From the NCBI GenBank assembly GCA_963665275.2, contig CAXXIN010000014.1, forward strand, positions 32,001 to 96,000: a stretch of DNA of 64,000 nt, given 5' to 3'. Positions within the stretch are counted from its first letter, which is position 1. Each line of letters starts with the position of its first letter. The position numbers and the translations under genes were made by a program. The notes under the pieces were generated by a model. The model ran no database searches and was not told the origin of the DNA. It saw nothing but the letters and a program-made list of their open reading frames with translations. The DNA comes from Negativicutes bacterium (GTDB taxonomy: Bacteria; Bacillota; Negativicutes; UBA1444). This document shows, in pieces, positions 1 through 64,000 of this stretch.

Positions 1-1074
1 TATGAAGCACATGAAGCGATGGGCGGTAAAATGGAGCAAGTCATTCCCCGTTCCCGTCTGCCGCATGAAACGCTCGAGAAAGAACTGGCGCGGATTGAGT
101 CGATAGGCGTAAAATTCGTCACCAATTTCTCGGTAGATAAAGACAAGTTTAAAGTTCTTCAAAAAGAAAACGACGCCGTAGTATTAGCGAGCGGCGGACA
201 TGTGACCCGAATCATCCCGTGGCCTGGAAATGAAAGAATTGTGAAAGGCCTCGACTTCCTCAAGGCTGTCAATCGGGGCGAACAAGTGCCGGTTGGCAAA
301 AGAGTCATCGTAATCGGCTGCGGCAACTCCGGAATGGACGCGGCTGTGGGCGCATACCAGATGGGAGCTGAGCAGGTGGTCTGCATCGACGTGCAGCGTC
401 CGGCCGCCTATCAAAAGGAAATCGATCACGTCCAAGAACTGGGCGGTGAACTGCAATGGCCTGTATTTACAAAAGAAGTCACCTCCGACGGAATTATCAC
501 ACAGACCGGCGCGTTGATTAAAGGGGATATGGTGATCATCACCATCGGTGAAAGCCCGGATCTGAGCTACTTGCCGGAGGAGATTGCTTTGGAGCGTGGT
601 TACTTGAAACCTGCCGCTGACCTGAGTGTTGCCGAGGGGATCTTCACGGCTGGCGACACAACCAAACCAGGGCGGCTGGTTGACGCGATTGGCGCCGGTC
701 GTCAGGCAGCTCTGGCAGTTAATGCGTATCTCTTGAGCGAAAAATTCGTTGCGGAACAGAAGAGCCGCGTGCCGGCTGCGCGGATAAAAACAGCATATTT
801 TAAAAAATGCCATTCCTGCGAATTGCCAGCGGTAAAGGATGAATATACTCGCTGCATAAGCTGCGGAACGTGCAGGGACTGCCATATGTGCGTCAAATCC
901 TGTCCGGAAAATGCAATATCGCGCATTCAGAATCTGGAAAATAGCGGTGGATATGAGTATGTGGTCGATGCAAATAAATGTATCGGCTGCGGAATCTGCG
1001 CCGGGATATGCCCATCGGGCATATGGGCGATGTATAACAATGCCGAGCCAATTCCCATGTATAAAGTCATTTAA
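1..1074 (+). CDS. FAD-dependent oxidoreductase with C-terminal 4Fe-4S dicluster (GltD-like), 5' truncated by window edge
   Basis: Frame open from base 1; VIGCGNSGMD dinucleotide motif, FTAGD, two CxxCxxCxxxCP ferredoxin motifs. Confidence 0.85.
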   Translation, partial: YEAHEAMGGKMEQVIPRSRLPHETLEKELARIESIGVKFVTNFSVDKDKFKVLQKENDAVVLASGGHVTRIIPWPGNERIVKGLDFLKAVNRGEQVPVGKRVIVIGCGNSGMDAAVGAYQMGAEQVVCIDVQRPAAYQKEIDHVQELGGELQWPVFTKEVTSDGIITQTGALIKGDMVIITIGESPDLSYLPEEIALERGYLKPAADLSVAEGIFTAGDTTKPGRLVDAIGAGRQAALAVNAYLLSEKFVAEQKSRVPAARIKTAYFKKCHSCELPAVKDEYTRCISCGTCRDCHMCVKSCPENAISRIQNLENSGGYEYVVDANKCIGCGICAGICPSGIWAMYNNAEPIPMYKVI

Positions 1075-1077
1075 TAT

Positions 1078-1106
1078 TTGACAAGCAATCGACGCCGATC
1101 TATAAT
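1078..1106 (+). promoter_or_regulatory. sigma70/A promoter
   Basis: TTGACA (1078-1083), 17 nt, TATAAT (1101-1106): perfect consensus. Confidence 0.8.
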
Positions 1107-1153
1107 TATTCAAGTAAGTGCGTGATCAACGCACGATTGCGAAATTCCCAATG

Positions 1154-1187
1154 AAGGGATAAGACGGAGGTCTTATCCCTTTTTTTT
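1154..1187 (+). terminator. Rho-independent terminator
   Basis: AAGGGATAAGAC-GGAG-GTCTTATCCCTT followed by a T run. Confidence 0.85.
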
Positions 1188-1263
1188 GTAAAAAAAGGCA
1201 CATTTTCGTAACTTAGGGGGAATTGGACCGCTTAAAATGACAACCGATGCTCCGTACGACATA

Positions 1264-1308
1264 AAGTGTCCGATCGTTATTGACACTTGTCCTACGTGTA
1301 CATATAAT
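1264..1308 (+). promoter_or_regulatory. liv operon promoter with overlapping inverted-repeat operator
   Basis: TTGACA 1280-1285, 17 nt, TATAAT 1303-1308; AAGTGTC...GACACTT inverted repeat over the -35. Confidence 0.75.
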
Positions 1309-1378
1309 ATCAACAGGTATAAAAACAAGGAACCGTTGGAGGATCCAGCGGGCGGAAACATCCCTACGCACAACAGCG

Positions 1379-1414
1379 AGACTGGAACCGAGGTGGATTC
1401 GGTTCAGTCTTTTT
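1379..1414 (+). terminator. Terminator-like hairpin in livH leader (possible attenuator)
   Basis: AGACTG(G)AACCGA-loop-TCGGTTCAGTCT plus TTTT, between promoter and start codon. Confidence 0.6.
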
Positions 1415-1469
1415 CTGTTCTGCAACGTAATGGAAACGAGTTCGGATTTGGCAACAAGGAGGCAAAGGC

Positions 1470-2366
1470 ATGGAATCTTCATCGTTAATGCAACAGTTCT
1501 TTCAACAGTTGATCAATGGCGTTTCCCTCGGCAGTATTTATGCGCTGATTGCCTTAGGCTACACGATGGTCTACGGTATTATTCGCCTGATCAATTTTGC
1601 CCATGGAGACATTTACATGTTGGGAGCATATGCCGGATATTTTGCGACAACTTATTTTAAGATGTCGTTCATTCCAGCGTTACTGTTTTCAATGGTAATC
1701 GCGGCGATCGTAGGGATGTTGATCGAGCGGCTGGCATATCGTCCGCTGCGTGGTGCACCCAAGATCGCCATTTTGATTACGGCGATCGGCGTGTCGCTTC
1801 TGTTAGAATATGGCGGGATTATTTTGGTAACACCGCAACCCCGGACTTTTCCCGAGCTGTTTCCGACAGCAACCTACAATTTCTGGGGCATGGTTGTCAA
1901 TAGTCAGCAGATAGTGATTTTGGCGATTTCGCTGGCGCTGATGTTTATTCTGACTTATGTAGTCAACAAGACGAAAGTTGGCAAGGCGATGCGCGCGGTT
2001 TCATTTGATACCGATGCAGCTCGTCTCATGGGTATCAACGTGGACCGGATCATCTCATTCACCTTTGCCATTGGGTCGAGTCTTGCGGCTGCGGCAGGGA
2101 TACTGGTCGGCATCTATTACAACTCGATTGATCCGCTGATGGGAATCATGCCAGGTCTTAAAGCTTTCGTAGCGGCGGTGCTCGGCGGGATCGGTGTGAT
2201 CCCGGGCGCCATGGTCGGCGGCATTTTGCTCGGCGTTATCGAAGCACTGGTCAGCGGTTTCTTATCTTCGACTTTCCGTGACGCCGCGGCGTTTATAATT
2301 CTGATCGTCATTCTGTTGTTCAAACCGTCAGGTTTGTTCGGCAAGAATATTCGCGAGAAAGTGTAG
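1470..2366 (+). CDS. livH: Branched-chain amino acid ABC permease
   Basis: QQLINGVSLGSIYALIALGYTMVYGII..INFAHG signature. Confidence 0.95.
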   Translation: MESSSLMQQFFQQLINGVSLGSIYALIALGYTMVYGIIRLINFAHGDIYMLGAYAGYFATTYFKMSFIPALLFSMVIAAIVGMLIERLAYRPLRGAPKIAILITAIGVSLLLEYGGIILVTPQPRTFPELFPTATYNFWGMVVNSQQIVILAISLALMFILTYVVNKTKVGKAMRAVSFDTDAARLMGINVDRIISFTFAIGSSLAAAAGILVGIYYNSIDPLMGIMPGLKAFVAAVLGGIGVIPGAMVGGILLGVIEALVSGFLSSTFRDAAAFIILIVILLFKPSGLFGKNIREKV

Positions 2367-3338
2367 GTGGCTGCGATGAGAAGTAAAATGAAACTCGATT
2401 TGTCAGCATTGGCTACCTGCTTTGCTATCTATGCCATAATTATGGCGCTGATGGAGACAGAAGTGATCGGCGCCTTTTGGCAGCTGAATATTGTGCTGAT
2501 CTGCATCAATATTATTCTGGCCGTCAGCCTTAACCTGATTACTGGTTTTACTGGCCAATTTTCTATCGGGCATGCTGGATTCATGGCAGTTGGCGCCTAT
2601 GTGTCGGCAGTGTTCACCGTCAAACTGGGCATGTCTTTTGCCCTCGCGATCTTAGCTGGCGCCGGCGCTGCTGCGATATTGGGCTTTGCCATCGGTTTGC
2701 CAACGCTGCGATTGCAAGGCGATTATCTGGCAATTGCCACATTGGGCCTGGGCGAAATCATCCGCATCACGATCCTCAATATTCCATATGTCGGTGGTGC
2801 ATCCGGGCTGATGGGAATTCCTCGTTATACGAACTTTACCTGGGCGTTCTTTGCGATGGTGATCACCATCTTCTTCATTAAGAATTTTATCAATTCCAGT
2901 CATGGTCGTGCCTGTATCTCCATCCGCGAAAACGAAATTGCGGCGGAAGCGATGGGAGTGGACACAACCAAGTACAAGGTCCTCGCTTTCACTATCGGTG
3001 CTGCTTTTGCCGGTGTGGCTGGCGGGCTGTTCGCCCACTATTTTTACATTGCGCACCCCGCTTCGTTTACCTTCATGAAATCTTTCGATATTCTGACGAT
3101 GGTGGTGCTAGGTGGATTGGGCAGTATTTCCGGCTCGATAACGTCTGCCATCCTTCTGACCTTTATATCAGCAGGGTTGGCCAGTTATCCTGAATGGCGT
3201 ATGGTCATTTATGCGCTGTTGCTAATCGTTTTGATGATCTATCGACCGCAGGGATTGTTCGGTAACAAGGAGATCAGCCTGAAGATCTTCAGCCGCATTT
3301 TGGGAGGTGGTAAGCATGGCACTGCTCAAAATAAATAA
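2367..3338 (+). CDS. livM: Branched-chain amino acid ABC permease
   Basis: GFTGQFSIGHAGF and RLQGDYLAIATLG motifs. Confidence 0.95.
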   Translation: MAAMRSKMKLDLSALATCFAIYAIIMALMETEVIGAFWQLNIVLICINIILAVSLNLITGFTGQFSIGHAGFMAVGAYVSAVFTVKLGMSFALAILAGAGAAAILGFAIGLPTLRLQGDYLAIATLGLGEIIRITILNIPYVGGASGLMGIPRYTNFTWAFFAMVITIFFIKNFINSSHGRACISIRENEIAAEAMGVDTTKYKVLAFTIGAAFAGVAGGLFAHYFYIAHPASFTFMKSFDILTMVVLGGLGSISGSITSAILLTFISAGLASYPEWRMVIYALLLIVLMIYRPQGLFGNKEISLKIFSRILGGGKHGTAQNK

Positions 3339-4083
3339 ACTGACCAAAGAATTCGGCGGATTGAAAGCCGTTTCCAACTTTAACATGGAGATCAACAAAG
3401 GCGAACTGGTTGGATTGATTGGCCCGAATGGAGCAGGAAAGACAACAGCATTCAATCTAATGACGGGGGTTTATGAACCCACCTCCGGACAGATTGATTT
3501 CGACGGAAAAAGTTTGCTGGGGCTAAAACCTTATCAGGTTACACAACATGGAATTGCCAGGACGTTCCAAAACATCCGCCTGTTCTCCGATTTAACGGTG
3601 ATCGACAACGTCAAGATTGCTTATCATTTTCACGTGAAGTATGGGATTGCAGAAGCGGTCATGCGGGTCGGGCGTTATTACCCAGAGGAGGACGTCATCG
3701 AGCAGAAAGCGCTGGAGTGCCTGAAGATGTTCAAACTAGATGACCGGCGAGATGAAATCGCCCGTAATTTGCCGTACGGCGAACAACGTCGCCTAGAAAT
3801 CGCCAGGGCGTTGGCAGCCGAGCCGCAACTGCTGCTGTTGGACGAACCGGCAGCCGGTATGAATCCTCAAGAAACGCATGAATTGATGGAGATGATTCGT
3901 TGGATCCGTGACGAACTGAAACTGACGATTCTGCTGATCGAACATGATATGAGTCTCGTCATGGGCGTCTGCGAAAGAATATATGTGTTGGATTACGGGA
4001 GCATCATCGCGGCGGGAACTCCGCTGGAAATCCGAAGCAATCCACGCGTAATCGAGGCTTACCTCGGTGAGGAGGTGCATTGA
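3316..4083 (+). CDS. livG: Branched-chain amino acid ABC ATPase
   Basis: GPNGAGKTT, GIARTFQNIRLF, LLDEPAAG. Confidence 0.95.
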   Translation: MALLKINKLTKEFGGLKAVSNFNMEINKGELVGLIGPNGAGKTTAFNLMTGVYEPTSGQIDFDGKSLLGLKPYQVTQHGIARTFQNIRLFSDLTVIDNVKIAYHFHVKYGIAEAVMRVGRYYPEEDVIEQKALECLKMFKLDDRRDEIARNLPYGEQRRLEIARALAAEPQLLLLDEPAAGMNPQETHELMEMIRWIRDELKLTILLIEHDMSLVMGVCERIYVLDYGSIIAAGTPLEIRSNPRVIEAYLGEEVH

Positions 4084-4787
4084 TGCTAAAGGTCGAAAAT
4101 ATTAATGTATATTATGGAGCCATTCATGCACTCAAGGGAATTACCGTCGAAGTGAAGGAAGGCGAGATCGTCACGCTGATTGGCGCCAACGGTGCAGGGA
4201 AAAGTACGATTTTGCGAACGATATCCGGCCTTTTGAGAGCCAAGACCGGCGATATCAAATTCGAAGGAAAATCCATTGCTTCCACCGCAGCTGAAGATAT
4301 TGTCTGTCGGGGGATCAGCCAGGTTCCCGAGGGACGCCGGATTTTTGCCAACATGACGGTGGAAGAAAATCTTGAGCTAGGCGCTTATATTCGAAATGAC
4401 AAGAAGGGAATCCGCAAGGACATTGACAAGGTTTTTGAACGATTTTCCCGTTTGGGTGAACGCCGTTCGCAAATCGCTGGAACATTGTCCGGCGGTGAAC
4501 AGCAAATGCTGGCCATCGGACGAGGATTGATGAGCCAACCGCGCCTGATGCTATTGGATGAGCCATCCATGGGCCTTGCGCCTCTTCTGGTGAAGGAAAT
4601 TTTCTCAATCATCAAGGAGATTAATGCTAGTGGGACAACGATCCTGCTCGTGGAACAGAATGCACACATGGCGCTATCAATTGCCCACAAGGCCTATGTG
4701 CTCGAAACCGGACGGATTATTCTTTCCGGCTCAGCGAAGGAACTTTCCGAGAGCGAAGAGGTTCGCAAGGCTTATCTCGGCGGTTAA
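4080..4787 (+). CDS. livF: Branched-chain amino acid ABC ATPase
   Basis: GANGAGKST, LSGGEQQMLA, LDEPSMGLAP. Confidence 0.95.
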   Translation: MMLKVENINVYYGAIHALKGITVEVKEGEIVTLIGANGAGKSTILRTISGLLRAKTGDIKFEGKSIASTAAEDIVCRGISQVPEGRRIFANMTVEENLELGAYIRNDKKGIRKDIDKVFERFSRLGERRSQIAGTLSGGEQQMLAIGRGLMSQPRLMLLDEPSMGLAPLLVKEIFSIIKEINASGTTILLVEQNAHMALSIAHKAYVLETGRIILSGSAKELSESEEVRKAYLGG

Positions 4788-4825
4788 CTACCAGATCATA
4801 AAATTGCGAAAGGGGCGACAAAGAG

Positions 4826-5470
4826 ATGTTTGTAGTAAAACGAATGACTCCCAACCCCAAGACGATTGAATCTACAGCAACAATCGCCGACGCATCGGAA
4901 CTGATGCGGAATTATAAGATCAGACGGTTGCCGGTAGTGGATAACGGGACGCTGGTGGGCATCGTCACCGACCGTGACCTGCGGTCGGTATCCCCTTCAC
5001 CCGCCACGACGCTATCAATATTTGAACTGAATTATCTCCTGGCAAAAATGCAAGTCAAAGATATCATGCATAAAGATGTCGTAACGATCAATGTGAGCGC
5101 AACAATCGAAGAAGCGGCATTGTCGATGTCCAACCATCATATCGCTGGACTTGTCGTTGTGGATGCAATTGGCGGCGTAGTTGGTATCATCACCGAGACC
5201 GATATTTTCAACAGTTTCGTCGAGATCATGGGCCTTAAGGAAGGAAAAACTCGATTTACCTTCAGCGTATCGGATCAGGTTGGCGTATTGCATGAAATCA
5301 CAGGGATCTTTAAAGAATTGAACATCAACATCAGTAGCTTGGCCACATATACCACAGATAGCGGCGGCGGCGAACTGATCATCCGCTTCAATGCGCAAGA
5401 TACCACGGAACTTACGAAACGTCTGACAGCGATTGGCTATGCACCCCAGCACATCGTTCAAATTGGATGA
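4826..5470 (+). CDS. CBS-pair plus ACT domain protein (AcuB-like)
   Basis: Two CBS repeats (LPVVD..LVGIVTDRD; GIITETD) and a C-terminal ACT (DQVGVLHEI). Confidence 0.9.
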   Translation: MFVVKRMTPNPKTIESTATIADASELMRNYKIRRLPVVDNGTLVGIVTDRDLRSVSPSPATTLSIFELNYLLAKMQVKDIMHKDVVTINVSATIEEAALSMSNHHIAGLVVVDAIGGVVGIITETDIFNSFVEIMGLKEGKTRFTFSVSDQVGVLHEITGIFKELNINISSLATYTTDSGGGELIIRFNAQDTTELTKRLTAIGYAPQHIVQIG

Positions 5471-5612
5471 ACCCTAAAATAGTCATAAAACACTGTGGAC
5501 CGCACGCGGGACGCAGTGTTTTTCTTTGCCGTAACAGTAAAGAATGTTGTACAATAAGAGACGGAATTCAAGTATGGTCATGGTACATAGCGAGGAAAGG
5601 AGGCGGGACGGC

Positions 5613-6638
5613 ATGAAATTGACTAATTTCACGAAAAGGGGCGGTTGAGCTGCTAAAATAGGGCCGGGTGCCCTATCCGACGTTCTCGCCAAACTGCCGC
5701 CGATTCACGACCCTAGAGTACTTGTCGGGATCGACACTTCCGATGATGCCGGCGTATATCTTCTAAACGATGAAACGGCGTTGATCCAGACCCTCGATTT
5801 CTTCACGCCGATTGTTGATGACCCGTATCTGTTCGGTCAAATCGCGGCAGCCAACAGTCTCAGCGATGTCTACGCCATGGGTGGCAAACCATTGACAGCC
5901 ATGAATATTGTCACTTTTCCTGTGTGCCGTCTGGATGCAGAGGTTTTACTTGCCATACTCAGCGGTGGTCAGCAGAAGATTGCGGAGGCCGGCGCGGTGA
6001 TGGTCGGCGGACACACCATTGACGACGACGAGCCCAAGTACGGGCTCAGTGTGACAGGCACGGTTCATCCGTCCAGAATCCTGACCAATGCTGGCGCACA
6101 GGTTGGCGATGCCTTGATTCTGACCAAAGCCATCGGCACCGGCGTGCTATACACCGCTCTACGGGCGGAGCTTTTCGCGGACGGCGTGACCGCCGCAGCC
6201 CAAAGCATGGCGCAACTGAACCGATATGCGGCGGAAGTCATGGAAAAATACACGGTGCACTCTTGCACCGATATCACTGGGTTTGGTCTACTCGGCCATG
6301 CCTATGAAATGTCCTCTGCCAGCGGCGTGGAGCTGCAAATCGACAGCGGGGCGATTCCGTTGTTGCCGGATGCTGCTGCTGCCGCCACGATGGGCCTTGT
6401 TCCGGCAGGGGCATATGCCAATCGGGAATATCTGAAGCTGATCTTTTTTGATTCGGGTGTGCCGGTGAATATTCAGGACCTGTTGTTCGATCCGCAAACC
6501 TCGGGAGGGTTGCTGATTAGTTTGCCATCTGAGCAGGCGGAATCAATCGTACAGGAAATGAAATCAGCCGGAGTTGCTGCGGCAACCTGCATCGGAAGAG
6601 TCGTCAAGAAAGGGAAAGGACAAATCAATGTCAAATGA
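5613..6638 (+). CDS. selD: Selenide, water dikinase (selenoprotein; TGA at 5646-5648 read as Sec)
   Basis: AGGAGG RBS, then MKLTNFTKRGG-U-AAKIGP...DTSDDAGVY..IQTLDFFTP in frame with ORF 5781-6638; DITGFGL and DPQTSGGLL motifs. Confidence 0.93.
5658..5676 (+). promoter_or_regulatory. Putative bacterial SECIS hairpin
   Basis: ATAGGGC-CGGGT-GCCCTAT stem-loop beginning 10 nt after the in-frame TGA. Confidence 0.65.
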
Positions 6639-7251
6639 AAAGGAACAAAATAATACGACACTGGATTGCCGGGGACTTGCCTGCCCCCAGCCGGTAATTT
6701 TGACGAAAAAAGCGCTTGATCAGCGGCCCGAAGCGCTGACCGTAATCGTGGACAATGCTGCCGCGAAAGAGAACGTTGCCAAATTTGCTTCAGCCGGCGG
6801 ATATGGCGTAAGCATCGAAGCGGCGGGCGGGCTATATCATGTCAGGATGCTCGCGGGAACGAACATTGCTCAGCCAACAGCTCCTGCGCCCGCGACAGAA
6901 TTGTCAGCGACAGACGAACGACCGGTTTTTTTGATTTCCAAGGACACGCTGGGCCATGGGAGTGACACGCTCGGCGCAATATTGATCAAATCCTTCTTTG
7001 TTTCCCTGCTGGAAACGAATCCTTTGCCAAAAACGATCATGCTGATTAATTCCGGTGTGTATCTTGCAGCGCAGGAATCACCCGTTTTACCGGCGATGCA
7101 GGAACTCTCCGGTAGAGGGGTAAACATTCTGGTTTGCGGCACTTGCCTCGACTATTTCGAACTCAAGGAAAAATTGGCGGTAGGATCGGTGACTAATATG
7201 TACTCCATTCTGAACGAACTTACAGGATCAAGTTGCGCCATTACGTTATGA
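6628..7251 (+). CDS. yedF: Sulfurtransferase-like selenium metabolism protein (TusA plus DsrE-like domains)
   Basis: LDCRGLACPQPVI and CGTCLDYF motifs; overlaps selD stop. Confidence 0.9.
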   Translation: MSNEKEQNNTTLDCRGLACPQPVILTKKALDQRPEALTVIVDNAAAKENVAKFASAGGYGVSIEAAGGLYHVRMLAGTNIAQPTAPAPATELSATDERPVFLISKDTLGHGSDTLGAILIKSFFVSLLETNPLPKTIMLINSGVYLAAQESPVLPAMQELSGRGVNILVCGTCLDYFELKEKLAVGSVTNMYSILNELTGSSCAITL

Positions 7252-7499
7252 ACCGACTGATCGTCTTTGATTCCGTGCATCATGCGATCCGGGTCGAACG
7301 CTTGCTGCAGCAGGTGGGAATCGCGGTGGAGATGATCCCGACTCCGCGGGAAATAACAGCCAGCTGCGGACAAAGCGTTGCTTTCAACGATACTGACGCT
7401 GAAGTCGTCCAGCGGGTTCTGGGACAGGAAAAAATACAATTTCGTGGCGTTTATTCATCGTCGGCTGAGAGTAGAAGATATGAACTGCTCTGGCGATAA
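7248..7499 (+). CDS. DUF3343 (putative Se/S carrier-like) protein
   Basis: FDSVHHAI...IPTPREITASCG motif; ATGA overlap with yedF. Confidence 0.8.
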   Translation: MNRLIVFDSVHHAIRVERLLQQVGIAVEMIPTPREITASCGQSVAFNDTDAEVVQRVLGQEKIQFRGVYSSSAESRRYELLWR

Positions 7500-7542
7500 G
7501 CAAGCAGCGTTAATAGCGAACTAGAGGGAGAACGGGTGAAAT

Positions 7543-7740
7543 ATGCCGATCAAATTGGAGCTGGGCGATATCGCCAAAATGAAGAAAGCTCATCCCTGCG
7601 GCTCCGACCGCTGGGAAATCGTTCGTACCGGCATGGACATCGGTATCAAGTGCCTGGGGTGTGGACGCCGCGTCCTCGTTCCCCGGCCAAAATTTGAGAA
7701 GGCGCTGAAAACGCTGGAAACGAAGAAGGAGAATCCATAA
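7543..7740 (+). CDS. DUF951 family protein
   Basis: MKKAHPCGS.RWEIVRTGMDI.IKC..CG; usual position upstream of ychF. Confidence 0.9.
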   Translation: MPIKLELGDIAKMKKAHPCGSDRWEIVRTGMDIGIKCLGCGRRVLVPRPKFEKALKTLETKKENP

Positions 7741-8847
7741 ATGAGCACTTCACTTGAAGTTGGTATCGTCGGTTTACCCAATGTAGGCAAAAGCACCCTG
7801 TTCAATGCTATTACCAAAGCCGGGGCGGAGGCTGCCAACTATCCCTTCTGCACGATTGAGCCCAACGTCGGCATTGTGGAAGTGCCTGACGAGCGGTTGT
7901 GGAAGTTGGCCGAAATGTTCAATCCCAAAAAAACGACACCTACAGCGATGAAGTTCGTGGATATCGCGGGCCTGGTAAAAGGCGCCTCCACCGGCGAGGG
8001 TCTTGGCAACAAGTTTCTCGCCCATATCCGCGAAGTGGATGCCGTGTTGCAAGTCGTGCGCTGCTTCGCCGACGACAACGTCACCCATGTGGAAGGCGGC
8101 ATCGATCCGTTGCGGGATATTGAAATCATCAATACGGAGTTGTGCCTGGCCGACATCGAAACAGTGGAGAAACGAATCCCCAAATCCCAGCGCCTGTTGA
8201 AAAGCGGCGACAAGAAGATTTTGGGCGAAATGGAACTGTTGAAGCGAATTCTGGGTGAGCTCTCCGAAGGCAAACCGGCGCGGCGGCAAGGACTGACGGC
8301 GGAAGAGCTTGAGAGTGTGCGCGACATGAATCTGCTGACACTGAAACCGATCATGTACGTGGCGAACGTCGGAGAAGACGAAGTCGGTGCAGGCGTGGCG
8401 AATGCCGGGGTGGAAATAATCCGCAAATACAGCAGAGAAGAAAACTCTGAAGTCGTCGTTATCTCAGCCCGTATTGAATCGGAAATCGCCGAATTGTCGG
8501 AAGAGGAATCGAAGGCGTTTTTGGAGGAGCTTGGTTTACCGGAAAGCGGCCTGGCTCAACTAATCAAAGCCTCGTATAAACTGCTGGGGCTGATGCACTT
8601 CTTCACGGCTGGTGAACCAGAAGTTCGTGCCTGGACCATTCGCAGGGGAACCAAGGCGCCACAGGCGGCCGGCAAGATCCACACTGACATTGAACGAGGT
8701 TTCATCCGGGCGGAAATCGTCAACTTTGACGACCTGGTGGCTTGCGGCAGTCAGAATGCAGCCCGTGAAAAAGGACTGGTACGTCTGGAAGGCAAGGAAT
8801 ATGAGATGAAAGATGGCGATGTCGTTTATTTCCGCTTTAATGTGTAA
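7741..8847 (+). CDS. ychF: Ribosome-binding ATPase YchF
   Basis: GIVGLPNVGKSTLFNA, NYPFCTIEPN, TGS domain. Confidence 0.97.
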   Translation: MSTSLEVGIVGLPNVGKSTLFNAITKAGAEAANYPFCTIEPNVGIVEVPDERLWKLAEMFNPKKTTPTAMKFVDIAGLVKGASTGEGLGNKFLAHIREVDAVLQVVRCFADDNVTHVEGGIDPLRDIEIINTELCLADIETVEKRIPKSQRLLKSGDKKILGEMELLKRILGELSEGKPARRQGLTAEELESVRDMNLLTLKPIMYVANVGEDEVGAGVANAGVEIIRKYSREENSEVVVISARIESEIAELSEEESKAFLEELGLPESGLAQLIKASYKLLGLMHFFTAGEPEVRAWTIRRGTKAPQAAGKIHTDIERGFIRAEIVNFDDLVACGSQNAAREKGLVRLEGKEYEMKDGDVVYFRFNV

Positions 8848-8917
8848 ATTTAACTTCGGGGTTGCTTTCCCGCAGCCGTTGTTATAAAATAAATAAGCCT
8901 GAACACTCGGGCATTTA

Positions 8918-8960
8918 CTCCCCTGCCCCAAAGAGGGGCCGATAGTCCAAAGGAGGAGGT
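8918..8960 (+). promoter_or_regulatory. Putative S6:S18 ribosomal protein leader
   Basis: CTCCCCTGCCCC-AAAGA-GGGGC-CG...CCAAAGGAGGAG: hairpin with CCG bulge sequestering the rpsF SD, as in the firmicute S6:S18 leader. Confidence 0.65.
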
Positions 8961-8967
8961 GAACCTG

Positions 8968-9252
8968 TTGAGAAAGTATGAACTCGTATTCATCATCAAA
9001 CCGATGGAAGAAGAAGCAACACAAGCGGTGGTCGCCAAGTTTGAAACCTTGGTAACGAACAATGGTGGCACGATCGAGAAGATCGACCGCTGGGGCAAAC
9101 GCCGTCTGGCCTATCTGGTGAAAGATTTCACCGATGGCTACTACTGCATCTTCCACTTCACCGGCAAGCCCGAAACAGTAGCTGAACTGAATCGCGTGAT
9201 GAAGATTACCGACGACATCTTGCGGCACTTGATCGTAAAAGAAGATGAATAG
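8968..9252 (+). CDS. rpsF: 30S ribosomal protein S6
   Basis: RKYELVFI..WGKRRLAY; TTG start after AGGAGG. Confidence 0.97.
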   Translation: MRKYELVFIIKPMEEEATQAVVAKFETLVTNNGGTIEKIDRWGKRRLAYLVKDFTDGYYCIFHFTGKPETVAELNRVMKITDDILRHLIVKEDE

Positions 9253-9268
9253 TCGGGAGGTCTGATCC

Positions 9269-9670
9269 ATGAACAAGGTGTTTTTACTGGGAAGATTAGT
9301 GCGGGATCCGGAAATCCGGACTACGCAGAGCGGAAAAATGGTCACGACGTTCACTCTGGCCGTGGACCGATTTGGTGGCGGCAAAGACAACGCCGACTTT
9401 ATCACCATCGTAACATGGGATAAATTGGCCGAGAACTGTGGCAACAGCTTGACCAAAGGGCAACGTGCCTTGGTTGAAGGCCGCCTGCAAATCCGCAGCT
9501 TCGAAGGAAAAGATGGCCAAAAACGTTGGGTCACCGAGATCGTTGCCCAGTCAGTGGAGTTCCTGGAACGCCGTAGTAGCGTACCGGCCACTGAAAGCAG
9601 CAACGTACCCCATGACGCGGCAACCCAGTTCGGGCAAGACGTGGCGCCGGATGATGAGATTCCATTCTGA
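9269..9670 (+). CDS. ssb: Single-stranded DNA-binding protein
   Basis: [14 protein letters not shown] and C-terminal DEIPF. Confidence 0.97.
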
Positions 9671-9690
9671 TGCAAGGAGGGTTCAGTAAA

Positions 9691-9921
9691 GTGAGACGGG
9701 AAAAAGGAAGACGACCCCGCAAAAAAGTCTGCAGTTTTTGCGTGGATAAAATTGACTCCATCAACTATAAAGAAATTGGCCGATTGCAGCGGTATGTCAG
9801 CGAACGGGGGAAGATTCTTCCTCGGCGGATTTCTGGCAACTGTGCTAAACATCAGCGTCAAGTGACACTTGCCGTTAAACGGGCTCGCAGTATTGCACTG
9901 CTGCCTTTCACGACGGAGTAA
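9691..9921 (+). CDS. rpsR: 30S ribosomal protein S18 (Zn-binding form)
   Basis: CSFC...[20 protein letters not shown]. Confidence 0.97.
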
Positions 9922-10095
9922 GTTGAAACGCCGGACAGGCAATGAAATGAGAGGCCGTTTTTTCGGTCGCTCATTTTTTTTCTTTCCAGAATAGAATGGC
10001 GAATATCCCGGTAAACTAACACATAGGAGTATCTCTCGGCAGGAAACTGACAGTATTGGGCGAATTCCTTTCCGTATTGATAAATGAGGTGAACT

Positions 10096-11079
10096 ATGAG
10101 TACTTCCCGCGTGAAACCGATGGTTGAGGGTGGAATTCTATCTGCCGTTGCCATTCTGTTTGCATTGATCAGCGTATACATTCCTTTTATCGGCGCCTTT
10201 GTCAATCTGATCTGGCCGGTTCCCATCATTCTTTTGGGTGTACGGCATGGTTACAAGTGGAGCCTAATGGCAACGGTTGTCGCCGGGATACTGATCGCCA
10301 TTCTGCTTCATCCGCTGCATGCAATCGGGGTGGCCGTTGGCTTCGGGTTAACCGGAATTGTTCTTGGTCATTGCTTTCGCAAGGGTTTTTCTCCAGTTAC
10401 CTCTGTTCTGTTGGGGGCGGTGGCCTCTCTGGTTTCAAAAATCATTGTTTTGTCCATTAGCGCGGTCGTTCTGAATATCAACCCATTGGCGGATCAATCC
10501 GAAGCGATGGCTAAGGCGGTAGATCAGGCGATCAACATATATCGAAATTTTGGCTTAAAAGAGGCGGAGCTTTCCCAAGTCTCAGAAAGTATGCACGGGA
10601 TGCTTTCGATGATGAAACTGATTCTTCCAGCTGGGTTTGCGATGGCCTCCGTGGTGGACACGTTTCTCAATTTTGTGGTTGCCAGAGCCGTGCTGCGGAA
10701 ACTAGGCCACAATATCGCTGCGTTTCCGGCATTTTCCGTTTGGACGCTGTCGCCGGCAATTCTGTATGCGTTCATTGTTTCGATGTTGTTAATCTACTGG
10801 GGTAAAAGCCGTGAGCTGGAAATGCTTGCAAACGCCGGACTTAACCTGCAAGTCGCCACTAGCATGCTGCTCATGCTTCAGGGGCTTTCGGTCGTCTTCT
10901 TTTATGCCGCAAAACATGGGTTGCCCAAGTTCCTCCGCTGGTTGTTTGTGACCCTCGTTTTCACCAATGGGTTTATTATGCAAGCCGTTGTGTTTCTCGG
11001 GGCATTTGAGATTGCGCTCGACATTCGTAAATTGCGTCGTCCCTTGCCGCCTCCAGAAAAAACTGATGCGGGAGAATAG
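10096..11079 (+). CDS. YybS/DUF2232 membrane protein
   Basis: Multi-TM protein in the conserved position between rpsR and gdpP. Confidence 0.85.
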   Translation: MSTSRVKPMVEGGILSAVAILFALISVYIPFIGAFVNLIWPVPIILLGVRHGYKWSLMATVVAGILIAILLHPLHAIGVAVGFGLTGIVLGHCFRKGFSPVTSVLLGAVASLVSKIIVLSISAVVLNINPLADQSEAMAKAVDQAINIYRNFGLKEAELSQVSESMHGMLSMMKLILPAGFAMASVVDTFLNFVVARAVLRKLGHNIAAFPAFSVWTLSPAILYAFIVSMLLIYWGKSRELEMLANAGLNLQVATSMLLMLQGLSVVFFYAAKHGLPKFLRWLFVTLVFTNGFIMQAVVFLGAFEIALDIRKLRRPLPPPEKTDAGE

Positions 11080-11082
11080 CTG

Positions 11083-12687
11083 ATGAACGAAAAAAGAAGT
11101 TATCGCCAGTCGCCGCCTTCATCCCAATTATTGCCGTCGCAAGCGCCGCTCGTTCAAGGTGAGGTCGCTCAACCCCGTTTCGGACCCGACGATTTGCCTG
11201 AACCCGGACCGGTTTGTTCCTCAGGGGACAAGGGCAGTGCCCTAAATGAGGCGGTTTTTGCCTTCATCCAGATTGACAACCTGGAGGATGTGCTTCAGGG
11301 GATGGATGAGAACCAACGAAATGCGCTGCAAACGGAAACTCACCAGCATTTGCTGACATGGTGCGGTCACCTGAATGGATTCCTCCGCAAGTATTCCGAA
11401 GATATGTACATGGCGATATTTTCTCGCCATGATTTGGACCAGATGATCAGCGAAAAATTCGACATTTTGGACGAAGTACGGGCTCTGAGGGTCGGCAATA
11501 AGTTGCCGGTTACTCTCAGCATGGGAGTCGCCGCCAGCGGGATGACTATGAGCGAACGGGGGCAAAAAGCGCAGACCGGCCTTGATTTGGCCCTTGGTCG
11601 CGGCGGCGATCAGGCGGCGGTGTATGTCAACGACGAGGTCCAGTTCTACGGAGGCAAAGCCAAAGTAATGGAAAAAAATACTCGAGTGAAAGCTCGAGTT
11701 GTCGCTCATGCGATTCGGGAACTCATGCAGGAAGCCACAGACGTAATGATCATGGGACATGAGGGAGAAGATTTCGACTGCCTCGGCTCGGCGATGGGAG
11801 TAGCCCGTATGGCTGCTCACTTAGGGAAAACAGTGAATATCGTTGTGGGCGTGGTGGCCATGTCCTTCGAGAAATTGCAGGAATTACTGCCGGACTATGC
11901 TGAATACGGCGGGTTGTTTTTGACAGCAGAGCAGGCACTGCAACGGGTTACGCCAAAGACATTGCTGTTTGTAGTGGATACGCACCGCGTTTTTTTGACA
12001 GCAGCGCCAAGGCTGCTTGACATCGTTGACCGCAGGGTGGTCATTGATCACCACCGCCGATCAGAAGATTTTATCCCGTCTCCAATGATTGTTTATCTGG
12101 AGCCGTCTGCGTCTTCGACCAGTGAGCTGGTGACGGAGTTGCTGACGTATTTCGATGAAAAGATTGAACTTACCCGGTTGGAGGCGTCGGCGCTGTTTGC
12201 CGGCATTGTAGTGGATACGAAAAACTTCGCCGTTCAGACCGGGGTGAGGACCTTTGAGGCGGCAGCCTATCTTCGTCGCTCTGGTGCAGATCCGGCAATC
12301 GTGCGACATCTGTTCATGGTCGACATGGAAACTTTGAAGCTTCGTGCTGCTATCTTGGCAGAGTCGCAGAGCCTTTCAGGCGGAGCGGTCATCGCAGTCT
12401 GCCCTTCCGAAGTAAAGAATGGCCAGATTATTTCCGCTCAGGCAGCTGATACGATGTTGACGATAGAAGGCATCAGAGCCAGCTTTGTTCTGTGTCCCTC
12501 CGAGGGCGGTGTTGGAATCAGCGCGCGCTCCAATGGAGATGTCAATGTTCAGGTGATCATGGAAGCTTTTGGTGGCGGCGGACATCAAACAGTGGCCGGC
12601 GCATATATTGACGGCGTAGATCTTGCTGAAGCCCGTAAGCGATTGGAAGCGGTTATTGCTGACTATATTGGAGAGGAGAATGAATAA
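11083..12687 (+). CDS. GdpP-like DHH/DHHA1 phosphodiesterase with degenerate GGDEF
   Basis: RGGDQ, GH...DFD, IDHH, GGGGH motifs; yybS-X-rplI synteny. Confidence 0.85.
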   Translation: MNEKRSYRQSPPSSQLLPSQAPLVQGEVAQPRFGPDDLPEPGPVCSSGDKGSALNEAVFAFIQIDNLEDVLQGMDENQRNALQTETHQHLLTWCGHLNGFLRKYSEDMYMAIFSRHDLDQMISEKFDILDEVRALRVGNKLPVTLSMGVAASGMTMSERGQKAQTGLDLALGRGGDQAAVYVNDEVQFYGGKAKVMEKNTRVKARVVAHAIRELMQEATDVMIMGHEGEDFDCLGSAMGVARMAAHLGKTVNIVVGVVAMSFEKLQELLPDYAEYGGLFLTAEQALQRVTPKTLLFVVDTHRVFLTAAPRLLDIVDRRVVIDHHRRSEDFIPSPMIVYLEPSASSTSELVTELLTYFDEKIELTRLEASALFAGIVVDTKNFAVQTGVRTFEAAAYLRRSGADPAIVRHLFMVDMETLKLRAAILAESQSLSGGAVIAVCPSEVKNGQIISAQAADTMLTIEGIRASFVLCPSEGGVGISARSNGDVNVQVIMEAFGGGGHQTVAGAYIDGVDLAEARKRLEAVIADYIGEENE

Positions 12688-12689
12688 CG

Positions 12690-13136
12690 ATGAAAGTGAT
12701 TTTACTGCAGGAAGTTAAGAAACTCGGCAAAAAGGGAGACGTATTGGAGGTTGCCGAAGGATATGCGCGCAATTTCTTGCTACCTCGCAAGCTGGCAGCC
12801 CAAGCGACCCCGGATACAATGAATCAAATGCAGCAACAAAAAAATGCAACTGCAGACCGCCAGAAACGCCAGCTGGAAGAGGCTCGGCTCATGGCCGCTC
12901 AACTCGGCCAAATTGAAGTAAAAGTGAAGGCAAAAGCAGGCGAAGGTGGAAAATTGTTTGGTGCTGTAACCACAAAAGATATTGCAGATGCAGCGAAACT
13001 CCAGCATGGGCTCGAACTTGACCGGCGGAAGATGGAAATTACTGAGCCGATAAAAAATTTGGGACCGTCTTCTGTTGTCATGAAAATACATCCAGAAGTG
13101 ACAGCGGAAATCAAAGTCCAAGTGATTGGAGAATAA
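12690..13136 (+). CDS. rplI: 50S ribosomal protein L9
   Basis: MKVILLQEVKKLGKKG..V..GYARNFL, KLFGAVT. Confidence 0.97.
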   Translation: MKVILLQEVKKLGKKGDVLEVAEGYARNFLLPRKLAAQATPDTMNQMQQQKNATADRQKRQLEEARLMAAQLGQIEVKVKAKAGEGGKLFGAVTTKDIADAAKLQHGLELDRRKMEITEPIKNLGPSSVVMKIHPEVTAEIKVQVIGE

Positions 13137-13137
13137 C

Positions 13138-15153
13138 GTGGTTCGAAAAAAAGACGTTTCCGATACGGAAACCAAACCGGAACCAAAACTGGAACCTAAA
13201 ACTCGCAGAGCGCGAAAAACAAGAAAAATCGTGTATGGCGCATCGATGTCTGAAGAAGAAATGCGCAAATTTACGGAAGAGGTTCTAGAAGCACACGCAG
13301 TTTTCAATATGTGCGCAAGTGTATGGGGGCCGGAAAAAGTTGTCCTGCGGGCCAGTAAGTTTGGCGCGCTTGAACTCATGCAATCTCCTGAACTTGCAGA
13401 CCGGGTTTTGGCTTTGCAACGTATGGTAATGGAAGATCTTACTCTTGAGGATCGGCCGACACTGGAAGAAATACCGCATGTGTTGGAAGATGTCATGAAT
13501 GAGATGGCTGATCAGATCGCCAGGCGCTCGGTGGAAGAAAATATTGAAAAGAAGATCTCGCAGAAGATGGAAGACCGCCATCAAGAGTTCGTTCAAGAGA
13601 TCCGAATGCAGATTCTCAAGGAAGAATCTGGTGTGGAAACCCCGCAGAGCCAGAAAAAACTTGAGAAGCTTAATTTGCTGGAAGAAAAGAGCTTGACCAA
13701 ATCCATGAATGAGATTCTCCGCCCGGCGACGCTGGACGAGATTGTCGGCCAGGAGAGAGCTGTAGAGGTTCTGCGCTCCAAGCTGGCCTCGCCCTATCCG
13801 CAGCATCTTATTCTCTACGGACCGCCCGGGGTGGGCAAAACCACAGCAGCCCGACTGGTGCTGGAGGAAGCTAAGAAGCTTCCCTATACTCCATTCGCTC
13901 AGGATGCGGCTTTTATCGAAGTGGACGGTAGTACGCTTCGTTGGGATCCCCGTGATATAACCAACCCATTACTGGGATCGGTTCATGACCCCATTTATCA
14001 AGGCGCACGGCGCGACTTGGCGGAGACGGCAGTGCCAGAGCCGAAACCTGGATTGGTGACCGATGCGCATGGGGGAATTCTATTCATTGATGAGATTGGT
14101 GAGATGGACCCAATGCTGCTCAACAAACTGTTGAAGGTATTGGAAGACAAACGTGTGTTTTTCGAGTCCGCCTACTATGACGAAACCGACCCGAACGTGC
14201 CGGAATATATCAAGAAGCTTTTCAAAGGCGGTGCGCCTGCCGACTTTGTGCTTATCGGCGCTACCACGCGGGATGCCGGCGAACTGAATCCGGCGCTACG
14301 ATCCCGTTGCGCCGAAGTGTATTTCGAACCGTTGACGCCCAAACAGATAGAGGTGATCGTGACCAATGCCGCCACGAAACTGAAAGTAAGCATGGATGAA
14401 ACTGTGCCGATGCTGATCAGTGAATATACTGTGGAAGGCCGTAAGGCAGTTAGTTTGTTAGCGGACTCCTACAGTTTGGCGTTGTATCGTCGCGGCAAAG
14501 GGCGTAGAAATATCCAAAAAATCAAACGGGATGACGTATTCCGCGTTCTGCAGGTGAGTCGGATGACTCCATACGTCAACCGTAAGGCATCAACGGAGTG
14601 GGAAACCGGCAAGATCTTCGGACTGGGTGTTTCTGGCTATCTCGGCTCAGTGATTGAGATCGAAGCTGTTTGCTTCCCGGCTGCGCAAAAAGGTAAGGGC
14701 GTTATCCGCTTTAACGATACGGCGGGCAGTATGGCGAAAGACTCGGTGTTCAATGCAGCGGCGCTGGTGCGTCAGATTACGGGTCGTGATCTAGCGAAAT
14801 ATGATATTCATGTCAACGTCATCGGCGGCGGTCAAATTGATGGGCCTTCAGCAGGTCTTGCGATTCTCAGCGTTTTGATCTCGGTCATCACCGGACAACC
14901 GCTGCGCCAGGACGTTGCCGTGACAGGCGAAATCTCGATCCGAGGCAAATTGAAAGCGGTGGGAGGGGTCTTTGAAAAGGCATACGGTGCTAAACAGGCA
15001 GGCGTGAGTCTCATGATTATCCCTAAGGAAAATGAAAAAGACATCCCTGCAGATCATCTGGGCTTGAAAGTTCAACCGTTGGAAAGTGTGGAAGACGCAC
15101 TGAAAATGTTATTTGGGAAAGAGGTCAAAGGAGAGGGCTGTAATGCTGGATAG
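13138..15153 (+). CDS. lonC: Lon-family ATP-dependent protease (LonC type)
   Basis: GPPGVGKT, LFIDEIG, DGPSAG catalytic Ser, GGVFEK. Confidence 0.9.
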   Translation: MVRKKDVSDTETKPEPKLEPKTRRARKTRKIVYGASMSEEEMRKFTEEVLEAHAVFNMCASVWGPEKVVLRASKFGALELMQSPELADRVLALQRMVMEDLTLEDRPTLEEIPHVLEDVMNEMADQIARRSVEENIEKKISQKMEDRHQEFVQEIRMQILKEESGVETPQSQKKLEKLNLLEEKSLTKSMNEILRPATLDEIVGQERAVEVLRSKLASPYPQHLILYGPPGVGKTTAARLVLEEAKKLPYTPFAQDAAFIEVDGSTLRWDPRDITNPLLGSVHDPIYQGARRDLAETAVPEPKPGLVTDAHGGILFIDEIGEMDPMLLNKLLKVLEDKRVFFESAYYDETDPNVPEYIKKLFKGGAPADFVLIGATTRDAGELNPALRSRCAEVYFEPLTPKQIEVIVTNAATKLKVSMDETVPMLISEYTVEGRKAVSLLADSYSLALYRRGKGRRNIQKIKRDDVFRVLQVSRMTPYVNRKASTEWETGKIFGLGVSGYLGSVIEIEAVCFPAAQKGKGVIRFNDTAGSMAKDSVFNAAALVRQITGRDLAKYDIHVNVIGGGQIDGPSAGLAILSVLISVITGQPLRQDVAVTGEISIRGKLKAVGGVFEKAYGAKQAGVSLMIIPKENEKDIPADHLGLKVQPLESVEDALKMLFGKEVKGEGCNAG

Positions 15154-16474
15154 GGTGCCGCCGCAGAACATCGAGGCCGAACAATCCGTTCTTGGCGCAT
15201 TGCTGATCGAGCAGAGCTCAATCGCCAAAATATCGGATGTGTTGCAGCCCGAGGACTTTTACAGGGAAGCCCACCGGCTGATTTATCGCGCAGCAATGTT
15301 GTTGTTCGAACGTGGTGAGGCGATTGACTTCATTACGGTAACAGACATTCTTCGCAAAGAAGGTACGCTGGAACAGGCTGGCGGTATTTCGTACATTACC
15401 TCTCTGGCCAACGGAGTTCCAACTGCGGCCAACATTACCTATCATGCCAAGATTGTGCAGGAAAAAAGCCTGTTGAGGCGTCTCATCAACGCGGCTACGG
15501 ACATCGCTTCTCTGGGTTACGCCGAATCGGAGGAAGTCGAACGGATTTTGGACCAGTCCGAGCAAAAAATCCTCGAAGTGGCCACTCGCAAGAGCGGTCA
15601 GGAGTATCAACCCATCAAAGAAATTATTTTCAGCACCCTGGATAAAATTGACGAGATGCACAAGGCCAAGGGCGGCATAACAGGGATACCTACCGGATTT
15701 GCTAACCTTGACAAGCTTACGGGCGGTTTTCAACGTTCCGATCTGATCCTCATCGCTGCCCGCCCGAGTATGGGGAAAACGGCGTTTGTGCTTAACGTGG
15801 CCCAATACATGGCGACCCGCGACAAAAAGTCCGTGGCGATCTTCAGCCTGGAAATGCCGAAAGAGCAGCTTGCTATGCGTATGATGTGCGCCGAAGGCCT
15901 GATCGACAGCCAGCGATTTCGTACGGGCGCCATGAGCAACGAAGAATGGGCGAAACTCGTGGATGCAGCCGATCGCTTGTCGGGTTCTCCCATGTTTATC
16001 GATGACACAGCAAACGTTACTGCCATAGAACTCCGCAATAAGGCTCGCCGAATCAGCAAAGAGCACGGGCTAGATTGTATCATCATCGACTATCTGCAAC
16101 TGATGGACGGCGGCGCGCATAGTCGCATCGACAACCGTCAACAGCAAATTTCGGACATATCCCGTTCGCTGAAAGCTCTGGCTCGTGAATTGCGTGTTCC
16201 GGTCATCGCGCTATCGCAACTTAGCCGCGGACCGGAAAGTCGAACTTCGCGACGACCCATGCTAAGCGATCTCCGTGAATCGGGATCGCTAGAGCAAGAT
16301 GCCGACCTGGTCGCCTTTTTGTATCGCGATGATTACTATAACCCTGAATCAGAAAAGAAAAACATTACTGAGCTTATCATTTCCAAGAACCGTAACGGCC
16401 CAACAGAGACTGTTGAGCTATATTTCCACAAGAGTTTTACCCGGTTTACAGACTATACGCCACGCCAAGAATAG
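15143..16474 (+). CDS. dnaB: Replicative DNA helicase
   Basis: PPQNIEAEQSVLG, AARPSMGKT, IDYLQL, DLRESGSLEQDAD. Confidence 0.97.
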   Translation: MLDRVPPQNIEAEQSVLGALLIEQSSIAKISDVLQPEDFYREAHRLIYRAAMLLFERGEAIDFITVTDILRKEGTLEQAGGISYITSLANGVPTAANITYHAKIVQEKSLLRRLINAATDIASLGYAESEEVERILDQSEQKILEVATRKSGQEYQPIKEIIFSTLDKIDEMHKAKGGITGIPTGFANLDKLTGGFQRSDLILIAARPSMGKTAFVLNVAQYMATRDKKSVAIFSLEMPKEQLAMRMMCAEGLIDSQRFRTGAMSNEEWAKLVDAADRLSGSPMFIDDTANVTAIELRNKARRISKEHGLDCIIIDYLQLMDGGAHSRIDNRQQQISDISRSLKALARELRVPVIALSQLSRGPESRTSRRPMLSDLRESGSLEQDADLVAFLYRDDYYNPESEKKNITELIISKNRNGPTETVELYFHKSFTRFTDYTPRQE

Positions 16475-16546
16475 CCGAACGATTTAATGAAAATCTTCGA
16501 TATTATTCGGATATTTATTGACAGGCAACGATACAACGGGTAATAT
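16470..16546 (+). promoter_or_regulatory. Promoter with possible paired PurR boxes
   Basis: ATAGCCGAACGATT and inverted TATTATTCGG upstream of TTGACA..17..TAATAT; resembles B. subtilis CGAA-type PurBoxes; operon ends in purA. Confidence 0.45.
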
Positions 16547-16627
16547 TAAGAGGGACAAAACGCAGATTTTGTCTTTCTTTTTGTGAAAAACAACTGGACC
16601 TGCGAAGAATATCGGGAGTGGATACGT

Positions 16628-18031
16628 GTGAAAGAGTTTGACGTTATTATCATCGGCACCGGCCCCGCCGGCATCTTTGCTGCTTTGGAAATGGCGGACT
16701 CGGGCCTGAAGGTGCTTATGCTTGAAAAAGGCAGGGATATTTCAGCTCGGGCATGTCCAATTCACACAAAGGGGACAAAATGCGTCCATTGCAAGCCCTG
16801 TGGCATTCTGTGCGGTTGGGGTGGGGCGGGAGCCTACAGTGACGGAAAGTTGACTCTCACGACCGAATTCGGCGGCATGCTGGATCTTTATATGGACAAG
16901 CCCGCCCTGATGGATCTGATAGATTATGTGGACGGCATTTATCTCAAATTCGGCGCGACACAAACCGTATATGGCGACGATAACAAAGAAGCCGTTCGCA
17001 AAATTCAGAAGGATGCGGCATCGGCCGATCTTTCATTGATCCCTGCCCGCATACGTCATTTGGGAACTGATAAATGTCTGGAGATCCTCACGCTGATGCG
17101 AGACCATCTGGAGGATAAGTGCACAATCCGAACGAGTGACGGCGTTTCAAGGATCCTCGTAGAGAATGGATGTTACGTTGGCGTTGAGACTACCCGAGGT
17201 GAAAGTTTCTACAGCAAATATCTGATTGCGGCTCCTGGCCGTGAAGGTGCGGAATGGTTCACTGGTCAGGTCGGACAGATGGGGCTGGAGCTGATCACCA
17301 ACCCGGTCGATATTGGAGTAAGGGTAGAAGTGCCGGCGGTTGTGATGGAGCAGATCACCGACGTTGTGTATGAATCAAAACTGGTATATTATACGAAATC
17401 TTTCGACGACCGGGTGCGAACATTCTGCATGAACCCTTATGGTGTGGTGGTCGCGGAGAACAATGCAGGTCTCATTACCGTCAACGGACATAGTAACGCA
17501 GAAAAATCCTCCGAAAACACCAATTTTGCGATCTTGGTTTCCAAGAGTTTTACGGAGCCGTTTAAGGAACCAATCACTTATGGAAAATCCATTGCGAAGC
17601 TGGCCAACTTGCTTAGCGGCGGAGTCATCGTCCAACGCCTCGGCGACCTGAAGGCCGGACGCAGGTCCACGGAAGAACGCATTGGACGTGGCATGGTGAC
17701 GCCAACAATGAAAGAAGCGACGCCCGGCGACCTAAGCCTGGTGCTGCCGTACCGGCATCTGATCGCCATTATTGAGATGCTCGAAGCTCTTGACAAGGTT
17801 GCTCCGGGTGTCGGTTCGCGGCATACCCTGCTATATGGAGTTGAGGTTAAATTTTACTCTTCTCGACTGCACCTGAGCAATGTGTTGGAAACAAAGATAC
17901 TCAATTTTTTCGCAGTCGGCGATGGGGCCGGAGTGACAAGGGGGTTGGCGCAAGCCTCGGTTTCCGGCGTGATTGTTGCCCGGGAAATAAAAAAACGTGA
18001 ACACTGCAATGGCGGGCTGACCCATGATTGA
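16628..18031 (+). CDS. NAD(P)/FAD-dependent oxidoreductase (uncharacterised family)
   Basis: IIGTGPAG, GGAGAYSDGKL, RTFCMNP, GDGAG. Confidence 0.85.
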   Translation: MKEFDVIIIGTGPAGIFAALEMADSGLKVLMLEKGRDISARACPIHTKGTKCVHCKPCGILCGWGGAGAYSDGKLTLTTEFGGMLDLYMDKPALMDLIDYVDGIYLKFGATQTVYGDDNKEAVRKIQKDAASADLSLIPARIRHLGTDKCLEILTLMRDHLEDKCTIRTSDGVSRILVENGCYVGVETTRGESFYSKYLIAAPGREGAEWFTGQVGQMGLELITNPVDIGVRVEVPAVVMEQITDVVYESKLVYYTKSFDDRVRTFCMNPYGVVVAENNAGLITVNGHSNAEKSSENTNFAILVSKSFTEPFKEPITYGKSIAKLANLLSGGVIVQRLGDLKAGRRSTEERIGRGMVTPTMKEATPGDLSLVLPYRHLIAIIEMLEALDKVAPGVGSRHTLLYGVEVKFYSSRLHLSNVLETKILNFFAVGDGAGVTRGLAQASVSGVIVAREIKKREHCNGGLTHD

Positions 18032-18042
18032 CAGTCACCAAG

Positions 18043-18180
18043 ATGCACAAGTGCAATTCGACGACCCGACGCGCTGACGTCAAAACCAATGCAAAAAAAG
18101 ATGCGGACATCGGCTTCTGCTTTGAAGCCGAATATCCGCTAAGGCATATTGATAAGATCATGGCCAGATTCGGCCTATAA
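18043..18180 (+). pseudogene. purB: Remnant of adenylosuccinate lyase C-terminus
   Basis: 45-aa frame ending DIGFCFEAEYPLRHIDKIMARFGL*, resembling firmicute PurB C-termini; directly upstream of purA. Confidence 0.6.
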
Positions 18181-18196
18181 GAAAGTAGGTGTAGCA

Positions 18197-19480
18197 ATGT
18201 CATCAGTTGTCGTAATGGGAACTCAGTGGGGTGACGAAGGCAAAGGGAAAATCGTCGACCATTTGGCGGAACAGGCGCAAGTCGTCGTTCGTTACCAGGG
18301 AGGAAATAACGCCGGACACACCGTCGTAGTCAAAGGAGTGGAATCCAAACTCAACCTGTTGCCCTCCGGTGTTCTGTATCCGGGAAAAACCTGCATCATC
18401 GGCAACGGAGTTGTCGTTGATCCGGCCCACCTTCTGAAAGAAATCAACGCGATGAAAGCCAGAGGCATCAACCTGGCTGGACTTCAGATTTCCAACCGGG
18501 CTCAAGTCATTTTGCCTTACCATCGAATGATGGATGAAGCAGACGAAGAGTCGCGGGGTGACGCAAAGATCGGTACTACGAAACGGGGCATCGGGCCTTG
18601 CTATGTTGATAAGAACAGCCGCGTCGGCATTCGCATCGTTGACTTGATGGATTCAGAAGAATTCGCACTGCGTCTGAAGCATAATTTGATTCTCAAGAAC
18701 CGAATTCTATCTGAAATCTACGGCAAACAGCCGCTGGACTATGAGTCGGTTTTAGCGGAATATCTGGGCTATGCTGATCAGCTTCGCCCCTATGTCGCTG
18801 ATACAATCTTCACGTTGCACGAAGCGCTGAAGCGTGGCGAAAAAATCCTTTACGAAGGCGCTCAGGCCACGATGCTCGACCTAGACTACGGAACTTATCC
18901 ATACGTTACCTCGTCACACCCAATCGCAGGTGGCGTATGCATCGGTGCGGGCGTAGGCCCCAGCACCCTTGACAAAGTGATTGGCGTTGTGAAGGCATAT
19001 ACTACGCGAGTAGGCGAAGGCCCGTTCGTTACGGAGCTGCATGAGGAAACCGGCAACCTGATCCGCGAACGCGGGCATGAGTATGGCACGACGACGGGTC
19101 GCCCTCGTCGTACCGGCTGGCTTGATACCGTGGTCGTTAAATATGCCTGTCAGCTTAGTTCGATCGATTGCCTGGCCATCACTCGTCTGGATATCTTAGA
19201 TACACTGCCCAAACTGAAAATTTGCACGGGTTATCTGTACAAAGGCAAGCCCTTGAATGAATACCCGGCCAGCCTCAAGGTGCTCGGTGAAGTGGAACCG
19301 GTCTATGAGGACCTTCCCGGCTGGCAGGCCGATATTACCGGTATTCGTCGCTATGAAGACCTGCCTCTTAATGCCCGTCGCTACGTCGAACGTCTGAGCG
19401 AACTTTCGGGGGCACGGCTGGGGATCGTGTCTGTTGGACCTGACCGCGAGCAGACTATCGTGCTCGAATCCATGTTTTAA
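18197..19480 (+). CDS. purA: Adenylosuccinate synthetase
   Basis: QWGDEGKGK, GGNNAGHT, GTYPYVTSS, EYGTTTGRPRR. Confidence 0.98.
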   Translation: MSSVVVMGTQWGDEGKGKIVDHLAEQAQVVVRYQGGNNAGHTVVVKGVESKLNLLPSGVLYPGKTCIIGNGVVVDPAHLLKEINAMKARGINLAGLQISNRAQVILPYHRMMDEADEESRGDAKIGTTKRGIGPCYVDKNSRVGIRIVDLMDSEEFALRLKHNLILKNRILSEIYGKQPLDYESVLAEYLGYADQLRPYVADTIFTLHEALKRGEKILYEGAQATMLDLDYGTYPYVTSSHPIAGGVCIGAGVGPSTLDKVIGVVKAYTTRVGEGPFVTELHEETGNLIRERGHEYGTTTGRPRRTGWLDTVVVKYACQLSSIDCLAITRLDILDTLPKLKICTGYLYKGKPLNEYPASLKVLGEVEPVYEDLPGWQADITGIRRYEDLPLNARRYVERLSELSGARLGIVSVGPDREQTIVLESMF

Positions 19481-19492
19481 TCAGGCATTGGC

Positions 19493-19521
19493 TTGACATC
19501 TACCCCGACTAGGGCTATAAT
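19493..19521 (+). promoter_or_regulatory. tRNA promoter
   Basis: TTGACA, 17 nt, TATAAT. Confidence 0.8.
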
Positions 19522-19538
19522 TCAAAATTGTGATATGA

Positions 19539-19614
19539 GACTCACTAGCTCAATTGGTAGAGCATCTGACTCTTAATCAGAGGGTTCCGGGTTCGAGTCC
19601 CGGGTGGGTCACCA
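19539..19614 (+). tRNA. tRNA-Lys(CTT)
   Basis: 76-nt cloverleaf GACTCAC..GTGGGTC-A-CCA; anticodon arm TCTGA-CT-CTT-AA-TCAGA; TTCGA T-loop. Confidence 0.95.
19570..19614 (+). repeat. att core, left copy
   Basis: CTCTTAATCAGAGGGTTCCGGGTTCGAGTCCCGGGTGGGTCACCA, identical to 51335-51379. Confidence 0.95.
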
Positions 19615-19624
19615 AAACAAAATC

Positions 19625-19660
19625 AATGGCTCCGGCGATTTTTGCCGGAGCCATTTTTAT
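19625..19660 (+). terminator. Element-supplied tRNA terminator
   Basis: AATGGCTCCGGC...GCCGGAGCCATT plus T run. Confidence 0.8.
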
Positions 19661-19665
19661 GCCCA

Positions 19666-19689
19666 TTTCTAAAAGTCTTCTAAAAATCG
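19666..19689 (+). repeat. Putative integrase arm-type site (left)
   Basis: TTTCTAAAAGTCTTCTAAAAATCG, identical at 51219-51242. Confidence 0.7.
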
Positions 19690-19767
19690 TAGTTGTGTTT
19701 TGCAAGAATGTTGTTTTTTCGGGGTGTTTGACGGGGTTGAGTTGTGAAGATGCTTTCATTATGGGGC

Positions 19768-21105
19768 TTAGGCGATGATGTGGTTTTCGTGCTCGGAGAT
19801 GATTTGTGATGTATGTTGATGAGTATCCTCAGGCGAATCTGATTGGGGCAGCTTGATTTTAGATCTTTTGGCGGCCAGCATTTTATTGCGATTTTTCTTT
19901 GCTTTACTGATTTTTGTGCGGAGAAATTTTGCGATCGGTGTCGGTTCAGCTACTACCGATTCGTCCGTTTTTTTCATGGGCGGCGTCAACAGGATCCGAT
20001 CCATCGCATTGGCGGCTTCCAATTGCATTTCCGGCAAGACATGGCTGTATAAATCTTGCGTGATCAAGGTCGAGGAATGCCCCAGCCGCTCGGAAATCGT
20101 CTTTACCGGGACATGCTCGAGCAGCAGCATCGTGGCGTGAGTGTGGCGAAGATCGTGAAAGCGGATGAGCGGCAGTTTCTCGCTGCGCAGAAGTTTCAGG
20201 AAGGCGTGGCTGAGAAACGCCGGATCATGTGGCGTTCCATTGTCATACGCCCAGACATAATCGAGCTTTTGATATAACGGGCCGGCCTCCAGCTTTTCGG
20301 CGGTCTGAATCGGTTTTAACGCGGTTAACAGGGTGATGAGCGCCTCAGGGAGTCGGATCGAACGCTCAGAGCGCTGGGTTTTTACGGGTTGGGATTTCAA
20401 TTGGCCGGCCACGCGGTTGAGTGAGTTGCGGACGAACATCAAGCCCCGATCCAGGGCGACATCTTGCCAGCGCAGCCCGCAGCATTCACCGCGGCGGAGA
20501 CCGCAGGTAGCCGCCAGCATAATCGGCAGGTGCAAGGGGGTGTTTTGGGCGGCCAGGATCAGACTGCTCAACAATTCGGGCGTGTAGGAGGAGGAACGGA
20601 ACTTTTCCGTTTTCGGCGCATCGACTGCCAAGATCGGGTTGTTCAGGATCAGGCACCATTTTACGGCGCGGTTCAAAGCGCCGCGTAACACCGCGTAGAC
20701 ATAATGGAGCATTGTTTTGGAGAGGGCGGGTTTTCGTTTGCGCAAGCGGCCAAGCAGATCTTGAAGATGGAGCGGACTGAGGGCTTTGAGTTCGATGCTG
20801 CCGATGTAGGGCGTGACGAAGGTCTCGACCGTCCATTTGTAGCTTTCATAGGTCGACTCGCGAACGGAAGGCTCCACATGATTGGCCAGCCAGCGAGTTA
20901 AAAACTCTTTGACTGTGATCTTCTCCGGATCCAGGAACTTGTCCCGTTCCTGTTCGACCAGCAAATGGGCCAAGGCTTCTTCGGCAAGGGCTTTGTCGGT
21001 GCCTGAACGAATCCAGCGGGTCTTCCATTTTCTCGTTTCGGGGTTTTGGCCAATACTCAAAACAAGATAATAAATATCCCCTTTCTTCTGAATGCTTCCC
21101 TTCAT
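19768..21105 (-). CDS. Tyrosine integrase (ICEBs1/phage type)
   Basis: N-terminal MKGSIQKKG arm-binding domain, GLRRGE, RFHDLRH, LGHS...DLYSH; RBS GGAGG. Confidence 0.95.
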   Translation of the reverse strand: MKGSIQKKGDIYYLVLSIGQNPETRKWKTRWIRSGTDKALAEEALAHLLVEQERDKFLDPEKITVKEFLTRWLANHVEPSVRESTYESYKWTVETFVTPYIGSIELKALSPLHLQDLLGRLRKRKPALSKTMLHYVYAVLRGALNRAVKWCLILNNPILAVDAPKTEKFRSSSYTPELLSSLILAAQNTPLHLPIMLAATCGLRRGECCGLRWQDVALDRGLMFVRNSLNRVAGQLKSQPVKTQRSERSIRLPEALITLLTALKPIQTAEKLEAGPLYQKLDYVWAYDNGTPHDPAFLSHAFLKLLRSEKLPLIRFHDLRHTHATMLLLEHVPVKTISERLGHSSTLITQDLYSHVLPEMQLEAANAMDRILLTPPMKKTDESVVAEPTPIAKFLRTKISKAKKNRNKMLAAKRSKIKLPQSDSPEDTHQHTSQIISEHENHIIA

Positions 21106-21251
21106 GTTGTGCCTCCTCTGCCGATATTTCATGACAAAAGGCCCGTCCGTCTTCACGGCGGGCCTTTCGGCACAGAACATATTTTGCTAATAGAATCGGT
21201 TTGTTGGGCGCGCCCATGCAGTTGCAGGTTAAATAGCGCTCTAGAGCGGAT

Positions 21252-21926
21252 CTAATCTGTCCCCATGCCGCGCGGCAGGATATGGAATAGTCCCACGCAC
21301 GGTCCAACAATACAAACCCGTTGACGATCACCGGCGGTATAGACTTCCGGTGGTTGCGAGGAGTCTGCAGCCTGCAAGACGAGGGTGTCGGGTTGCACTT
21401 GGACGCAATACCTGAGGCAAAGACGATTGCCGTCGATAATTACCATGCAAAAATCGCCGGGTCGTACCTTGGCGTTGACGTGAGTCAAGACCAAGCACCC
21501 CTCCCCAATTCCTGCCATCGCCATAGATGAATCGGGAGCCGGGAGCAGGACGGCCTGGACGCCGCGGGAAACCGTAGCGACCTCGGCCGGGACGGGATAG
21601 GTGCCGTGAAAACTCAAAAAGGCTAACCTCCCTTCAATAACGGCCACAGATTTATAGATCGGCACGTAGACAACGTCTCCGATCCGAACTGAATCTGCCG
21701 TCGCTGAATACCCCAGGAGGTTATCAACTGTGGTATTGAAAATTTGTGCGATTCGCGGCAGCATCTGAGATTCCGGCGTTCGTTTGCCGATCTCCCATCC
21801 GGATACTGTCACTGGTGAAACGCCCAATTTTTCCGCTACCTGTTTCTGGGTCATCTTCTGTTTGTGCCGTAAATTTTGCAACGTGGTTTGCAGCGGAAAA
21901 ACATGGGCAGATTTCGAATGAGTCAT
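21252..21926 (-). CDS. XRE HTH repressor with S24-like C-terminal domain
   Basis: TQKQVAEKLGVSPVTVSGWEIG HTH; DSSM..AGI..G..V peptidase-like region. Confidence 0.8.
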   Translation of the reverse strand: MTHSKSAHVFPLQTTLQNLRHKQKMTQKQVAEKLGVSPVTVSGWEIGKRTPESQMLPRIAQIFNTTVDNLLGYSATADSVRIGDVVYVPIYKSVAVIEGRLAFLSFHGTYPVPAEVATVSRGVQAVLLPAPDSSMAMAGIGEGCLVLTHVNAKVRPGDFCMVIIDGNRLCLRYCVQVQPDTLVLQAADSSQPPEVYTAGDRQRVCIVGPCVGLFHILPRGMGTD

Positions 21927-22118
21927 GAAAATAACCACCCTTCGAAGATAGTATATGCCTCTCGTTTATAAAAATCAATACATATCCTCACACATATTCA
22001 CATGAAATTCAAAGGTATTGACAGTTTTTAAACAACAGGAATAGAATAACAGCGAGCTAAAAAAATACTATCCTTAATGGATAGTATGGAATGATGGGGA
22101 AACAAGGGAGGAATTGAA

Positions 22119-22592
22119 ATGAAAGCGAAAGCAAGCACAAAAGCAGTGAAAGGGAGTGGCGGCGCGGCCCTCAGGTTGGCCAAACCCGGGGAAGCGCCGG
22201 AGCCCTGCCGTATCCCTTTGAAACCAGGAACAACAAAGCCTAGTGCGGCAGAAATGGCGTTTACGGAAGCCGCTGTCGCAAAATCAATGCTGCATACCGA
22301 ACAGATCGCGCCTGGCAACAAGCTGGCCTACAATGTCAGGGAAGCAGCGGAAGCGCTGGGGGTATCCCCCTGGTATGTGCGCGATGAGATGAATCTCGGG
22401 CGGTTGGGCTTTTCCTCCGCGCGTGGCCGCAAAATCATCCCACGCTGGGAACTGGTGCGATATCTGGAAGAATACATGCAGGGACACTCTGAAGCGGCAG
22501 GAGACGAAGAGAATACGCCACTCGTGCCAAACGACTCCGGGACCCCGTCTCTAAAGAAGGCGCTCGCAGGAAGTAAAAAAAGAATGATCTGA
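22119..22592 (+). CDS. Excisionase-like HTH protein
   Basis: LAYNVREAAEALGVS..YVRDEM..GRL....GRKIIPRWEL; divergent from the repressor. Confidence 0.75.
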   Translation: MKAKASTKAVKGSGGAALRLAKPGEAPEPCRIPLKPGTTKPSAAEMAFTEAAVAKSMLHTEQIAPGNKLAYNVREAAEALGVSPWYVRDEMNLGRLGFSSARGRKIIPRWELVRYLEEYMQGHSEAAGDEENTPLVPNDSGTPSLKKALAGSKKRMI

Positions 22593-22660
22593 CAGGTCAG
22601 CGGGTATGAAACAAGCTGGATCGGTCGGATTTTTTTATGGGCAACTGCGCTGGCGGCGCT

Positions 22661-22780
22661 TGTGGATAAGCCTGTGGATAACGCTGCGTGAAGTACAAAG
22701 ATTGCCGATCAGATGGACGCAGAGTGCCAGAGAGAGTGACAATGAGCGGCTATCAGAGTGACACACATTGTCACTCTCTC
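22661..22780. other. Putative replication origin (DnaA boxes plus iterons)
   Basis: Two perfect TGTGGATAA boxes (22661-22669, 22673-22681); AGAGTGACA repeats; 15-bp inverted repeat 22730-22744/22766-22780. Confidence 0.6.
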
Positions 22781-22952
22781 ATAGCCCGGGCCCAGTCAGC
22801 TGTAGGATGAGCGGCTCCCTAACATACAGAGAATACCTTACAGAAGAAATTACAACGGAACCTAAAGGGGACCAGCTCCAATAAGGATCAGAAAAAGGTC
22901 TGATAGAGACCCTCAGATAAAATCAAACCGATGAAAATGATGGAGAAGGAGT

Positions 22953-23624
22953 ATGGAAAATATTGCAGCGATTGTTCAAAGTCTGCTGCCGGCGAAGGGC
23001 GCCGACGGATCCTGGCAAAGAGCGAATCTGCCAGTAGCGGAACCGTCCAACAGAGCACAGCTACATCCGGATAAAGTCCCGTTCATTACTTTTCCGGTAT
23101 CTATCGGCTTGTTGGAAGGAAAGCACGTCGAGGCCATGGGAATCGCCGTCTGGTGCTTTTTATGGTGCATCAATAGGGTAACCTCGGATCGCACCGATCC
23201 GGACGGAGAGCGTTGGGGTCAGGTTCTCGGCGGCTGCCGGTTCAACCATCAACGGATTGCCGATGAACTCGGGATCAGCCTGCGGGCGGTCCGTTACCAG
23301 ATGGATCGTCTGAGATCAGGAGGTTACCTGCGCATTACCCGTTGCCAGGACGGGCAGCAGGTGGAAGTCCGGCACAGCATCAAATGGCTGCGCAGAAAAA
23401 CTCAGGGCGCGCCAAACAGCCGGCCTGAACTGCCACCACCCGTCACAAAACTACCGGACATAGATCCTCCTGTCAGCGTCCCGGAAGTGCTGGTGAACCC
23501 GGTGGTTTCGGTGGCAGAGGAGTCTATCTCGCCAGAGCCCGATGCTGAAACCGCCAAGGTGTTTTCTCTGGCGGAAGCCTTGCGCAGGAAACAATGGGAG
23601 CGGGAGCAAGGCTTGCGGGAATAA
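22953..23624 (+). CDS. Winged-HTH protein, putative replication initiator
   Basis: NHQRIADELGISLRAVRYQMDRLRSGGYL wHTH; follows the origin-like region. Confidence 0.55.
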   Translation: MENIAAIVQSLLPAKGADGSWQRANLPVAEPSNRAQLHPDKVPFITFPVSIGLLEGKHVEAMGIAVWCFLWCINRVTSDRTDPDGERWGQVLGGCRFNHQRIADELGISLRAVRYQMDRLRSGGYLRITRCQDGQQVEVRHSIKWLRRKTQGAPNSRPELPPPVTKLPDIDPPVSVPEVLVNPVVSVAEESISPEPDAETAKVFSLAEALRRKQWEREQGLRE

Positions 23625-23698
23625 AACTCCCCTCCCGCCGAAAAAGCGGGAGGGGCTGGGGGTAGGTCCGAGACCCTAGCCGACCGAGGCGATTCCGA

Positions 23699-24134
23699 CA
23701 GGGAAAACTTCCAGTGAGCTGCCGCCACCTGCCGACACGTCGGATAATAGCCCCACGTTATGTCAACCCGAAGGGCGCGCAGCGAAAGCGAGCGGTAGAC
23801 GCGTAGCGGACTACTTTTGACATAACGTTCTATTATCGGATGGGCCGGCATGACTGGGCTGAATGATGGCACCCGTTCCCCCGTCCTCCGGCAGCTACCG
23901 TGGCCGATGGATCGGGCGCGGTGGCTGCTACCCAGGCAGCAACAGACGCTAGGCAGTAACGAGGCGTGATCCGGACCGGGGCAGTATGCGCCGGGGAGGA
24001 TGACGCCGACGGGATAGGGCAGGAATCTGCGGGAGGCGATGCGGTTCCCGGCGGTCTGATGCCAAGGCGGCCCGACGAACGGCAAACGGAAGCCCGCCAC
24101 GTCGGTGGCGGGCTGGAGGCCGGGCTAGGGACGC
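23699..24134 (+). repeat. Structured GC-rich element copy A, with paired dif-like sites at 23737-23843
   Basis: Homologous to the reverse complement of 45150-45759, with compensatory changes. Confidence 0.8.
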
Positions 24135-24157
24135 AAAGCGAGATGGGGACGTTTAAA

Positions 24158-25819
24158 TTATTTGGCTCCATATTGCTTCAGATATTCTATCGTTTTCTTA
24201 AACTCAGGAATATTATATTTTTTGTCACATTCCAGCGCATAGTCGAGAGCACTACGGCGACCCTGGTCAAGGACATGCGGATTAGCGCCCATTTCCAGCA
24301 TTCGTAGGATGATTTCGGGTGGGCCGCCCCAGGCCGCGTACATCAGAGGAGTTTTCCCATATTGATCTTGCACATTAATCGCTGCGCCTCTATCCAGCAG
24401 CAAGTTCATTTTTAACCTTCTGCCACCACCGTGCTTTGCGGCCAAAATTAGGGGAGTTCCGCCCTGATTATCCCGCGCGTTAATATCTGCGCCTGCGTCA
24501 AGCAATATCAGCATTTTCGTGTTGTTATCCATAGTCGTTGATACCATCCACATCAAAGGGGTTCTTCCTTCATCATCCCGCGCATTGACTGCAGCACCCA
24601 TTTCAACAAGTAATTTTGCGATATCCGGCTTATAGGCAGCGCTAGCCTGCATTAATACCGTCGTTCCTTTGTTGTTTTTCGCATGAATATCAGCACCGTG
24701 ATCAATCAACATTTTTGACAAATCGGAAGTCCCGTTTTTCGCGGTAGCATGCAGCAACGGCGTGGATCCTGTTTCGTCCCTGGCGTTGATATCTGCGCCT
24801 GCCTCCATCAGATATTGAATTTTGTTCATGCTTTCTATTTGGCTGGGCCTATGACTACTTTGATACCAACGTACTGCTTCAATAAATGCATTGTTTTTGT
24901 CCGCCGGCGAAAAACGAATCCCTTTGGACAACAAATCTTTGACTGTTTCCAAACTCCCCCGCCCGGCCGCGTAGATCAGAGCCGTTTTCCCGCTGGCATC
25001 TTCAGCCTGGATATCGGCGCCTTGGGCAAGCAATAAATCCACGGCATCCACTTTTCCCGTTTCGGCAGCACTCATAAGTGCGATTTGACCTTGGCTGGTT
25101 TTTGAATTGACATTTGCACCGTTTTCCAACAACAGTTTCATAGCTTCGAGATTTCCTCTGTTACTGGCTACCATCAGCAGCGTATTTTCTGGAAGGGAGA
25201 TGGTTTCCACGCCAGCGAAAGGCTTCTGTCTATATATCTTTACCGTCTTTCCACCACCATCAAGGTTTTTCGCATTCACATCCGCGCCTTTGGCGATCAA
25301 GAGTCTGGCCAGATCCAGGTTGCCTTGCTCCAGCGCAATTCCGAGGGGGGCTTCCCACTGGTTGTTTCTTTCGTTGATGCCGATTCCGCCATAGATCAAG
25401 GGCTTGGCCAGGAATGGATATTCTTTGACGGCCAGTGCCGTTGGCGTTCGGACTCCTTGGGCACCCAGCAAGCAACTGAGGATAGCGCAAGCAAGAGTGA
25501 ATCCTACGAAAATTTTCGCTCGACGTTTGGCTTTCGCATCTTCGGTTAAGGACCGGTAACGGGAGAGCATGTGGCCGCTGACAGGGCAGAGGACTATAAC
25601 AATAAAAACTAAACATAACACGAACCACTCTTCCAAATTCCAAGGCTCATGTTGAGCGATAAAAGCCCAGACAAAATAAGCGATAGGTAAAAGCACAAAG
25701 AATCGAACAACGGTATACCCATCGAAAATCCGTAGATTTTTCAGCGTAGCAATCATAAAGACCAACCAGCAAACAAATACAACACTGAGAAGAGGTGCGA
25801 TCTTCACTAGCAGCAGCAT
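24158..25819 (-). CDS. Membrane-anchored ankyrin repeat protein
   Basis: About 4 N-terminal TM segments; many G.TPL..A...G....LL..GADIN repeats. Confidence 0.9.
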   Translation of the reverse strand: MLLLVKIAPLLSVVFVCWLVFMIATLKNLRIFDGYTVVRFFVLLPIAYFVWAFIAQHEPWNLEEWFVLCLVFIVIVLCPVSGHMLSRYRSLTEDAKAKRRAKIFVGFTLACAILSCLLGAQGVRTPTALAVKEYPFLAKPLIYGGIGINERNNQWEAPLGIALEQGNLDLARLLIAKGADVNAKNLDGGGKTVKIYRQKPFAGVETISLPENTLLMVASNRGNLEAMKLLLENGANVNSKTSQGQIALMSAAETGKVDAVDLLLAQGADIQAEDASGKTALIYAAGRGSLETVKDLLSKGIRFSPADKNNAFIEAVRWYQSSHRPSQIESMNKIQYLMEAGADINARDETGSTPLLHATAKNGTSDLSKMLIDHGADIHAKNNKGTTVLMQASAAYKPDIAKLLVEMGAAVNARDDEGRTPLMWMVSTTMDNNTKMLILLDAGADINARDNQGGTPLILAAKHGGGRRLKMNLLLDRGAAINVQDQYGKTPLMYAAWGGPPEIILRMLEMGANPHVLDQGRRSALDYALECDKKYNIPEFKKTIEYLKQYGAK

Positions 25820-25942
25820 AGCAGCTCCTTTCCAATTGTTGCTATTTTCCGCAGGGTATTTCTGGGTTCCTGCGGACAAAAAGCTTAATTATATAGGACG
25901 ATTGTCCTGTTGTGGACATTGAGTTATTAGTGCGAGGTCAGA

Positions 25943-25977
25943 GCGGCCCGACGAACGGCAAACGGAAGCCCGCCACG
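25943..25977 (+). repeat. Element copy D (35-bp direct repeat of the 3' part of copy A)
   Basis: GCGGCCCGACGAACGGCAAACGGAAGCCCGCCACG, identical to 24067-24101. Confidence 0.9.
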
Positions 25978-26022
25978 GATGTGACGGGCATTACGGATCG
26001 ACGCCGGCAGCATACAGCTCGC

Positions 26023-26226
26023 TCATTGGCGGGCGATACGCAGGCGAACCTGTTGGTCGATTTCGCGGCGGGCTTCCGATAGCGAAAGATGGCCGGACTC
26101 CACGCGGGCGAATATGTGGCGGCTCCATTCCGGAACTGCGGCATTCTCCAGTCGCAAATCGGCGCGGGCCTGGCGCATGGCTTCCGCCACCGGCAGGGTT
26201 GTAATGATCTTTTTCATCGGCAACAC
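26023..26226 (-). CDS. VbhA-like antitoxin family small protein
   Basis: QARADLRLEN...FARVESGHLSLSEA resembles the VbhA pattern. Confidence 0.5.
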   Translation of the reverse strand: MLPMKKIITTLPVAEAMRQARADLRLENAAVPEWSRHIFARVESGHLSLSEARREIDQQVRLRIARQ

Positions 26227-26248
26227 GCCCTTTCTGGCAATAATGTGA

Positions 26249-26292
26249 TATCAAAGTAGTATCAAAGTAGTATCAAAATAGTATCAAAGTGC
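26249..26292. repeat. 4 x 11-bp tandem repeat
   Basis: TATCAAAGTAG x2, TATCAAAATAG, TATCAAAGTGC. Confidence 0.9.
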
Positions 26293-26370
26293 TACTACTT
26301 TTATAGTATATCATGCCGCAGAGCTGCCATGGAGGAGGGCAGTCAGACGGCGAAAAAAGGAGGCTTTCCC

Positions 26371-27219
26371 ATGCAAAAAAATCAATCACTCGAACGCGTA
26401 TTCCACTTTCAAAACAAGCCGGTGCGAACGCTGGACTTCTTTGGCTCGCTCTGGTTCGTGGCGAAAGATGTCTGCGAAGTTCTCCGAATTCGAACGAATT
26501 CCATCCGGTGCGTCCTGGATGAAGATGAGGTGCGAGCGTTCAATCCCAATGACAATAGTATTGACATTGGGCAAGAGGAAGTCGGGCATGGCGGACGCAA
26601 CATGCTGGTGGTAAGCGAACCCGGACTCTATTCTCTCGTATTGAAATCGCGCAGGCCTGAAGCGCGGCAGTTCAGGCGCTGGATTACCCACGAAGTTATT
26701 CCGGTGCTGCGGGCGGCCGGCAGCTACCAAATGCCAGCTCCTGCCGGGTCGGGTCAACTGTTGCAGTTTTCCCGGCGGGATCTGCTCAATCTGGCGGTGG
26801 AGGCGGAAACCGAATGCGAGGAGCTGCGCGGTGTCGTGGTCGACATGTTGCCCAAGGTTGAATTTTACGACCGGGTGGCGGACACGAGCGCGTCGTTTTC
26901 GCTCGGAGAAACGGCCAAGATGATGGAGATCCCCGGTTTCGGACGCAACAACTTGATCCGGTTCCTGCGGGATGGGGCCGGAGTCCTGATGGCCGACAAC
27001 GTGGCCAAGCAGAAATATATCAACCGAGGCTATTTTCATATCGTACAGAGGGACTACTGCGCGCCGGACGGTACGCCGCGCGTGAAAGCGGTGACGCGGG
27101 TCTATGAAAAAGGCGTCGATTATATCCGACACCTTCTGGATGACGGTGAATACTTGGTTGCTGCAAGCGGTAGCGCAGACAGCAGCCATAGTAGATCCGC
27201 ATCCGAAGGATGGAGGTAA
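26371..27219 (+). CDS. Phage antirepressor (BRO-N plus KilAC/ANT domain)
   Basis: WFVAKDVCEVL, VSEPGLYSLVLKSRRPEARQFRRWIT, PKVEFYD..GRNNL..FLR. Confidence 0.9.
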   Translation: MQKNQSLERVFHFQNKPVRTLDFFGSLWFVAKDVCEVLRIRTNSIRCVLDEDEVRAFNPNDNSIDIGQEEVGHGGRNMLVVSEPGLYSLVLKSRRPEARQFRRWITHEVIPVLRAAGSYQMPAPAGSGQLLQFSRRDLLNLAVEAETECEELRGVVVDMLPKVEFYDRVADTSASFSLGETAKMMEIPGFGRNNLIRFLRDGAGVLMADNVAKQKYINRGYFHIVQRDYCAPDGTPRVKAVTRVYEKGVDYIRHLLDDGEYLVAASGSADSSHSRSASEGWR

Positions 27220-27527
27220 GTGGTGGCAAGCGCCAGCGCAGACAGTGGTCATAGTAGATCCGCATCCGGAATGAAGTGAAGGACGAATGAGATCTGGACC
27301 GCGCGAACGCGGGCCGGTAGGGTGGAAACGTAAAACAGCCGCCGCAGGAGAATGCGGCGACTGTTTTGAAGAAGAGGATGATACTCAGGGGCAAGCAAAG
27401 CGACCAGACAGCGCTCGCCAGTATCTACGGGTGCATATCCGTTGATACTTCATTATCTTACACCTGATGCAAGAGGAAGGACAACTTGGATTTTCCTTGG
27501 TATCGGGCAAAAAGGGAGGCATATTTT

Positions 27528-28136
27528 ATGAAAATCTGTATTGATCCGGGGCATAGCGGACCGGTAGAGCCGGGAGCTTGCGCTGGCGGCGCGACAGAGG
27601 CGGCGATTAATCTGCAGGTGGCAAAGATTCTGGGCAAGATGCTCGAGAATGCCGGGCACAAAGTAGTGTTGACGCGGGTTGATGACATCGAGGACATTAC
27701 CTTGACGTGGCGCTGCGAGGTGGCGTGGAAGTTCCGGGCGGATCTTTTTATCTGTATCCACTGCAATGCTCATGAAGATAAGGAGGCGCACGGAACGGAG
27801 ACCTGGTATTACGAGACCAGCGAGCGGGGGCACAATCTGGCGCGCTGCATCCAAGCGGCTATCGTCGCCAACTGCGGCACGACCGATCGGGGTGTGAAGT
27901 CTAAAGATGACTGGACCGTGCTGCAGGGTACCACCTGTCCGGCGGTATTGGTGGAGTTGGCATTCATCACGAATGACGAGGAGCGCGCCCGGTTGACCGA
28001 TCCATTTCTGCAGCGGCAGTTCGCGGTGGGAATCAGCAACGGGATCGAACAGTTCGCCAAGGGCGGCTCGCTGTTCGGCGGCGTGGCGGAGAGGCGACAA
28101 AGCTACGATATACGGGCCTTCGCGCGGAGGCGTTGA
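27528..28136 (+). CDS. N-acetylmuramoyl-L-alanine amidase (Amidase_3), no obvious signal peptide or cell-wall binding domain
   Basis: IDPGH...E, IHCNA, PAVLVELAFITN. Confidence 0.92.
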   Translation: MKICIDPGHSGPVEPGACAGGATEAAINLQVAKILGKMLENAGHKVVLTRVDDIEDITLTWRCEVAWKFRADLFICIHCNAHEDKEAHGTETWYYETSERGHNLARCIQAAIVANCGTTDRGVKSKDDWTVLQGTTCPAVLVELAFITNDEERARLTDPFLQRQFAVGISNGIEQFAKGGSLFGGVAERRQSYDIRAFARRR

Positions 28137-28168
28137 CAGTTTTTCGGCGGTGGATCTATACTTAGTTC

Positions 28169-28302
28169 AGACAAACGAATAGCGCACAGGGGATGGAGCG
28201 CACGCACATGGGTATCCCCGCAGGACTTGCAATCCTTGCGGCTACCATACAGTACCTCCATCCCCATTTATCGGGACACGTCGCCATGGCGTGTCCCTTT
28301 CT
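28169..28302 (+). ncRNA. Candidate small structured RNA
   Basis: TTGACA..18..TATACT promoter (28133-28162); 10-bp stem 28189-28198/28256-28265 with nested hairpin; terminator 28273-28302. Confidence 0.45.
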
Positions 28303-28543
28303 CATGCCCGGCGGCCCATCAAGGCCCATCTACTACGTTACGGCTGTGTTTTTCCTGCTTGCGTACGATCTGTACGCCGCGCAGTAAAAGCCTCGCCGTG
28401 CCTTGTAGCTGAACCTTGCTGAACCGTCGGGCGGAAAAAAGAAGCGGGATGCAGGCACAACCGGAAAACCGGGGCCTCGCGTCCCGTTTTTCATAAATAC
28501 GCAGGGAACGCGCGAAAGCGCTGCCCCGAAAGGAGGGATCCTC

Positions 28544-28768
28544 ATGGCTGTTACTAAAGCGCCCCAGGAATCCCGCATCGGCATCAAAGTCATCAACGGC
28601 GTCAACGCCACCGGGGGCAACGTGTTCAAGACGCTGGGCTTTTCCAATGTGAAGCCCGCCGCGCTGGACCAGGACGTCTACGATGTCGCCGCCAGCCTCG
28701 CAGGACTGCAGGCGAAATCGCTGGTCTCGATCGTGCGAACCGACACCGCCAACCTGATCGGCGAGTAA
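28544..28768 (+). CDS. DUF1659 family protein
   Basis: 74 aa; G.NVFKTLGFSNVKP.A.DQDVYDVA.SLAGLQ pattern; strong RBS. Confidence 0.8.
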   Translation: MAVTKAPQESRIGIKVINGVNATGGNVFKTLGFSNVKPAALDQDVYDVAASLAGLQAKSLVSIVRTDTANLIGE

Positions 28769-28802
28769 CGCCGGCACTAAATTTTAAGGAAAGGAGGGGC
28801 AA

Positions 28803-29018
28803 ATGATGACTCGAACACTCAAACTCGGATTCAAAAATGCGGACGGCAAGGATGTGAACATCCTTGTCGCCGACCCGAAAGACGGCATTACCAAAGTGGA
28901 AGCCGTCGCCGCCCAGACGCTGATCATCGCCCGGAACCTGTTCGCATCGACCGGCGGCGATCTCATCTCGGCGCTCGATCCCGTTGTGTTGACTCAGGAC
29001 ACCACGCTGCTGGCCTAG
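28803..29018 (+). CDS. DUF2922 family protein
   Basis: TLKLGFKNADGK.V.I.V.DPKDGIT..E...A...II..NLF pattern. Confidence 0.85.
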   Translation: MMTRTLKLGFKNADGKDVNILVADPKDGITKVEAVAAQTLIIARNLFASTGGDLISALDPVVLTQDTTLLA

Positions 29019-29022
29019 TCTC

Positions 29023-29217
29023 ATGGACTGGGCGCAGCTCATCTCCCAAGTGGGATTCCCGATTGCAGTTTCTGCATGGCTTTTGATCCGCCTAGATGAT
29101 CGACTCGGCGCGTTCGAAAAGACCGCCGTGGCGATCTGCCAGCGGCTCGAGGACCAAAGCAACCGCTGCAGTGAATGCAAAGAGTGGAGGCAGCGAAACG
29201 AAAAAATGAAGGCATAA
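29023..29217 (+). CDS. YvrJ family small membrane protein
   Basis: ISQVGFPIAVSAWLLIRLD signature. Confidence 0.85.
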   Translation: MDWAQLISQVGFPIAVSAWLLIRLDDRLGAFEKTAVAICQRLEDQSNRCSECKEWRQRNEKMKA

Positions 29218-29340
29218 GCGCTGACCACGCCATCTTTGCTGAAACAAGCTAAAAATGAGGGACACGCTGCCGAAGGAAAGGCAGCTGTCCCGCATTTTTT
29301 GTCATAAAACAACAATGAAAATAATTGAGGGAAAGAGGTT

Positions 29341-29772
29341 TTGAATATGTTGTTAACAGATGTGACCAAGATTTTGAAAGTACTGCTCGGAGCGTTCGGG
29401 GCTGTGGCCTCCCGCGATGATCTTACCCAGCGCCGGATCGGCCAGATCGGCGAAGTGATCGGCGCGGTGGATGATGTGGCGGCGTATGAGGAAGACAAGG
29501 ACGGTGGGGGTGGGACGATGGCCCAGAGGCGCGTCGAGGAAGCGCATGATATTATCCACCGGGTGGCAGCGATATTGGCGATGGAGGATGAGGGGGAGAA
29601 CGGTGGCGGAGACAATTCTGGCGATGCGGGGCAGGACAATACAGGATTGGAAGCAACTGCCGAGCAGGACGTCATCTCCAGGAAGAATGGTGACGAGCCG
29701 CTGGCTGAAGTTCCTTGGGACGGGACGATCGACGGGGAGACCATTGAGCTGAAGGAAGACGAAGAAGAATAA
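29341..29772 (+). CDS. Hypothetical protein with acidic C-terminal tail
   Basis: 143-aa ORF with RBS; helical N-terminus, D/E-rich tail. Confidence 0.6.
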   Translation: MNMLLTDVTKILKVLLGAFGAVASRDDLTQRRIGQIGEVIGAVDDVAAYEEDKDGGGGTMAQRRVEEAHDIIHRVAAILAMEDEGENGGGDNSGDAGQDNTGLEATAEQDVISRKNGDEPLAEVPWDGTIDGETIELKEDEEE

Positions 29773-30282
29773 CCAAGAAGAAAATCATTGGCTAAATGAA
29801 AATGACTGGCTGGAACAACTTCAGCTGGTCGTTTCGTTTCAGAACACCTGAGCAATGTATTCAAAGATGGCCGATTAGCGTCAGGCGGCAGAGTGATCCG
29901 GAAATTCCGGATAACTGCGTCTGACGTCAACGAGCCGCTGGCCGAGTTCCTGAGGACGGGACACTCGCGGGGGAGACCATCGAGCTAAAGGAAGCTGAAG
30001 AAGAATAGCATAACTGTGCGGGCTACAAATAAGTAGCCTGCTTTTTTTGTCTAAGTAGTATTTGATGGCAGGATTACGAAAGGTTTTCGGGAATCGATTG
30101 AACGAGTACCCGAAATTGCAAGTTGAGTATTTTTCCCACATTGGCTGATGAGAGTGACAGACGATTCCGCTTATTCTACTAATGGGTACAAAAAGTAATA
30201 AAGAATTTTATTTTTAGTATTGTAAATACTAAAAATAAAATGTATGATGTCATCAGATGGTCGATCATGGAGGAAATGGAAA

Positions 30283-31893
30283 ATGAATGCGAAAGCATTA
30301 GAATCTTTTGTCCAATTGTTATACATACGAAACATGGTGGATCGGGAGCAGATCTTGTTGGAAGCTGTTCGAGTCGTTCGGACTTTTCAACAGCTGCACA
30401 ACCGACAAGAAACCATTTCCGACACACCGGAAGATAAAGAACTCTTGTTTGCTGAAATGCAAAGTGTTTCGGAGTCTTCCGAATTGGGACACTTTCCCGG
30501 TGATCGGGAATTTTTCTACAACCTCTTTGCGGTTGCATGTGAACTCGACCTGATAGAGTTGCTGGTCAAGTCCGGCCGAAACGACCGCACAGGAATGCTG
30601 GCGCCCGCGTATCTGGTCGAATATTTGGCCGGTGGGATTACAAAAGACACCGCCCGGGTTTTCGTGGCAGAAGCTGAAAAATTTGCCGAAGGTCTGCAAA
30701 AATTAATAGCAGAGAATCCCAAAGTGGAATTTACATTAACGACGGAAAAGAAAATACATTATCTCCTCCTGGTAACGGCTTTTTCACAAAACCATAATGT
30801 CCGGATACTGAATCAATCGATTTATCGTGAACTGTTACATAAAGACAGCTATGATTTATTGCTCACCATTCCATCGTTTGGCAATCGTTATAACTCGGAG
30901 GAATCCAACAATAATTTTATCACTCGAGACTCGGAATGCATCGCCGTGGAAAACCTCCTCCGCCATCTTGGCGAGCGCGGAAAACTGGCCGCAGTGTTGC
31001 CTGCCAAAGTAACCTTCGCCAGCGGTCCGGTTCAGGAGTTTAGACAATGGATCATGGCCGACTATCACCTGGAAGCCATATACTCTCTGCCAGAAGGAAT
31101 CTTCCGGCCCTATGCTGGCATCAAGACGTATTTAATGGTTTTTGACGCAAAAACGACGATAGGGGTTACAGTCGGCAAAATAATCGATGAGGACTATAGA
31201 CTGCTAGTCAAACAAAAGCAATGGATTTCCGACGTAGAATTCAACGGGCACGAAGATTGGCGGACAGAAATATATCTCGCCGATGATAACGAAGCCATCC
31301 AGAAGTTTAAAACCTCCGGTCTCGAAAAAATCAAACTCAAGGATGTGGCAGAAATCTTCCGGGGCAAGTCCGTGCTCAAAGATGATCTGCAGCCAGGAAA
31401 AATAAGAGTCCTGAATATATCCAACATGGACGAAGGCGAACTCATCTTCGACGAAATGGACACCATCCACGAAGAAATTCGCAAGGTGAAACGGTATCAA
31501 CTGGAATCTGGCGATATCGTGCTAACCTGTCGGGGGACATCAAACAAAGTCGCCGTCTTCCCGGAAACAGAGCATGTGGTCATTGCCTCGGCAAACATCA
31601 TCGTGCTGCGTATCAAAGAAAAGATCGCGCCTCAATATCTGAAAATATTCCTGGATAGTCCGATCGGACAAATGATGATCAAGAGTTTTCAACGGGGAAC
31701 CACGATGATGAACATCAACCCCAACGACATCGGCGAAATGGAGATTCCGCTGCTGCCCATGGAAAGACAACAAAGTCTCGTTCGGCAGTTTCTGGCAGAA
31801 CAGGAACGATATCGGCGGGAAAAAGCGGAAATTGAACAGCGATGGGAAAAAGAACGCTCGGAACTATACAATAATTTTGTAAGGGGATGCTAA
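30283..31893 (+). CDS. Degenerate N6-MTase domain fused to a single HsdS-like TRD
   Basis: MTase-like core ([19 protein letters not shown]) with TIPSF in place of NPPF; C-terminal [31 protein letters not shown]. Confidence 0.75.
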
Positions 31894-31894
31894 G

Positions 31895-33433
31895 ATGGCG
31901 GAGAATGCGAATGGTGCAACACTTGGCTTTGAAGAAAAACTGTGGCAGGCTGCGGACAAAATGCGCAACAATATGGATGCGGCCGAATACAAACATGTTG
32001 TATTGGGCCTACTGTTTTTGAAATACATTTCCGACGCATTCGAAGAAAAATACGAAGAGTTGAACAAGGATGCACTGTCTGATCCAGAAGACCGAGACGA
32101 ATATACGGCAGTAAATATTTTCTGGGTCGCCAAAGAAGCCCGCTGGAACTTTATCAAGGAAAGTGCAAAAAGCCCGAAAATCGGTCAGATCATCGATGAA
32201 GCCATGGTGGCCATCGAGAAAGATAATTCCAATCTCAAAGGGGTACTGCCAAAAGATTATGCCCGGTCCACGCTGGACAAAACCCGGCTGGGTGAACTGA
32301 TCGATATTCTTTCCTTCAATATAGGGGATAAGGAGAGCCGGTCGCAGGATATCTTGGGCCGAGTCTACGAATACTTCCTCTCCAAATTTGCAAGCGCCGA
32401 AGGTAAAAACGGCGGTGAATTTTATACGCCGCAGTGCGTAGTAAAACTGCTGGTGGAAATGATCGAGCCGATGAAAGGGAGAATCTATGACCCCTGCTGC
32501 GGATCAGGCGGCATGTTCGTGCAAAGCGAGCGCTTCCTGAGTGCGCATAGTGGCAAGCGCGGCGATATTTCGGTATACGGGCAGGAATCCAATCCCACGA
32601 CCTGGCGGCTGTGCAAGATGAATCTGGCCATTCGAGGCATCGATGGCAAGCTCGGCGACTACAATGCCGATTCCTTCCATAATGACCTGCACAAAAGTCT
32701 GAAGGCGGACTATATCCTGGCGAATCCCCCCTTCAACATCAGCGACTGGGGCGGCGCGAAACTGACCGAGGATGTCCGCTGGAGCGGCTACGGCATACCG
32801 CCGGCCGGTAACGCAAACTACGCCTGGATTCTGCACATGCTCTGGCATTTGGCTCCCAGCGGCATTGCTGGATTTGTCCTGGCCAACGGTTCCATGTCGA
32901 CGTCAACGACGAGTGAAGGTGAAATCCGAAAACAGTTGGTGGAAAAGGACAACGTCGACTGCATCGTGACCCTGCCGGGGCAGCTGTTCTATTCGACGCA
33001 GATTCCGGTATGTCTGTGGTTTGTGACCAAGAATAAGGCGGCGAAGGGACACCGCAGCCGCAATGGCGAAATCCTGTTCATCGACGCGCGGAAACTGGGC
33101 ACCATGGCGGACCGGACCCATAAGGAATTTTATGACGAGGATATTAAAAAGATTGCCGATACCTACCATTCCTGGCGCGGTGAAGAAGGGACCGGAGAGT
33201 ATGCGGATGTCAAAGGTTTCTGCAAAGCAGCGAAGCTGGAAGAAGTCCGGGAACACGAATATATCCTGACGCCGGGGCGATATGTGGGGATCGAAGACGT
33301 GGAGGAAGACGCCGAGCCGTTCGAGGAGAAGATGACGCGCCTGACGGGGGAATTGGCCGAGATGTTTGCCAAGTCGCGGCATTTGGAAGGCGAGATTCGG
33401 CAGCGGCTGGGGGCGATCGGGTATGAGTTCTGA
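31895..33433 (+). CDS. hsdM: Type I RM methyltransferase subunit
   Basis: [23 protein letters not shown]. Confidence 0.96.
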
Positions 33434-33456
33434 AAAGGAAAGATTAGTATTGGGAT

Positions 33457-34671
33457 GTGATTATGTTGAATGAAAAAAACACGGTGTGGAAAGACACGGT
33501 GCTTGGTATATTTATTTCCATTCAACGGGGTCATGATCTGCCAGAGCAAAACCGCAATAGTGGTGAAATTCCAATAATCGGATCCTTCGGAATTACTGGC
33601 TTTCATAATAAATCCATAGCTCAAGGTCCCGGAGTAACTATTGGTCGAAGTGGCGCGTCCATGGGTGTTGTGTCTTATTCCGACAAAAATTATTGGCCGC
33701 TAAATACCGTTTTATATGTCACAGATTTCCATGATAATGATCCTAAATTCGTTTATTACCGCTTAAAAACGATTGATTTTACAATATATAATTCTGGCAG
33801 TGCGCAACCATCATTAAATCGAAATTATATATATTCGGTTCCATTATGCATTCCAAATAAAAACGAGCAACGTGCCATCGCAGCCACCCTCTCCGCCCTC
33901 GACGACAAAATCGAAATCAACAACCGCATCAACAAAACCTTGGAAGAAATGGCCCAGGCCCTCTTCAAGCGATGGTTCGTCGATTTCGAGTTTCCGGACG
34001 AAAATGGCTTGCCGTACAAGTCCTCCGGCGGGGAGATGGAAGAGAGCGGACTGGGGCCGATTCCGAAGGGGTGGAAGGTTGAATCACTCGATAGTATCGC
34101 GGATTATTTAAATGGACTTGCTATGCAAAAATATCGACCTGAAGGCGAAGAGTTTTTACCTGTTATTAAGATTCGTGAACTCAATCAAGGGAAACCTGAT
34201 GGACAAAGCGATAAAGCCAGCCCCAATATTGATTCTAAGTACATTGTTAATGATGGTGATGTTTTATTTTCATGGTCGGGAAGCCTAGATGTGAAAATAT
34301 GGTGCGGAGGTAAAGGCGGTTTAAACCAACATTTGTTTAAAGTGACATCTGATCGATATGAAAAATGGTTTTACTATTTGTGGACCAAGCACCATCTTGA
34401 AAAATTTCGCGGAATTGCACAGGATAAAGCAACTACCATGGGACACATACAAAGAAAACACCTTAAAGAATCTTTGGTAGATGTTCCTGCGCAAGATGTT
34501 TTGGGGAAAATTAATTCGATAATGCGGCCGATTTTTGACCTTTATATCACAAGAGAAATTGAAGCAGCGACCTTGGTGGCAATAAGAGACACCCTATTAC
34601 CCAAACTTATCAGTGGCGAAATCCGTATGGATAGCTCATTTGCGGAGGACATCGGTAATGGAGAAAGTTAG
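33457..34671 (+). CDS. hsdS: Type I RM specificity subunit
   Basis: Two TRDs; EQRAIAATLSALDDKIE central region; RDTLLPKLISGEI. Confidence 0.95.
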   Translation: MIMLNEKNTVWKDTVLGIFISIQRGHDLPEQNRNSGEIPIIGSFGITGFHNKSIAQGPGVTIGRSGASMGVVSYSDKNYWPLNTVLYVTDFHDNDPKFVYYRLKTIDFTIYNSGSAQPSLNRNYIYSVPLCIPNKNEQRAIAATLSALDDKIEINNRINKTLEEMAQALFKRWFVDFEFPDENGLPYKSSGGEMEESGLGPIPKGWKVESLDSIADYLNGLAMQKYRPEGEEFLPVIKIRELNQGKPDGQSDKASPNIDSKYIVNDGDVLFSWSGSLDVKIWCGGKGGLNQHLFKVTSDRYEKWFYYLWTKHHLEKFRGIAQDKATTMGHIQRKHLKESLVDVPAQDVLGKINSIMRPIFDLYITREIEAATLVAIRDTLLPKLISGEIRMDSSFAEDIGNGES

Positions 34672-35935
34672 AATTGAATCAATTGGTGATTTCGTGGAAA
34701 TATTAAGCGGTCTCCGAACACTCTTGGCGGAAGAAGGCAACGACAAAATTGCTTTCTTCCGGGGGCAAAAAAATTCCGGCTGGGAAGAGATTTATCCGAG
34801 TGTCTTTCGCGCCCCATATTTGATGGCTGAAAATGAATTATATTACAATCTGTCGATGAAATGCCCAGAAGCAATACCAGCTAATTTTTCGATTATAGAT
34901 AAACTGGTGCTTATGCAGCATTATGGATTACCCACGCGACTTCTTGATGTTACAACCAATCCTTTAGTCGCTTTATTCTTCGCTTGCCAGAAAAACACCG
35001 AACGAGTACCAGCGTCTGAGAACTGTGAAATGAGTCATGAAGGCTGCTTTCGGGAAATCGAAACAGACGGAGAAATCCTTGTTTTACGTGATTATCGTCC
35101 TCAACAAACCGGATTTGAGAGAGCAAGCGTTATTGCTGCATTGGCAGAAATTAATTATCAGTTTACCCTGGGCGAGTTAAAAATGATCATAGATCGGCGA
35201 GGGTTAGGGACGTATTCAATATCAAGTTTGTCCGATATGTTGCAGCAAAGCTTGCCAATAAACACAAGAATGAATAACGAAAGAATTAAGAGACAATCAG
35301 GAGCGTTTATTATTTGCGGAACGCATCTGAATTTTGAAGATACTAACTCTGACGATTCTGTGGCGGTGAAGAAAGCAATTAATTTGCGGACCCGATTTGA
35401 ACAAGACGCTGGGGTACGCTACGTGGTTGCGTGGGATAAGAAAGAGCAAATATTGGAAGAGCTTGATTTCATAGGAATCAATGAATCCTTCCTTTATCCG
35501 GAAATAGAGTATCAGTCCAAGTATATTAGAGAGCATCAAATAAGGAATATCCAGTTTGATAGCGGGATCGATGGCGCTGAGCGAACGAAATTAGCAGAAG
35601 AGCTAGAAGAAGTGAATTTATATGTATCGCCTGAAAACCTTGAACGTTTTGCAGAAAGAGCGAAGATAGAAATACTTCTTATATTACAAGGCGTTGAGCA
35701 GAAAGAAATAATAACAGATTATATTGGCGAGATACTAAGAAACAACTTGGATGTGGATTGGATAAATAGAGAGGCCAGCAAGGCCAAAATTGCAGTAGCG
35801 ATTAAGCGCGTATTCAGGGAACACACAACGCTCGATTTTGTTCGAGTGAAAAAACTTATAGATGACATTCTTTTAATTGTTGAAGATTGCTATCATAAAT
35901 GCGCAGCTTCACAGGAGGTACCTGAAAATGTTTGA
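34658..35935 (+). CDS. FRG domain protein with HsdR-like C-terminal segment
   Basis: FFRGQ, PSVFR, MQHYGLPTRLLDVTTNPLVALFFAC, RIKRQSGAF. Confidence 0.9.
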   Translation: MEKVRIESIGDFVEILSGLRTLLAEEGNDKIAFFRGQKNSGWEEIYPSVFRAPYLMAENELYYNLSMKCPEAIPANFSIIDKLVLMQHYGLPTRLLDVTTNPLVALFFACQKNTERVPASENCEMSHEGCFREIETDGEILVLRDYRPQQTGFERASVIAALAEINYQFTLGELKMIIDRRGLGTYSISSLSDMLQQSLPINTRMNNERIKRQSGAFIICGTHLNFEDTNSDDSVAVKKAINLRTRFEQDAGVRYVVAWDKKEQILEELDFIGINESFLYPEIEYQSKYIREHQIRNIQFDSGIDGAERTKLAEELEEVNLYVSPENLERFAERAKIEILLILQGVEQKEIITDYIGEILRNNLDVDWINREASKAKIAVAIKRVFREHTTLDFVRVKKLIDDILLIVEDCYHKCAASQEVPENV

Positions 35936-36642
35936 AAAAATTGATCAGAACAAGGCTCGCATTGACGCGCTGCGTCCGATGCAGGGCAGCTTGCTCACAC
36001 AGATTCGAGACTATTACAAAATCGGCCTGACCTACTCCAGCAATGCGCTCGAAGGCAACTCCCTCACGGAAACGGAACCAAAGTTTTGTTGGAGGACGGC
36101 CTGACTGTCGGCGGCAAGCCGATCAGGGACTACTACGAGGCGACGGGTCACGCCAAGGCCTATGACTATATCTATACGCTCATGCAAGGCGAAGAACTGG
36201 GCGAAGTGCAGCTGAAAACCATCCACCGTCTGTTTTATTCCCTGATTGATGAAGCGCAGGCCGGGCAGTACCGCAAAGAAAGGGTCATTATCTCTGGGTC
36301 GAAGTATCCGGTGCCGCACCGGAGAAGGTCCAAGCACTCATGAACGGTTTTTTTCACTGGTTGTCTACGCAGGAAAAGCTGATGCATCCGGTGGAATTCG
36401 CCGCGAAGGCGCACAAGGAATTTGTCTTTATCCATCCTTTTGTGGACGGTAACGGCCGGGTGGCGCGGCTGCTGATGAATCTTTGCCTGTTGCGGCAGGG
36501 GTACACGATGGCGATCATTCCGCCGGTTCTGCGAGGCGACTACATCGCTCTGCTGGAAAAAGCGCATGAGGACGACACCGCCTTTGTGAACTTCATTGCC
36601 GAACGGGTGGAAGAAACGCAGAAGGATTTGCTGCGGCTTTAA
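35928..36642 (+). pseudogene. Fic family protein with two frameshifts
   Basis: Three consecutive frames carry TYSSNALEGN, the central region, and HPFVDGNGRVARL; single-base deletions near 36079 and 36317. Confidence 0.8.
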
Positions 36643-36693
36643 AATAGCGGGGTCTTCTGGACAGGGTCTGATTTTGTTGGGGGGGTGCGATTC

Positions 36694-39600
36694 GTGACGG
36701 CGTATAATTTCAATGAATCCGAATTGGAGCAGGCGGTGCTGGAGTGCTTCCAGGAACTCTATTACGACATTCAGCAGGGACCGGAGATTTCACCGGGCGG
36801 TGCTTATCCGAACGGGACGACTACAACCTGGTGATTCTGCAAGACCGTCTCATGAATGCGCTCCGGCGAATCAATCCGAAAATGCCGACGGAAGCATTGG
36901 AGGACGCCTATCGCCAGGTCGTCATCGCCAAAAGCCCCAGCCTGATTGTGAATAATAAGGAGTTCTATCGCCTTATCACCGACGGAGTCAACGTAGAAGT
37001 CCGGCGGGCGGATGGATCCATCAAGACGGACAAGGTGTGGTTGTTCGATTTTTCGGATGAAGGAACGGACAATAACGATTGGCTGGCCGTCAACCAATAC
37101 ACCGTGATTGAAAATCATAACCATCGCCGGCCTGATGTGATCGTTTTCATCAATGGGATTCCGCTGGCGGTGATTGAATTGAAGAGCACCTCCGATGAAA
37201 ATGTGGGGGTTACCGAAGCCTTCCGGCAGTTTGAGACCTATAAAAACGAAATTCCCTCTCTGTTCATCTACAATTCATTTCTGGTGATCAGTGATGGCGT
37301 GAATGCAAAAGCGGGAACCCTGACCGCCAATGAAGATTGGTTCATGCCCTGGCGGACCATCGATGGCGTGGAGGTTGCCCCAACAGCGCTGCCGCAGCTG
37401 GAAGTGCTGATCAAGGGAATGTTTGATAAGCAACATTTCCTCGACATTATCAAGAACTTTATCCTGTTCCAGACCGACGGCAAGGAAATCTTCAAGATTC
37501 TGGCCGGCTACCATCAGTATCATGCGGTCAAGAAAGCAGTGACTTGCACCGAACGGGCCACCACGGAAGGCGGCGACCGGCGCATCGGTGTCATTTGGCA
37601 TACCCAGGGATCAGGCAAAAGCTATTCGATGGTGTTCTATGCCGGTCAACTGATCATGACCATGAACAACCCGACCATTATTGTGGTCACCGACCGGAAC
37701 GACCTCGACGAGCAGATCTACTCTACATTCAGCCGCTCCGAGGAATTTTTGCGCCAGTCTCCGGTCCAGGCCCTCAATCGGGCTGAGTTGCGGCAAATGC
37801 TCAAAGAGCGTCAGGCGGGCGGAATCATTTTTACTACCATCCAGAAATTCTCGCCGGGCGAGGATGGCGATACTGAACCGCTGCTGAATGACCGGCGCAA
37901 CATTGTGGTGATCGCTGACGAAGCCCATCGCTCCCAATACGGATTTGATGCTAAAGTGTCTGCCGGCGACCAGGGGGCGGCTGTGAAATACGGCTATGCC
38001 CGCTATCTGCGCGAGGCCATTCCCAATGCCTCGTTCATCGGATTCACCGGCACACCGGTGGAACTCACGGATAAGAACACTCCCGCCGTATTTGGCGATT
38101 ATATTGATATCTATGACATGACGCGGGCCGTGCAAGACGGTACTACCGTGAAAATCTTCTACGAAAGCCGCATTGCCAAGCTCGACCTGCCAGAATCAGA
38201 ACGTCCGAAGATTGACTCGGAGTTTGAAGAGATCACGGAATTTCAGGAAGAATCCTACAAAGAAAAGCAAAAAAGCAAATGGTCCCGTTTGGAGGCCATT
38301 GTCGGTGCAGAAAATCGTGTGCAAAAGATTGCCGAAGATATCGTCGAACACTATGAAAAAAGGCAGGCTGCTGCCTTTGGCAAAGCCATGGTGGTATCCA
38401 TGTCCAGGCGCATTGCGGTGGATCTGTACAACGCGATTGTTGCGCTGCGCCCCGAGTGGCACAGTGATAGCGATAATGAAGGCGTCATTAAAATTGTCAT
38501 GACCGGTTCTGCCTCCGATCCACAGGACTGGCAGAAGCACATCGGCCACAAAGCCCGCCGTAAACTGCTGGCGAAACGTATGAAAGATGAGAAGGACCCG
38601 CTAAAAATCGTCATCGTGCGGGATATGTGGCTAACTGGCTTTGACGTGCCGTCTATGTACACCATGTATGTTGACAAGCCGATGTCCGGACATAATCTGA
38701 TGCAGGCCATTGCCCGGGTCAATCGGGTGTTCAAGGATAAGCCGGGCGGCTTGGTCGTAGATTACATCGGCATCGCCGATAATCTGAAAAACGCCTTGTC
38801 GCAATACACCGTTTCCGACAGGGAGAATACCGGCGTGGATGTGGACCAGGCCGTAGACCTGATGAAAGAAAAATACTCACTGGTACGCGATTTGCTGCAT
38901 GGTTTCGACTACAGCAAGTTCAAGACCGGGACCGCATCAGAACGGATGAAGGCGATCGTGGCCTGCATCGATTTTGTGTTGGGACTGGGCGAAAACGGCA
39001 AGAAAGAATTCCTGAACTATGTCACGGAGTTGGCCAGGGCGTATGCGCTTTGCTCGACAACTGATGAAGCTGAGGAGCTGAATGTGGAGACTGGTTTCTT
39101 CAAGGCCGTAAAGGTGGGGATCATCAAACTGATTCCGGCCGGAGGGCCCAAGAAGACCAAAGCGCAGATCGAAGCACAGTTGAACCAGTTGATCGGCAAG
39201 TCGATCATTTCGGAAGAGGTCGTCGACATTCTCAGCGTTGTGGGCCTTGATAAACCCAATATCGGCATTTTATCCGATGAATTCCTGGAGGAAGTCCGGG
39301 GGTTGCCGCAAAAGAATCTGGCCGTAGAACTGCTGAGGCGGCTGATCGCCGGCAAGGTGAAGTCGGTCTCGCGCAGCAACCTGATCCAGTCGAAGAAGTT
39401 CTCGGAAATGCTGGAGAATGCGCTGAAAAAGTACCAGAACCGTTCCATCGAAACGACCCAGGTCATTATGGAACTGATCGAACTGGCCAAGCAAATGAAT
39501 GAGATGCAAAAACGGGGCGAGTCGGTCGGGCTGTCCTCGGATGAACTGGCTTTCTACGACGCGCTGGGGTCGAGTGATGCCGCCGTCATGATTATGGGCG

Positions 39601-39884
39601 ATGATATTTTGAAGCAGATTGCCCGCGATCTGACCACGACCATTAAAAACAACCTGGGCGTCGACTGGGCCATTCGTGAAACTGTGCGCGCCCAAATGCG
39701 CCTGACGGTGAAGAAGCTGCTCAAGAAATACGGCTATCCGCCGGACAAGCAGGAAGCTGCGGTGAAGACGGTCATGGAGCAGGCTGAGCTGATGTGCGGG
39801 AACGAATTGGAATATGAAACGGAATACCCGGAAAAGTCCCACCATGAATTTCCGCTGGCGGCGGACGGGAAAGGCGCGTGCTAA
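36694..39884 (+). CDS. hsdR: Type I RM restriction subunit (one frameshift near 36810)
   Basis: [14 protein letters not shown]-terminus in another frame joins ORF 36744-39884; [38 protein letters not shown]. Confidence 0.92.
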
Positions 39885-39932
39885 GTATAGAGAAATTTGC
39901 AATTCAAATAAACTAATGGGAGGGATGCAATA

Positions 39933-40931
39933 TTGGCAAGTAACGTAAACACAGCGTTTGCAGAGTTTTTGAAAAACACTGTGAATCTGGATGCAAATGA
40001 AACAAATACGGCGAGAAATAGTCGTGATTGGTTGGTTGGGAAGATACACGGTTTTGGGGGCAAGGACATGTTCCCTGTGCTTTACAATGAGAAGGATATT
40101 TTCTTTGGCTCTTTTGCTAGAAAAACAAAAATTCGCGAACTTGACGATATTGATATTATGATATGTTTGAGTGCTCTGGGGAGTACTTATAATCCCTATC
40201 AAGCTGGAAGTATTGAAATCACTGTGCCTGAATCGGCTGAAGCGCTGTATTGCCTATGCCACGATTACACTGACAAGTTGAATTCTAGAAAAGTAATAAA
40301 TAAAGTAATTTCAAAGCTAAGCAGTGTGCCGCAATATAAAAAAGCAGAAATAAGCAGGAACCAAGAGGCGGCTATACTAAATTTGCAGACCTATACTTGG
40401 AGTTTTGATATTATTCCTTGTTTTTTTACCTCCCCAGATCAATATTGCCGAACCTATTACTTGATTCCAGATGGTAGCGGCAATTGGCAGAAGACTGATC
40501 CGCGAATTGATAGTGATCATGTCTCGTCATTAAACCAGAAGCACAACGGTTATGCATTGAATTTAATAAGAATCGTCAAGTATTGGAATCGAAGACCAAC
40601 GATGCCATCGATGCAATCATATCTACTGGAATGTATGCTGCTGAATCATTTGGAAGGTTCGACCCAATGTTCGGATTATATTGACATTGCGTTTAGGGAT
40701 GCATTGGCTTACATATATTCTGCAATTTATAATAGCGTTCAAGATCCAAAAGGTATCCAGGGGGATCTCAACAATTTGCCAACTGAGGAAAGAAAAAAAA
40801 TATCCGATAGGGCGGCGATGGACTACAATAAGGCAATTGACGCAGGGACTTATGAAGGAAAAGGAGACCATAAATCGGCAATTAACAAGTGGAGGGAAAT
40901 TTTTGGCGATCAATTCCCGCCATATACATAA
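39933..40931 (+). CDS. SMODS/CD-NTase nucleotidyltransferase 1
   Basis: FGSFARKT....DDIDI, FDIIP, TDPR, IVKYWN, WREIFGDQFP. Confidence 0.85.
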   Translation: MASNVNTAFAEFLKNTVNLDANETNTARNSRDWLVGKIHGFGGKDMFPVLYNEKDIFFGSFARKTKIRELDDIDIMICLSALGSTYNPYQAGSIEITVPESAEALYCLCHDYTDKLNSRKVINKVISKLSSVPQYKKAEISRNQEAAILNLQTYTWSFDIIPCFFTSPDQYCRTYYLIPDGSGNWQKTDPRIDSDHVSSLNQKHNGYALNLIRIVKYWNRRPTMPSMQSYLLECMLLNHLEGSTQCSDYIDIAFRDALAYIYSAIYNSVQDPKGIQGDLNNLPTEERKKISDRAAMDYNKAIDAGTYEGKGDHKSAINKWREIFGDQFPPYT

Positions 40932-40989
40932 GACTCATTTAAGAAAATATCTGCTCATAGCAACTGCTGATTTTTCAGGAGGGATATTC

Positions 40990-41856
40990 TTGGCGACAAC
41001 AATTGCCCAATCTTTTGTGGGATTTAAATCCAACCTTGAGATTACGGGGTTACAGGCAGAAACCATTTCAACGCGACAAAATAATGTTCGAGATGCTGTC
41101 AAAAGAGACTTTGATGTTTTGGACTCGTTTTTAACTGGATCATATGCCAGAAGCACAATGATAGCGCCGTTAAATCAAGCGGATGTCGATATATTTACAG
41201 TTTTGAAAACGGAACACTATCGATCAGACGGGCAAGCATACTTGCTGGATAAGGTGAAAAATACATTAATAAAAACATATCCGAAATCACCCAAAGTCAG
41301 CAGAAATGGACAAGCTGTTACAATTACATTCACTGATTTTACAGTTGATCTTATTCCTGCATTTTATAGGAAGGGCGGCGGCTATTTGATTCCCAATACA
41401 ATTACTAGCAGTTGGATTGCCACTGATCCCAAACAGCATATTTCAATCTCAAGTGAGCAAAATAAAAACCACAATGGAATGTTGATACCATTGGTGAAAA
41501 TGATCAAATGCTGGAATAAGAGCATGAATTATTGGTTTGGTTCATTTCATCTAGAGGTAATGGCTCAACAAATACTCAAAAAGGTTATAATCAGTGATTA
41601 TCCGTCCGGGGTTAGGTTCTTTTTCGATAAGGGCAGGGATACAGTTGGAAAGAAAACCCCTGATCCAGCTGGCTATAACGACGATGTGGGTTGCAACATT
41701 AATACAAAGGCGAAAATTGATGAAGCCGCTAGTAAATTTACGACTGCTTACACTCGGGCAAGCAAGGCGGAATCATTTGCGCGAGACGGGAATATACCAA
41801 GTGCGGTTGAAGAATGGAGAAAAATTTTCGGCAATCAATTTCCGGCATTTGGATAA
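40990..41856 (+). CDS. SMODS/CD-NTase nucleotidyltransferase 2
   Basis: TTG start after GGAGG; LTGSYARST.....ADVDI, VDLIP, TDPK, MIKCWN, SFHLE, WRKIFGNQFP. Confidence 0.88.
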   Translation: MATTIAQSFVGFKSNLEITGLQAETISTRQNNVRDAVKRDFDVLDSFLTGSYARSTMIAPLNQADVDIFTVLKTEHYRSDGQAYLLDKVKNTLIKTYPKSPKVSRNGQAVTITFTDFTVDLIPAFYRKGGGYLIPNTITSSWIATDPKQHISISSEQNKNHNGMLIPLVKMIKCWNKSMNYWFGSFHLEVMAQQILKKVIISDYPSGVRFFFDKGRDTVGKKTPDPAGYNDDVGCNINTKAKIDEAASKFTTAYTRASKAESFARDGNIPSAVEEWRKIFGNQFPAFG

Positions 41857-41868
41857 GGGGGGGCTTGT

Positions 41869-42744
41869 ATGATAGGCGATCAAAATTCACCTGAAAATTT
41901 ACGACTTCTTGCGGCCCAGCGGCAGATATATATTGATGCAAAGTCATATGGAAAGTTTAGATTTTGGGGGTCGTTGGCATTTGCGGTGGTTGGGCCACTT
42001 GCTGCAGCGTATTGTGCTGGTGCTAGCATTTGGGTGCTGCTTTTGAGCAGTATTGCATGGCCCATTATGGTTGAAATATTTAAAGTAAGACAAAAAACTT
42101 TGACCTCACGAGCTGCTACCATACAGGAAGAGTTTGATGTGAATATGTTCGGGCTGCCATGGAATCATATTTTGGTTGGAAACAAAATAGCTAAGGAAAT
42201 TATAATTGAAGCGGATCGTCAATTTAGAGGTGATAAGAAAGACTTACAGAACTGGTATCCTGTTAGTTCACAAGAAAAAGGGCCTTTGGATATTCTTGTG
42301 AAGCAACGTACCAATTTGCTTTGGGATAGGCGATTGCGTATTAAGTACGCGAGGTTGTTAGGACTGGTAATTGCTTCAGTTTTTGTTGTTGAAGTTTGTA
42401 TCTGTATCTATCGAGAAATGAGATTATTAGACTGGCTTATTCAGTATTTTGCTCCATTGATGCCACTGATTTTACTTGGGATTGAAAATATTTTAACTCA
42501 TTATGAAATTGCAGGACAGAAGAAGCAGCTGGAAGACGTTATTATGTCAATTTATGAAAAAATTAATGATGGTTTAGTTGAAATATCCTTCGATAAAGAA
42601 TATCGACAAATTCAAGATGCCATATATTCAACGAGAAGACAAACTGTGTTGGTGCCGGAATTTTGGTCTAATAGGTTAAGTAATTCCTTTCAGAGCAACA
42701 TGATAGAAGCCGCGCGTGAGTATCAAAATCTGAAATTAAAGTAA
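41869..42744 (+). CDS. SMODS-associated 4TM (S-4TM) effector
   Basis: QN...LLAAQRQIY..AK, IQEEFD, NWY, QRTNLLWD..LR, QDAIY..R; four hydrophobic segments. Confidence 0.85.
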   Translation: MIGDQNSPENLRLLAAQRQIYIDAKSYGKFRFWGSLAFAVVGPLAAAYCAGASIWVLLLSSIAWPIMVEIFKVRQKTLTSRAATIQEEFDVNMFGLPWNHILVGNKIAKEIIIEADRQFRGDKKDLQNWYPVSSQEKGPLDILVKQRTNLLWDRRLRIKYARLLGLVIASVFVVEVCICIYREMRLLDWLIQYFAPLMPLILLGIENILTHYEIAGQKKQLEDVIMSIYEKINDGLVEISFDKEYRQIQDAIYSTRRQTVLVPEFWSNRLSNSFQSNMIEAAREYQNLKLK

Positions 42745-42751
42745 TGTTTTC

Positions 42752-42919
42752 CGTACCCCTTGCCCGGCCTTCAGCCCGCCATCAGGTGGGCTTCCGTTTG
42801 CCGCTCCTCGGGCCGCTCTCGTTATCGCCCACGTCACCGTCGCGACCTTCCGAACAATCCTGCCCGCTTTCGCAGAACGCGCCAACATAGTGCTGGTTTC
42901 ATCATAGCGCCGCCACCGC
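42752..42919 (-). repeat. Structured element copy C
   Basis: 42805-42919 matches 45201-45318 in blocks of 20, 14, 18 and 12 bp; 42752-42815 matches the reverse complement of 24065-24134. Confidence 0.85.
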
Positions 42920-43070
42920 CTGTAGATCCGTCCTCGCCTCGATTTGAGCGCGGACTTCGCTATGGCCGCCGGCGGCGCTAAATATATTCGTAACGCTATT
43001 GCGCGAAAAAAGGAAATGGGCCGCTCAAGCAGAAACAAATATTGATCGAAGAAAAAGCATGGAGGGACAA

Positions 43071-44768
43071 ATGGAAGTAGCCATGTTGCAAAACATGATC
43101 TCCGCCGGTGAACAGTTGTCGGTTGAGTTTAAATCAGACCGTAGCGGTTCCCGGGGTGAGCATATGCTGGGAGAAGAAACGATCTTGAGCGAAGCGGTGG
43201 CGTTGGCCAACTCCGGTGGCGGCTATTTGCTCATTGGGGTGGAAGATGATGGCAAGGTAACCGGCTTGAATTCTCAGCGCAGTGACCAGCGTCCGGAAGC
43301 CTTGCAGGCATTCATTTTTAATAAAACGCAGCCACCGATTTCGACTGAAACCGAAGTCGTTTCCCATGCGGATGGGAGTGTGATGGTGGTTCGGGTGCTT
43401 TCGATGCATGGCGTGGTTTATGCTACAATGTCTGGCAAAATGCTGCGCCGCGAAATGACTGCGCAAGGACCGGAGACTCGGATAATGTACCCTTATCAGG
43501 TGATCAGCCTGCTTTCACAACAACGGCAGATCGATTACTCGGAACAGATCCTGCATGATTTGGACTGGACGGCACTCGATCCGCTGGAACTCGAACGGGC
43601 GAAGCAAATGGTGGAACGAAATGCGGGTCGCAGCGATGCTTCGCTGGTGGGGCTGGATGCGGTTGAATTGGCCAAGGCGCTGGGGCTGGTTGTGACGGAT
43701 GGCAGCGTTTTGCGTCCCACCATTGCAGGACTACTGGTTGCAGGGCGGGAGGCGGTCTTGCGCCGGTACTTGCCAATGCATCACGTGCTTTTTCAGCGGA
43801 TCGATGAACGGGATGAAGTGCGGATAAACGATTCCTTCCGACAGGCGCTTCTCTCGACCCTGGACGCGGTTGAACAGCGGTTTGCCGCTCAAAATCAGGA
43901 ACAAGAGGTCATGGTGGGCTTGTTTCGACTGTCAATTCCTGATTATTCACAGATGGGCTTTCGTGAGGCCTTGCTGAACGCGATAGTTCATCGTGATTAT
44001 GCGGTCCGGGGCGAAGTTTTTATCCAGTGGCGACCGGATCATTTATTGATTACGAATCCGGGTGGCTTCATGCCAGGAATTACTTTGGAAAACCTTATAT
44101 ACCATGAGCCGTTGTCGCGCAACCCTTTGTTGGTCGATATTTTCAAGCGACTGGGACTGGTGGAACGGACGGCTCGGGGAGTGGATCGGATTTTTCAGGG
44201 TCAATTGCGGTTTGGGAGACCGGCGCCAGACTATTCGCGTTCGGATGCTTCCGGTGTGCGGGTGCTGTTGCCTGGCGGCAGGCCTTCGCTGGAGTTTGCC
44301 CGACTGGTGTATCAGGAAGAAAAAGCAATGGGAAAAACACTGCCGCTGGACCAGCTGATGGCATTAAACCACTTGTTTTTCTGCCGACGCACAGATGCAG
44401 AAACCTTGGCTAAGGCGATCCATCGAGATGTGAACGCGGCGCGGGCTTTGCTGGAGAATTTGGTGGAACAAGGCTGGGTGGAAGCTTCCGGCAATAAAAA
44501 AGGCCGCACTTATCACTTCGCAGCCAAAGTCTATGCTGCGGAGGGTAATCCGGCGGGATACGTGCGGGCGGCCGGGCTGGATCCTGAGGAACAGGAACAA
44601 CGGGTACGAAAATTTGTTAAGGCGCATGGGAGAATAGAGAGGAAGAACGTGATGGATCTTTGCAAGGTGGATGCGTCGGATGCTTTCCGAATTCTTCAAC
44701 GGCTTGTTAGCGCTGGCGAAATCGTCTTGGTAGGCAAAGGACGCAGTGCCTACTATCGAAAAAAATAG
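43071..44768 (+). CDS. AlbA_2/Schlafen domain, HATPase-like (RecG-C type) and wHTH protein
   Basis: VEFKSD, ALANSGGGYLLIGVEDDG, REALLNAIVHRDY, NPGG, RNP, C-terminal HTHs. Confidence 0.88.
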   Translation: MEVAMLQNMISAGEQLSVEFKSDRSGSRGEHMLGEETILSEAVALANSGGGYLLIGVEDDGKVTGLNSQRSDQRPEALQAFIFNKTQPPISTETEVVSHADGSVMVVRVLSMHGVVYATMSGKMLRREMTAQGPETRIMYPYQVISLLSQQRQIDYSEQILHDLDWTALDPLELERAKQMVERNAGRSDASLVGLDAVELAKALGLVVTDGSVLRPTIAGLLVAGREAVLRRYLPMHHVLFQRIDERDEVRINDSFRQALLSTLDAVEQRFAAQNQEQEVMVGLFRLSIPDYSQMGFREALLNAIVHRDYAVRGEVFIQWRPDHLLITNPGGFMPGITLENLIYHEPLSRNPLLVDIFKRLGLVERTARGVDRIFQGQLRFGRPAPDYSRSDASGVRVLLPGGRPSLEFARLVYQEEKAMGKTLPLDQLMALNHLFFCRRTDAETLAKAIHRDVNAARALLENLVEQGWVEASGNKKGRTYHFAAKVYAAEGNPAGYVRAAGLDPEEQEQRVRKFVKAHGRIERKNVMDLCKVDASDAFRILQRLVSAGEIVLVGKGRSAYYRKK

Positions 44769-44862
44769 AGGCTCCGTTGGTTGCCTTTTTTGCGTGTTTC
44801 TGTGCGTTTATTTGTGCGTTTACCCGCTGGTAATGGCGAAATATCAAGTGTTATAGAAAATA

Positions 44863-44912
44863 TTTATTGCGAGCATTAAACGCACAATTGAGCGTTTAAT
44901 GCTCGCAATAAA
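44863..44912. repeat. 50-bp near-perfect palindrome
   Basis: TTTATTGCGAGCATTAAACGC-ACAATTGA-GCGTTTAATGCTCGCAATAAA. Confidence 0.9.
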
Positions 44913-45149
44913 CGAAATTCTTATAATCCAATCTTGGCTAAAAAAGCAATTAGGTAAATAAAAAACGCAATTAGAATTTCAGCGCAGGTCACAAATTCAG
45001 TAAAATGGGCCTATCTCGTATTTACACAAAGCGATGGAATAAATTGCGTATTTCAGCGACAGGTAAATAGAAAAAGGCTTAGCCCAGCGCTGCATACTAG
45101 AGGGGAATGGAATTGCAATTAATTGTAAAATGGGGAGTTGCGCGCCACT

Positions 45150-45759
45150 CGCGTCCCTGCGGGCCGGGCTGCGATCCGCTGCGCGGCTCTCCGCTCCCGG
45201 TCCTCGGGCCGCTCTCGTTACTGCTCCCGCCACCGGTCCCAAGCCTCTCAATGAATCCTGCCCGCTTCCGAAGAAACGCGCCAACATAGTGCCAGCCTCG
45301 TCAGTCCGCCGCCACCGCAGCCGAAACGTCGGCCACGGTCGCGGCTTTTGCATTGCACCGCTGCGTCTTCGCCTGCGCTCTGGTTGCTCCCTTCGGGGGA
45401 AGGCGTCGTGGCTTGCGCCACCACGCCCGCGCTGCCGAAGTGCTCTGCCCGATCCGTCGGCGTAATTCGCCCCGGCACCTTCGGTCCCGGTCCGGATCAC
45501 TCCTCCTTACTGCCAGCCGCCCGCTACTGCCTGGGAGAGCAGCCACCGCACCCGAAGCGTCGGGCACGGTAGCTGCCGGGGCGGCTCCCGGTCGTTATCG
45601 CCAACATCACCGCCAGGCATCCGATAACATCCCGTTATGTATAGTTGTCCGCTGCGCGGCTACCGCTCGCTTTGCTGCGCGCCCTACGGGTCTACATAAC
45701 GAATGTTATCCGACGCTTCTGGCTGGTTTGGGTGGCGGCACACGAGAGGATTTGCCCTG
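45150..45759 (-). repeat. Structured GC-rich element copy B, with paired dif-like sites at 45617-45716
   Basis: Inverted homolog of copy A; also shares sequence with copy C. Confidence 0.8.
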
Positions 45760-46182
45760 CGGGCCGCCGCCTTTGCCGGCTGGGTCAGGTAGGCATCTGA
45801 ATTGCGTCGCTGTGCGCGGGCTCCAGATCGGCTGCGCCGCTCTTCCCGCTCCGTGCTCGCGCCACCTTTGCAACTGTAATTTATTTAAAAAGAAAGACCG
45901 CCGGAAAAGGCGATCGAAAATTCACGATGCGAAACGAAAAACTGCCGCAGGGACAGGCGCGAAAGCTTGTGCCGCAGGCAGTTTGTTTTTTTGCCCTCTC
46001 ATTTTAGCCGCTTTTACTATTTTGGCAAGGGCAGAGCTGCTGCGCAGCCGGTCGCTCACGCGCCCGCCCCTTGCCAACCTGATAGGAGCGGCTACGGAGT
46101 AACCAGCAAAAAAAGTTTGCCAGGGAGCGGGAGGCTGGCGACAGCTGGGCGACACACTCAAAAAGATGGGAGGCTGCACAAC

Positions 46183-46470
46183 ATGGAAAAATCGTTTAGT
46201 ATTTTGGAGAACCGGCAGAAAAGTGTCGAGGACATGCTGGAGGTGCTGCTGGAGCTGGACCAGATTCTGTACAAGCCCGACGGGCTGCCGTATGTGCTGG
46301 AGCGACATGAGCAGATGCAGCGGAAAATTGCCAGTGCGCGGGAGGAGATCGCGTTTTTGACAGAAGAGATAGCGCTGGCGGAAGCAAAACGGCAGCGGCG
46401 CCAGGAACGAGTGGAGCAGGCAGCTCGTCGTTTGCAGCGGAGAAGGGAAAGAAACAGGGGGCTGAACTGA
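46183..46470 (+). CDS. Small coiled-coil hypothetical protein
   Basis: GGGAGG RBS; 95-aa helical ORF with basic tail. Confidence 0.55.
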   Translation: MEKSFSILENRQKSVEDMLEVLLELDQILYKPDGLPYVLERHEQMQRKIASAREEIAFLTEEIALAEAKRQRRQERVEQAARRLQRRRERNRGLN

Positions 46471-46992
46471 TATGCGGAAATGCTACGCATTTTTGGTAAT
46501 CGTGCTGTGGGTTTGTCTCTGCTTCGGTAGGCGGGGGACTAGTGGTGAGCGTTTTGAAATTTTTCCAATGGACAGGATGGCCGCCATCCTGTCCAGGGCG
46601 GGAATAGGGAAAACGGCGAAATTGTAAAAAGGTCGAGAAAAAACGTCTTCGCAGGATGCGTTTTAAAGCCTGTTAGAAAGTTTGCATGGGGTCGACCTAG
46701 TGGCCCCAGTTTCTTTTTTCGTAGCCTGCAAAAAAAATGGAGTTTGTTCGCTTTTAAGGGAGCTATTTATCGAACCTACATGCGCAAATATATGTTCGAT
46801 ATAGTAAGGCCAAACAGTGGGAAAATGATGCGTTGAATTCCCTTTGTGTTTGAGAAGACTTGCAGGATATTTGGATTATTATAGGAATTATTACTAAGTA
46901 CGGGAGGTATATGAGTGTAAGAGATGCGAAGACTGACCGCATCGTCAAACTTTAATAGATTGTTGAATTTTACAGGGAGGAACAATGACATT

Positions 46993-48828
46993 ATGAGGAT
47001 AACAAAAATCAATATACCTGAAATCGAATTCCAAGAAGATGGGCTCGGAACTATTATCATGGATCGACTTGGTGACACGGTGCTGATCGCTGGACGGAAC
47101 GGATCGGGGAAAACAAGACTATTAAATAGGATAAGATACTGTATCACCAATCGACCTGATTCCAATGAAATTATGAATTTGGAGAATAATCTCAGGTCTT
47201 GGATTAAGGCACTGGAAAATCAGCCGGACGATCCAAATGCTATGCAATGGAAAAATGCAATTGAAAATAACAAAAAGAGACTTTGTCTTATTGACTATAT
47301 AACCTTTTCAGAAGAAGCAGAAAAGTATATTGTTGTTGATTTTGTACCTAAAAAACTAGAGTTGGCCGATAGCGGAGCGTTGCCTCTCAATACCTTGATT
47401 GAACGCGCGAATAATTTGTCTCAAATAGGCGTTAGTAACCTTGCAGATGGTGCATTTGCGAGAATTCAATTTGAGCAGAACGCATACTGGCAGGTAACCC
47501 ATCCTGAATATACTATTGAGGAAGTCGAAAGAAATAGAATCATCGAATCGTACAAAGCTCTTTAACAATTGATAAAATCTCTTATGGGGTGTGATCTAAC
47601 TCGTTCACCTGAGGGTATCGCTCAGATATTCGGTTTTCCTTTGGGAAAAGCTAATTTATCAGATGGACAAAAAGTGTTATTGCAATTATGCGTAGCTATT
47701 CATTCTCAAGGAGCGTCTTTGAACAGTTTAATATTATTGATGGATGAGCCTGAAAACCACTTGCATCCATCATTATTGATAGAAGTAATAGATAAAATAC
47801 GAGAACAGGTTACAGAGGGTCAATTATGGATAGCGACACATTCTCTTACGCTATTGTCTCATCTGGATACATCTTGTATATGGTATATGGATGATAACAA
47901 AATTGGCTACTCTGGAAGACAACCTGAAAAAGTACTGCGAGGTCTACTCGGCAATGAGATTCAGATTAGTAGGTTTGCTGATTTCCTGAGCTTGCCTGCA
48001 CATTTTGCAGCTAACCGCTTCGCTTATGAATCGCTATTCCAGCCAAGCGCAACGCAAACTGACATCGGAGATGCTCAAACCTCGCAAATTACAGGTGAAT
48101 TAAGAAGGTATAAGCCCGGCGAAAGTATTAGAGTGATTGATTATGGTGCGGGTAAAGGTCGGCTGGCCGATGCCGTTTTTTACTCAGATAGCTTAGAGGA
48201 CAAAAATTCAATTTCAAATTGGTTCGATTATATTGCGTTTGATGCCTTTGCTGAAGATAAATGCTACTGCGAAATGGCCATTCAAAGAATATATGGGACA
48301 TCAGAAAATCGATATTTTAATGACGAGTATCAAGTGTTGGGGCGCTTTGGCGAAAATAGTGTTGACGTTGTTGTCATGTGTAATGTATTGCATGAAATCC
48401 CACCTACTGATTGGCTCAGACTGTTTTCAACAGAGGAATTAATCGTGAAGTGTCTAAAAAACGATGGCGTAGTGCTTCTTGTTGAAGATCTTCTGTTGCC
48501 AGTTGGTGAAAAGCCACATCGAAATGGATTTTGTGTTTTAGGGTTGTCTCAAGTAAAAGCCTTATTCCAGATTGAAGAGAACTGTGAAGGGTTTCGTTAT
48601 GCAGATGCAAGGGGAGATAATAGGCTTGTAGCATATCAGATCCCTAAATCTCATTTATCGAGAATAAGTAGTAACTCCCGTAAAAATGCACTTCAGGGCA
48701 TAGCAGCGCAGGCTAAATCGGAAATAAGAAGACTTAGATCTGCAGAAGCCAGTTATAAAAACGGGAAATTACTTGGATTTTGGGTACAACAGTTTGCAAA
48801 TGCACAATTGTGTTTGGAGGAGATATGA
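46993..48828 (+). pseudogene. ABC-type (AAA_15/21-like) ATPase fused to class I SAM methyltransferase, with in-frame TAA at 47563-47565
   Basis: GRNGSGKT in ORF1; LSDGQ, LMDEPENHLHP, IATHS, IDYGAGKGR and CNVLHEI in ORF2; both ORFs in the same frame. Confidence 0.75.
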
Positions 48829-48869
48829 GAAGACGAGGTAAAAGGATTTGAAATTTGGGGGGTTGAAAA

Positions 48870-50483
48870 ATGCAGTGTCCGGTTTGCAAAACGCAGGATC
48901 AAGTTCAAAAAGTTTCGGCAATAGTATCCGCTGGTACCAGCACGTCAAAAACGACAGGGAGCGCTGTGACAGTGGGAGTTACGTCGGCTTTGCAGCTCGG
49001 AGCGGCGCGCACTTCGATTAAGACTAATTCAACCTCATCAAGCGTATTGGCTCAGAAAGTGGCAGTACCCATAAACAACAATACCAGATCGAAAAACGCA
49101 TGTGCAGTGTTCTCTGGGGTGTTCATTATAGGGTATATACTCATGTTGGTTATTGGGATTAGTGCGAAAGGAAACATGCCGCCAATAATGTTTGTTATTG
49201 CAGTGATTGCCGCCGTAATTGCTTATCTTGCTTCAGCCCCTGAGGGTGAAGTCGCAACGCAGAAACATGAAATCGCTCTTCAAATATGGAATGACCTCAA
49301 TTATTGTCATCGCTGTGATGTGGTTTTTACTTCAGCAGGTTCGCATGTTCGTTTGGATCGAATCAACGAACTATTATTTCCGCCGGCGCAGACATATAAA
49401 ACGATAAGCCCGCAGGTGAACGGCATAATGGCTTTGAACGAGACGGCGGAAACAAAACTATTAATGGCTGCTAAGAGAGGGGATATACATGTTTTGCGGC
49501 ACCAATTAAAAATTGGGGCAGATATTAACACTAGAGATAGAGATGGCGCAACGGCGCTGATACTGGCGACCCGCGACAACTATGGTAACATTGTTCGGGT
49601 GCTAGTAAATCGCGGGGCAAGTGTACATTTAAAAGCTCATAATGGCGATACGGCATTAGGGGTTGCGACTAAGAATGCGCTGTCGGAAATTATTCAAATA
49701 CTACAAGAGGTGAGTACAAAGGGTGCGAATAGTTCGACCGATAGACTCGAATCAGTATCTCAAACACGAATGGGAAACGACAAGTTACTGTCCGGGGATG
49801 ATGAATGTGAAGTCGCCAAGCAAAAGCAGTTGACGGACCCAGGTAGCCTCGCGAATGCGAAGACGAAAGATGAGATTATGGAGGCTGTTTTTGCGAATAC
49901 AGCTTTGATGATTGCTGCGGAAGAGGGCAATTTGGCTGAGGTACGAAAACTTTTGAAGCAAGGTTCAGACATAAACGAAACAAATTGTCAACAAGAATCG
50001 GCTTTAATGCTTGCGGCTGGCGCTGGACATTTTGCAGTAATAAGCGAGCTCCTGCAAAATGGTGCAGGAACAAATGTGAATGATTGTGATCTGTTCTTAA
50101 ACATGTCGGCCTTACACAAAGCGGCGGAGATCGGCGATGTAAAAATTATCCACGAATTGCTGAAGCATGGTGCAAACGTGAATAATGCGGGGAAAGGCCT
50201 TGGACAAACGGCCCTGACATTTGCAGTTTCCAATGGACATGAGGCTGCTGTTCGCGAGTTGTTGAATCAGGGAGCGGATGTAAACGCAAAATGGATTGAG
50301 GGAACAACAGCATTGATGCTGGCGGCTATATCTGGTGATGTAGCAATAACGAAATTACTGCTGGAAACTGGTGCAAACCCCAAAGCAAAAGGAAGTGATG
50401 GTTTAACCGCTTTTAATCTTGCGTATAAACATGATCATGGAGACGTTGTTGATATACTTAAAGTTGCAGAAGGAAGAATATGA
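48870..50483 (+). CDS. Zn-ribbon/2TM ankyrin repeat protein
   Basis: CPVC, two TM segments, CHRC, multiple G.TAL..A ankyrin repeats. Confidence 0.85.
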   Translation: MQCPVCKTQDQVQKVSAIVSAGTSTSKTTGSAVTVGVTSALQLGAARTSIKTNSTSSSVLAQKVAVPINNNTRSKNACAVFSGVFIIGYILMLVIGISAKGNMPPIMFVIAVIAAVIAYLASAPEGEVATQKHEIALQIWNDLNYCHRCDVVFTSAGSHVRLDRINELLFPPAQTYKTISPQVNGIMALNETAETKLLMAAKRGDIHVLRHQLKIGADINTRDRDGATALILATRDNYGNIVRVLVNRGASVHLKAHNGDTALGVATKNALSEIIQILQEVSTKGANSSTDRLESVSQTRMGNDKLLSGDDECEVAKQKQLTDPGSLANAKTKDEIMEAVFANTALMIAAEEGNLAEVRKLLKQGSDINETNCQQESALMLAAGAGHFAVISELLQNGAGTNVNDCDLFLNMSALHKAAEIGDVKIIHELLKHGANVNNAGKGLGQTALTFAVSNGHEAAVRELLNQGADVNAKWIEGTTALMLAAISGDVAITKLLLETGANPKAKGSDGLTAFNLAYKHDHGDVVDILKVAEGRI

Positions 50484-50524
50484 TACCGTAAAGTGACGTG
50501 ACTCTGAAGCTCACTTAAGAAAGG

Positions 50525-50938
50525 TTGCGTGATGAATACGTGGGACAGTTTGGAAGTGCCTCTATCTTGGCGGTTGATATATGCAAACGGGATGCGCTTT
50601 CCCCGGAAGTTGCTTGGCGTATCGCCTGTGGCGAAAAGATATCTAGTATAAACAGCAGAAATAAAGGATGCCCAAGGGCCACTTTTTTGGGGATGGTTTA
50701 CGCAGGTTTGATCAACGGGATTTCCACTGGTGTAGATGCTTGTTGTCAAAGTTCGAAAAATGGACAGTATGCTTTTGTTGCTGTAGGCGTTCTTCGTGAA
50801 TCCCCAATGCTTGCCAAGAACAAAAATGCTCTATGGAAAACCGTAATGGGTAAATTGGGCCAAGCAAGTAATAAGGCGCAAAACAATCAAATGGATATAG
50901 TAATTTCCCTGTGGAATCAAGGATTGGTCAATACATAA
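50525..50938 (+). CDS. DUF6979-like protein
   Basis: KGCPRATFLG, SKNGQYA, NNQMDIVISLW motifs. Confidence 0.6.
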   Translation: MRDEYVGQFGSASILAVDICKRDALSPEVAWRIACGEKISSINSRNKGCPRATFLGMVYAGLINGISTGVDACCQSSKNGQYAFVAVGVLRESPMLAKNKNALWKTVMGKLGQASNKAQNNQMDIVISLWNQGLVNT

Positions 50939-51218
50939 ACGGTAAAACAAGACCCGCTCTATGCACGTATTTAGTGGTGGTACAGATAGGGTAGTTAGGA
51001 CGATAAAGTGGGCTCAAGAATCTTATAAACATGGGTTCAGCAACCATTAAAATGTATCTTTGGTTAAATCGTGAGAATGCCAATTTTTAACGGAGTATTA
51101 TCAAGCGACTTCCTCCCTTGGTTTTTAAATTACATTCAAGTGATCAAATCAAAGGTGAGAGAAACACAAAGATGTTGTCTATTACCAATGGACGTTTGTT
51201 GCGTATATCCGAATTTTC

Positions 51219-51242
51219 TTTCTAAAAGTCTTCTAAAAATCG
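51219..51242 (+). repeat. Putative integrase arm-type site (right)
   Basis: Identical to 19666-19689. Confidence 0.7.
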
Positions 51243-51334
51243 ATTCAAAACCCGTCACTATTCATCTCTCGGAAAGTGAATTCGTGGCGCGCCAATACTG
51301 AAAAGGCATTACGCATCTCGATGACCTCGCGCAT

Positions 51335-51379
51335 CTCTTAATCAGAGGGTTCCGGGTTCGAGTCCCGGGTGGGTCACCA
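51335..51379 (+). repeat. att core, right copy (3' half of tRNA-Lys)
   Basis: 45-bp identity with 19570-19614. Confidence 0.95.
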
Positions 51380-51388
51380 GCTAATTCG

Positions 51389-51421
51389 ACGCTTCCAGGC
51401 GCTTTGCCTGGAAGCGTTTTT
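51389..51421 (+). terminator. Displaced native tRNA terminator
   Basis: ACGCTTCCAGGC-GCTTT-GCCTGGAAGCGT plus T run. Confidence 0.8.
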
Positions 51422-51636
51422 CTGTTTTCGGACTAGCAGCACAGTGAAAGGGGGGGGGATAAGAGCGGATCGAACAATGGGGACGTTGCGTTGGCTGAAC
51501 CAGCAAATATATTTCAATGTGTATATGATGGTACAATGTTGCCATGGGCAGACAAGGACTATACTGAATCAAGCCAAATTACATTTCCAAGTGTAATCTG
51601 GAGAAAACAACAAAATCAATATCAAGGAGGAGACCT

Positions 51637-52716
51637 ATGTTTGAAATGCTCGTCGATATTCAAAACCGAATCATATCCGGTGGCTTTAAAATGCATTTGA
51701 TGGTTTACATTGTTAGTTCGGTGATCGGGATCAGCTTAATCCAAGTAGTCTTGTCCAATCTGCTCAAAATTATTGCGAGAAAAAACAATATTTCTTATTC
51801 CATTTTGCAACAAATATTTAAAGGAATTCCAGTGTTGTGGGGCATTTACATTGGTTTATCCATTGCTTTGGATGTTTTGATAATTCCGCCGCGGGCGCTG
51901 CTGTTCCTCCAAAGACTGTCCAACTCGATTGCCATTCTATCAATGGTTCTCTTAACTGCGCGTCTGGGCTCTGGATATCTGAAGCAAAAATTCAGTAAAA
52001 CAGCCGGAACCTTTTCGTCCACGTCGATTTTATCAACAGCAATCGATCTGATCGTTTACAGCATTGGTATCGTGTTTTTACTTCAATCCTTCGGAATCTC
52101 GATCACCCCATTGCTTACCGCGTTGGGTGTTGGTGGCTTGGCCATTGCTTTGGCGCTGCAGGACACTTTGTCAAATTTGTTTTCGGGCATCAATATTCTG
52201 TTGTCCAAACAAATCAAGATAGGTGACTTCGTTAAACTGTCAACCGGCGAAGAGGGGCATGTTGTAGATATGAACTGGCGCAATACCACAATAAAAAAGA
52301 CCACGGAGAATATGGTGGTTGTACCCAACCAAAAAATTGCTTCATCCATACTCACCAATTATGCGCAGCCCTTTGCTGAATGCTCCATCGCCATTCCCAT
52401 AGGAGTAAGCTATGAAAGTGATTTGGGCCATGTGGAAAAAATTACTGCCGCGGTTGCGAAAGAAACTCTCCAAGAAATCGAAGGCGGTGATAACCGTTTT
52501 GAACCATTCATCCGATACTTCGATTTCGCCGAGTCCAGCATTAAATTTAATGTTGTCTTACGAGTAAGGGCCGTAACGGACCAGCATCTCATTCGACACG
52601 AATTCCTCAAGCGCCTTCATGAAAGGTACCGACAAGAAAAGATAATAATTCCTTACCCAATCAGAATGGTCAAGTTTGAACCAGCAATGCCATTGGAGGA
52701 GGCACCCCAACGGTAG
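51637..52716 (+). CDS. MscS-family mechanosensitive channel
   Basis: LGVGGLAIALALQDTLSNLFSG, IGD.V, VPN, IPYP. Confidence 0.92.
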   Translation: MFEMLVDIQNRIISGGFKMHLMVYIVSSVIGISLIQVVLSNLLKIIARKNNISYSILQQIFKGIPVLWGIYIGLSIALDVLIIPPRALLFLQRLSNSIAILSMVLLTARLGSGYLKQKFSKTAGTFSSTSILSTAIDLIVYSIGIVFLLQSFGISITPLLTALGVGGLAIALALQDTLSNLFSGINILLSKQIKIGDFVKLSTGEEGHVVDMNWRNTTIKKTTENMVVVPNQKIASSILTNYAQPFAECSIAIPIGVSYESDLGHVEKITAAVAKETLQEIEGGDNRFEPFIRYFDFAESSIKFNVVLRVRAVTDQHLIRHEFLKRLHERYRQEKIIIPYPIRMVKFEPAMPLEEAPQR

Positions 52717-52776
52717 AATTTTCACTTTTTCAAAACGCATGATCTTAATAGAAGGTACAGGAGAAACTACCCCTGA

Positions 52777-53349
52777 TTAATTCGACGATCCAAGATTCTT
52801 TGATACAGAGATAATATGCAAAGCCCGCCACAGCTGTGACGGGCTTGAATTCAGAGTACGCGAGTAAGTTTCGCAGCCAAAAGTTAATTCAGCATGTTCT
52901 TTTTGTGCAGAATGCTTTTGGAATGCACAAGAGCGCCATTTTCCGACATAAAAAAAAACACTTCCGGCCAGTACTGGATCTGTTTTGAACAACTTTCGCA
53001 CCTGCAAGCGGCAGCTTGGCGTGTCAGGAATGATTTTGCGGATTTGGAACTCGATTTGACTGCCTGCTTTTTGGATTTGGGAGATATCTAATGAAGCGGC
53101 AGCCGCAAAGAAAAATTCCTGATCGGCAAAGGCAGAGTTTGTTTCTTGAGGGTTTGCCAAGAACTCATCCGCCTCTACTATTTCGTAAATATGGAATTGC
53201 CAAGTCTTTCTTTCGGTAGACAGGGCGACGAGGTAGGGACCTTCTCCGTTGTAATATTGGGGAGTAGAAAGTTGGTCGTATGCGTCCGCGCACGTCCGGG
53301 TAAAGGTGGTCAACATTTCTTCGGTTTTCACAGGCAAGAGACCTTTCAT
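52777..53349 (-). CDS. Hypothetical protein
   Basis: 190-aa ORF filling the gap; no recognised motif. Confidence 0.45.
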   Translation of the reverse strand: MKGLLPVKTEEMLTTFTRTCADAYDQLSTPQYYNGEGPYLVALSTERKTWQFHIYEIVEADEFLANPQETNSAFADQEFFFAAAASLDISQIQKAGSQIEFQIRKIIPDTPSCRLQVRKLFKTDPVLAGSVFFYVGKWRSCAFQKHSAQKEHAELTFGCETYSRTLNSSPSQLWRALHIISVSKNLGSSN

Positions 53350-53505
53350 AGTTTGATAATAGCTCGATTTTTATTATACGCCGTTGATATCAGCTTGAAA
53401 AGGCCTGTAGCCATTCTGAGGCGAAAACGAAAACAATCGCACAATTGACACGATTCGTAAAATGTGTTGATATATAATTAAGAGATCATAGTGGGAGGGA
53501 TTTTC

Positions 53506-53877
53506 ATGAAAATGAAGAAGAATGCCAAACCGCTCTCTGAAGCAACAATTGGTGATTTAACCGACCAAAAATGCGGATTTTGCGGCTTGTATCTCGAGTT
53601 TTCCGATGTGCAGCCGGACGAAAAGCTTGCATGGCTTTCGTGCCCGGCCTTTATGGCCGAACGTGAGTTTTCCCAAAATGAGCACTCCTCTTATGCCGTA
53701 TCTTTGGAAAAAACGAACTACCACGCAGGAGATGAGACAAAACTGCACCGCCCACTAAAGGAAGCTGGCGAAGAGACCGGACGTATGCACCACGACAGAC
53801 CCAATCTGACTGCACCGCCGAAAGCCGTGGGAAACAGTTTTAAATTCACGAGTGCATCGGAGCGGAAAAGGAAGTAG
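53506..53877 (+). CDS. Hypothetical protein (CxxC, possible Zn site)
   Basis: GGGAGG RBS; upstream TTGACA..TATAAT-like promoter. Confidence 0.6.
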   Translation: MKMKKNAKPLSEATIGDLTDQKCGFCGLYLEFSDVQPDEKLAWLSCPAFMAEREFSQNEHSSYAVSLEKTNYHAGDETKLHRPLKEAGEETGRMHHDRPNLTAPPKAVGNSFKFTSASERKRK

Positions 53878-54083
53878 TAGAAAGCCTTTGTTTGAGCGGA
53901 AACCGTACAAGCAAAATCCTGTTGCAGCCCCGACTGAAAAGGTCAATGAGGGGTCGATAAGGTGAAAAGCAGGTAAAATAAAGATTTTTTCACTTTTTTG
54001 TCAAAAAAAAGAGGAATATTTTATGAGTTGCCGAAATAAGGAAACAGGTCCTAAACCCAAATATAAAGGAGGTATGTAACCAT

Positions 54084-54377
54084 ATGAACAAAACGGAACT
54101 TATCGCCTCGGTAGCTGCCAAGACTAAGAGCACCAAAAAAGCCGCAGGTATTGCGATTGAAGCAGTTGTAGAAAGCGTACAGAAGGAGCTTGCCAAAGGC
54201 GGCAAGGTTCAACTCATCGGTTTTGGAACCTTCCAGGTACGGGCCCGCAAAGAGCGTAAAGGCCGCAATCCCCAGACCGGCAAACCCATCAACATTCCGG
54301 CGTCCAAACATCCTGTATTCTCCGCCGGCAAGGCGCTGAAAGACGCTGTCAACGTTACCCCGAAAAAAAAGAAATAA
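54084..54377 (+). CDS. hup: HU family DNA-binding protein
   Basis: MNKTELI, GFGTF, GRNPQTG, F.AGK.LK. Confidence 0.96.
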
Positions 54378-54588
54378 TCTAGCGGGATACCCTATAATAT
54401 AAGGACTGGACCATTAGGACCGAAGAGGCTTTGCATCGTGACAAAGCCTCTTTTTTTATTTGCGCTTTATTTGTCCTTTGAATGGGGCAAATCGCTTGAC
54501 AGCAGGGGGTTAAAGACATAAGATAGTGAACGTGGTACCGATAAAAATAAAATAGTTTTTTGGGTATCGTGCAAGGAGGTTTTGGTGA

Positions 54589-55155
54589 ATGCGCACACGG
54601 ATCATGTCGGCAGCAGTGGCGGAGATGGATGAACATGGTGTTCGTTTTACGATGAGCGACCTGGCAGCCCGGTTGGCGATCAGTAAACGCACGTTGTATG
54701 AACATTTTGAGTCCAAGGAAGTTCTCATTTCGTCGATCGTGGATGCTGTCATTTCCGATCTGCGGGTGCAGCGGTGTGATATTGTCAACAATCCGGATCT
54801 GGATCTGCGTGAAAAACTCGTCAGGATGCTGACGGTAAGGTCCAAGGTGTTTTCTGAAGTGAGCGACAGGGTCAAGATGGAATTGGGCCAGCAGTATCCA
54901 GGTTTGTGGGAAAAAGCCCATAAGTCTCAGGAAGAACAGTGGAATGTTATTGACGATGTCATTAAAGAAGGCATTGAGGCAGGTTGCTTCCGCCCTATTT
55001 TTGTTCCCGTTCTGCGCAAGGTGCTGCAAGGCGCAGTAGGGGAAATAATCGATTATGAATTTTTATTGCAACATCGGACTTCTTTTCATGAAATGATCGG
55101 GCATATTACAGATATCGTCATATATGGAATCATGGCGCCGGAAAAGCAAGGATGA
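54589..55155 (+). CDS. TetR family regulator
   Basis: TMSDLAARLAISKRTLYEHFESKE. Confidence 0.92.
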   Translation: MRTRIMSAAVAEMDEHGVRFTMSDLAARLAISKRTLYEHFESKEVLISSIVDAVISDLRVQRCDIVNNPDLDLREKLVRMLTVRSKVFSEVSDRVKMELGQQYPGLWEKAHKSQEEQWNVIDDVIKEGIEAGCFRPIFVPVLRKVLQGAVGEIIDYEFLLQHRTSFHEMIGHITDIVIYGIMAPEKQG

Positions 55156-55183
55156 GGCGGTTGTACACGAAGGAGGAACTGGA

Positions 55184-56344
55184 ATGCAAGGAATGAAATG
55201 GCTGGGAAGTTCAAGTTTCAGGGTAAAGCTGATTGGGGGAATATTGCTGCTGTCCTTGGTGGGATTGGCAGCTTTCCGGATGGGATTGCTCGGGGGAAAA
55301 CCTCCCATGGGCGGGCCGCGGACGGTGGATGTCAAAGCTATGCAGATAGCCGCGAAGGATACACCAGTTGCCTATGAATTCGTTGGCGAGATAGAGGCGT
55401 TTGATTCAGCGCAGATTAGGCCCAAGGTAACAGGCAATATCGTGGAGAAATATGTGACTGGCGGTGCTGTAGTGAAGCAGGGGCAGCCGCTATTTCGTAT
55501 CGAAGCACGACAATATGAGACTACGGTTTTATCCAACGACGCCGCGGTTGCCGAATCGGAATCGGCTTTAAGTCAAGTCCGACTGGATTTGGCACGCTAT
55601 AAAAAATTGGCTGCTAGTGGCGCGATCGCTCAACAGGTGCTCGACAATGCACTGGCGCAGGAAAGCCAGTCAGTGGCGAAGGTAGAAGCGAACCGAGCCA
55701 AGGCGCAGCAGGCGCGTTTGGATCTGCGGGATACGCTGGTCGTGTCGCCGATCGACGGGCGCATCGACATTAAGGATGTTGGTATTGGCAACTATGCGAC
55801 GGCGGGTGTGACGACATTGGCCACGGTGTCTGCTATTGACAAGGTGCGGATCAAGTTCAGCATGAGCGAGAATGAATATCTGAAACTTTTTGCTCGAACG
55901 CAGAGTATAGGAGCACTGGAGCCCGGCCAAAGAATCACTCTCAAACTCAGTGACGGACAGGAATTTCCGACGCCAGGATCCATCGAACAGGTGGATAGCG
56001 GAATGGGGACAGGAACTGGAACAATAACACTGAAAGCACTGGTGGATAATCCACAGAAAATGCTCTTGCCTGGCATGTTCGCCCGGGTCGTGGCCGCCGG
56101 CGAAGTGCGTAAGAATGCGATCGTAATTCCACAACGGGCGGTGCAGGAACTGCTCGGCAAGACCTTTGTCACGGTCATCGGTGAAGGCGAGAAAACGGAA
56201 TCCCGGCCGGTGAAGATGGGACCGCGCGTCGGAACCAACTGGATTGTGGAAGAAGGACTCAAACCTGGAGACAGGGTGGTTGTGGAAGGTGCACTGAAAA
56301 CACCTCCTGGAACTCCGGTGAAAGCGGCGATGATCAATGGCTAA
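55184..56344 (+). CDS. RND efflux membrane fusion protein
   Basis: IRPKVTG, GQPLF.I, SPIDG, LLPGMF, GLKPGDRVVVEG. Confidence 0.93.
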   Translation: MQGMKWLGSSSFRVKLIGGILLLSLVGLAAFRMGLLGGKPPMGGPRTVDVKAMQIAAKDTPVAYEFVGEIEAFDSAQIRPKVTGNIVEKYVTGGAVVKQGQPLFRIEARQYETTVLSNDAAVAESESALSQVRLDLARYKKLAASGAIAQQVLDNALAQESQSVAKVEANRAKAQQARLDLRDTLVVSPIDGRIDIKDVGIGNYATAGVTTLATVSAIDKVRIKFSMSENEYLKLFARTQSIGALEPGQRITLKLSDGQEFPTPGSIEQVDSGMGTGTGTITLKALVDNPQKMLLPGMFARVVAAGEVRKNAIVIPQRAVQELLGKTFVTVIGEGEKTESRPVKMGPRVGTNWIVEEGLKPGDRVVVEGALKTPPGTPVKAAMING

Positions 56345-59300
56345 GTTTTTTATTGATAGGCCAATTTTTGCAATTGTTGTTTCAGTTTTCATTTTACTGG
56401 GTGGCCTGATCGCCGGCATGAACCTGCCGATCGCGCAGTATCCCCAGATCACGCCGCCGACGATCAACGTGGCCGCGAACTATAGCGGTGCCAACGCTGA
56501 CGTAGTGGAACAGAGCATCGCCCAGGTCATCGAACTTCAGGTCAATGGCACCGAAGGCATGGTTTCGATGGACTCGACGAGCGCCGACAACGGCGTGTAT
56601 TCCCTAAACGTCAAATTTGAACTCGGCAAAGACGCGGACCTGGCCTCCGTGCAGACGCAGAACCGTGTCACTCAGGCCAATTCCCGGTTGCCGACTGAAG
56701 TGACGAGCGCCGGCATCGTGACCCAAAAAGCCACGCCTGACCGGGCCATGATCTTTGCCCTGTGGTCGCCGAACAGTACTTATGACCGCGGTTTCCTCAA
56801 AAACTACGGCAGTATCTACATTGTTGAAGAACTGAAACGTGTCAAGGGTGTTGGTACGATACAGGAGTTCGGTTCCGATTATGCAATGCGAATTTGGTTG
56901 CAGCCGGACAAGATGGCTCAGCTCGGCGTGACGACCTCGGACATTGCAGCGGCGCTGAAGGATCAGAACGTGCAGGCTCCTGTCGGCGCGGTCGGGCAAC
57001 AGCCCTCGGAAGGCAAACAGGAATTCCAGTACACGGCTCGGGTCAAAGGCCGCATGGAGACTGCGGAGGAATTCAGCCAGATCATCATACGAAGCCAGAG
57101 CGACGGTTCGCTCATCCGGATTAAAGATGTGGCCCGAACCGAGATGGCGGACAAGGATTACATGTACGCAAGCTTCAGCAACGGCATGCCCTCCGTGGGT
57201 TTCTCAATCCAGTTGTCTTCCGACGCGAACGCTCTCGACACAATTCGTGAGTGTTCGGCGATCCTCGAGAGGGCTTCGAAGTCTTTCCCGGAGGATATGA
57301 AGTATGGTACGGTCGTCGATAATACCCGGTTCGTACGCGAATCGCTTGTCGAGGTGGCCAAGACATTCTTTGAAGCATTGCTGCTGGTAATGCTCATTGT
57401 GTTCATTTTCCTGCAGTCCTGGCGCGCCACGCTCATTCCGATGCTGGCGGTGCCGGTATCTTTGATCGGCACCTTCGGCGCGTTCCTGATTTTGGGATTT
57501 TCGATCAATACGCTGACGATGTTTGCGATGGTGCTGGCCATCGGTCTCGTCGTTGACGATGCCATTGTCGTAGTTGAAGCAGTGGAACACCACATGCGGT
57601 TTGAAGGACTGTCTCCGCGCGAAGCGACTTATAGGGCGATGGAGGATGTATCGGCTCCGATCGTGGCCATTGCCTTCGTGTTGGCGTCTGTGTTCATTCC
57701 GGTTGCGTTTTTCGGCGGAACCGTTGGCGTACTCTACAAACAGTTCGCCTTGACGATTGCGGTTTCCATGGGACTGTCCGCTATCGTGGCGTTGTCGTTG
57801 ACTCCGGCGCTCTGCGCCCTGTTGCTCAAACCGCATGACCCCAATGCTCATTCCGGGAAAATCGGACACTTTCTGTCGCGTTTTACCGATTGGTTTGAAG
57901 GGCTACGGGAACGTTATGAACGCGGCGCAACCAAAATTCTATTCCGGGCCAAATTCAGCTTGTTGTTGATGCCCTTGTTGCTACTATTGGCTTGGGGAGT
58001 GTCGAGTTTCGTGCCTTCATCCTTTGTGCCCAGCGAAGACCAGGGTTACTTCGTGGCAACCGTTTCCCTGCCGGAAGCGGCGAGCATGAAGCGGACAGAG
58101 GAAGTTGCCAATAAAATCGCTGAAGATATCCGCACGTTGCCCGGGGTCAAACAAACGATGATCGTTGCCGGCATTGATATGTTGGCGGGCGCGAACAAGT
58201 CCAGCTCCGCGGTTATCTTCGTGGAACTGGCTCCTTGGAACGAACGGACCACCGCGAACCTGAGCGTGGACAACATTGTCCGGAGCGTCATTGGCTTGGC
58301 GAACCGCATGCCGGAAGCCAACACGATGGCCTTCAATATTCCGCCATTGCCGGGTATCGGCAGTCTCGGCGGCTTCAGCTTCATCCTGCAGGACCGCGGC
58401 GGTCATACAACGCAGGAACTGAGCGATACGACCAATGCTTTCCTGGCGGAAGCGCGCAAACGTCCTGAACTTGCGGTGATCTACTCCACCTTCCGGACTG
58501 ACACTCCCGGTTACAGCTTCGACGTTGACCGGGAAAAAGCCCAGAAGATGGGTGTGCCAGTGAGCAGCGTGTTCAATACCCTGCAGGCTTTTTTGGGCGG
58601 ATTGCAGGTCAATGATTTCAACCGTTTCGGTCGAACCTATAAAGTGGTTATTCAGGCAGACTCTTCGTACCGTCGGGGTGTCGAAGACCTGCGAACTCTA
58701 TATGTGGAGAGCAACTCCGGAGTCATGGTGCCGCTCAGCACGCTGGTGCGTGCGGTGCCGGTGAACAATCCGACAGCTATCAAGCGCTTCAACGGCTTCC
58801 GTTCCGTATTGATCGGAGGCAGTCCGGCGGCGGGCTACAGTTCCGGCCAGGTTATCAAGGCGCTGGAGGAAGTGGCGGCGCAGTCGCTGCCGCAAGGCTA
58901 CAGTTACGAGTGGGCCGACCAGAGCCGGGAAGAAAAAGTTTCCGGCGGCCGGACTCCGATTCTCTTCGGACTCGCGCTTCTCTTCGTCTTCCTCTGTCTG
59001 GCGGCGTTGTATGAAAGCTGGACAGTACCCTTTGCCGTTCTGCTGACCGTACCCACGACGATTTTCGGCGCCTTTCTATTTATGTTCCTGCGTGGCCTCG
59101 AAAACAGCGTGTACATGCAAATCGGCCTTGTCACGCTGATCGGCCTGGCGGCGAAAAATGCGATTTTGATCGTCGAATTCGCCAAAGTCCGGGTGGAAAG
59201 AGGCATGCCGATTCGCCAGGCGGCGATCGAAGCGGCTAAACTTCGGATGCGTCCGATTGTGATGACCTCGCTTGCCTTTATTGTGGGCGTTTTCCCATTG

Positions 59301-59522
59301 GTGCTCGCCACCGGTGCAGGCGCCGGTTCACGTAACGCGATGGGCACAACCGTTGTCGGCGGCATGGTTCTCGATACGGCCATGGGAATTTTCGTTATTC
59401 CCTGCCTGTTCGTTGTCGTCGAGGAATTTTCAGAATGGCTGAAAAAATCGCGCCAGAAGCATAAAAATAATGACCCCATTACACCTACCCCTCGGGTTGA
59501 ACCAGTGCCGCCACAAGATTGA
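56337..59522 (+). CDS. HAE1/AcrB-type RND permease
   Basis: MAKFFIDRPIFA, GLVVDDAIVVVE, AKNAILIVEF, RMRPIVMT. Confidence 0.96.
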   Translation: MAKFFIDRPIFAIVVSVFILLGGLIAGMNLPIAQYPQITPPTINVAANYSGANADVVEQSIAQVIELQVNGTEGMVSMDSTSADNGVYSLNVKFELGKDADLASVQTQNRVTQANSRLPTEVTSAGIVTQKATPDRAMIFALWSPNSTYDRGFLKNYGSIYIVEELKRVKGVGTIQEFGSDYAMRIWLQPDKMAQLGVTTSDIAAALKDQNVQAPVGAVGQQPSEGKQEFQYTARVKGRMETAEEFSQIIIRSQSDGSLIRIKDVARTEMADKDYMYASFSNGMPSVGFSIQLSSDANALDTIRECSAILERASKSFPEDMKYGTVVDNTRFVRESLVEVAKTFFEALLLVMLIVFIFLQSWRATLIPMLAVPVSLIGTFGAFLILGFSINTLTMFAMVLAIGLVVDDAIVVVEAVEHHMRFEGLSPREATYRAMEDVSAPIVAIAFVLASVFIPVAFFGGTVGVLYKQFALTIAVSMGLSAIVALSLTPALCALLLKPHDPNAHSGKIGHFLSRFTDWFEGLRERYERGATKILFRAKFSLLLMPLLLLLAWGVSSFVPSSFVPSEDQGYFVATVSLPEAASMKRTEEVANKIAEDIRTLPGVKQTMIVAGIDMLAGANKSSSAVIFVELAPWNERTTANLSVDNIVRSVIGLANRMPEANTMAFNIPPLPGIGSLGGFSFILQDRGGHTTQELSDTTNAFLAEARKRPELAVIYSTFRTDTPGYSFDVDREKAQKMGVPVSSVFNTLQAFLGGLQVNDFNRFGRTYKVVIQADSSYRRGVEDLRTLYVESNSGVMVPLSTLVRAVPVNNPTAIKRFNGFRSVLIGGSPAAGYSSGQVIKALEEVAAQSLPQGYSYEWADQSREEKVSGGRTPILFGLALLFVFLCLAALYESWTVPFAVLLTVPTTIFGAFLFMFLRGLENSVYMQIGLVTLIGLAAKNAILIVEFAKVRVERGMPIRQAAIEAAKLRMRPIVMTSLAFIVGVFPLVLATGAGAGSRNAMGTTVVGGMVLDTAMGIFVIPCLFVVVEEFSEWLKKSRQKHKNNDPITPTPRVEPVPPQD

Positions 59523-59530
59523 GGCGTACA

Positions 59531-59578
59531 GCAAAAAGTGGTCTGCTGACACAATTATGTCAGCAGACCACTTTTTGC
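59531..59578. terminator. Bidirectional terminator
   Basis: GCAAAAAGTGGTCTGCTGACA...TGTCAGCAGACCACTTTTTGC between convergent genes. Confidence 0.85.
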
Positions 59579-59589
59579 ATATATAAAGG

Positions 59590-60636
59590 CTATTCCTGCT
59601 TCAACCAGCGCCGGAACATCAGGGGCGTCAGCAGCATGATGAAGAACAGACGGAAAAGCTGATAGGATGCGATTGCCGACAAATCGGCCTGCAAGGCGAT
59701 ACCAGTGACGCTCATTTCCGCCACGCCGCCCGGAGCCATGCTCAAAAACGAAGTAACATTAGAATATCCGTAGTAGCTGGACAGAAGATACCCAATCGCG
59801 AGCGACATTGCTATGACCACGACCACGCCCATCATCGTCGAAGCCAGCAGAATTCGCCAGCGGGTGAGGCTGGCCAGTTGAATGCCGCTACCCATGTAGG
59901 CGCCGACCGCAATTTGGGCAAGAATCGTCAACCAGGGCGGCAGAGACGGACAATGGATGCCGTTCATAGAGACAAGGGCGATGCCCAGAATCGGACCGAG
60001 CAGAAACGGTGTCGGGCAGCAGCCTTTTTTGGCGATAAAAGCCGAAACGATAGCGATAGCCAGAAGTGGCAGCGTATCGGGAGTCAGGAATGTGAAGACC
60101 GGCGAACTGGCTGCACTCGTGACGATGGTCGTCGGGACACGGTTGGCTGCCTGCGTGGCCAGATATGGTACGATGAAAACAACCGACAACAGGCGGACCG
60201 TGTGCATGAAAGAGACGACAGACATATCAGCGTCCTCGATTTCTTCACTCAACAGGACCATTTGGGAGAATCCACCAGGAACGCTTCCCATCAGGCCGGA
60301 GGCTAAGCTGATTCCTGCTTGGCGGTGCGTGACGTAGCCGCATACCAGACTGACAAGCAGAATGCCGAATGTCACGGCCAGCATGACTGGCAGTTGGACG
60401 ACGATTTGCTGTGCAGCCGCTGCGGTGAAGGCGCTGCCGATGACGTAACCGAGAAAAATCAGCGCCGCATTGCGCAAATTTACCGGCCAGCATACAGATT
60501 TCTTGCCGACCTGCGTCCAGAGAACGACAGTGGTCAAAGGACCCAACATCCAAGCCAACGGAATGTGCAGGGAAAAAAACAAAAAGCCGCCTGCGCCAGC
60601 CAGCATAAAAGTCTTGAGAATTGGAACAGTTTGCAT
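59590..60636 (-). CDS. AbrB-family (AmoA-like) duplicated membrane protein
   Basis: IPLAWMLGP, GSVPGG, MAPGGVAEM, QLFRL. Confidence 0.88.
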   Translation of the reverse strand: MQTVPILKTFMLAGAGGFLFFSLHIPLAWMLGPLTTVVLWTQVGKKSVCWPVNLRNAALIFLGYVIGSAFTAAAAQQIVVQLPVMLAVTFGILLVSLVCGYVTHRQAGISLASGLMGSVPGGFSQMVLLSEEIEDADMSVVSFMHTVRLLSVVFIVPYLATQAANRVPTTIVTSAASSPVFTFLTPDTLPLLAIAIVSAFIAKKGCCPTPFLLGPILGIALVSMNGIHCPSLPPWLTILAQIAVGAYMGSGIQLASLTRWRILLASTMMGVVVVIAMSLAIGYLLSSYYGYSNVTSFLSMAPGGVAEMSVTGIALQADLSAIASYQLFRLFFIMLLTPLMFRRWLKQE

Positions 60637-60917
60637 GTGATGATATACTCCCCGACGTTAAAATATGAAGCATTGTTGATTCATTCTACATTTATATCGT
60701 CATTGGACGGATTTTGCAAGTCCTACTTCGTAGTTAAAAAGAAAAGTGCCAACAAATTGTGTTGCTGACGAGTGGAAAATAAAATGTGACAAAAAGTGAC
60801 GTTATATAATATAGTATCGGAGTGGATAATGGTAATATATTATATTCTATAAGATAAAGGAACTCCACGCCTATTGTCGAAGGAGTAACTATTGATAAAT
60901 AGGAGGGGGATAGTCAA

Positions 60918-61169
60918 ATGAGTGTTGCTCTGAATTATAGTCCCACGTTTTATAAAATAGTTCGCAGTGATAAGGTTGTTGGCGAAAAAATTCGAGGGTT
61001 AAAACACAAAACATCCATAGAGCTGGGGATGAAGACGGATGTTCAGGTGGGCGATGTCATAGAAAATCTTGATGATCACACTAAATATGAAGCGTTTGAA
61101 ATAACCATCAGAAATAATAGCCAGGGAAGACCCGACTGTTACCTGGTATATGTAAGCTCCCTGCAGTAA
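60918..61169 (+). CDS. Hypothetical protein
   Basis: AGGAGG RBS, 83 aa, downstream hairpin. Confidence 0.6.
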   Translation: MSVALNYSPTFYKIVRSDKVVGEKIRGLKHKTSIELGMKTDVQVGDVIENLDDHTKYEAFEITIRNNSQGRPDCYLVYVSSLQ

Positions 61170-61256
61170 TCCGCCCTCCAATAATAAAGAATCCGCACCG
61201 TTGATAGGCGTGGATTCTTTGCAAGAGGGAACGGTGATCGTTATTTTATTGTTGGA

Positions 61257-61652
61257 CTAAAGAGTCAGAGTTTTGCTCTCTCCAGACATTGAGGAAAAAT
61301 TGGCAACGGCATCTTCAAGATAGAAAACTTCCATAATAGTATCCTCTGCTGAATACATATTTTTAAGCATTGGCAAGATCTCAAGCGCTTTCGACTTATT
61401 TTGTTTTGTTGTGCAGAAAACAGCTTTCCCGCTGAGCCGCAACCATTGGAAACCCTTGGATGTCGCACAGATTTCAACATTCGGATTAGCCTTAAGTTGT
61501 GCATAGATGGGTTTTTGATTGCTTGTCGCAAAACAGATTTTGCCTTCGTACTCCATTACAAAACTAAATGGACGAACTTTGGGCTGATTGCCATCAACTG
61601 TGGAAATAAAGAAAATTCCGCAGTCTTGGAGAAATTTAAAAACCTCATTCAT
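61257..61652 (-). CDS. Pyridoxamine 5'-phosphate oxidase-like (split barrel) protein
   Basis: STVDGNQPKVRPF, K..YAQLKANPNVEIC, WLRLSGKA. Confidence 0.88.
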   Translation of the reverse strand: MNEVFKFLQDCGIFFISTVDGNQPKVRPFSFVMEYEGKICFATSNQKPIYAQLKANPNVEICATSKGFQWLRLSGKAVFCTTKQNKSKALEILPMLKNMYSAEDTIMEVFYLEDAVANFSSMSGESKTLTL

Positions 61653-61752
61653 GGTATAACCTCCATTAAATATTTATTTGCTGATTATAGTATAAAACGA
61701 TTCCAAACAGCGCTCAACTGGTTGGCGAAGACGGGTCGGGGGGAATTGGCGT

Positions 61753-61824
61753 ATGTGGGATATTATTGCCACATTCATAGTTGGAATTATCGGTTTATAC
61801 TTGCTCAAACAACATCTGAAATAA
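61753..61824 (+). CDS. Possible 23-aa hydrophobic peptide
   Basis: MWDIIATFIVGIIGLYLLKQHLK after a G-rich RBS-like run. Confidence 0.35.
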   Translation: MWDIIATFIVGIIGLYLLKQHLK

Positions 61825-62120
61825 CTGGTGGACACTGACCGCTTTCTGGTTTAATGAAGCACGCTTGAGGGCTTTTTTATTGGGCAACGAGATTCGAGGT
61901 TGTGAGAGGGAACTTTCCTAAATTGCTGGTTCGGCTTGTATAGATATTAGCGATATACAAGGGGTCAACATTTTTGGGAAGCCGCCTTATTTACGGCAAA
62001 ATGTTGATTTTGCGGTGTTTGTCGTATATAATAAATTGCGTTGGGAAGTACACCTCAAGCATACATTGGGGAGTTTTGACAACATGGTTTTTTCTAATCC
62101 CTTATTTTATAAGGGTTCGG

Positions 62121-62195
62121 GCGGGCGTAGCTCAGTGGTAGAGTACCGGCTTCCCAAGCCGTGGGTCGCGAGTTCGAATCTCGTTGCCCGCTCCA
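62121..62195 (+). tRNA. tRNA-Gly(CCC)
   Basis: GCGGGCG..TGCCCGC-T-CCA; anticodon loop TT-CCC-AA; TTCGAAT T-loop. Confidence 0.92.
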
Positions 62196-62401
62196 GTAAA
62201 TTAGAGCGATTTGACAATGGGTGCAACCAAGGCGATGGTCGAATGGGGGCAATGTGGGTGCGATCGCTAAAAATTAAGGCCAGTTTTCCTTTGCGGAAGA
62301 CTGGCCTTTGTAATGCATATAAGGATGTTTGAAAAAATGAAGGTATTTGTTTTCATTGCAATGAAGATAAGTTCAATGTAACGAAAATTAAAGTAAATCC
62401 C

Positions 62402-62671
62402 TTACTTAAACGAAATATGCACTTCTTTACCCAGCCCAGCTGCCACTCGCTTAAGAAATTTCAAGCTGGGGTTATAATTTCCGGATTCCAGGCGGCTGAT
62501 GTGAGCCTGATTGATTCCGGTTCGTCGGGCAAGTTCTTGTTGAGAAAGGTTCAATTCACTACGCCCGTCGATCATAGCGCGAATGATTTCATACTCCGGC
62601 TCCAGATCATCATAAGCCTTCTTGAATTCCGCATCTTGCATCAGTTGTTTTTTAAATTCATCAAAGTTCAT
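62402..62671 (-). CDS. XRE antitoxin (HigA-like)
   Basis: LSQQELARRTGINQAHISRLESG..NPSL; downstream of toxin. Confidence 0.88.
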   Translation of the reverse strand: MNFDEFKKQLMQDAEFKKAYDDLEPEYEIIRAMIDGRSELNLSQQELARRTGINQAHISRLESGNYNPSLKFLKRVAAGLGKEVHISFK

Positions 62672-63015
62672 TTCGATGACCTCCTTTCGTAGTCGGCTTT
62701 ATATCGAAGCGCTTTTTCTATTTCTCTGGTCGGTGTTTTCTGCGTTTTCTTCACAAATCCATGGACTAAGATAATAGTTTCGTCAACGAAGAAGAAGTAA
62801 AAAATACGGGCCGCATCACCGGAAGTCTGTATTCGAAGCTCAAACAATCCTTCTTGAATGTGTTTTGAATAAGGCTCTCGTGGCTGATATCCGCGCTCCG
62901 CCAGAATATCAATATCGCGAACAGCTTTTGCTTTCAGGCTTTGTGGAAGATCTAGGATAAATTCGGCTACGGGTCGTTTTCCTGTCGGCGTTTCATAGAA
63001 AACAAGATTGAACAT
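62668..63015 (-). CDS. RelE/HigB (Gp49-like) toxin
   Basis: PYSKHI..GLFELR, RIFYF, LVHGFVKKTQKTP..EIE.A. Confidence 0.9.
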   Translation of the reverse strand: MFNLVFYETPTGKRPVAEFILDLPQSLKAKAVRDIDILAERGYQPREPYSKHIQEGLFELRIQTSGDAARIFYFFFVDETIILVHGFVKKTQKTPTREIEKALRYKADYERRSSK

Positions 63016-63040
63016 ATCCCGCCTCCCATGCAAACTCATT

Positions 63041-63060
63041 TTATGTCATATATGATATAA
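63041..63060. promoter_or_regulatory. Toxin-antitoxin operator palindrome
   Basis: TTATGTCATATATGATATAA near-palindrome upstream of the toxin. Confidence 0.6.
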
Positions 63061-63095
63061 AGTCAACGAGGTGTGGGCACTAAAGGACCAGTCTG

Positions 63096-64000
63096 CTATT
63101 CGGCAGACTGGTCCTTTTCTATTTCAAACTTATATAGTTTGGCGACTTTTTGCGCCAATTTCACATCGTTGCCTGGAATAGCGTGCCCGTAAAGATCAAG
63201 AGTTGTGGAGGCTTTACTGTGCCCCAATCGTCGGGTGACCTCCATGATGTTTTCCCCACCAGCGAGAAGATCTGTTGCATGGGTGTGGCGAAGGGCATGA
63301 AACTTCTTGTGACGGGCAATAAGGGCTTCTTTTTGTTGGGCGAGTATGTTGGTATACTCTTCGGTATCTTTCTTGCCTTTTAACGCCTTACGCTGCGTTT
63401 CCAGTGCAATCCATTCCGGGTTGCAGTTGCGCTGCAATGAAGCAAACCATCGTTCGAAATTTTTAGGCTGGATAGGAGAACCGTTGGCGGCGGTAAAGCA
63501 TAGCTCTTGATCCATAGCTTTTTTGCGATAATTTTTGAGTATAATGGCCGTTTCTTTCGGAATGGGTATTCTTCGTTTGCTGGCCTTGGTTTTTGGTTGT
63601 TCAAAGATGATGCCTGTGCTTGCGTGCTGAAGTGTTTGCCGAATGTGGATGGTTTTCAATGCGAAATCCACATCTGACCACCGTAGCCCTAGGAGCTCTC
63701 CGAGTCTAGCCCCGGTATGTACGGCCAACAATAGAACTGGGTACCAACGATGAGGCTTTGCTTTTGCGAGTAGCGCCTCGATTTCAATCTTTGTAAATGT
63801 CGTTACTTCTTCTCGGACAACTTTAGGCACGGTTACAGCCTCTAGAGGATTGCTACCCAAAACACCGTCACGCATGGCTTGTCTCATCGCTGCATAGAGA
63901 AGATTATGCACTTTCTTTCTTGTTTCGCCAGAAAAATGGCCTAAATCGACATAAAGCGACTGAAAATGCGTTGGTTTCAAGTCCTGTAATTTGCATTCTG
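63096..64000 (-). CDS. Tyrosine integrase (5' end outside window)
   Basis: TGARLGE, FHALRH, LGHS...LDLYGH. Confidence 0.93.
   Translation of the reverse strand, partial: ECKLQDLKPTHFQSLYVDLGHFSGETRKKVHNLLYAAMRQAMRDGVLGSNPLEAVTVPKVVREEVTTFTKIEIEALLAKAKPHRWYPVLLLAVHTGARLGELLGLRWSDVDFALKTIHIRQTLQHASTGIIFEQPKTKASKRRIPIPKETAIILKNYRKKAMDQELCFTAANGSPIQPKNFERWFASLQRNCNPEWIALETQRKALKGKKDTEEYTNILAQQKEALIARHKKFHALRHTHATDLLAGGENIMEVTRRLGHSKASTTLDLYGHAIPGNDVKLAQKVAKLYKFEIEKDQSAE

Follow-up and report, generated by a model that had tools for sequence, protein, structure and literature searches.

The window, the whole stretch of 64,000 nucleotides of Negativicutes DNA analysed here, contains a 31.8-kb island that lies between two 45-nt repeats of the end of a tRNA-Lys gene and carries its own integrase (Table 1). 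Read from the left, the island encodes the integrase, a cI-like repressor, an excisionase-like protein and a DnaD-like helicase loader and then reaches element A, the proximal of two related elements; the distal one, element B, is inverted relative to it, lies 21.8 kb away and is followed on its right by genes for ATPases, an ankyrin protein and a DUF6979 protein. Elements A and B are the only two copies in the genome, and they bracket a multi-gene module. The tyrosine recombinases encoded in the window are limited to two phage-type integrases, that of the island and one at 63096-63980, and the integron-integrase model, whose cut-off is 265, gives the former 36.4 bits. No phage structural, rolling-circle Rep, relaxase or transfer, or inovirus genes were detected among the ORFs scanned against Pfam and PHROGs.

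Table 1. Island features and parts of elements A and B, in coordinates of the window; sites on the minus strand are given in their reading direction where the higher coordinate stands first.
Feature	Position	Strand	Description
attL	19570-19614	+	3' 45 nt of tRNA-Lys(ctt); identical direct repeat with 51335-51379
Island integrase	19768-21180	-	Phage-type tyrosine recombinase
DnaD-like helicase-loader gene	22953-23624	+	phrog_7498, E 1.4e-20; immediately upstream of element A
Element A (proximal)	23672-24025	+	Leader, H1, H2, M3; homology with 8 metagenome contigs begins at 23672
H1 of copy A	23730-23850	+	Imperfect hairpin, dif-like stem
A 5' dif-like site	23737-23768	+	ACGTCGGATAATAGCCCCACGTTATGTCAACC; arm 11, spacer 10, arm 11; 18/22 arm bases as in host dif
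A 3' dif-like site	23843-23815	-	CCATCCGATAATAGAACGTTATGTCAAAA; arm 11, spacer 7, arm 11; 17/22 arm bases as in host dif
H2 of copy A	23888-23929	+	88% complementary to 45538-45579; covarying stem, 15 sequences
M3 of copy A	23963-24007	+	Consensus pairs show compensatory changes
Repeat unit U	24058-24113	+	3' of element A; recurs at 25934-25989, across the ankyrin gene; direct repeat D3, 86%
Bracketed module	24158-44768	.	Ankyrin (-), antirepressor, amidase, small lysis-region genes, Type I R-M, two SMODS + S_4TM (CBASS-like), Schlafen/AlbA_2 ATPase (Pfam, PHROGs)
Element B (distal)	45873-45140	-	H0, leader, H1, H2, M3, extension with second H2-like hairpin and U
H1 of copy B	45609-45727	-	Imperfect hairpin, dif-like stem
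B 5' dif-like site	45716-45689	-	GCGTCGGATAACATTCGTTATGTAGACC; arm 11, spacer 6, arm 11; 17/22 arm bases as in host dif
B 3' dif-like site	45617-45645	+	GCATCCGATAACATCCCGTTATGTATAGT; arm 11, spacer 7, arm 11; 19/22 arm bases as in host dif
H2 of copy B	45538-45579	-	Complementary to 23888-23929 (88%); covarying stem
attR	51335-51379	+	45-nt direct repeat of tRNA-Lys 3' end

An earlier sequence-only reading of this DNA had described a hairpin of paired dif-like sites, about 100 nt long and present twice. The hairpin and its two copies were found, but the repeat is larger than was claimed, as A and B are alike over about 310 nt (76% identity, E 3e-42 in an alignment of the copies) and the B-type block extends over about 735 nt. 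This block has sharp borders, homology being lost at 45862-45873 in six contigs and at 45139-45147 in four; it begins abruptly with GGCGCGAGCACGG, preceded by unrelated AT-rich flanks, and an AT-rich stretch stands at its end. The GC content of the block is about 0.60 as against about 0.50 in its surroundings, and GGCAG words recur throughout. H0 is confined to the B-type block and absent from the A-type, while H2 and M3 together show compensatory changes at 10 of 28 predicted pairs in 15 sequences. A protein-coding reading was rejected, given that the long ORFs overlapping A and B belong to no family and that indels of 1, 2, 4 and 10 nt separate the copies; the elements are non-coding.

Each element contains one H1, and each H1 contains two dif-like sites facing in opposite directions with 43-46 nt between them. 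All four sites had been proposed by the sequence-only reading with the positions and spacers given in Table 1, and all four were confirmed, as was the claim that the two sites of a copy pair with each other: as single-stranded DNA, H1 of A folds with -31.4 kcal/mol (z -4.47) and H1 of B with -30.4 kcal/mol (z -3.83), and in neither case did any of 200 shuffled sequences fold as well. The complementary strands fold more weakly, with -26.1 kcal/mol for A and -27.7 kcal/mol for B; in each H1 the folding strand is the one that is read 5' to 3' into the module (plus for A, minus for B). Covariance model R1 scores copy B with 140 bits on the minus strand and 26.3 bits on the other, an asymmetry that agrees with the presence of G.T pairs, which would be A.C on the opposite strand. 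From foot to loop, the stem is made up of the XerC arm, a partly unpaired spacer and the XerD arm, which adjoins the loop, and both hairpins are undisturbed in the chromosome.

The dif site of the host, ACGTCCGATAATATATATTATGTAAAGT, was located at G000:C9:18605-18632, where a genome scan finds it as a single copy. GC skew on this contig turns from positive to negative at about 20 kb, with the site at the change of sign, and 10 of 13 genomes from the order contain the 28-mer exactly once when up to three mismatches are allowed, the reversed control giving 0; the site on C9 is the chromosomal dif. The host also encodes XerD (381.8 bits, cut-off 329.6) and XerC (352.4 bits, cut-off 335.15). Comparison of the arms with the host's own dif, which the sequence-only reading had put forward as a check, shows them to be related, with 17-19 of 22 bases shared. 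When both strands of the whole 3.97-Mb genome were scanned with spacers of 5-10 nt, just 11 sites carried at least 17 of the 22 arm bases of dif, namely dif itself (22), the four H1 sites (19, 18, 17 and 17, which are not mutually independent as matches) and six others, and because such sites are so few the likeness of H1 to dif goes beyond chance. The 3' site of B is the best match to the dif arms genome-wide after dif itself, and the arm match of H1 includes the lineage-specific XerC arm in addition to the widely conserved XerD box.

The spacers present a different picture from the arms. That of dif is TATATA; the spacers of A agree with it no further than the first two bases, and those of B mismatch it at base 1. 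Spacers begin with TAT in dif, with TAG in both arms of copy A, with CAT in copy B and with TCG, TCC, AGT or TTT in other copies, and the spacers of all four H1 sites differ from one another. As judged from these sequences, the compatibility of H1 with dif appears weak, and since the spacers mismatch that of dif and those of A differ from those of B, no compatible recombination partner is evident; recombination of A with B is unlikely because all four spacers differ. Inversion between A and B, or a flipping like that of the 2-micron plasmid, was considered and is unsupported: the four spacers differ and the same isomer occurs in all islands seen.

Of the 12 further genomes of the family, 5 have a homologue of the element according to BLAST, compared with none of 88 genomes from the remaining families of the class. 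A loop-based pattern added 12 metagenome contigs and three real genome contigs, the latter being what remained of five matches in the scan of genome contigs (three from MAGs of Sporomusaceae or 'Veillonellaceae' and two due to chance). None of 50,697 phage records matched the element, and among viral contigs one pattern gave no match and a second gave three, all of which proved to be chance on inspection; by similarity, a phage origin would appear to find nothing real in its favour in either collection.

From the homologues, 20 distinct H1 sequences were obtained with a regular expression that required TTATGT and CATAA, which bears on the invariance of the arm boxes, although the H1 loci found by BLAST or the loop pattern all satisfied it save one that is cut by a contig end (L044). 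Covariation was assessed in 18 of these 20 sequences on a hand-written structure. Paired cells amount to 85.6%, whereas sliding the partner gives 28-45%; double-sided changes are seen at 12 of 45 pairs (a number that 5 of 500 shuffles attain) and in 39 cells (0 of 500 shuffles), and the covariation score is 0.163 versus 0.090 (0 of 500 shuffles), figures to be read with regard to relatives that are few and interrelated. The variation is concentrated in the outer stem and the spacer, where one pair is CG in seven sequences, UA in seven and AU in one, and another is GC in 11, AU in four and UA in three. The TTATG columns of the XerD box are invariant (18/18). At position 6 of the XerC arm a G.G mismatch is unpaired in 15/18, as the sequence-only reading had anticipated in calling it conserved, and position 3 forms G.U in 15/18 and A-U in 3/18. 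Most spacers have a bulge of 1-3 nt, in place of which L031, L043 and L050 carry two mismatches. The compensatory nature of the differences between A and B, likewise proposed from the sequence, is confirmed for the spacer by arm alignment and covariation. In sum, the hairpin is shown to be under selection, with an outer stem and spacer that covary and arm boxes that are fixed. Arms that do not vary, a spacer that compensates and a foot that pairs outside the arms are what a folded tyrosine-recombinase core predicts and a generic stem does not. An operator read as double strand by a cI-like repressor was also considered for these half-sites and discarded, as the distance between them ranges from 5 to 10 nt and the changes are compensated.

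Pairs of the hairpin face inward in all four islands in which pairs occur, that is in the window, in two islands of genome G010 (C33 and C27) and in one of G032, three of the four coming from one family, and they enclose multi-gene lysis-and-defence modules of 5-22 kb. The gene order of the window's module is repeated in G010:C33, G010:C27 and G012:C142. In G032 the proximal hairpin is preceded at about 0.5 kb by replication genes for an O-like initiator, a loader and an SSB, and a small ORF of the opposite strand lies in the gap, while in G010:C33 and G011 the ORF upstream of the proximal hairpin matches phrog_9804, a family of unknown function, and matches a helicase loader only weakly. Concerted evolution of the two ends was considered and dropped, as it holds in G010:C33 and fails in G010:C27. 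The loci L047 and L019/L034 (H1-only, H1 broken) had been candidates for products of a Xer crossover; both turned out to be insertions of the IS91 family.

Hairpins of the same type also occur further away in the class. Covariance model R1 has matches in 7 of 151 class genomes, with E-values that are rough owing to a shortened model calibration, and a class-wide pattern scan matched 54 of 401 genomes, a scan whose reversed-pattern control also matched often and whose candidates were picked by eye. A check of the 5' arm and of arm-to-arm pairing retained G079 (two copies), G156 and G119 of family f25, G017 (two copies) of family f6 and G032 of family f21, whereas a candidate in G063 failed it. 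These distant hairpins have unrelated loops of about 20-110 nt, the same XerC-type arms with G.T at arm position 3, and unequal spacers such as 6 + 7 or 9 + 6. Their arm mismatch lies at position 6 in G032 and G119 and at position 5 in two f25 copies, and G017 has none. The sequence of the foot is specific to each family yet complementary (GCCGAC/GTCGGC, GGCGG/CCGCC, GGAGG/CCTCC), and the dif sites of G032 and G017 contain the same XerC-arm core. The conservation of arms in homologues, a further check proposed by the sequence-only reading, is accordingly seen at both distances: within the family the arm boxes are kept while spacer and outer stem vary with compensation, and other families keep the arms as well. 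The TTATGT arm, invariant among the 18 regex-selected homologues of the family, is nevertheless not universal, as one model-based match in G032 has the deviant XerD box TATATGT.

In the five genomes checked, the copy number ranges from one to three per genome. The f25 hairpins stand alone between housekeeping genes, and solitary copies do not keep one orientation towards the genes beside them. In G079, two hairpins that face inward at a distance of 11.4 kb enclose housekeeping genes (for glycerate kinase, hydrogenase and acetolactate synthase), and the proposition that pairs always bracket mobile modules is therefore not general. A literature search, with supplements outside its scope, returned no description of such hairpins in Negativicutes.

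Viewed as a structure, a folded Xer-type site is well supported: its arms are akin to those of the host dif, the arm boxes are kept in homologues, and the genome encodes both XerC and XerD. It is possible, with a likelihood that we place a little below even, that H1 is a folded single-strand DNA site for host XerC/XerD that works like attP(+) of CTXphi or like attC. One strand would fold into a hairpin with a dif-like core, and the XerC/XerD pair of the host would bind and cut it. The strand might be exposed as single when a fork from the replication module of the island enters the bracketed module; because the hairpins face inward, the folding strand of each would by our own geometric reasoning then be on the lagging-strand template. 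XerC could thereupon exchange one strand, in the manner of CTXphi attP(+) or integron attC, with replication finishing the reaction, and the outcome that we judge likeliest would be excision, exchange or capture of the bracketed module, with H0, H2 and M3 possibly serving as accessory structure.

Several observations count against a Xer-site reading of H1. No gene that would be a source of single-stranded DNA was found in the scan described above, the island is integrated at tRNA-Lys by its own integrase, and the hairpins are intact. H1 moreover lies inside a GC-rich block of 350-735 nt with further covarying hairpins and sharp borders, and such a block resembles an RNA gene or an origin as much as a recombination site. 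The solitary copies in f25, finally, mean that the bracketing of modules is not general. What the sequence-only reading had suggested, namely a folded single-strand Xer-type site in the style of CTXphi attP, is partly supported: the structure, the dif-like arms and the presence of host XerC/XerD bear it out, but neither a recombination product nor a partner site nor a source of single strands came to light, the island is not located at dif, and its hairpins, in contrast to that of an integrated CTXphi, are not split.

The position and make-up of the block bring to mind a structured RNA encoded by the island, be it a leader or an independent non-coding RNA, of which H1 would be one helix and in which the likeness to dif would be incidental or serve a DNA-level purpose. 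A GC-rich block that starts abruptly after AT-rich flanks and ends AT-rich, at least four covarying hairpins with many G.U pairs on one strand and, for copy A, a leader position between the replication gene and the antirepressor-lysis genes are all in keeping with an RNA, which we nonetheless hold to be quite unlikely. Rfam yields no relevant family for either element, only two tRNAs reaching a gathering score and the best sub-threshold hits (E 0.41-10) belonging to unrelated families; no sigma-70-like promoter lies in 23300-24400, the sole one of B sits behind terminator-like hairpins, and no promoter box keeps a fixed distance across 10 loci. Copy B lies antisense among genes that share one direction, other families carry H1 detached from the remaining block, and the varying orientation of solitary copies to their neighbours speaks against a cis-acting RNA, which would furthermore give no reason for an 11-nt arm that copies the lineage's own XerC arm. 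That arm is left equally unexplained if the elements are replication elements, that is origin-associated or primosome-assembly hairpins on the lagging-strand template to which Xer is recruited, or whose likeness to Xer sites arose, only secondarily. Such a role would suit the proximal copy, which in the window comes directly after the DnaD-like loader and in G032 about 0.5 kb after the genes for initiator, loader and SSB, as well as the repeated GGCAG words of the block and the inward orientation, which would place the folding strands on the lagging-strand template of forks entering the module from the backbone. It is hard to reconcile with a GC-rich block that has no AT-rich unwinding region, with a second copy 5-22 kb off that no replication gene adjoins and with solitary f25 copies away from replication genes, and we give it a low probability.

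A further possibility is that these are ordinary double-stranded Xer sites, used for multimer resolution of the replicating island like cer/psi, with the remaining block as accessory sequence, or arranged like pdif as an array in which XerC/D and XerD/C sites alternate and define modules, the hairpin potential being a by-product of two inverted sites. The 3' sites have spacers of 5-8 bp like plasmid Xer sites, copy A adjoins the replication module, which is a common place for resolution sites, and in a dimer the two copies of A, like the two of B, would stand as direct repeats and share the same spacers; the four sites also switch orientation from one to the next, like the pdif sites that flank modules in the parts of the sources available to us (PMC5790767, PMC7399989, PMC12907356). 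Against this, the pairing reaches the outer stem, beyond the Xer arms, and covaries there. The unequal spacers within one hairpin make its two sites incompatible as duplex partners, the G.T pairs are biased to one strand, the conserved G.G makes each duplex site deviate from dif, and solitary copies occur in intergenic regions of the core genome, all of which leaves double-stranded sites with a slim chance only.

Irrespective of the reading, the hairpins form a conserved family that copies dif and resides on double-stranded chromosomal islands, around defence genes, in a phylum other than that of the cholera-toxin phage. If Xer acts on H1, single-strand Xer recombination would be a wider route of gene movement than thought, a testable model for the exchange of defence modules between islands would be at hand, and the findings would bear on the origin of integron recombination from Xer. 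If Xer does not act on it, H1 would still be part of an undescribed, strongly structured element whose mimicry of dif needs another explanation.

To our knowledge, the cholera-toxin phage is the one case in which a folded single-strand Xer site is known in detail, and the other folded sites of tyrosine recombinases are the attC sites of integrons. According to the portion of the source at our disposal (PMC4246890), attP1 and attP2 of CTXphi have spacers of 12 and 5-7 bp and lie 90 bp apart, and integration is decided by homology next to the XerC arm. H1 resembles the attP(+) described there in its two inverted dif-like sites with unequal, non-standard spacers (10 + 7 and 6 + 7 here), in the distance of tens of bases between them, and in a hairpin that presents one XerC/XerD core with arms that copy the host dif (PMC4246890). 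Unlike in CTXphi, no single-stranded DNA phage is involved and the replication genes of the island are DnaD/O-like; the island has an integrase of its own and lies at tRNA-Lys, dif being on another contig; the hairpin is whole rather than split between prophage ends and present in two inverted copies; the spacer appears to have little or no dif homology beside the XerC arm; and the loop is conserved in the window's family, with further hairpins alongside. H1 is thus not a member of the CTXphi-type IMEX.

The plasmid sites cer and psi consist of a Xer core with a 6-8-bp spacer and about 200 bp of adjacent conserved sequence, near replication functions. Elements A and B are like them in combining a Xer core with adjacent conserved sequence close to replication functions and unlike them in having two inverted cores per element, the second of which is selected for pairing; sites for accessory proteins as in cer/psi were not identified in the two elements. 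With the pdif sites of Acinetobacter, as far as they are treated in the available parts of PMC5790767, PMC7399989 and PMC12907356, the elements share accessory modules bounded by inverse Xer-type sites and host XerCD as the presumed enzyme, but a pdif site is one duplex of 28 bp with a 6-bp spacer, carried by plasmids. In the islands described here, a two-site hairpin with unequal spacers and selected pairing forms each border, a 6-nt spacer is found in only one of the four sites of the window, and the carriers are chromosomal islands of Negativicutes, so that A and B are not a pdif module in the strict sense.

The attC sites of integrons, as known in part from the accessible portions of PMC5027507 and PMC4792948 and in part from general background, are likewise imperfect hairpins of folded single-stranded DNA that are recognised by a Xer-related tyrosine recombinase, with conserved boxes, an unpaired central spacer, conserved non-paired bases and a very variable loop, and they too are linked to swappable accessory genes. 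In contrast to an integron, the window has no integron integrase, attI or cassette promoter that was seen, the hairpins form inverted pairs around modules of 5-22 kb instead of direct repeats after each cassette, and the boxes of H1 are dif arms and not attC boxes; elements A and B are not an integron. We can only speculate, and consider it unlikely, that Negativicutes have an integrase-free counterpart of the integron, in which imperfect hairpins that copy dif would mark the borders of accessory modules for defence and lysis and, whenever a strand is single, would be used by the housekeeping XerC/XerD to cut out, swap or capture these modules as single strands, and which would represent a living intermediate between Xer/dif and IntI/attC.

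Terminator-like hairpins lie immediately outside both elements, the inverted non-coding blocks A and B that bracket the module, and are placed on the strand that reads outward from it; transcripts leaving the module would therefore traverse the element in antisense and then terminate. What the module carries between the hairpins is a set of defence genes, listed in the table together with the coordinates of the other features. The single genes adjoining each element are bordered by a repeat of 56-120 nt with a GC-rich hairpin, which is present at either side of an ankyrin gene and likewise of a Schlafen-like gene, as if each of these genes were a cassette inserted between repeats. Smaller repeats occur near the antirepressor gene. 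A 43-nt unit stands in tandem between this gene and an amidase gene and is also found immediately 5' of the element at three of the compared loci (L017, L019 and L028). Tandem 11-nt repeats in 3-4 copies, immediately 5' of the antirepressor gene, look like operators or iterons. Towards the window end, behind a second tRNA gene (tRNA-Gly), lie a Gp49-like gene and a further phage-type integrase; another island probably starts here and continues beyond the window.

Features and their coordinates
Feature	Sequence	Coordinates
Repeat of 56-120 nt with GC-rich hairpin	window	24058-24113, 25934-25989, 42785-42919, 45197-45318
Terminator-like hairpins	window	23629-23655, 45965-45979
11-nt tandem repeats	window	26242-26285
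Tandem 43-nt unit	window	27163-27205, 27226-27268
Type I R-M with FRG-domain gene	window	within 30244-44768
Two SMODS nucleotidyltransferases with S_4TM effector	window	within 30244-44768
Schlafen/AlbA_2 ATPase	window	within 30244-44768
tRNA-Gly, Gp49-like gene, integrase	window	62121-63980
Broken H1 with IS91-family element	L047	4570-5856
Broken H1 with IS91-family element	L019 (G012:C246)	3085-4538
Leader fragment	G000:C16 (L067:8268-8325)	251779-251819
dif ending long inverted repeat	G358:C30	6683-6756
dif ending long inverted repeat	G143:C2	136380-136453

H1, the first hairpin of each element, is broken at only two loci, and at both an IS91-family element interrupts its 3' arm. One of these insertions encodes an Xer/integron-like tyrosine recombinase and Zn_Tnp_IS91; the second carries Y2_Tnp and has the opposite orientation. 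The hairpin may be a target of these elements. A lone piece of the element leader, which breaks off precisely where H1 has its foot, lies on another contig of the source genome between unrelated genes. A long inverted repeat found in two genomes of another family ends in the chromosomal dif itself, which forms it together with an inverted second XerD arm at a distance of about 50 nt.

Follow-up and report, generated by a model that had tools for sequence, protein, structure and literature searches.

The window analysed here, a 64,000-nt (64-kb) stretch of DNA from a Negativicutes bacterium, contains a tRNA-Lys-integrated, phage-satellite-like defence island of a kind seen in one Negativicutes family. 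Its attachment sites, relevant genes and local signals are:

19570-19614 (+): attL, a 45-nt direct repeat at the 3' end of tRNA-Lys(CTT) (tRNA at 19539-19614), exactly repeated at 51335-51379
19768-21180 (-): tyrosine integrase of the island (Phage_integrase, 2.3e-21; integron-integrase model 36.4 bits, cut-off 265)
21252-21938 (-): cI-like repressor (HTH_3 plus Peptidase_S24)
22119-22592 (+): HTH_17/excisionase-like regulator (PF12728, phrog_66)
22661-22681 (-): two adjacent perfect DnaA boxes, the sole two TTATCCACA matches in the 64-kb window and one of five close pairs in the genome
22953-23624 (+): DnaD-like helicase loader/replisome organizer (phrog_7498, 1.4e-20)
23629-23655 (-): 11-bp GC hairpin at the left border of element A, whose T-rich tail is confined to the - strand, where it is terminator-like
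24158-25879 (-): cargo gene for an ankyrin-repeat protein (PDC-M72A-like), its stop codon 24 nt from the 3' module of A
42999-44768 (+): AlbA_2 + HATPase_c_4 gene (Pfam), convergent on the B-type element and a conserved neighbour of it
45896-45915 (-): intrinsic-terminator-like hairpin with T-run, immediately upstream of element B on B's own strand
51335-51379 (+): attR, the 45-nt direct repeat (repeat search)

The order integrase, repressor, excisionase, replication genes, A-type element, cargo, antirepressor, endolysin, cargo, AlbA-like gene, B-type element, att is kept in all three complete islands, and in each of them A and B are inverted relative to each other. The replication genes are either DnaD-like (phrog_7498) or an initiator (phrog_2562) plus loader, the AlbA_2 + HATPase_c_4 domain pair also adjoins the B-type copies in the islands G010:C33 and G010:C27, and the defence cargo comprises R-M, CBASS, Qat, ankyrin and AlbA types. 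A and B are fixed backbone parts of the island, independent of its cargo, and not cassette brackets. They and their partial copies lie as follows, where R1 denotes a covariance model of domain I and hairpin II only:

23672-24030 (+): core of element A (A-type), with a 5' mini-hairpin, the multi-helix junction of domain I, hairpin II and domain III; supported by covariation; R1 170 bits
24058-24134 (+): 3' module of element A, a 9-bp hairpin that looks, on the - strand, like the terminator of the ankyrin gene
25934-25989 (+): D, a second copy of the 3' module, 3' of a small - strand gene (26023-26226) and terminator-like on the - strand at 25989-25968
27145-27292 (+): two tandem copies of module X (repeat search)
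42752-42919 (-): C, a truncated 3' portion of a B-type element with the 3' module at its end; on the + strand it comes after the CBASS effector gene
45130-45880 (-): element B (B-type), R1 172.9 bits

An earlier note on this DNA had aligned A with B over about 320 nt, starting A at 23699 and confining B to 45150-45759. The similarity is borne out, with about 330 nt in common at 74% identity in a MAFFT alignment and 74% over 324 nt (E 1.2e-42) by BLAST within the window's own genome, and both quoted motifs, the hairpin GCAGCTACCGTG..GCGGTGGCTGC and GTGATCCGGACCGGG, are present. The elements are longer, however: A extends from near 23672 to 24134 (+) and B from about 45880 down to 45130 (-). In a repeat search they appear as inverted arms at 23931-24012/45454-45535 (82 nt, 79%), 23888-23929/45538-45579 (42 nt, 88%), 23785-23815/45643-45673 and 23756-23786/45671-45701. 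B consists of a 5' stem-loop module common to other copies (45793-45880), the core (45440-45793), a second copy of hairpin II (45308-45345) and a 3' part (45130-45240). Across copies, whole elements measure 0.46-1.1 kb with a core of 330 nt, and in other copies module X is placed within the domain III hairpin as an optional expansion.

Much as first described, D and C duplicate 3' sub-modules. D is an exact repeat of A over 35 nt (25943-25977 = 24067-24101), within a wider pair (24058-24113/25934-25989) of 86% identity. C holds two direct copies of parts of B (42801-42839 and 45197-45235, 85%; 42876-42919 and 45275-45318, 82%) and, at 42785-42816, an inverted copy of the 3' module of A (91%). 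In the window's own genome only A, B, C, D and fragments in two island remnants were found, so that the copies are not scattered genome-wide, and there are no full copies outside islands or their remnants.

A protein-coding element is ruled out. Of the indel runs between A and B, 8 of 10 are not multiples of 3, mismatches fall at the three codon positions in the proportion 26/23/23 and so show no 3-periodicity, stops interrupt every sense frame of all ten copies, and the two long antisense ORFs over A and B have no mutual similarity; the view that indels break the reading frames was correct. Two other ORFs proved spurious: one of 434 aa at 28626-29930 (-), a region once suspected to be a third non-coding element and carrying small genes on the + strand, and one of 177 aa upstream of the B-type copy in G010:C33.

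A and B are a genuine non-coding, strand-specific structured family. Ten copies from five genomes share a consensus structure of 72 base pairs in which 90.8% of cells are paired, and 20 pairs show compensatory double changes; shuffles gave 9.9 +/- 1.7, none of 500 reaching 20, and slid controls gave 4-8. The folding strand is A(+)/B(-), as had been argued from G.T pairs: the forward structure contains 77 G.U/G.T cells, whereas its mirror on the opposite strand has 5 and loses 72 canonical cells. Fold z-scores with DNA parameters agree (A(+) -5.57 vs A(-) -2.52; B(-) -3.46 vs B(+) -1.69). The Rfam scan that had been proposed as a check gave no family: at gathering score Rfam 15, which includes ROOL, GOLLD, OLE, HEARO, EAR and group I/II introns, matched only two tRNAs in the whole window, the A/D and C/B regions at E<=10 gave only chance-level miRNA/sRNA matches, and eight other element copies at E<=1 gave none. 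Likewise, no description of this element was found in the open-access papers searched.

C-GNA-G triloop mini-hairpins are frequent on the sense strand. Counting those with 3-bp stems, the eleven stretches of element sequence analysed (6.9 kb) have 39 on that strand and 7 on the antisense strand, while shuffles gave 9.5 +/- 3.2 with a maximum of 18. Tetraloops are limited to 5 GNRA and 3 UNCG in the same stretches, and the 16S and 23S regions of the same organism contain 4 GNA against 19 GNRA+UNCG. The stems covary between CCC/GGG and CGC/GCG while the loops remain GNA. Mini-hairpins of the GCGNAGC type are described in PMC13037366 as much more stable as DNA than as RNA and as poorly bound by SSB, and they occur there in the complementary-strand origins of G4/St-1/alpha3, in RSF1010 ssiA (CCGAAGG) and in the ssDNA promoters of phage N4. 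By analogy with what that source reports of ssi signals, the C-GNA-G hairpins of A and B would be stable and SSB-excluding.

We tentatively favour the explanation that A and B are paired ssDNA initiation signals, so placed that each lagging-strand template of the excised circle carries one. The elements look more like ssDNA replication priming signals than integron-style cassette sites. The excised island would form a circle replicating from an origin beside its own DnaD-like or initiator-plus-loader genes, probably at the DnaA-box pair (22661-22681). A lies just beyond the replication genes on the + strand and B on the - strand across attP, and therefore each would be on the lagging-strand template of one diverging fork; strand and place fit if that origin and divergent forks are assumed. 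Once unwound, A and B would each adopt a multi-helix fold carrying many C-GNA-G mini-hairpins, resist coating by SSB, and serve as a single-strand initiation or primosome-assembly signal like ssiA/ssiB, the G4 ori(-) or an sso. The analysis shows the fold, its strand, the conserved positions, the excess of mini-hairpins and the terminator context; from these we infer the single-stranded nature of the molecule, the priming and the geometry.

Several observations support this proposal. The A-type element follows replication genes in five of the six copies with readable upstream DNA (the window, G010:C33, G010:C27, G011 and G006), the two perfect DnaA boxes are found 1 kb upstream of A, and the inner-domain variant of the A-type element tracks the kind of replication gene in all four cases. 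B-type elements are the last feature before att in both G010 islands, and would therefore be separated from the replication genes by about 3 kb in the circle. New evidence for the earlier suggestion of an ssDNA priming signal next to a rep-like gene thus comes from the strand geometry, the DnaA boxes and the GNA mini-hairpins. Against it, no replication gene can be recognised upstream of the A-type copy in L299, B and attR are 5.6 kb of cargo apart in the window, and 600-nt stretches with >=5 GNA mini-hairpins also exist elsewhere in the genome. No general pattern of GNA-hairpin clusters 3' of related replication genes was seen in 80 viral loci. The element itself was absent from all 82 viral loci that carry related replication initiators, and so does not generally accompany this replication module. 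The size of the elements, their long-range helices and module X also exceed what is described of such signals in the sources consulted (RSF1010 ssiA about 40 nt, ssoA about 160 nt, ICEBs1 sso1 about 200 nt). A Frpo-type ssDNA promoter for adjacent cargo was considered at A and rejected, as the ankyrin gene is on the wrong side and a - strand terminator lies at A's left border.

That A and B are instead large structured non-coding RNAs of a new family is a possibility we take seriously without thinking it probable. They might act in cis on RNA polymerase, like the processive antiterminators put of HK022, EAR and canT of Tn916, or be stable scaffold RNAs; A would be the tail of a rightward early operon (xis, replication genes), and B would come from leftward transcripts able to read across attP only once the island is excised. 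Size, multi-domain junctions and optional helix expansion are typical of RNAs, three G.U/G.T pairs invariant in all ten copies are more typical of RNA and count against an ssDNA function, and RNA-parameter z-scores of the sense strand are low (B -4.82, A -3.56). No T-tailed terminator stands between A and the replication operon, whose orientation it shares, so A is probably transcribed anyway, a further point against the ssDNA reading. A listing of sequencing runs contained no RNA run with this DNA, and the single run labelled RNA-Seq, probably of DNA, spanned 24123-24388 but did not reach the core of A. Beyond A most genes (antirepressor, endolysin, R-M, CBASS, AlbA) are on the same strand across 21 kb, with several terminators between, a layout that fits processive antitermination; in the circle, A and B would point outward from the control region, by analogy like nutL/nutR. 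B fits this scheme poorly. A terminator-like hairpin with T-run lies directly upstream of it, leaving no room for a promoter (a similar one precedes the copy G012a, by eye), no promoter-like site was found ahead of A or B, and the genes downstream of the B-type element are antisense in all three islands, which leaves antitermination without an obvious target. The A-type element of G010:C27 is split by an antisense gene, no Rfam model matched, and the loop repertoire (39 GNA vs 8 GNRA+UNCG) is unlike that of the host rRNAs.

The 3' module has a separate behaviour. On its opposite strand it is best read as an intrinsic terminator of convergent cargo genes. It is conserved in sequence (80-96%). 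Of eight copies examined, seven are within 170 nt of the end of a convergent gene and the remaining one is 444 nt off; seven further matches are on short contigs. We propose that, because it is shared, the module doubles as a homology patch for the exchange of cargo blocks. Such exchange would leave direct repeats around the ankyrin and AlbA genes, and the duplicates there would mark recombination joints. The original idea that the copies bracket cargo holds for 3' sub-modules, which enclose the ankyrin gene (between the 3' module of A and D) and the AlbA gene (between C and B), but not for the whole elements, which occupy fixed backbone positions in all three islands. As reported, both enclosed genes are antisense to the elements (ankyrin, 24158-25879 (-); AlbA_2, 42999-44768 (+)), and C abuts the 3' end of the CBASS operon, whose 4TM effector ends at 42744, 8-13 nt ahead of C.

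We consider it improbable that the repeats serve a cassette system as its attC-like or Campbell-type recombination sites, with capture and exchange of accessory genes as their main role. The 35 nt exact repeat around the ankyrin gene and the approximately 170 nt of B-like 3' sequence around AlbA would suit such a system, as would the position of the module at convergent gene ends and the separation of successive antisense cargo units by 3' module copies in G010:C27; the RSB inside ssoA is, according to PMC5703833, a known recombination site that shuffles plasmid cassettes. The integron-like interpretation of whole elements is nevertheless not supported, as the cores stay at fixed sites whatever the cargo, the three island integrases score 36.4, 39.1 and 60.2 bits (TIGR02249, cut-off 265), and the ankyrin gene has its own promoter-like site (25916-25888, score 10/12). 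Gain or loss of genes precisely at the repeats had been proposed as a check; in the only clean comparison of an occupied with an empty site (G010:C27 vs L303) the breakpoints fall inside the middle of the element and not at the 3' module, with unrelated filler and no flanking duplication. No excision joints at the repeats were found among DNA contigs aligned to the region; contig ends at 24072-24096 and 25948-25972 stem from the repeat in assembly graphs rather than from excision.

Still less credible, and in our opinion very improbable, is a selfish or neutral mosaic of small hairpin repeats (BOX/REP/MITE-like) in intergenic island DNA with no island role. It would account for the modular build (5' stem-loop, core, one to three hairpin II copies, X, 3' module), for solitary modules such as X at 27145-27292, the 5' module of L023 (4706-4760) and the fragments on contigs C16 and C18, and for matches that are often at the ends of short contigs. 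It does not sit well with syntenic A-type and B-type elements in all three islands, with 20 compensated pairs, which indicate selection on the fold, or with only two full copies per island; the many dispersed copies of a MITE, REP or BOX family are absent from the genome, as is a flanking duplication at the G010:C27 vs L303 site. Neither 50,697 phage records nor E. coli genomes nor 72,556 plasmids yielded a similar sequence, and a loose pattern for collecting loci yielded no true homologue among 236 scanned with nhmmer. With a stricter pattern, 21 metagenome loci included three true homologues (L299, L314, L303) and one hairpin-only match, and none of three viral loci was true.

To our knowledge, apart from a few models little is known of how phage satellites and small integrative islands replicate once excised, or of the way in which they hold their backbone stable while swapping defence genes. 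With a conserved, strand-specific pair next to the replication module, lagging-strand priming could be put to the test in such islands of diderm Firmicutes. If A and B act as ssDNA, the known size and architecture of ssDNA signals would be extended; if they are RNAs, they would form a new class of large structured RNA tied to mobile-element control, comparable to canT. On either explanation, defence hot-spots could exchange cargo by a simple mechanism, through the terminator module that the elements share. The most comprehensive version of our proposal, which we regard as unlikely in its entirety, is an undescribed class of modular, covariation-supported ssDNA elements of 0.5-1.1 kb built of C-GNA-G arrays, where an inverted pair flanks the integration-regulation-replication module and primes both lagging strands after excision, the inner domains are matched to the island's replication proteins, and the terminal modules serve as patches for swapping defence cargo.

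Among known systems, integron attC is a folded single-strand site ending each cassette, as here the 3' module hairpin ends each convergent cargo unit; unlike an attC array, the island has no IntI, its module keeps its sequence and not just its structure, the cargo comes with a promoter-like site, and the cores are not cassette-linked. The RNAs ROOL, GOLLD and OLE resemble them in being 0.5-0.8 kb, GC-rich, highly structured and often found in prophage-like DNA (10.1101/2024.12.08.627333), but there is no Rfam match and the loops here are mostly GNA triloops. Tn916 canT, HK022 put and B. subtilis EAR are likewise long, structured and specific in orientation, and occur in mobile elements of Firmicutes. 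The 452-nt canT is a cis-acting antiterminator that acts, and is needed, after excision across the circle joint (PMC11658703). Such antiterminators occur once per operon and are followed by co-oriented genes, in contrast to the antisense genes 3' of the B-type element.

The sso of rolling-circle plasmids, and sso1 of ICEBs1, share with A and B an orientation-specific, extensive single-strand fold; where they lie with respect to rep varies, often with cassettes in between, and the RSB within ssoA doubles as a recombination site (PMC5703833). An sso relies on a displaced strand and on an HUH Rep or relaxase, whereas the island has DnaD-like/replisome-organizer genes and two inverted copies, which make no sense for rolling-circle replication; no link to an HUH Rep or relaxase and no similarity to ssoA/U/T/W was found, with no blastn match in the 72,556 plasmids. 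Closer is ssiA of pAMbeta1, a Firmicute theta replicon, which according to the same source lies 3' of the replication gene and downstream of ori on the lagging-strand template and depends on PriA, DnaB, DnaD and also DnaI; A directly follows a DnaD-like gene. pAMbeta1 is a unidirectional replicon with a single site, while the island has an inverted pair, and the elements had no blastn match in those plasmid records.

RSF1010 ssiA/ssiB and the complementary-strand origins of G4/St-1/alpha3 differ in their size (about 40-150 nt, against cores of 330 nt and elements of 0.46-1.1 kb), in their location within or next to the origin, where A and B sit 1 kb and 3-9 kb from the presumed one; nor was a RepB'-type primase gene seen here. 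They have in common with A and B the one-strand fold with C-GNA-G/GCGNAGC-type mini-hairpins, and the CCGAAGG of RSF1010 ssiA is also present in both elements. According to PMC13037366, the two RSF1010 signals lie on opposite strands beside the origin and start complementary- or lagging-strand synthesis, the function that we propose for A and B.

The window carries two inverted, diverged copies of a long non-coding structured element (A and B), together with shorter sequences derived from the same family:

23672-24134, + strand: A
25934-25989, direct with respect to A: D, a copy of a 3' sub-module, beyond the ankyrin gene
27145-27292: module X, standing alone in two tandem copies
42752-42919: C, copies of 3' sub-modules, after the CBASS effector gene
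45130-45880, - strand: B

A repeat search of the window bears out the repeats picked out in the earlier note, with four collinear inverted arm pairs (23756-24012 versus 45454-45701) and a direct pair between D and the 3' end of A (24058-24113/25934-25989, 35 nt exact). C is direct with B at 42801-42839 and 42876-42919, and inverted with the 3' end of A at 42785-42816. By BLAST against the window's own genome, A and B share 74% identity over 324 nt (E 1.2e-42), the only other matches of A being D and C. B itself stands but not its reported extent, as it reaches from about 45880 down to 45130, longer than first given; the added 5' stem-loop module is common to other copies. The conservation had been taken as not protein-coding, and this is upheld by the A versus B indel runs, which are not multiples of three in 8 of 10 cases. 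Mismatches fall evenly on the codon positions (26/23/23), all ten copies have stops in all three sense frames, and no similarity links the long antisense ORF of A to that of B.

Both elements lie within a 31.7-kb island, the ends of which are an exact 45-nt repeat of the tRNA-Lys(CTT) 3' end. Its left part consists of an integrase, a cI/S24 repressor, an HTH_17 excisionase-like gene, a DnaD-like helicase loader, A, an ankyrin gene (-), D and a 67-aa gene (-). These are followed by a BroN/ANT antirepressor, an Amidase_3 endolysin, three small genes, a type I R-M system with an FRG gene, CBASS (two cyclases and a 4TM effector) and C, and then by an AlbA_2/HATPase_c_4 gene, B, ATPase and ankyrin cargo, and attR. 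No virion genes were found in the island, which therefore looks like a satellite or reduced prophage. The gene content of the host (a spore-type LonC protease, the rplI-dnaB-purA arrangement, RND efflux genes) fits a diderm Firmicute.

Several island genes deserve separate mention. The three small genes following the endolysin (28544-29217, +; 74, 71 and 64 aa; phrog_20302, phrog_21372) are kept in another genome, G010, at 71-73% DNA identity, and a 434-aa ORF overlapping them on the - strand was rejected as spurious. Between the divergent 67-aa and BroN/ANT genes an 11-nt unit, TATCAAAGTAG, is repeated 3.8 times (26249-26290), an array that looks like an operator. The R-M region (30244-35935) has an extra MTase/S-domain fusion gene and the FRG gene (PDC-S15) between hsdS and hsdR. 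As annotated, the two CBASS cyclase ORFs (39933-41856) overlap; PADLOC matches the second from residue 104 onward, so that its true start is probably near 40990. A PtuA/AriA-like ABC ATPase (46924-48828) is apparently split into ORFs 46924-47565 and 47569-48828, the latter with a methyltransferase domain, and the two ankyrin-repeat proteins (24158-25879 and 48870-50483) both match PADLOC candidate PDC-M72A.

The earlier note had proposed that the copies bracket cargo genes like cassettes. For the whole elements this is contradicted by two more complete islands in G010, which preserve both the order and the inverted pair despite different cargo: R-M and CBASS are replaced by a KAP-NTPase/QueC-like/TatD set in one and by a chemoreceptor in the other, while the place of the ankyrin gene is taken by several small antisense genes in one island and by none in the other. 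The elements are backbone features, not cargo brackets. Replication genes precede the A-type copies in the window, on G010 contigs C33 and C27, and in genomes G011 and G006, the exception being a metagenome copy (L299). The AlbA_2/HATPase_c_4 gene is convergent with the B-type copy in all three islands, and in G010 no other feature separates the B-type copies from the island end.

In its outer parts the core groups by position, A-types being 69-74% alike versus 63% for A against B, whereas in the inner domain and in domain III the two copies of one island go together (88% and 77% for A and B; 69% and 76% for the pair on G010:C33). This within-island likeness suggests conversion or shared specificity. 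Inner variant 2 is present in all three A-types that adjoin a phrog_2562 initiator and loader, and variant 1 in the window's A, which adjoins the phrog_7498 DnaD-like gene, a correspondence drawn from a small sample of related copies. The B-type copies of G010:C33 and of genome G005 (L021:7100-7420 and L262:715-1016) are extended at the 5' end by at least 300 nt of non-coding DNA, with 78% identity and the same mini-hairpins in abundance.

Of 12 other genomes in the window's own family, 9 have BLAST matches to the element, as against none of 48 genomes from families elsewhere in the class. A covariance model of domain I and hairpin II (R1, 190 positions) detects the core in 6 of the order's 13 genomes, the window's own counted, and in 7 of 151 of the class; its only match outside the family (G038) is weak (E 3.5e-4), with the outer helices kept and an endolysin gene next on the same strand. 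Nothing similar was found in phage, E. coli and plasmid collections, and a scan with a specific pattern yielded no true match among viruses and, in metagenomes, three true contigs and one hairpin-only match. The window and eight other copies match no Rfam family, and no account of the element was found in the literature and sequence collections searched. The finding is real. Island remnants exist in the same genome at G000:C18:253462-253636 and G000:C16, about 241-252 kb (L291, L290): one consists of the 5' module and the opening 90 nt of a B-type core, and the other is a decayed island that retains pieces of BroN (85% over 79 aa) and of an integrase.

RNAalifold, applied to a MAFFT alignment of ten copies, gave a consensus fold of 72 pairs in 11 helices with 90.8% of cells paired. 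Changes on both sides affect 20 pairs, versus 9.9 +/- 1.7 in column shuffles (0 of 500 reach 20) and 4-8 in a slid-partner control. Mirroring onto the other strand costs the fold 72 canonical cells, as 77 G.U/G.T cells turn into C.A. The z-scores point the same way under RNA parameters (B(-) -4.82 vs B(+) -0.74; A(+) -3.56 vs A(-) -1.80) and DNA parameters (A(+) -5.57 vs A(-) -2.52; B(-) -3.46 vs B(+) -1.69), so the original choice of A(+)/B(-) as the folding strand was right. Whether the folded molecule is RNA or DNA cannot be read from the folding energies.

The elements have a mosaic build: a 5' stem-loop, the core, between one and three hairpin II copies, module X (placed within the domain III hairpin of L314 and of G011a) and a 3' module. 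The latter is a 9-bp hairpin, followed on the opposite strand by TTCCGTTTGCCG. It lies 13-167 nt beyond the stop of an opposite-strand gene in 7 of 8 copies and 444 nt in one, with seven further matches on short contigs left out of the count; the seven genes are the ankyrin gene, the 67-aa gene, the CBASS effector, two AlbA-like genes and two unnamed ORFs. We read the 3' module as a putative terminator of cargo genes convergent on the elements, in which case its copies to both sides of the ankyrin gene, and the B-like 3' sequence flanking AlbA, would count as recombination joints. The sole clean occupied-versus-empty pair (G010:C27 versus L303) has an antisense DUF2202 gene and X, together about 880 nt, in place of about 95 nt of unrelated filler, with breakpoints in mid-element and no duplication. 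Cassette recombination as the main function is improbable: the island integrases score far under the integron-integrase cut-off, and the proposed analogy to attC arrays is therefore weak. That the mosaic is simply a neutral repeat we consider very improbable. At L314:191-2228 and L283:891-2793 an Xer-like recombinase gene and a phrog_38313 gene adjoin and truncate the element, which suggests another mobile unit inserting there.

We tentatively favour A and B as paired candidate ssDNA initiation signals. Eleven element stretches contain 39 C-GNA-G triloops (stems of at least 3 bp) in sense versus 7 in antisense orientation (shuffles 9.5 +/- 3.2), and at conserved positions the GNA loop is constant while the stem alternates between CCC/GGG and CGC/GCG. 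Passages of a 2026 review (PMC13037366) attribute to GCGNAGC-type mini-hairpins an extraordinary stability as DNA, much lower as RNA, and poor SSB binding, and locate them at the complementary-strand origins of phages G4, St-1 and alpha3 and in N4 single-stranded promoters. A large cis-acting or scaffold RNA is a possible, less probable alternative, and the same loops speak against it: only 5 GNRA and 3 UNCG tetraloops occur in these stretches, whereas the 16S and 23S regions of the organism have 4 GNA versus 19 GNRA and UNCG loops. An RNA is further disfavoured by the terminator-like hairpin and T-run that immediately precede B (and, by eye, G012a), and by the failure to find a promoter-like site upstream of A or B. 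Three invariant G.U pairs, and the probable co-transcription of A with the replication operon, argue for an RNA and against ssDNA signals, as do, on the latter point, absence from 82 viral loci with related initiators and a size far exceeding that of ssi and sso signals in the descriptions consulted.

The window's only perfect DnaA boxes, two side by side at 22661-22681, lie in a 360-nt gap between the excisionase-like and DnaD-like genes, 1 kb upstream of A, and are probably the island origin; the G010 islands, with a different initiator, have none at the corresponding place. If the excised circle fired both ways from this pair, A(+) and B(-) would each be on a lagging-strand template. In G010 circles, as projected from the island maps, the elements would stand on either side of the control-replication module, at distances of about 1-2 kb and 3 kb.

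Among known systems, Tn916 canT, in the parts of PMC11658703 that describe it a 452-nt cis-acting antiterminator required after excision, is a good model for the RNA alternative, but suits A better than B because all genes downstream of B-type copies are antisense. The favoured reading, initiation on single-stranded DNA, would have its counterparts in two ssiA signals. That of RSF1010 carries, according to the same review passages (PMC13037366), the mini-hairpin CCGAAGG, a motif also found in A and B, and that of pAMbeta1, which by the relevant passages of PMC5703833 is downstream of ori and needs PriA, DnaB, DnaD and DnaI, offers a precedent from a Firmicute.

What the first reader, a model, noticed from the sequence alone, without database searches (positions are those of the whole stretch)
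34658..35935. FRG protein embedded in the type I RM operon ends in an HsdR-like C-terminal segment: candidate RM-docked guard effector
Seen: the FRG protein tail LRNNLDVDWINREASKAKIAVAIKRVFREH (~35735-35824) aligns without gaps to the neighbouring HsdR tail [30 protein letters not shown] (~39642-39731), with 10 of 30 identical and many conservative changes. The gene overlaps the hsdS stop and lies between hsdS and hsdR. Known: the HsdR C-terminal region is implicated in binding the methyltransferase core, and PrrC occupies the same operon position and acts as a backup when its RM enzyme is inhibited. Inference: this FRG protein may dock on M2S through an HsdR-like tail and act as an abortive-infection sensor or effector. 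I know of no description of this fusion.
Basis: partly seen in the sequence, partly recalled or inferred. Interest (0 to 1): 0.8.

Follow-up and report, generated by a model that had tools for sequence, protein, structure and literature searches.

The report
Restriction-operon effector with HsdR-like docking tail
A predicted NAD-targeting defence protein encoded inside a type I restriction-modification operon ends in a small helical module copied from the restriction subunit HsdR, which probably plugs it into the methyltransferase core of the same enzyme.

Summary
The 425-aa FRG protein (34658-35935) has an FRG/ART-like core (1-295), a disordered linker (296-319) and a four-helix tail (325-415). 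The core motif of the tail (about 352-397) is homologous to the most conserved C-terminal motif of HsdR: BLASTP E 1e-4, Pfam PF11867 E 1.9e-4, hhalign E 6.3e-7, and HMM hits in both directions.

The family is already catalogued as the untested PADLOC candidate PDC-S15. I found no paper describing the HsdR-like tail.

New evidence for docking:
- All 18 tail-bearing FRG genes in 79 classified loci (17 type A including the divergent L009, plus the frame-split L005; 2 type B) sit hsdS-FRG-hsdR. None of 45 FRG genes outside restriction loci has the tail.
- In a second, unrelated HsdR family (Vibrionaceae), FRG proteins carry a different tail. It matches the end of their own HsdR (36% over 85 aa, E 3e-14).
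- A predicted complex places the shared motif on the HsdM N-terminal domain (ipSAE 0.77, best control 0.00).

Against: 16 tail-less FRG genes occupy the same operon position, and binding and activity are untested.

Verdict: a new variant of the PrrC-type embedded effector. Interest is high.

The parts
31895..33433 (+). hsdM (512 aa), the predicted docking partner. The predicted interface residues are 61-63, 66-69, 71-74 (HsdM_N domain) and 113, 194-196, 222-226, 250, 252.
   Evidence: Pfam N6_Mtase E 1.9e-113 and HsdM_N E 4.4e-26. Interface. D66, D68 and Y70 are invariant in 21 HsdM sequences.
33457..34671 (+). hsdS (404 aa). Its stop codon is overlapped by the FRG start.
   Evidence: Pfam Methylase_S E 1.2e-28, two stretches. 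Sequence.
34658..35542 (+). FRG protein, N-terminal FRG/ART-like core (residues 1-295).
   Evidence: Pfam FRG E 7.8e-18, 65.6 bits against a cut-off of 25. PADLOC PDC-S15 E 2.5e-74. pLDDT is mostly 80-98. Weak ART-toxin fold matches: TreTu Z 5.5, TreX Z 5.4, cholera toxin A1 Z 4.5.
35543..35614 (+). Flexible linker (residues 296-319).
   Evidence: pLDDT below 50 for 296-319. Lowest column conservation, 0.29.
35615..35935 (+). C-terminal four-helix tail (residues 320-425, helices 325-342, 349-363, 372-389, 394-415) plus the stop codon.
   Evidence: pLDDT about 95. Tail HMM and context analysis.
35711..35848 (+). HsdR-like motif inside the tail (residues 352-397: helix, DW loop, helix). It is also the predicted HsdM-contacting surface.
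   Evidence: hhalign E 6.3e-7. D367 is invariant and W368 is kept in 96% of 55 sequences. Interface residues 365-368, 370-374, 376-377, 379-380, 383-384, 387-388, 394.
35928..36642 (+). Second embedded gene, Fic/DOC family. It reads in three frames in the window.
   Evidence: Pfam Fic E 3.7e-14; PADLOC SoFic and PDC-S04. Frames. Contigs of public runs differ by single bases at the break points.
36695..39884 (+). hsdR. The first ~37 codons are in another frame in the window; the main ORF runs from 36744.
   Evidence: Pfam HSDR_N, SWI2_SNF2, T1R_D3-like, and T1RH-like_C E 6.1e-128. N-terminus. Single-base difference at 36807 in the contigs of three runs.
39618..39752 (+). Conserved C-terminal motif of HsdR (residues 959-1003), the counterpart of the FRG tail motif.
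   Evidence: hhalign. N970, D974, W975, E979, R982, A983, M985, R986 and K990 are invariant in 29 HsdR sequences.

Best explanation
The gene encodes a two-module accessory effector of the type I restriction-modification enzyme. An FRG domain is joined by a flexible ~25-residue linker to a four-helix tail. The FRG domain is assigned in the literature to the ADP-ribosyltransferase superfamily and predicted to be an NADase or ADP-ribosylating effector.

The helix-loop-helix core of the tail descends from the conserved N-x3-D-W-x3-E-x3-A-x-M-R motif near the C-terminus of HsdR. The tail tethers the effector to HsdM, at the acidic loop 61-74 of the HsdM N-terminal domain plus nearby catalytic-domain residues. 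This is most likely the site that HsdR's own motif uses.

The enzyme core M2S would therefore carry either HsdR or the FRG effector. I think the most likely logic is PrrC-like. The docked effector stays latent while the complex is normal. It is set off when a phage disables or distorts the restriction complex. It then consumes NAD+ or ADP-ribosylates a target and aborts the infection.

Status of each step:
- Shown: the domain layout, the homology of the motif, the restriction of tail-bearing forms to type I loci, and an independent matching tail in a second HsdR family.
- Predicted: binding to HsdM.
- Inferred: the use of HsdR's site, latency, the trigger, and the chemistry.
For: Homology of the tail to HsdR is given under the observation check. 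A profile of 17 FRG tails also finds genuine HsdR C-terminal fragments in 1.84 billion representatives. These are P0347, P0362, P0364 and P0371, at E 7.6e-6 to 2.5e-5, with PF11867 E 1e-77 to 3.5e-28.

Selection on the motif.
- Mean column conservation is 0.52 for the motif plus helix 3, against 0.29 for the linker and 0.26-0.36 for the other tail helices. The catalytic core scores 0.59.
- The conserved FRG positions D367, W368, E372, S/A376, M378 and R379 align with the invariant HsdR positions D974, W975, E979, A983, M985 and R986.
- The AF2 helix pattern is the same. FRG has 349-363 / loop / 372-389 / 394-415. The HsdR segment has 259-283 / loop / 292-309 / 314-340.

Genomic context, for 79 classified loci out of the 80 fetched.
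- 15 loci have tail A, 1 has a divergent DW tail and 2 have tail B. All 18 show the order hsdM-hsdS-FRG-hsdR on one strand.
- L005, a frame-split tail A gene beside hsdR, was left out of the count.
- 0 of 45 FRG genes outside restriction loci have the tail.

Independent second case.
- In V. aestuarianus (L063), FRG 288-372 aligns with its own HsdR 979-1061: 31/85 identical, E 3e-14.
- In V. harveyi (L057) the match is 28% over 78 aa, E 4e-9.
- That HsdR family lacks PF11867.
- It is not detectably related to the window's type (hhalign Prob 0.1 and 1.2).
- 9 clusters of such FRG proteins, all Vibrionaceae-type, keep the tail at 58-99% identity.
- On a quick tree the two tail types lie in different FRG clades.

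Predicted complex of HsdM with tail 320-425.
- ipSAE is 0.75, 0.78 and 0.77; the best of 3 controls is 0.00.
- Partner pLDDT is at least 83, and at least 94% of contacts are shared between runs.
- The mark was reached by 116 of 157 solved complexes and 2 of 215 mismatched pairs.
- The interface uses the shared motif and HsdM residues around the invariant D66, D68 and Y70.

Literature.
- PrrC is the precedent (PMC12707154, passages).
- FRG is assigned to the ART superfamily as a possible NADase (PMC9503650, passages).
Against: - 16 tail-less FRG genes (281-307 aa) sit in the same hsdS-FRG-hsdR slot. 14 of them are next to HsdR proteins of the window's type. The tail is therefore not needed for embedding, nor presumably for function.
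- Within the window's HsdR family, tails are no closer to their own HsdR than to others. Over 17 pairs the mean rank is 8.2 against 9 expected, permutation p 0.40.
- The Pfam match is below the gathering score and covers 38 of 329 profile positions.
- No solved structure of this HsdR C-terminal family exists for checking the site. Fold searches show the tail only as a generic helical bundle, Z at most 8.8.
- A distant HsdM-HsdR complex (EcoR124I, 7bst) is solved. Some of the complex score could therefore come from memory.
- The complex score is a model's confidence, not a measurement.
- The ART fold matches are weak (Z 4.5-5.5). No FRG enzyme activity or anti-phage phenotype was found in print.
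Confidence: 0.55

Rival explanations
1. Alternative restriction subunit. The docked FRG domain is not a latent guard. It is a second output arm of the enzyme. M2S recognises unmodified target DNA and the tethered ART-like domain then acts locally, on DNA or on DNA-bound proteins, in place of or beside HsdR.
For: The docking evidence is the same. A flexible linker of about 25 residues would let the catalytic domain reach around the complex. An M2S core has two HsdM subunits and hence two sites (established knowledge, PMC12707154 passages).
Against: All 16 tail A loci that reach far enough also keep a full-length hsdR of at least 1012 aa, so FRG does not replace HsdR. Published computational work favours NADase activity for FRG. 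No DNA-binding or DNA-modifying feature was seen.
Confidence: 0.15
2. Recombination scar. The tail is a leftover piece of an hsdR 3' end, fused in frame when cassettes were swapped between type I operons. It has no docking role today.
For: Earlier notes of this scan describe hsdR 3'-end remnants beside embedded cassettes in other genomes (e1-4107734 and e1-3556506; unchecked AI notes). The hsdS-FRG stretch has lower G+C (0.41-0.42) than hsdM and hsdR (0.51-0.55), as a swapped cassette would. Chimeric ORFs that join HsdM, HsdS or integrase pieces to a tail exist among the representatives.
Against: - There is no nucleotide similarity between the tail DNA and the hsdR 3' end (best blastn E 0.99).
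- The tail is in frame and terminal in every full-length case.
- It is kept across three phyla at about 13-24% identity, while the DW motif stays invariant.
- The motif is much better conserved than the linker.
- It folds with pLDDT about 95.
- A second, unrelated tail type shows the same pattern.
A scar may well be how the tail arose, but it now looks selected.
Confidence: 0.1
3. Assembly regulator. The tail competes with HsdR for HsdM and so tunes or delays restriction, for example after transfer of the operon to a new host. The FRG domain would have an unrelated or secondary role.
For: The predicted site lies on a conserved HsdM surface. Control of HsdR assembly is a known regulatory point in type I systems (PMC12707154 passages). 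Small ~100-aa clusters annotated PF11867 are the nearest look-alikes of the tail in the ESM Atlas (scores 0.90 and 0.89).
Against: A regulator would not need a conserved 295-residue enzyme-like domain. All 34 invariant columns of the family are kept in this protein. The family was picked up as a defence candidate by embedding.
Confidence: 0.1
4. RM-independent module. The helical tail serves self-association or auto-inhibition of the FRG enzyme. Its likeness to HsdR reflects only shared ancestry.
For: Four-helix bundles are common oligomerisation modules. The fold searches give only generic helical matches.
Against: Tail-bearing forms occur only next to an HsdR of the matching family, with two tail types for two HsdR families. 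The conserved face of the motif is the predicted HsdM interface.
Confidence: 0.08

Closest known systems
PrrC anticodon nuclease embedded in the type IC system EcoprrI
   Same: An effector gene lies inside an hsd operon. In PrrC the effector is kept silent by the restriction enzyme and released when a phage inhibits it (PMC12707154 and bioRxiv 10.1101/2024.01.29.577857, passages). The same logic is proposed here.
   Different: The proteins are unrelated: PrrC is an ABC-ATPase plus nuclease, and this is an FRG/ART-like domain. No HsdR-like docking module is described for PrrC in the passages I read. The trigger and activity here are untested.
PADLOC phage defence candidate PDC-S15 (guilt-by-embedding; Payne, Hughes, Fineran, Jackson, bioRxiv 2024)
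   Same: It is the same protein family. Model PDLC04927 matches residues 3-412 at E 2.5e-74. The candidates were chosen because they are embedded in BREX, DISARM or type I loci (abstract and outline).
   Different: It is catalogued as an untested single-gene candidate. The main text has no occurrence of FRG, S15, HsdR or DUF3387. The supplements were not available to me, so I cannot say what they list.
HsdR C-terminal domain, Pfam PF11867 T1RH-like_C (DUF3387)
   Same: The tail motif aligns to profile positions 268-305 and keeps the DW, E and MR positions that are invariant in HsdR.
   Different: Only about 45 of 329 positions are shared, and the score is below the family cut-off. The rest of the HsdR helical domain, and the YPP motif that follows, are absent.
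ART-superfamily NAD+-consuming or ADP-ribosylating defence and toxin domains (RES, DarT, Rhs ART toxins)
   Same: FRG is assigned to this superfamily by published sequence analysis (PMC9503650). The model's core aligns weakly with the ART toxins TreTu and TreX and with cholera toxin A1 (Z 5.5, 5.4 and 4.5).
   Different: No biochemical activity of an FRG domain was found in the papers I searched. The catalytic residues were not mapped here.
   Same: The idea is the same: a four-helix module from the end of HsdR on an effector embedded in a type I operon (unchecked AI note).
   Different: It concerns another genome and another effector family. In my search with the FRG-type tail profile, no other effector family appeared among the 144 newly listed representatives.

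Membership tests
FRG domain (Pfam PF08867) | Match to the family profile above the curated cut-off | tested here: met
   65.6 bits against a cut-off of 25, E 7.8e-18, residues 32-115.
FRG domain (Pfam PF08867) | Conserved F/Y-R-G motif and the other invariant residues of the family | tested here: met
   F34, R35, G36, Q37 and the remaining 30 invariant columns of the 55-sequence alignment are present in this protein.
PADLOC PDC-S15 | Full-length match to a PDC-S15 model | tested here: met
   PDLC04927 E 2.5e-74, residues 3-412 on model positions 12-413 of 422.
PADLOC PDC-S15 | Embedded within a known defence system | tested here: met
   The gene lies between hsdS and hsdR.
PADLOC PDC-S15 | Anti-phage activity | not testable with these tools
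   The family is listed as an untested candidate.
T1RH-like_C / DUF3387 (Pfam PF11867) | Match to the family profile above the curated cut-off, over most of the domain | tested here: not met
   21.4 bits against a cut-off of 26.8; 38 of 329 positions. Motif-level homology is nevertheless supported (hhalign E 6.3e-7).
ADP-ribosyltransferase (ART) superfamily | ART fold of the catalytic core | tested here: inconclusive
   TreTu 8s2n_B Z 5.5, rmsd 3.3, 108 aligned. TreX 8s2m_B Z 5.4. Cholera toxin A1 2a5g_B Z 4.5. Foldseek found nothing at E<=0.001. The core was not folded on its own.
ADP-ribosyltransferase (ART) superfamily | NAD+-binding catalytic residues and NADase or transferase activity | not tested
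   The assignment comes only from PMC9503650.
PrrC-type restriction-linked guard | ABC-ATPase plus anticodon-nuclease domains | tested here: not met
   Only FRG and the weak PF11867 match were found. It is not a member of the PrrC family, but it may work like one.
PrrC-type restriction-linked guard | Gene embedded in the hsd operon | tested here: met
PrrC-type restriction-linked guard | Physical association with the restriction enzyme, and activation when it is inhibited | not testable with these tools
   There is only a predicted complex (ipSAE 0.77 against 0.00).

The most novel reading that the evidence does not exclude
The conserved C-terminal motif of HsdR is a portable docking tag for HsdM. 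FRG effectors have captured the tag of whichever HsdR family they live beside, at least twice independently. The M2S methyltransferase core would then be a shared sensor platform. It can carry either the nuclease-translocase HsdR or an NAD+/ADP-ribosyl effector, which makes FRG an alternative output subunit of type I enzymes. Phages might counter with their own tail mimics.
Probability: 0.3. Interest if true: 0.85.

Novelty: new variant of a known kind. Interest (0 to 1): 0.75.

Why it matters
How defence genes nested in restriction operons talk to the surrounding enzyme is known in outline only for PrrC, and without a structural basis. This locus offers a concrete, testable interface: a ~45-residue HsdR-derived motif with an invariant D-W pair, predicted to bind the acidic loop of the HsdM N-terminal domain.

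The same trick appears with a different tail in a second HsdR family. That argues for function rather than accident. If confirmed, it would do three things:
- explain how at least one widespread candidate family (375 clusters at 50% identity carry the tail) is wired to type I enzymes;
- locate the still unsolved HsdR docking site of the PF11867-type enzymes;
- give a rule for finding other docked effectors, namely to look for the neighbour HsdR's tail on embedded genes.

Tried and rejected
- Foldseek of the whole model against the PDB gave nothing at E<=0.001.
- VIA wide search and second look showed the tail only as a generic four-helix bundle. The best Z was 8.8, to unrelated proteins, and no HsdR appeared.
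- Sequence searches of the PDB found no relative of this HsdR's C-terminus or of the tail profile.
- I searched shorter proteins with HsdR 880-1046, hoping for other effectors with the tail. The 120 listed were HsdR fragments, a few with odd extra Pfam labels.
- The tail profile was run against 1.84 billion representatives. Of the 144 newly listed, 61 have an FRG core, 78 are too short to tell, and 5 have at least 120 non-FRG residues ahead of the tail. Those 5 look like chimeras or HsdR fragments: an integrase N-terminus, DUF4141, an HsdM half and two HsdR pieces. My data therefore show no second effector family with this tail type.
- The locus-specific matching test of tail against its own HsdR within the family was negative (p 0.40).
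- I considered that hsdR and fic are decayed, which would have left M2S free for FRG. I rejected this. Contigs of two near-identical public runs (X1, X2) carry one more base at each of four places (36075, 36316, 36637, 36807). A ~93% relative (X5) does so at three of them. The breaks are therefore most likely errors of the window's assembly.
- Run X23 (raw reads) laid nothing, so it gave no test.
- The careful tree did not finish. The tree cited is the quick one.
Full report
**Locus**

The + strand of the window carries, in order:
- a 549-aa methyltransferase/specificity-like ORF (30244-31893);
- hsdM (31895-33433);
- hsdS (33457-34671);
- the FRG gene (34658-35935);
- a Fic/DOC gene (35928-36642);
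- hsdR (36695-39884);
- a CBASS unit of two CD-NTase genes and an S-4TM effector (39933-42744);
- a Schlafen/AlbA_2 protein (42999-44768).

The FRG ATG at 34658 follows a GGAGGA and overlaps the hsdS stop by 14 nt. G+C is 0.41-0.42 over hsdS and FRG, against 0.51-0.55 over hsdM and hsdR.

In the window, fic reads in three frames and the first ~37 codons of hsdR are out of frame. Contigs of two near-identical public runs (X1 at depth 42, X2 at depth 5, no other differences) carry one extra base at 36075, 36316, 36637 and 36807. A ~93% relative (X5) does so at three of these places. The FRG ORF shows no indel in any of the three. I therefore read the breaks as assembly errors, and all five genes as intact in the organism.

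**Observation**

The match is not chance.
- BLASTP aligns FRG 290-389 with HsdR 894-996 at E 1e-4.
- Pfam places FRG 352-389 on positions 268-305 of PF11867 at E 1.9e-4, below the gathering score.

I took homologues: 2919 proteins at E<=0.001 among 8000 scored candidates, of which 120 were listed. They fall into a long class (78 proteins of 395-455 aa, covering the tail) and a short class (37 proteins of 255-320 aa, without it).

I aligned 55 of the 78 long ones, chosen by eye to thin near-duplicates. D367 is invariant and W368 nearly so.
- 26 of these 55 hit PF11867 on their own at E<=0.01.
- hhalign of this alignment against 29 HsdR C-termini gives Prob 92.1 and E 6.3e-7 over 45 columns.
- An HMM of the FRG tails alone hits 29 of 33 full-length HsdR ORFs, always near residues 942-1025, plus 16 FRG ORFs. 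It hits nothing else among 3199 ORFs of 80 loci.
- The reverse HMM, built from HsdR only, finds the window's FRG first among non-HsdR ORFs (E 1.9e-5).
- In 1.84 billion representatives, a profile of 17 tails also reaches true HsdR C-terminal fragments at E about 1e-5.

**Anatomy**

The AF2 model has mean pLDDT 84.6. It shows a globular core (1-295), a disordered linker (296-319, pLDDT below 50) and four confident helices: 325-342, 349-363, 372-389 and 394-415.

A model of the HsdR C-terminus (pLDDT 72) shows the same pattern: helix, 8-residue DW loop, 18-residue helix, long helix.

Column conservation is 0.59 in the core, 0.29 in the linker, 0.26-0.36 in tail helices 1, 2 and 4, and 0.52 in the motif plus helix 3. 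The conserved FRG positions D367, W368, E372, S/A376, M378 and R379 align with HsdR positions that are invariant in 29 sequences.

Fold searches show the tail only as a generic bundle. They give weak ART-toxin matches for the core: TreTu Z 5.5, TreX Z 5.4 and cholera toxin A1 Z 4.5. This fits the published assignment of FRG to the ART superfamily as a possible NADase (PMC9503650, passages).

**Context in other genomes**

Of 566 confirmed stretches in genome contigs, the best 80 loci were kept. I classified 79 of them. L005 was left out because its FRG gene is split; it has a tail and lies beside hsdR. The classes are:

| Class | Loci |
|---|---|
| Window-type tail (A) | 15 |
| Divergent DW tail | 1 |
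| Second tail type (B) | 2 |
| Tail-less but embedded | 16 |
| No hsd neighbour | 45 (24 with at least 5 kb on both sides) |

Every embedded case has the order hsdM-hsdS-FRG-hsdR on one strand. No FRG gene outside a restriction locus has the tail. So the tail goes with restriction loci, but embedding does not need the tail.

A quick tree was built because the careful search did not finish. It puts the window-type embedded genes on one side of a 97% branch, as a tail-bearing group and a tail-less group. The window itself is a long branch.

**A second, independent tail**

In Vibrio loci L057 and L063 the neighbouring HsdR belongs to another family. It has no PF11867 match, no tail-HMM hit, and hhalign Prob 0.1 against the window's type. 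Their FRG proteins have a different C-terminal extension that aligns with the very end of their own HsdR:
- L063: 31/85 identical, E 3e-14;
- L057: 28% over 78 aa, E 4e-9.

This extension is unrelated to tail A (Prob 1.2). Nine clusters of such proteins, named as Vibrio and Photobacterium where named, keep it at 58-99% identity. On the tree they lie in a separate clade with two tail-less embedded relatives. Two unrelated tails, each matching the resident HsdR family, are hard to explain except by a role tied to what the HsdR end does.

**Docking**

The HsdR C-terminal helical domain is held to mediate assembly with the methyltransferase (PMC5248579, passages).

A predicted complex of HsdM (21-row alignment) with tail residues 320-425 (55 rows) scored ipSAE 0.75, 0.78 and 0.77.
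- The best of three controls scored 0.00.
- Partner pLDDT was at least 83, and at least 94% of contacts were shared between runs.
- The mark was reached by 116 of 157 solved complexes and 2 of 215 mismatches.
- The contacting tail residues are 365-368, 370-374, 376-377, 379-380, 383-384, 387-388 and 394, which is the HsdR-like motif.
- On HsdM they are 61-63, 66-69 and 71-74, around the invariant D66, D68 and Y70, plus 113, 194-196, 222-226, 250 and 252.

The tail and this HsdR C-terminus have no sequence relative in the PDB. A distant HsdM-HsdR complex is solved (7bst), so memory cannot be excluded. The prediction supports binding but does not show it. I could not run HsdR's own tail as a positive control.

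**Mechanism and rivals**

My best reading, at 0.55, is an effector tethered to HsdM through an HsdR-derived tag. It would most likely act as a PrrC-like latent guard that depletes NAD+ or ADP-ribosylates a target when the complex is disturbed.

Rivals are an alternative output subunit (0.15), a recombination scar (0.10), an assembly regulator (0.10) and an RM-independent helical module (0.08).

The scar idea comes from earlier notes of this scan. Several results argue against it as a present-day explanation:
- there is no DNA similarity to the hsdR 3' end;
- the motif is conserved at protein level across three phyla;
- a second tail type shows the same pattern.

A scar may still be how the fusion arose. 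Within the family, tails do not track their own HsdR (p 0.40), so the fusion is old.

**Known or new**

The family is PADLOC PDC-S15. It is one of 145 untested candidates from guilt-by-embedding (bioRxiv 10.1101/2024.01.29.577857; outline and passages).

Other searches found no description of the tail or of FRG activity:
- 'FRG domain' with 'restriction': 8 papers;
- 'PDC-S15': 2 papers;
- 'DUF3387': 3 papers;
- 'Frg'/'ART superfamily'/'restriction-modification': 20 papers;
- 'FRG domain' with 'phage': 5 papers.

For most of these I saw only listings and abstracts.

I could not confirm a second effector family with my own searches.

I rate this a new variant of a known kind: a PrrC-type embedded effector with a newly recognised docking device.

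Noticed in passing
window 35900-36900: The window differs from contigs of near-identical public runs by four single-base gaps (36075, 36316, 36637, 36807). These split the fic-type gene into three frames and put the start of hsdR out of frame. They are probably assembly errors. Other split genes in the window, such as the AAA ATPase pieces at 46924-47565 and 47569-48828, may have the same cause.
   Followed up: partly
window 35928-36642: A second embedded gene, Fic/DOC family (PADLOC SoFic and PDC-S04 models), lies between the FRG gene and hsdR. Its ATG overlaps the end of the FRG gene. No HsdR-like tail was detected on it.
   Followed up: partly
window 30244-31893: A 549-aa ORF abuts hsdM. 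It has a partial N6_Mtase match (residues 190-305) and one Methylase_S domain (359-513), with weak likeness to the MADS MAD5 specificity subunit. It may be a fused methyltransferase-specificity protein or a remnant.
   Followed up: no
window 39933-44768: Directly after hsdR there are two tandem CD-NTase genes (39933-40931 and about 40990-41856) and an S-4TM effector (41869-42744), forming a CBASS unit. A Schlafen AlbA_2/HATPase_c_4 protein follows. The whole 30-45 kb stretch is a defence island flanked by a Bro-N/ANT antirepressor, an amidase and ankyrin-repeat genes.
   Followed up: no
ESM Atlas clusters: The nearest look-alikes of the tail are clusters of ~100-aa proteins partly annotated PF11867: 109 members at score 0.90 and 757 members at score 0.89. 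A 94-aa cluster with 40% viral members scores 0.89. This is a lead to free-standing or phage-borne HsdR-tail mimics that might compete for HsdM.
   Followed up: no
proteins P0246, P0247, P0256, P0257, P0313, P0331, P0341: Some representatives join the tail to pieces of HsdS, to the N-terminal half of HsdM or to an integrase N-terminus. One 625-aa protein reads Methylase_S-FRG-tail. They look like deletion or read-through chimeras within type I loci.
   Followed up: partly
L007, L008, L019: Several tail-bearing loci carry two or three hsdS genes or half-genes between hsdM and the FRG gene. This suggests specificity-shuffling type I systems.
   Followed up: no
L026, L030, L036-L041, L046 and others (27 of the 45 non-RM loci): FRG proteins outside restriction loci are often 400-473 aa because of an N-terminal extension of about 150 residues. 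I did not characterise it.
   Followed up: no
window 33457-35935: hsdS and the FRG gene share a lower G+C (0.41-0.42) than hsdM and hsdR (0.51-0.55). They may have arrived together as one swapped cassette. The window's FRG is a long branch whose nearest relatives are only 63-66% identical (P0003, P0004).
   Followed up: no
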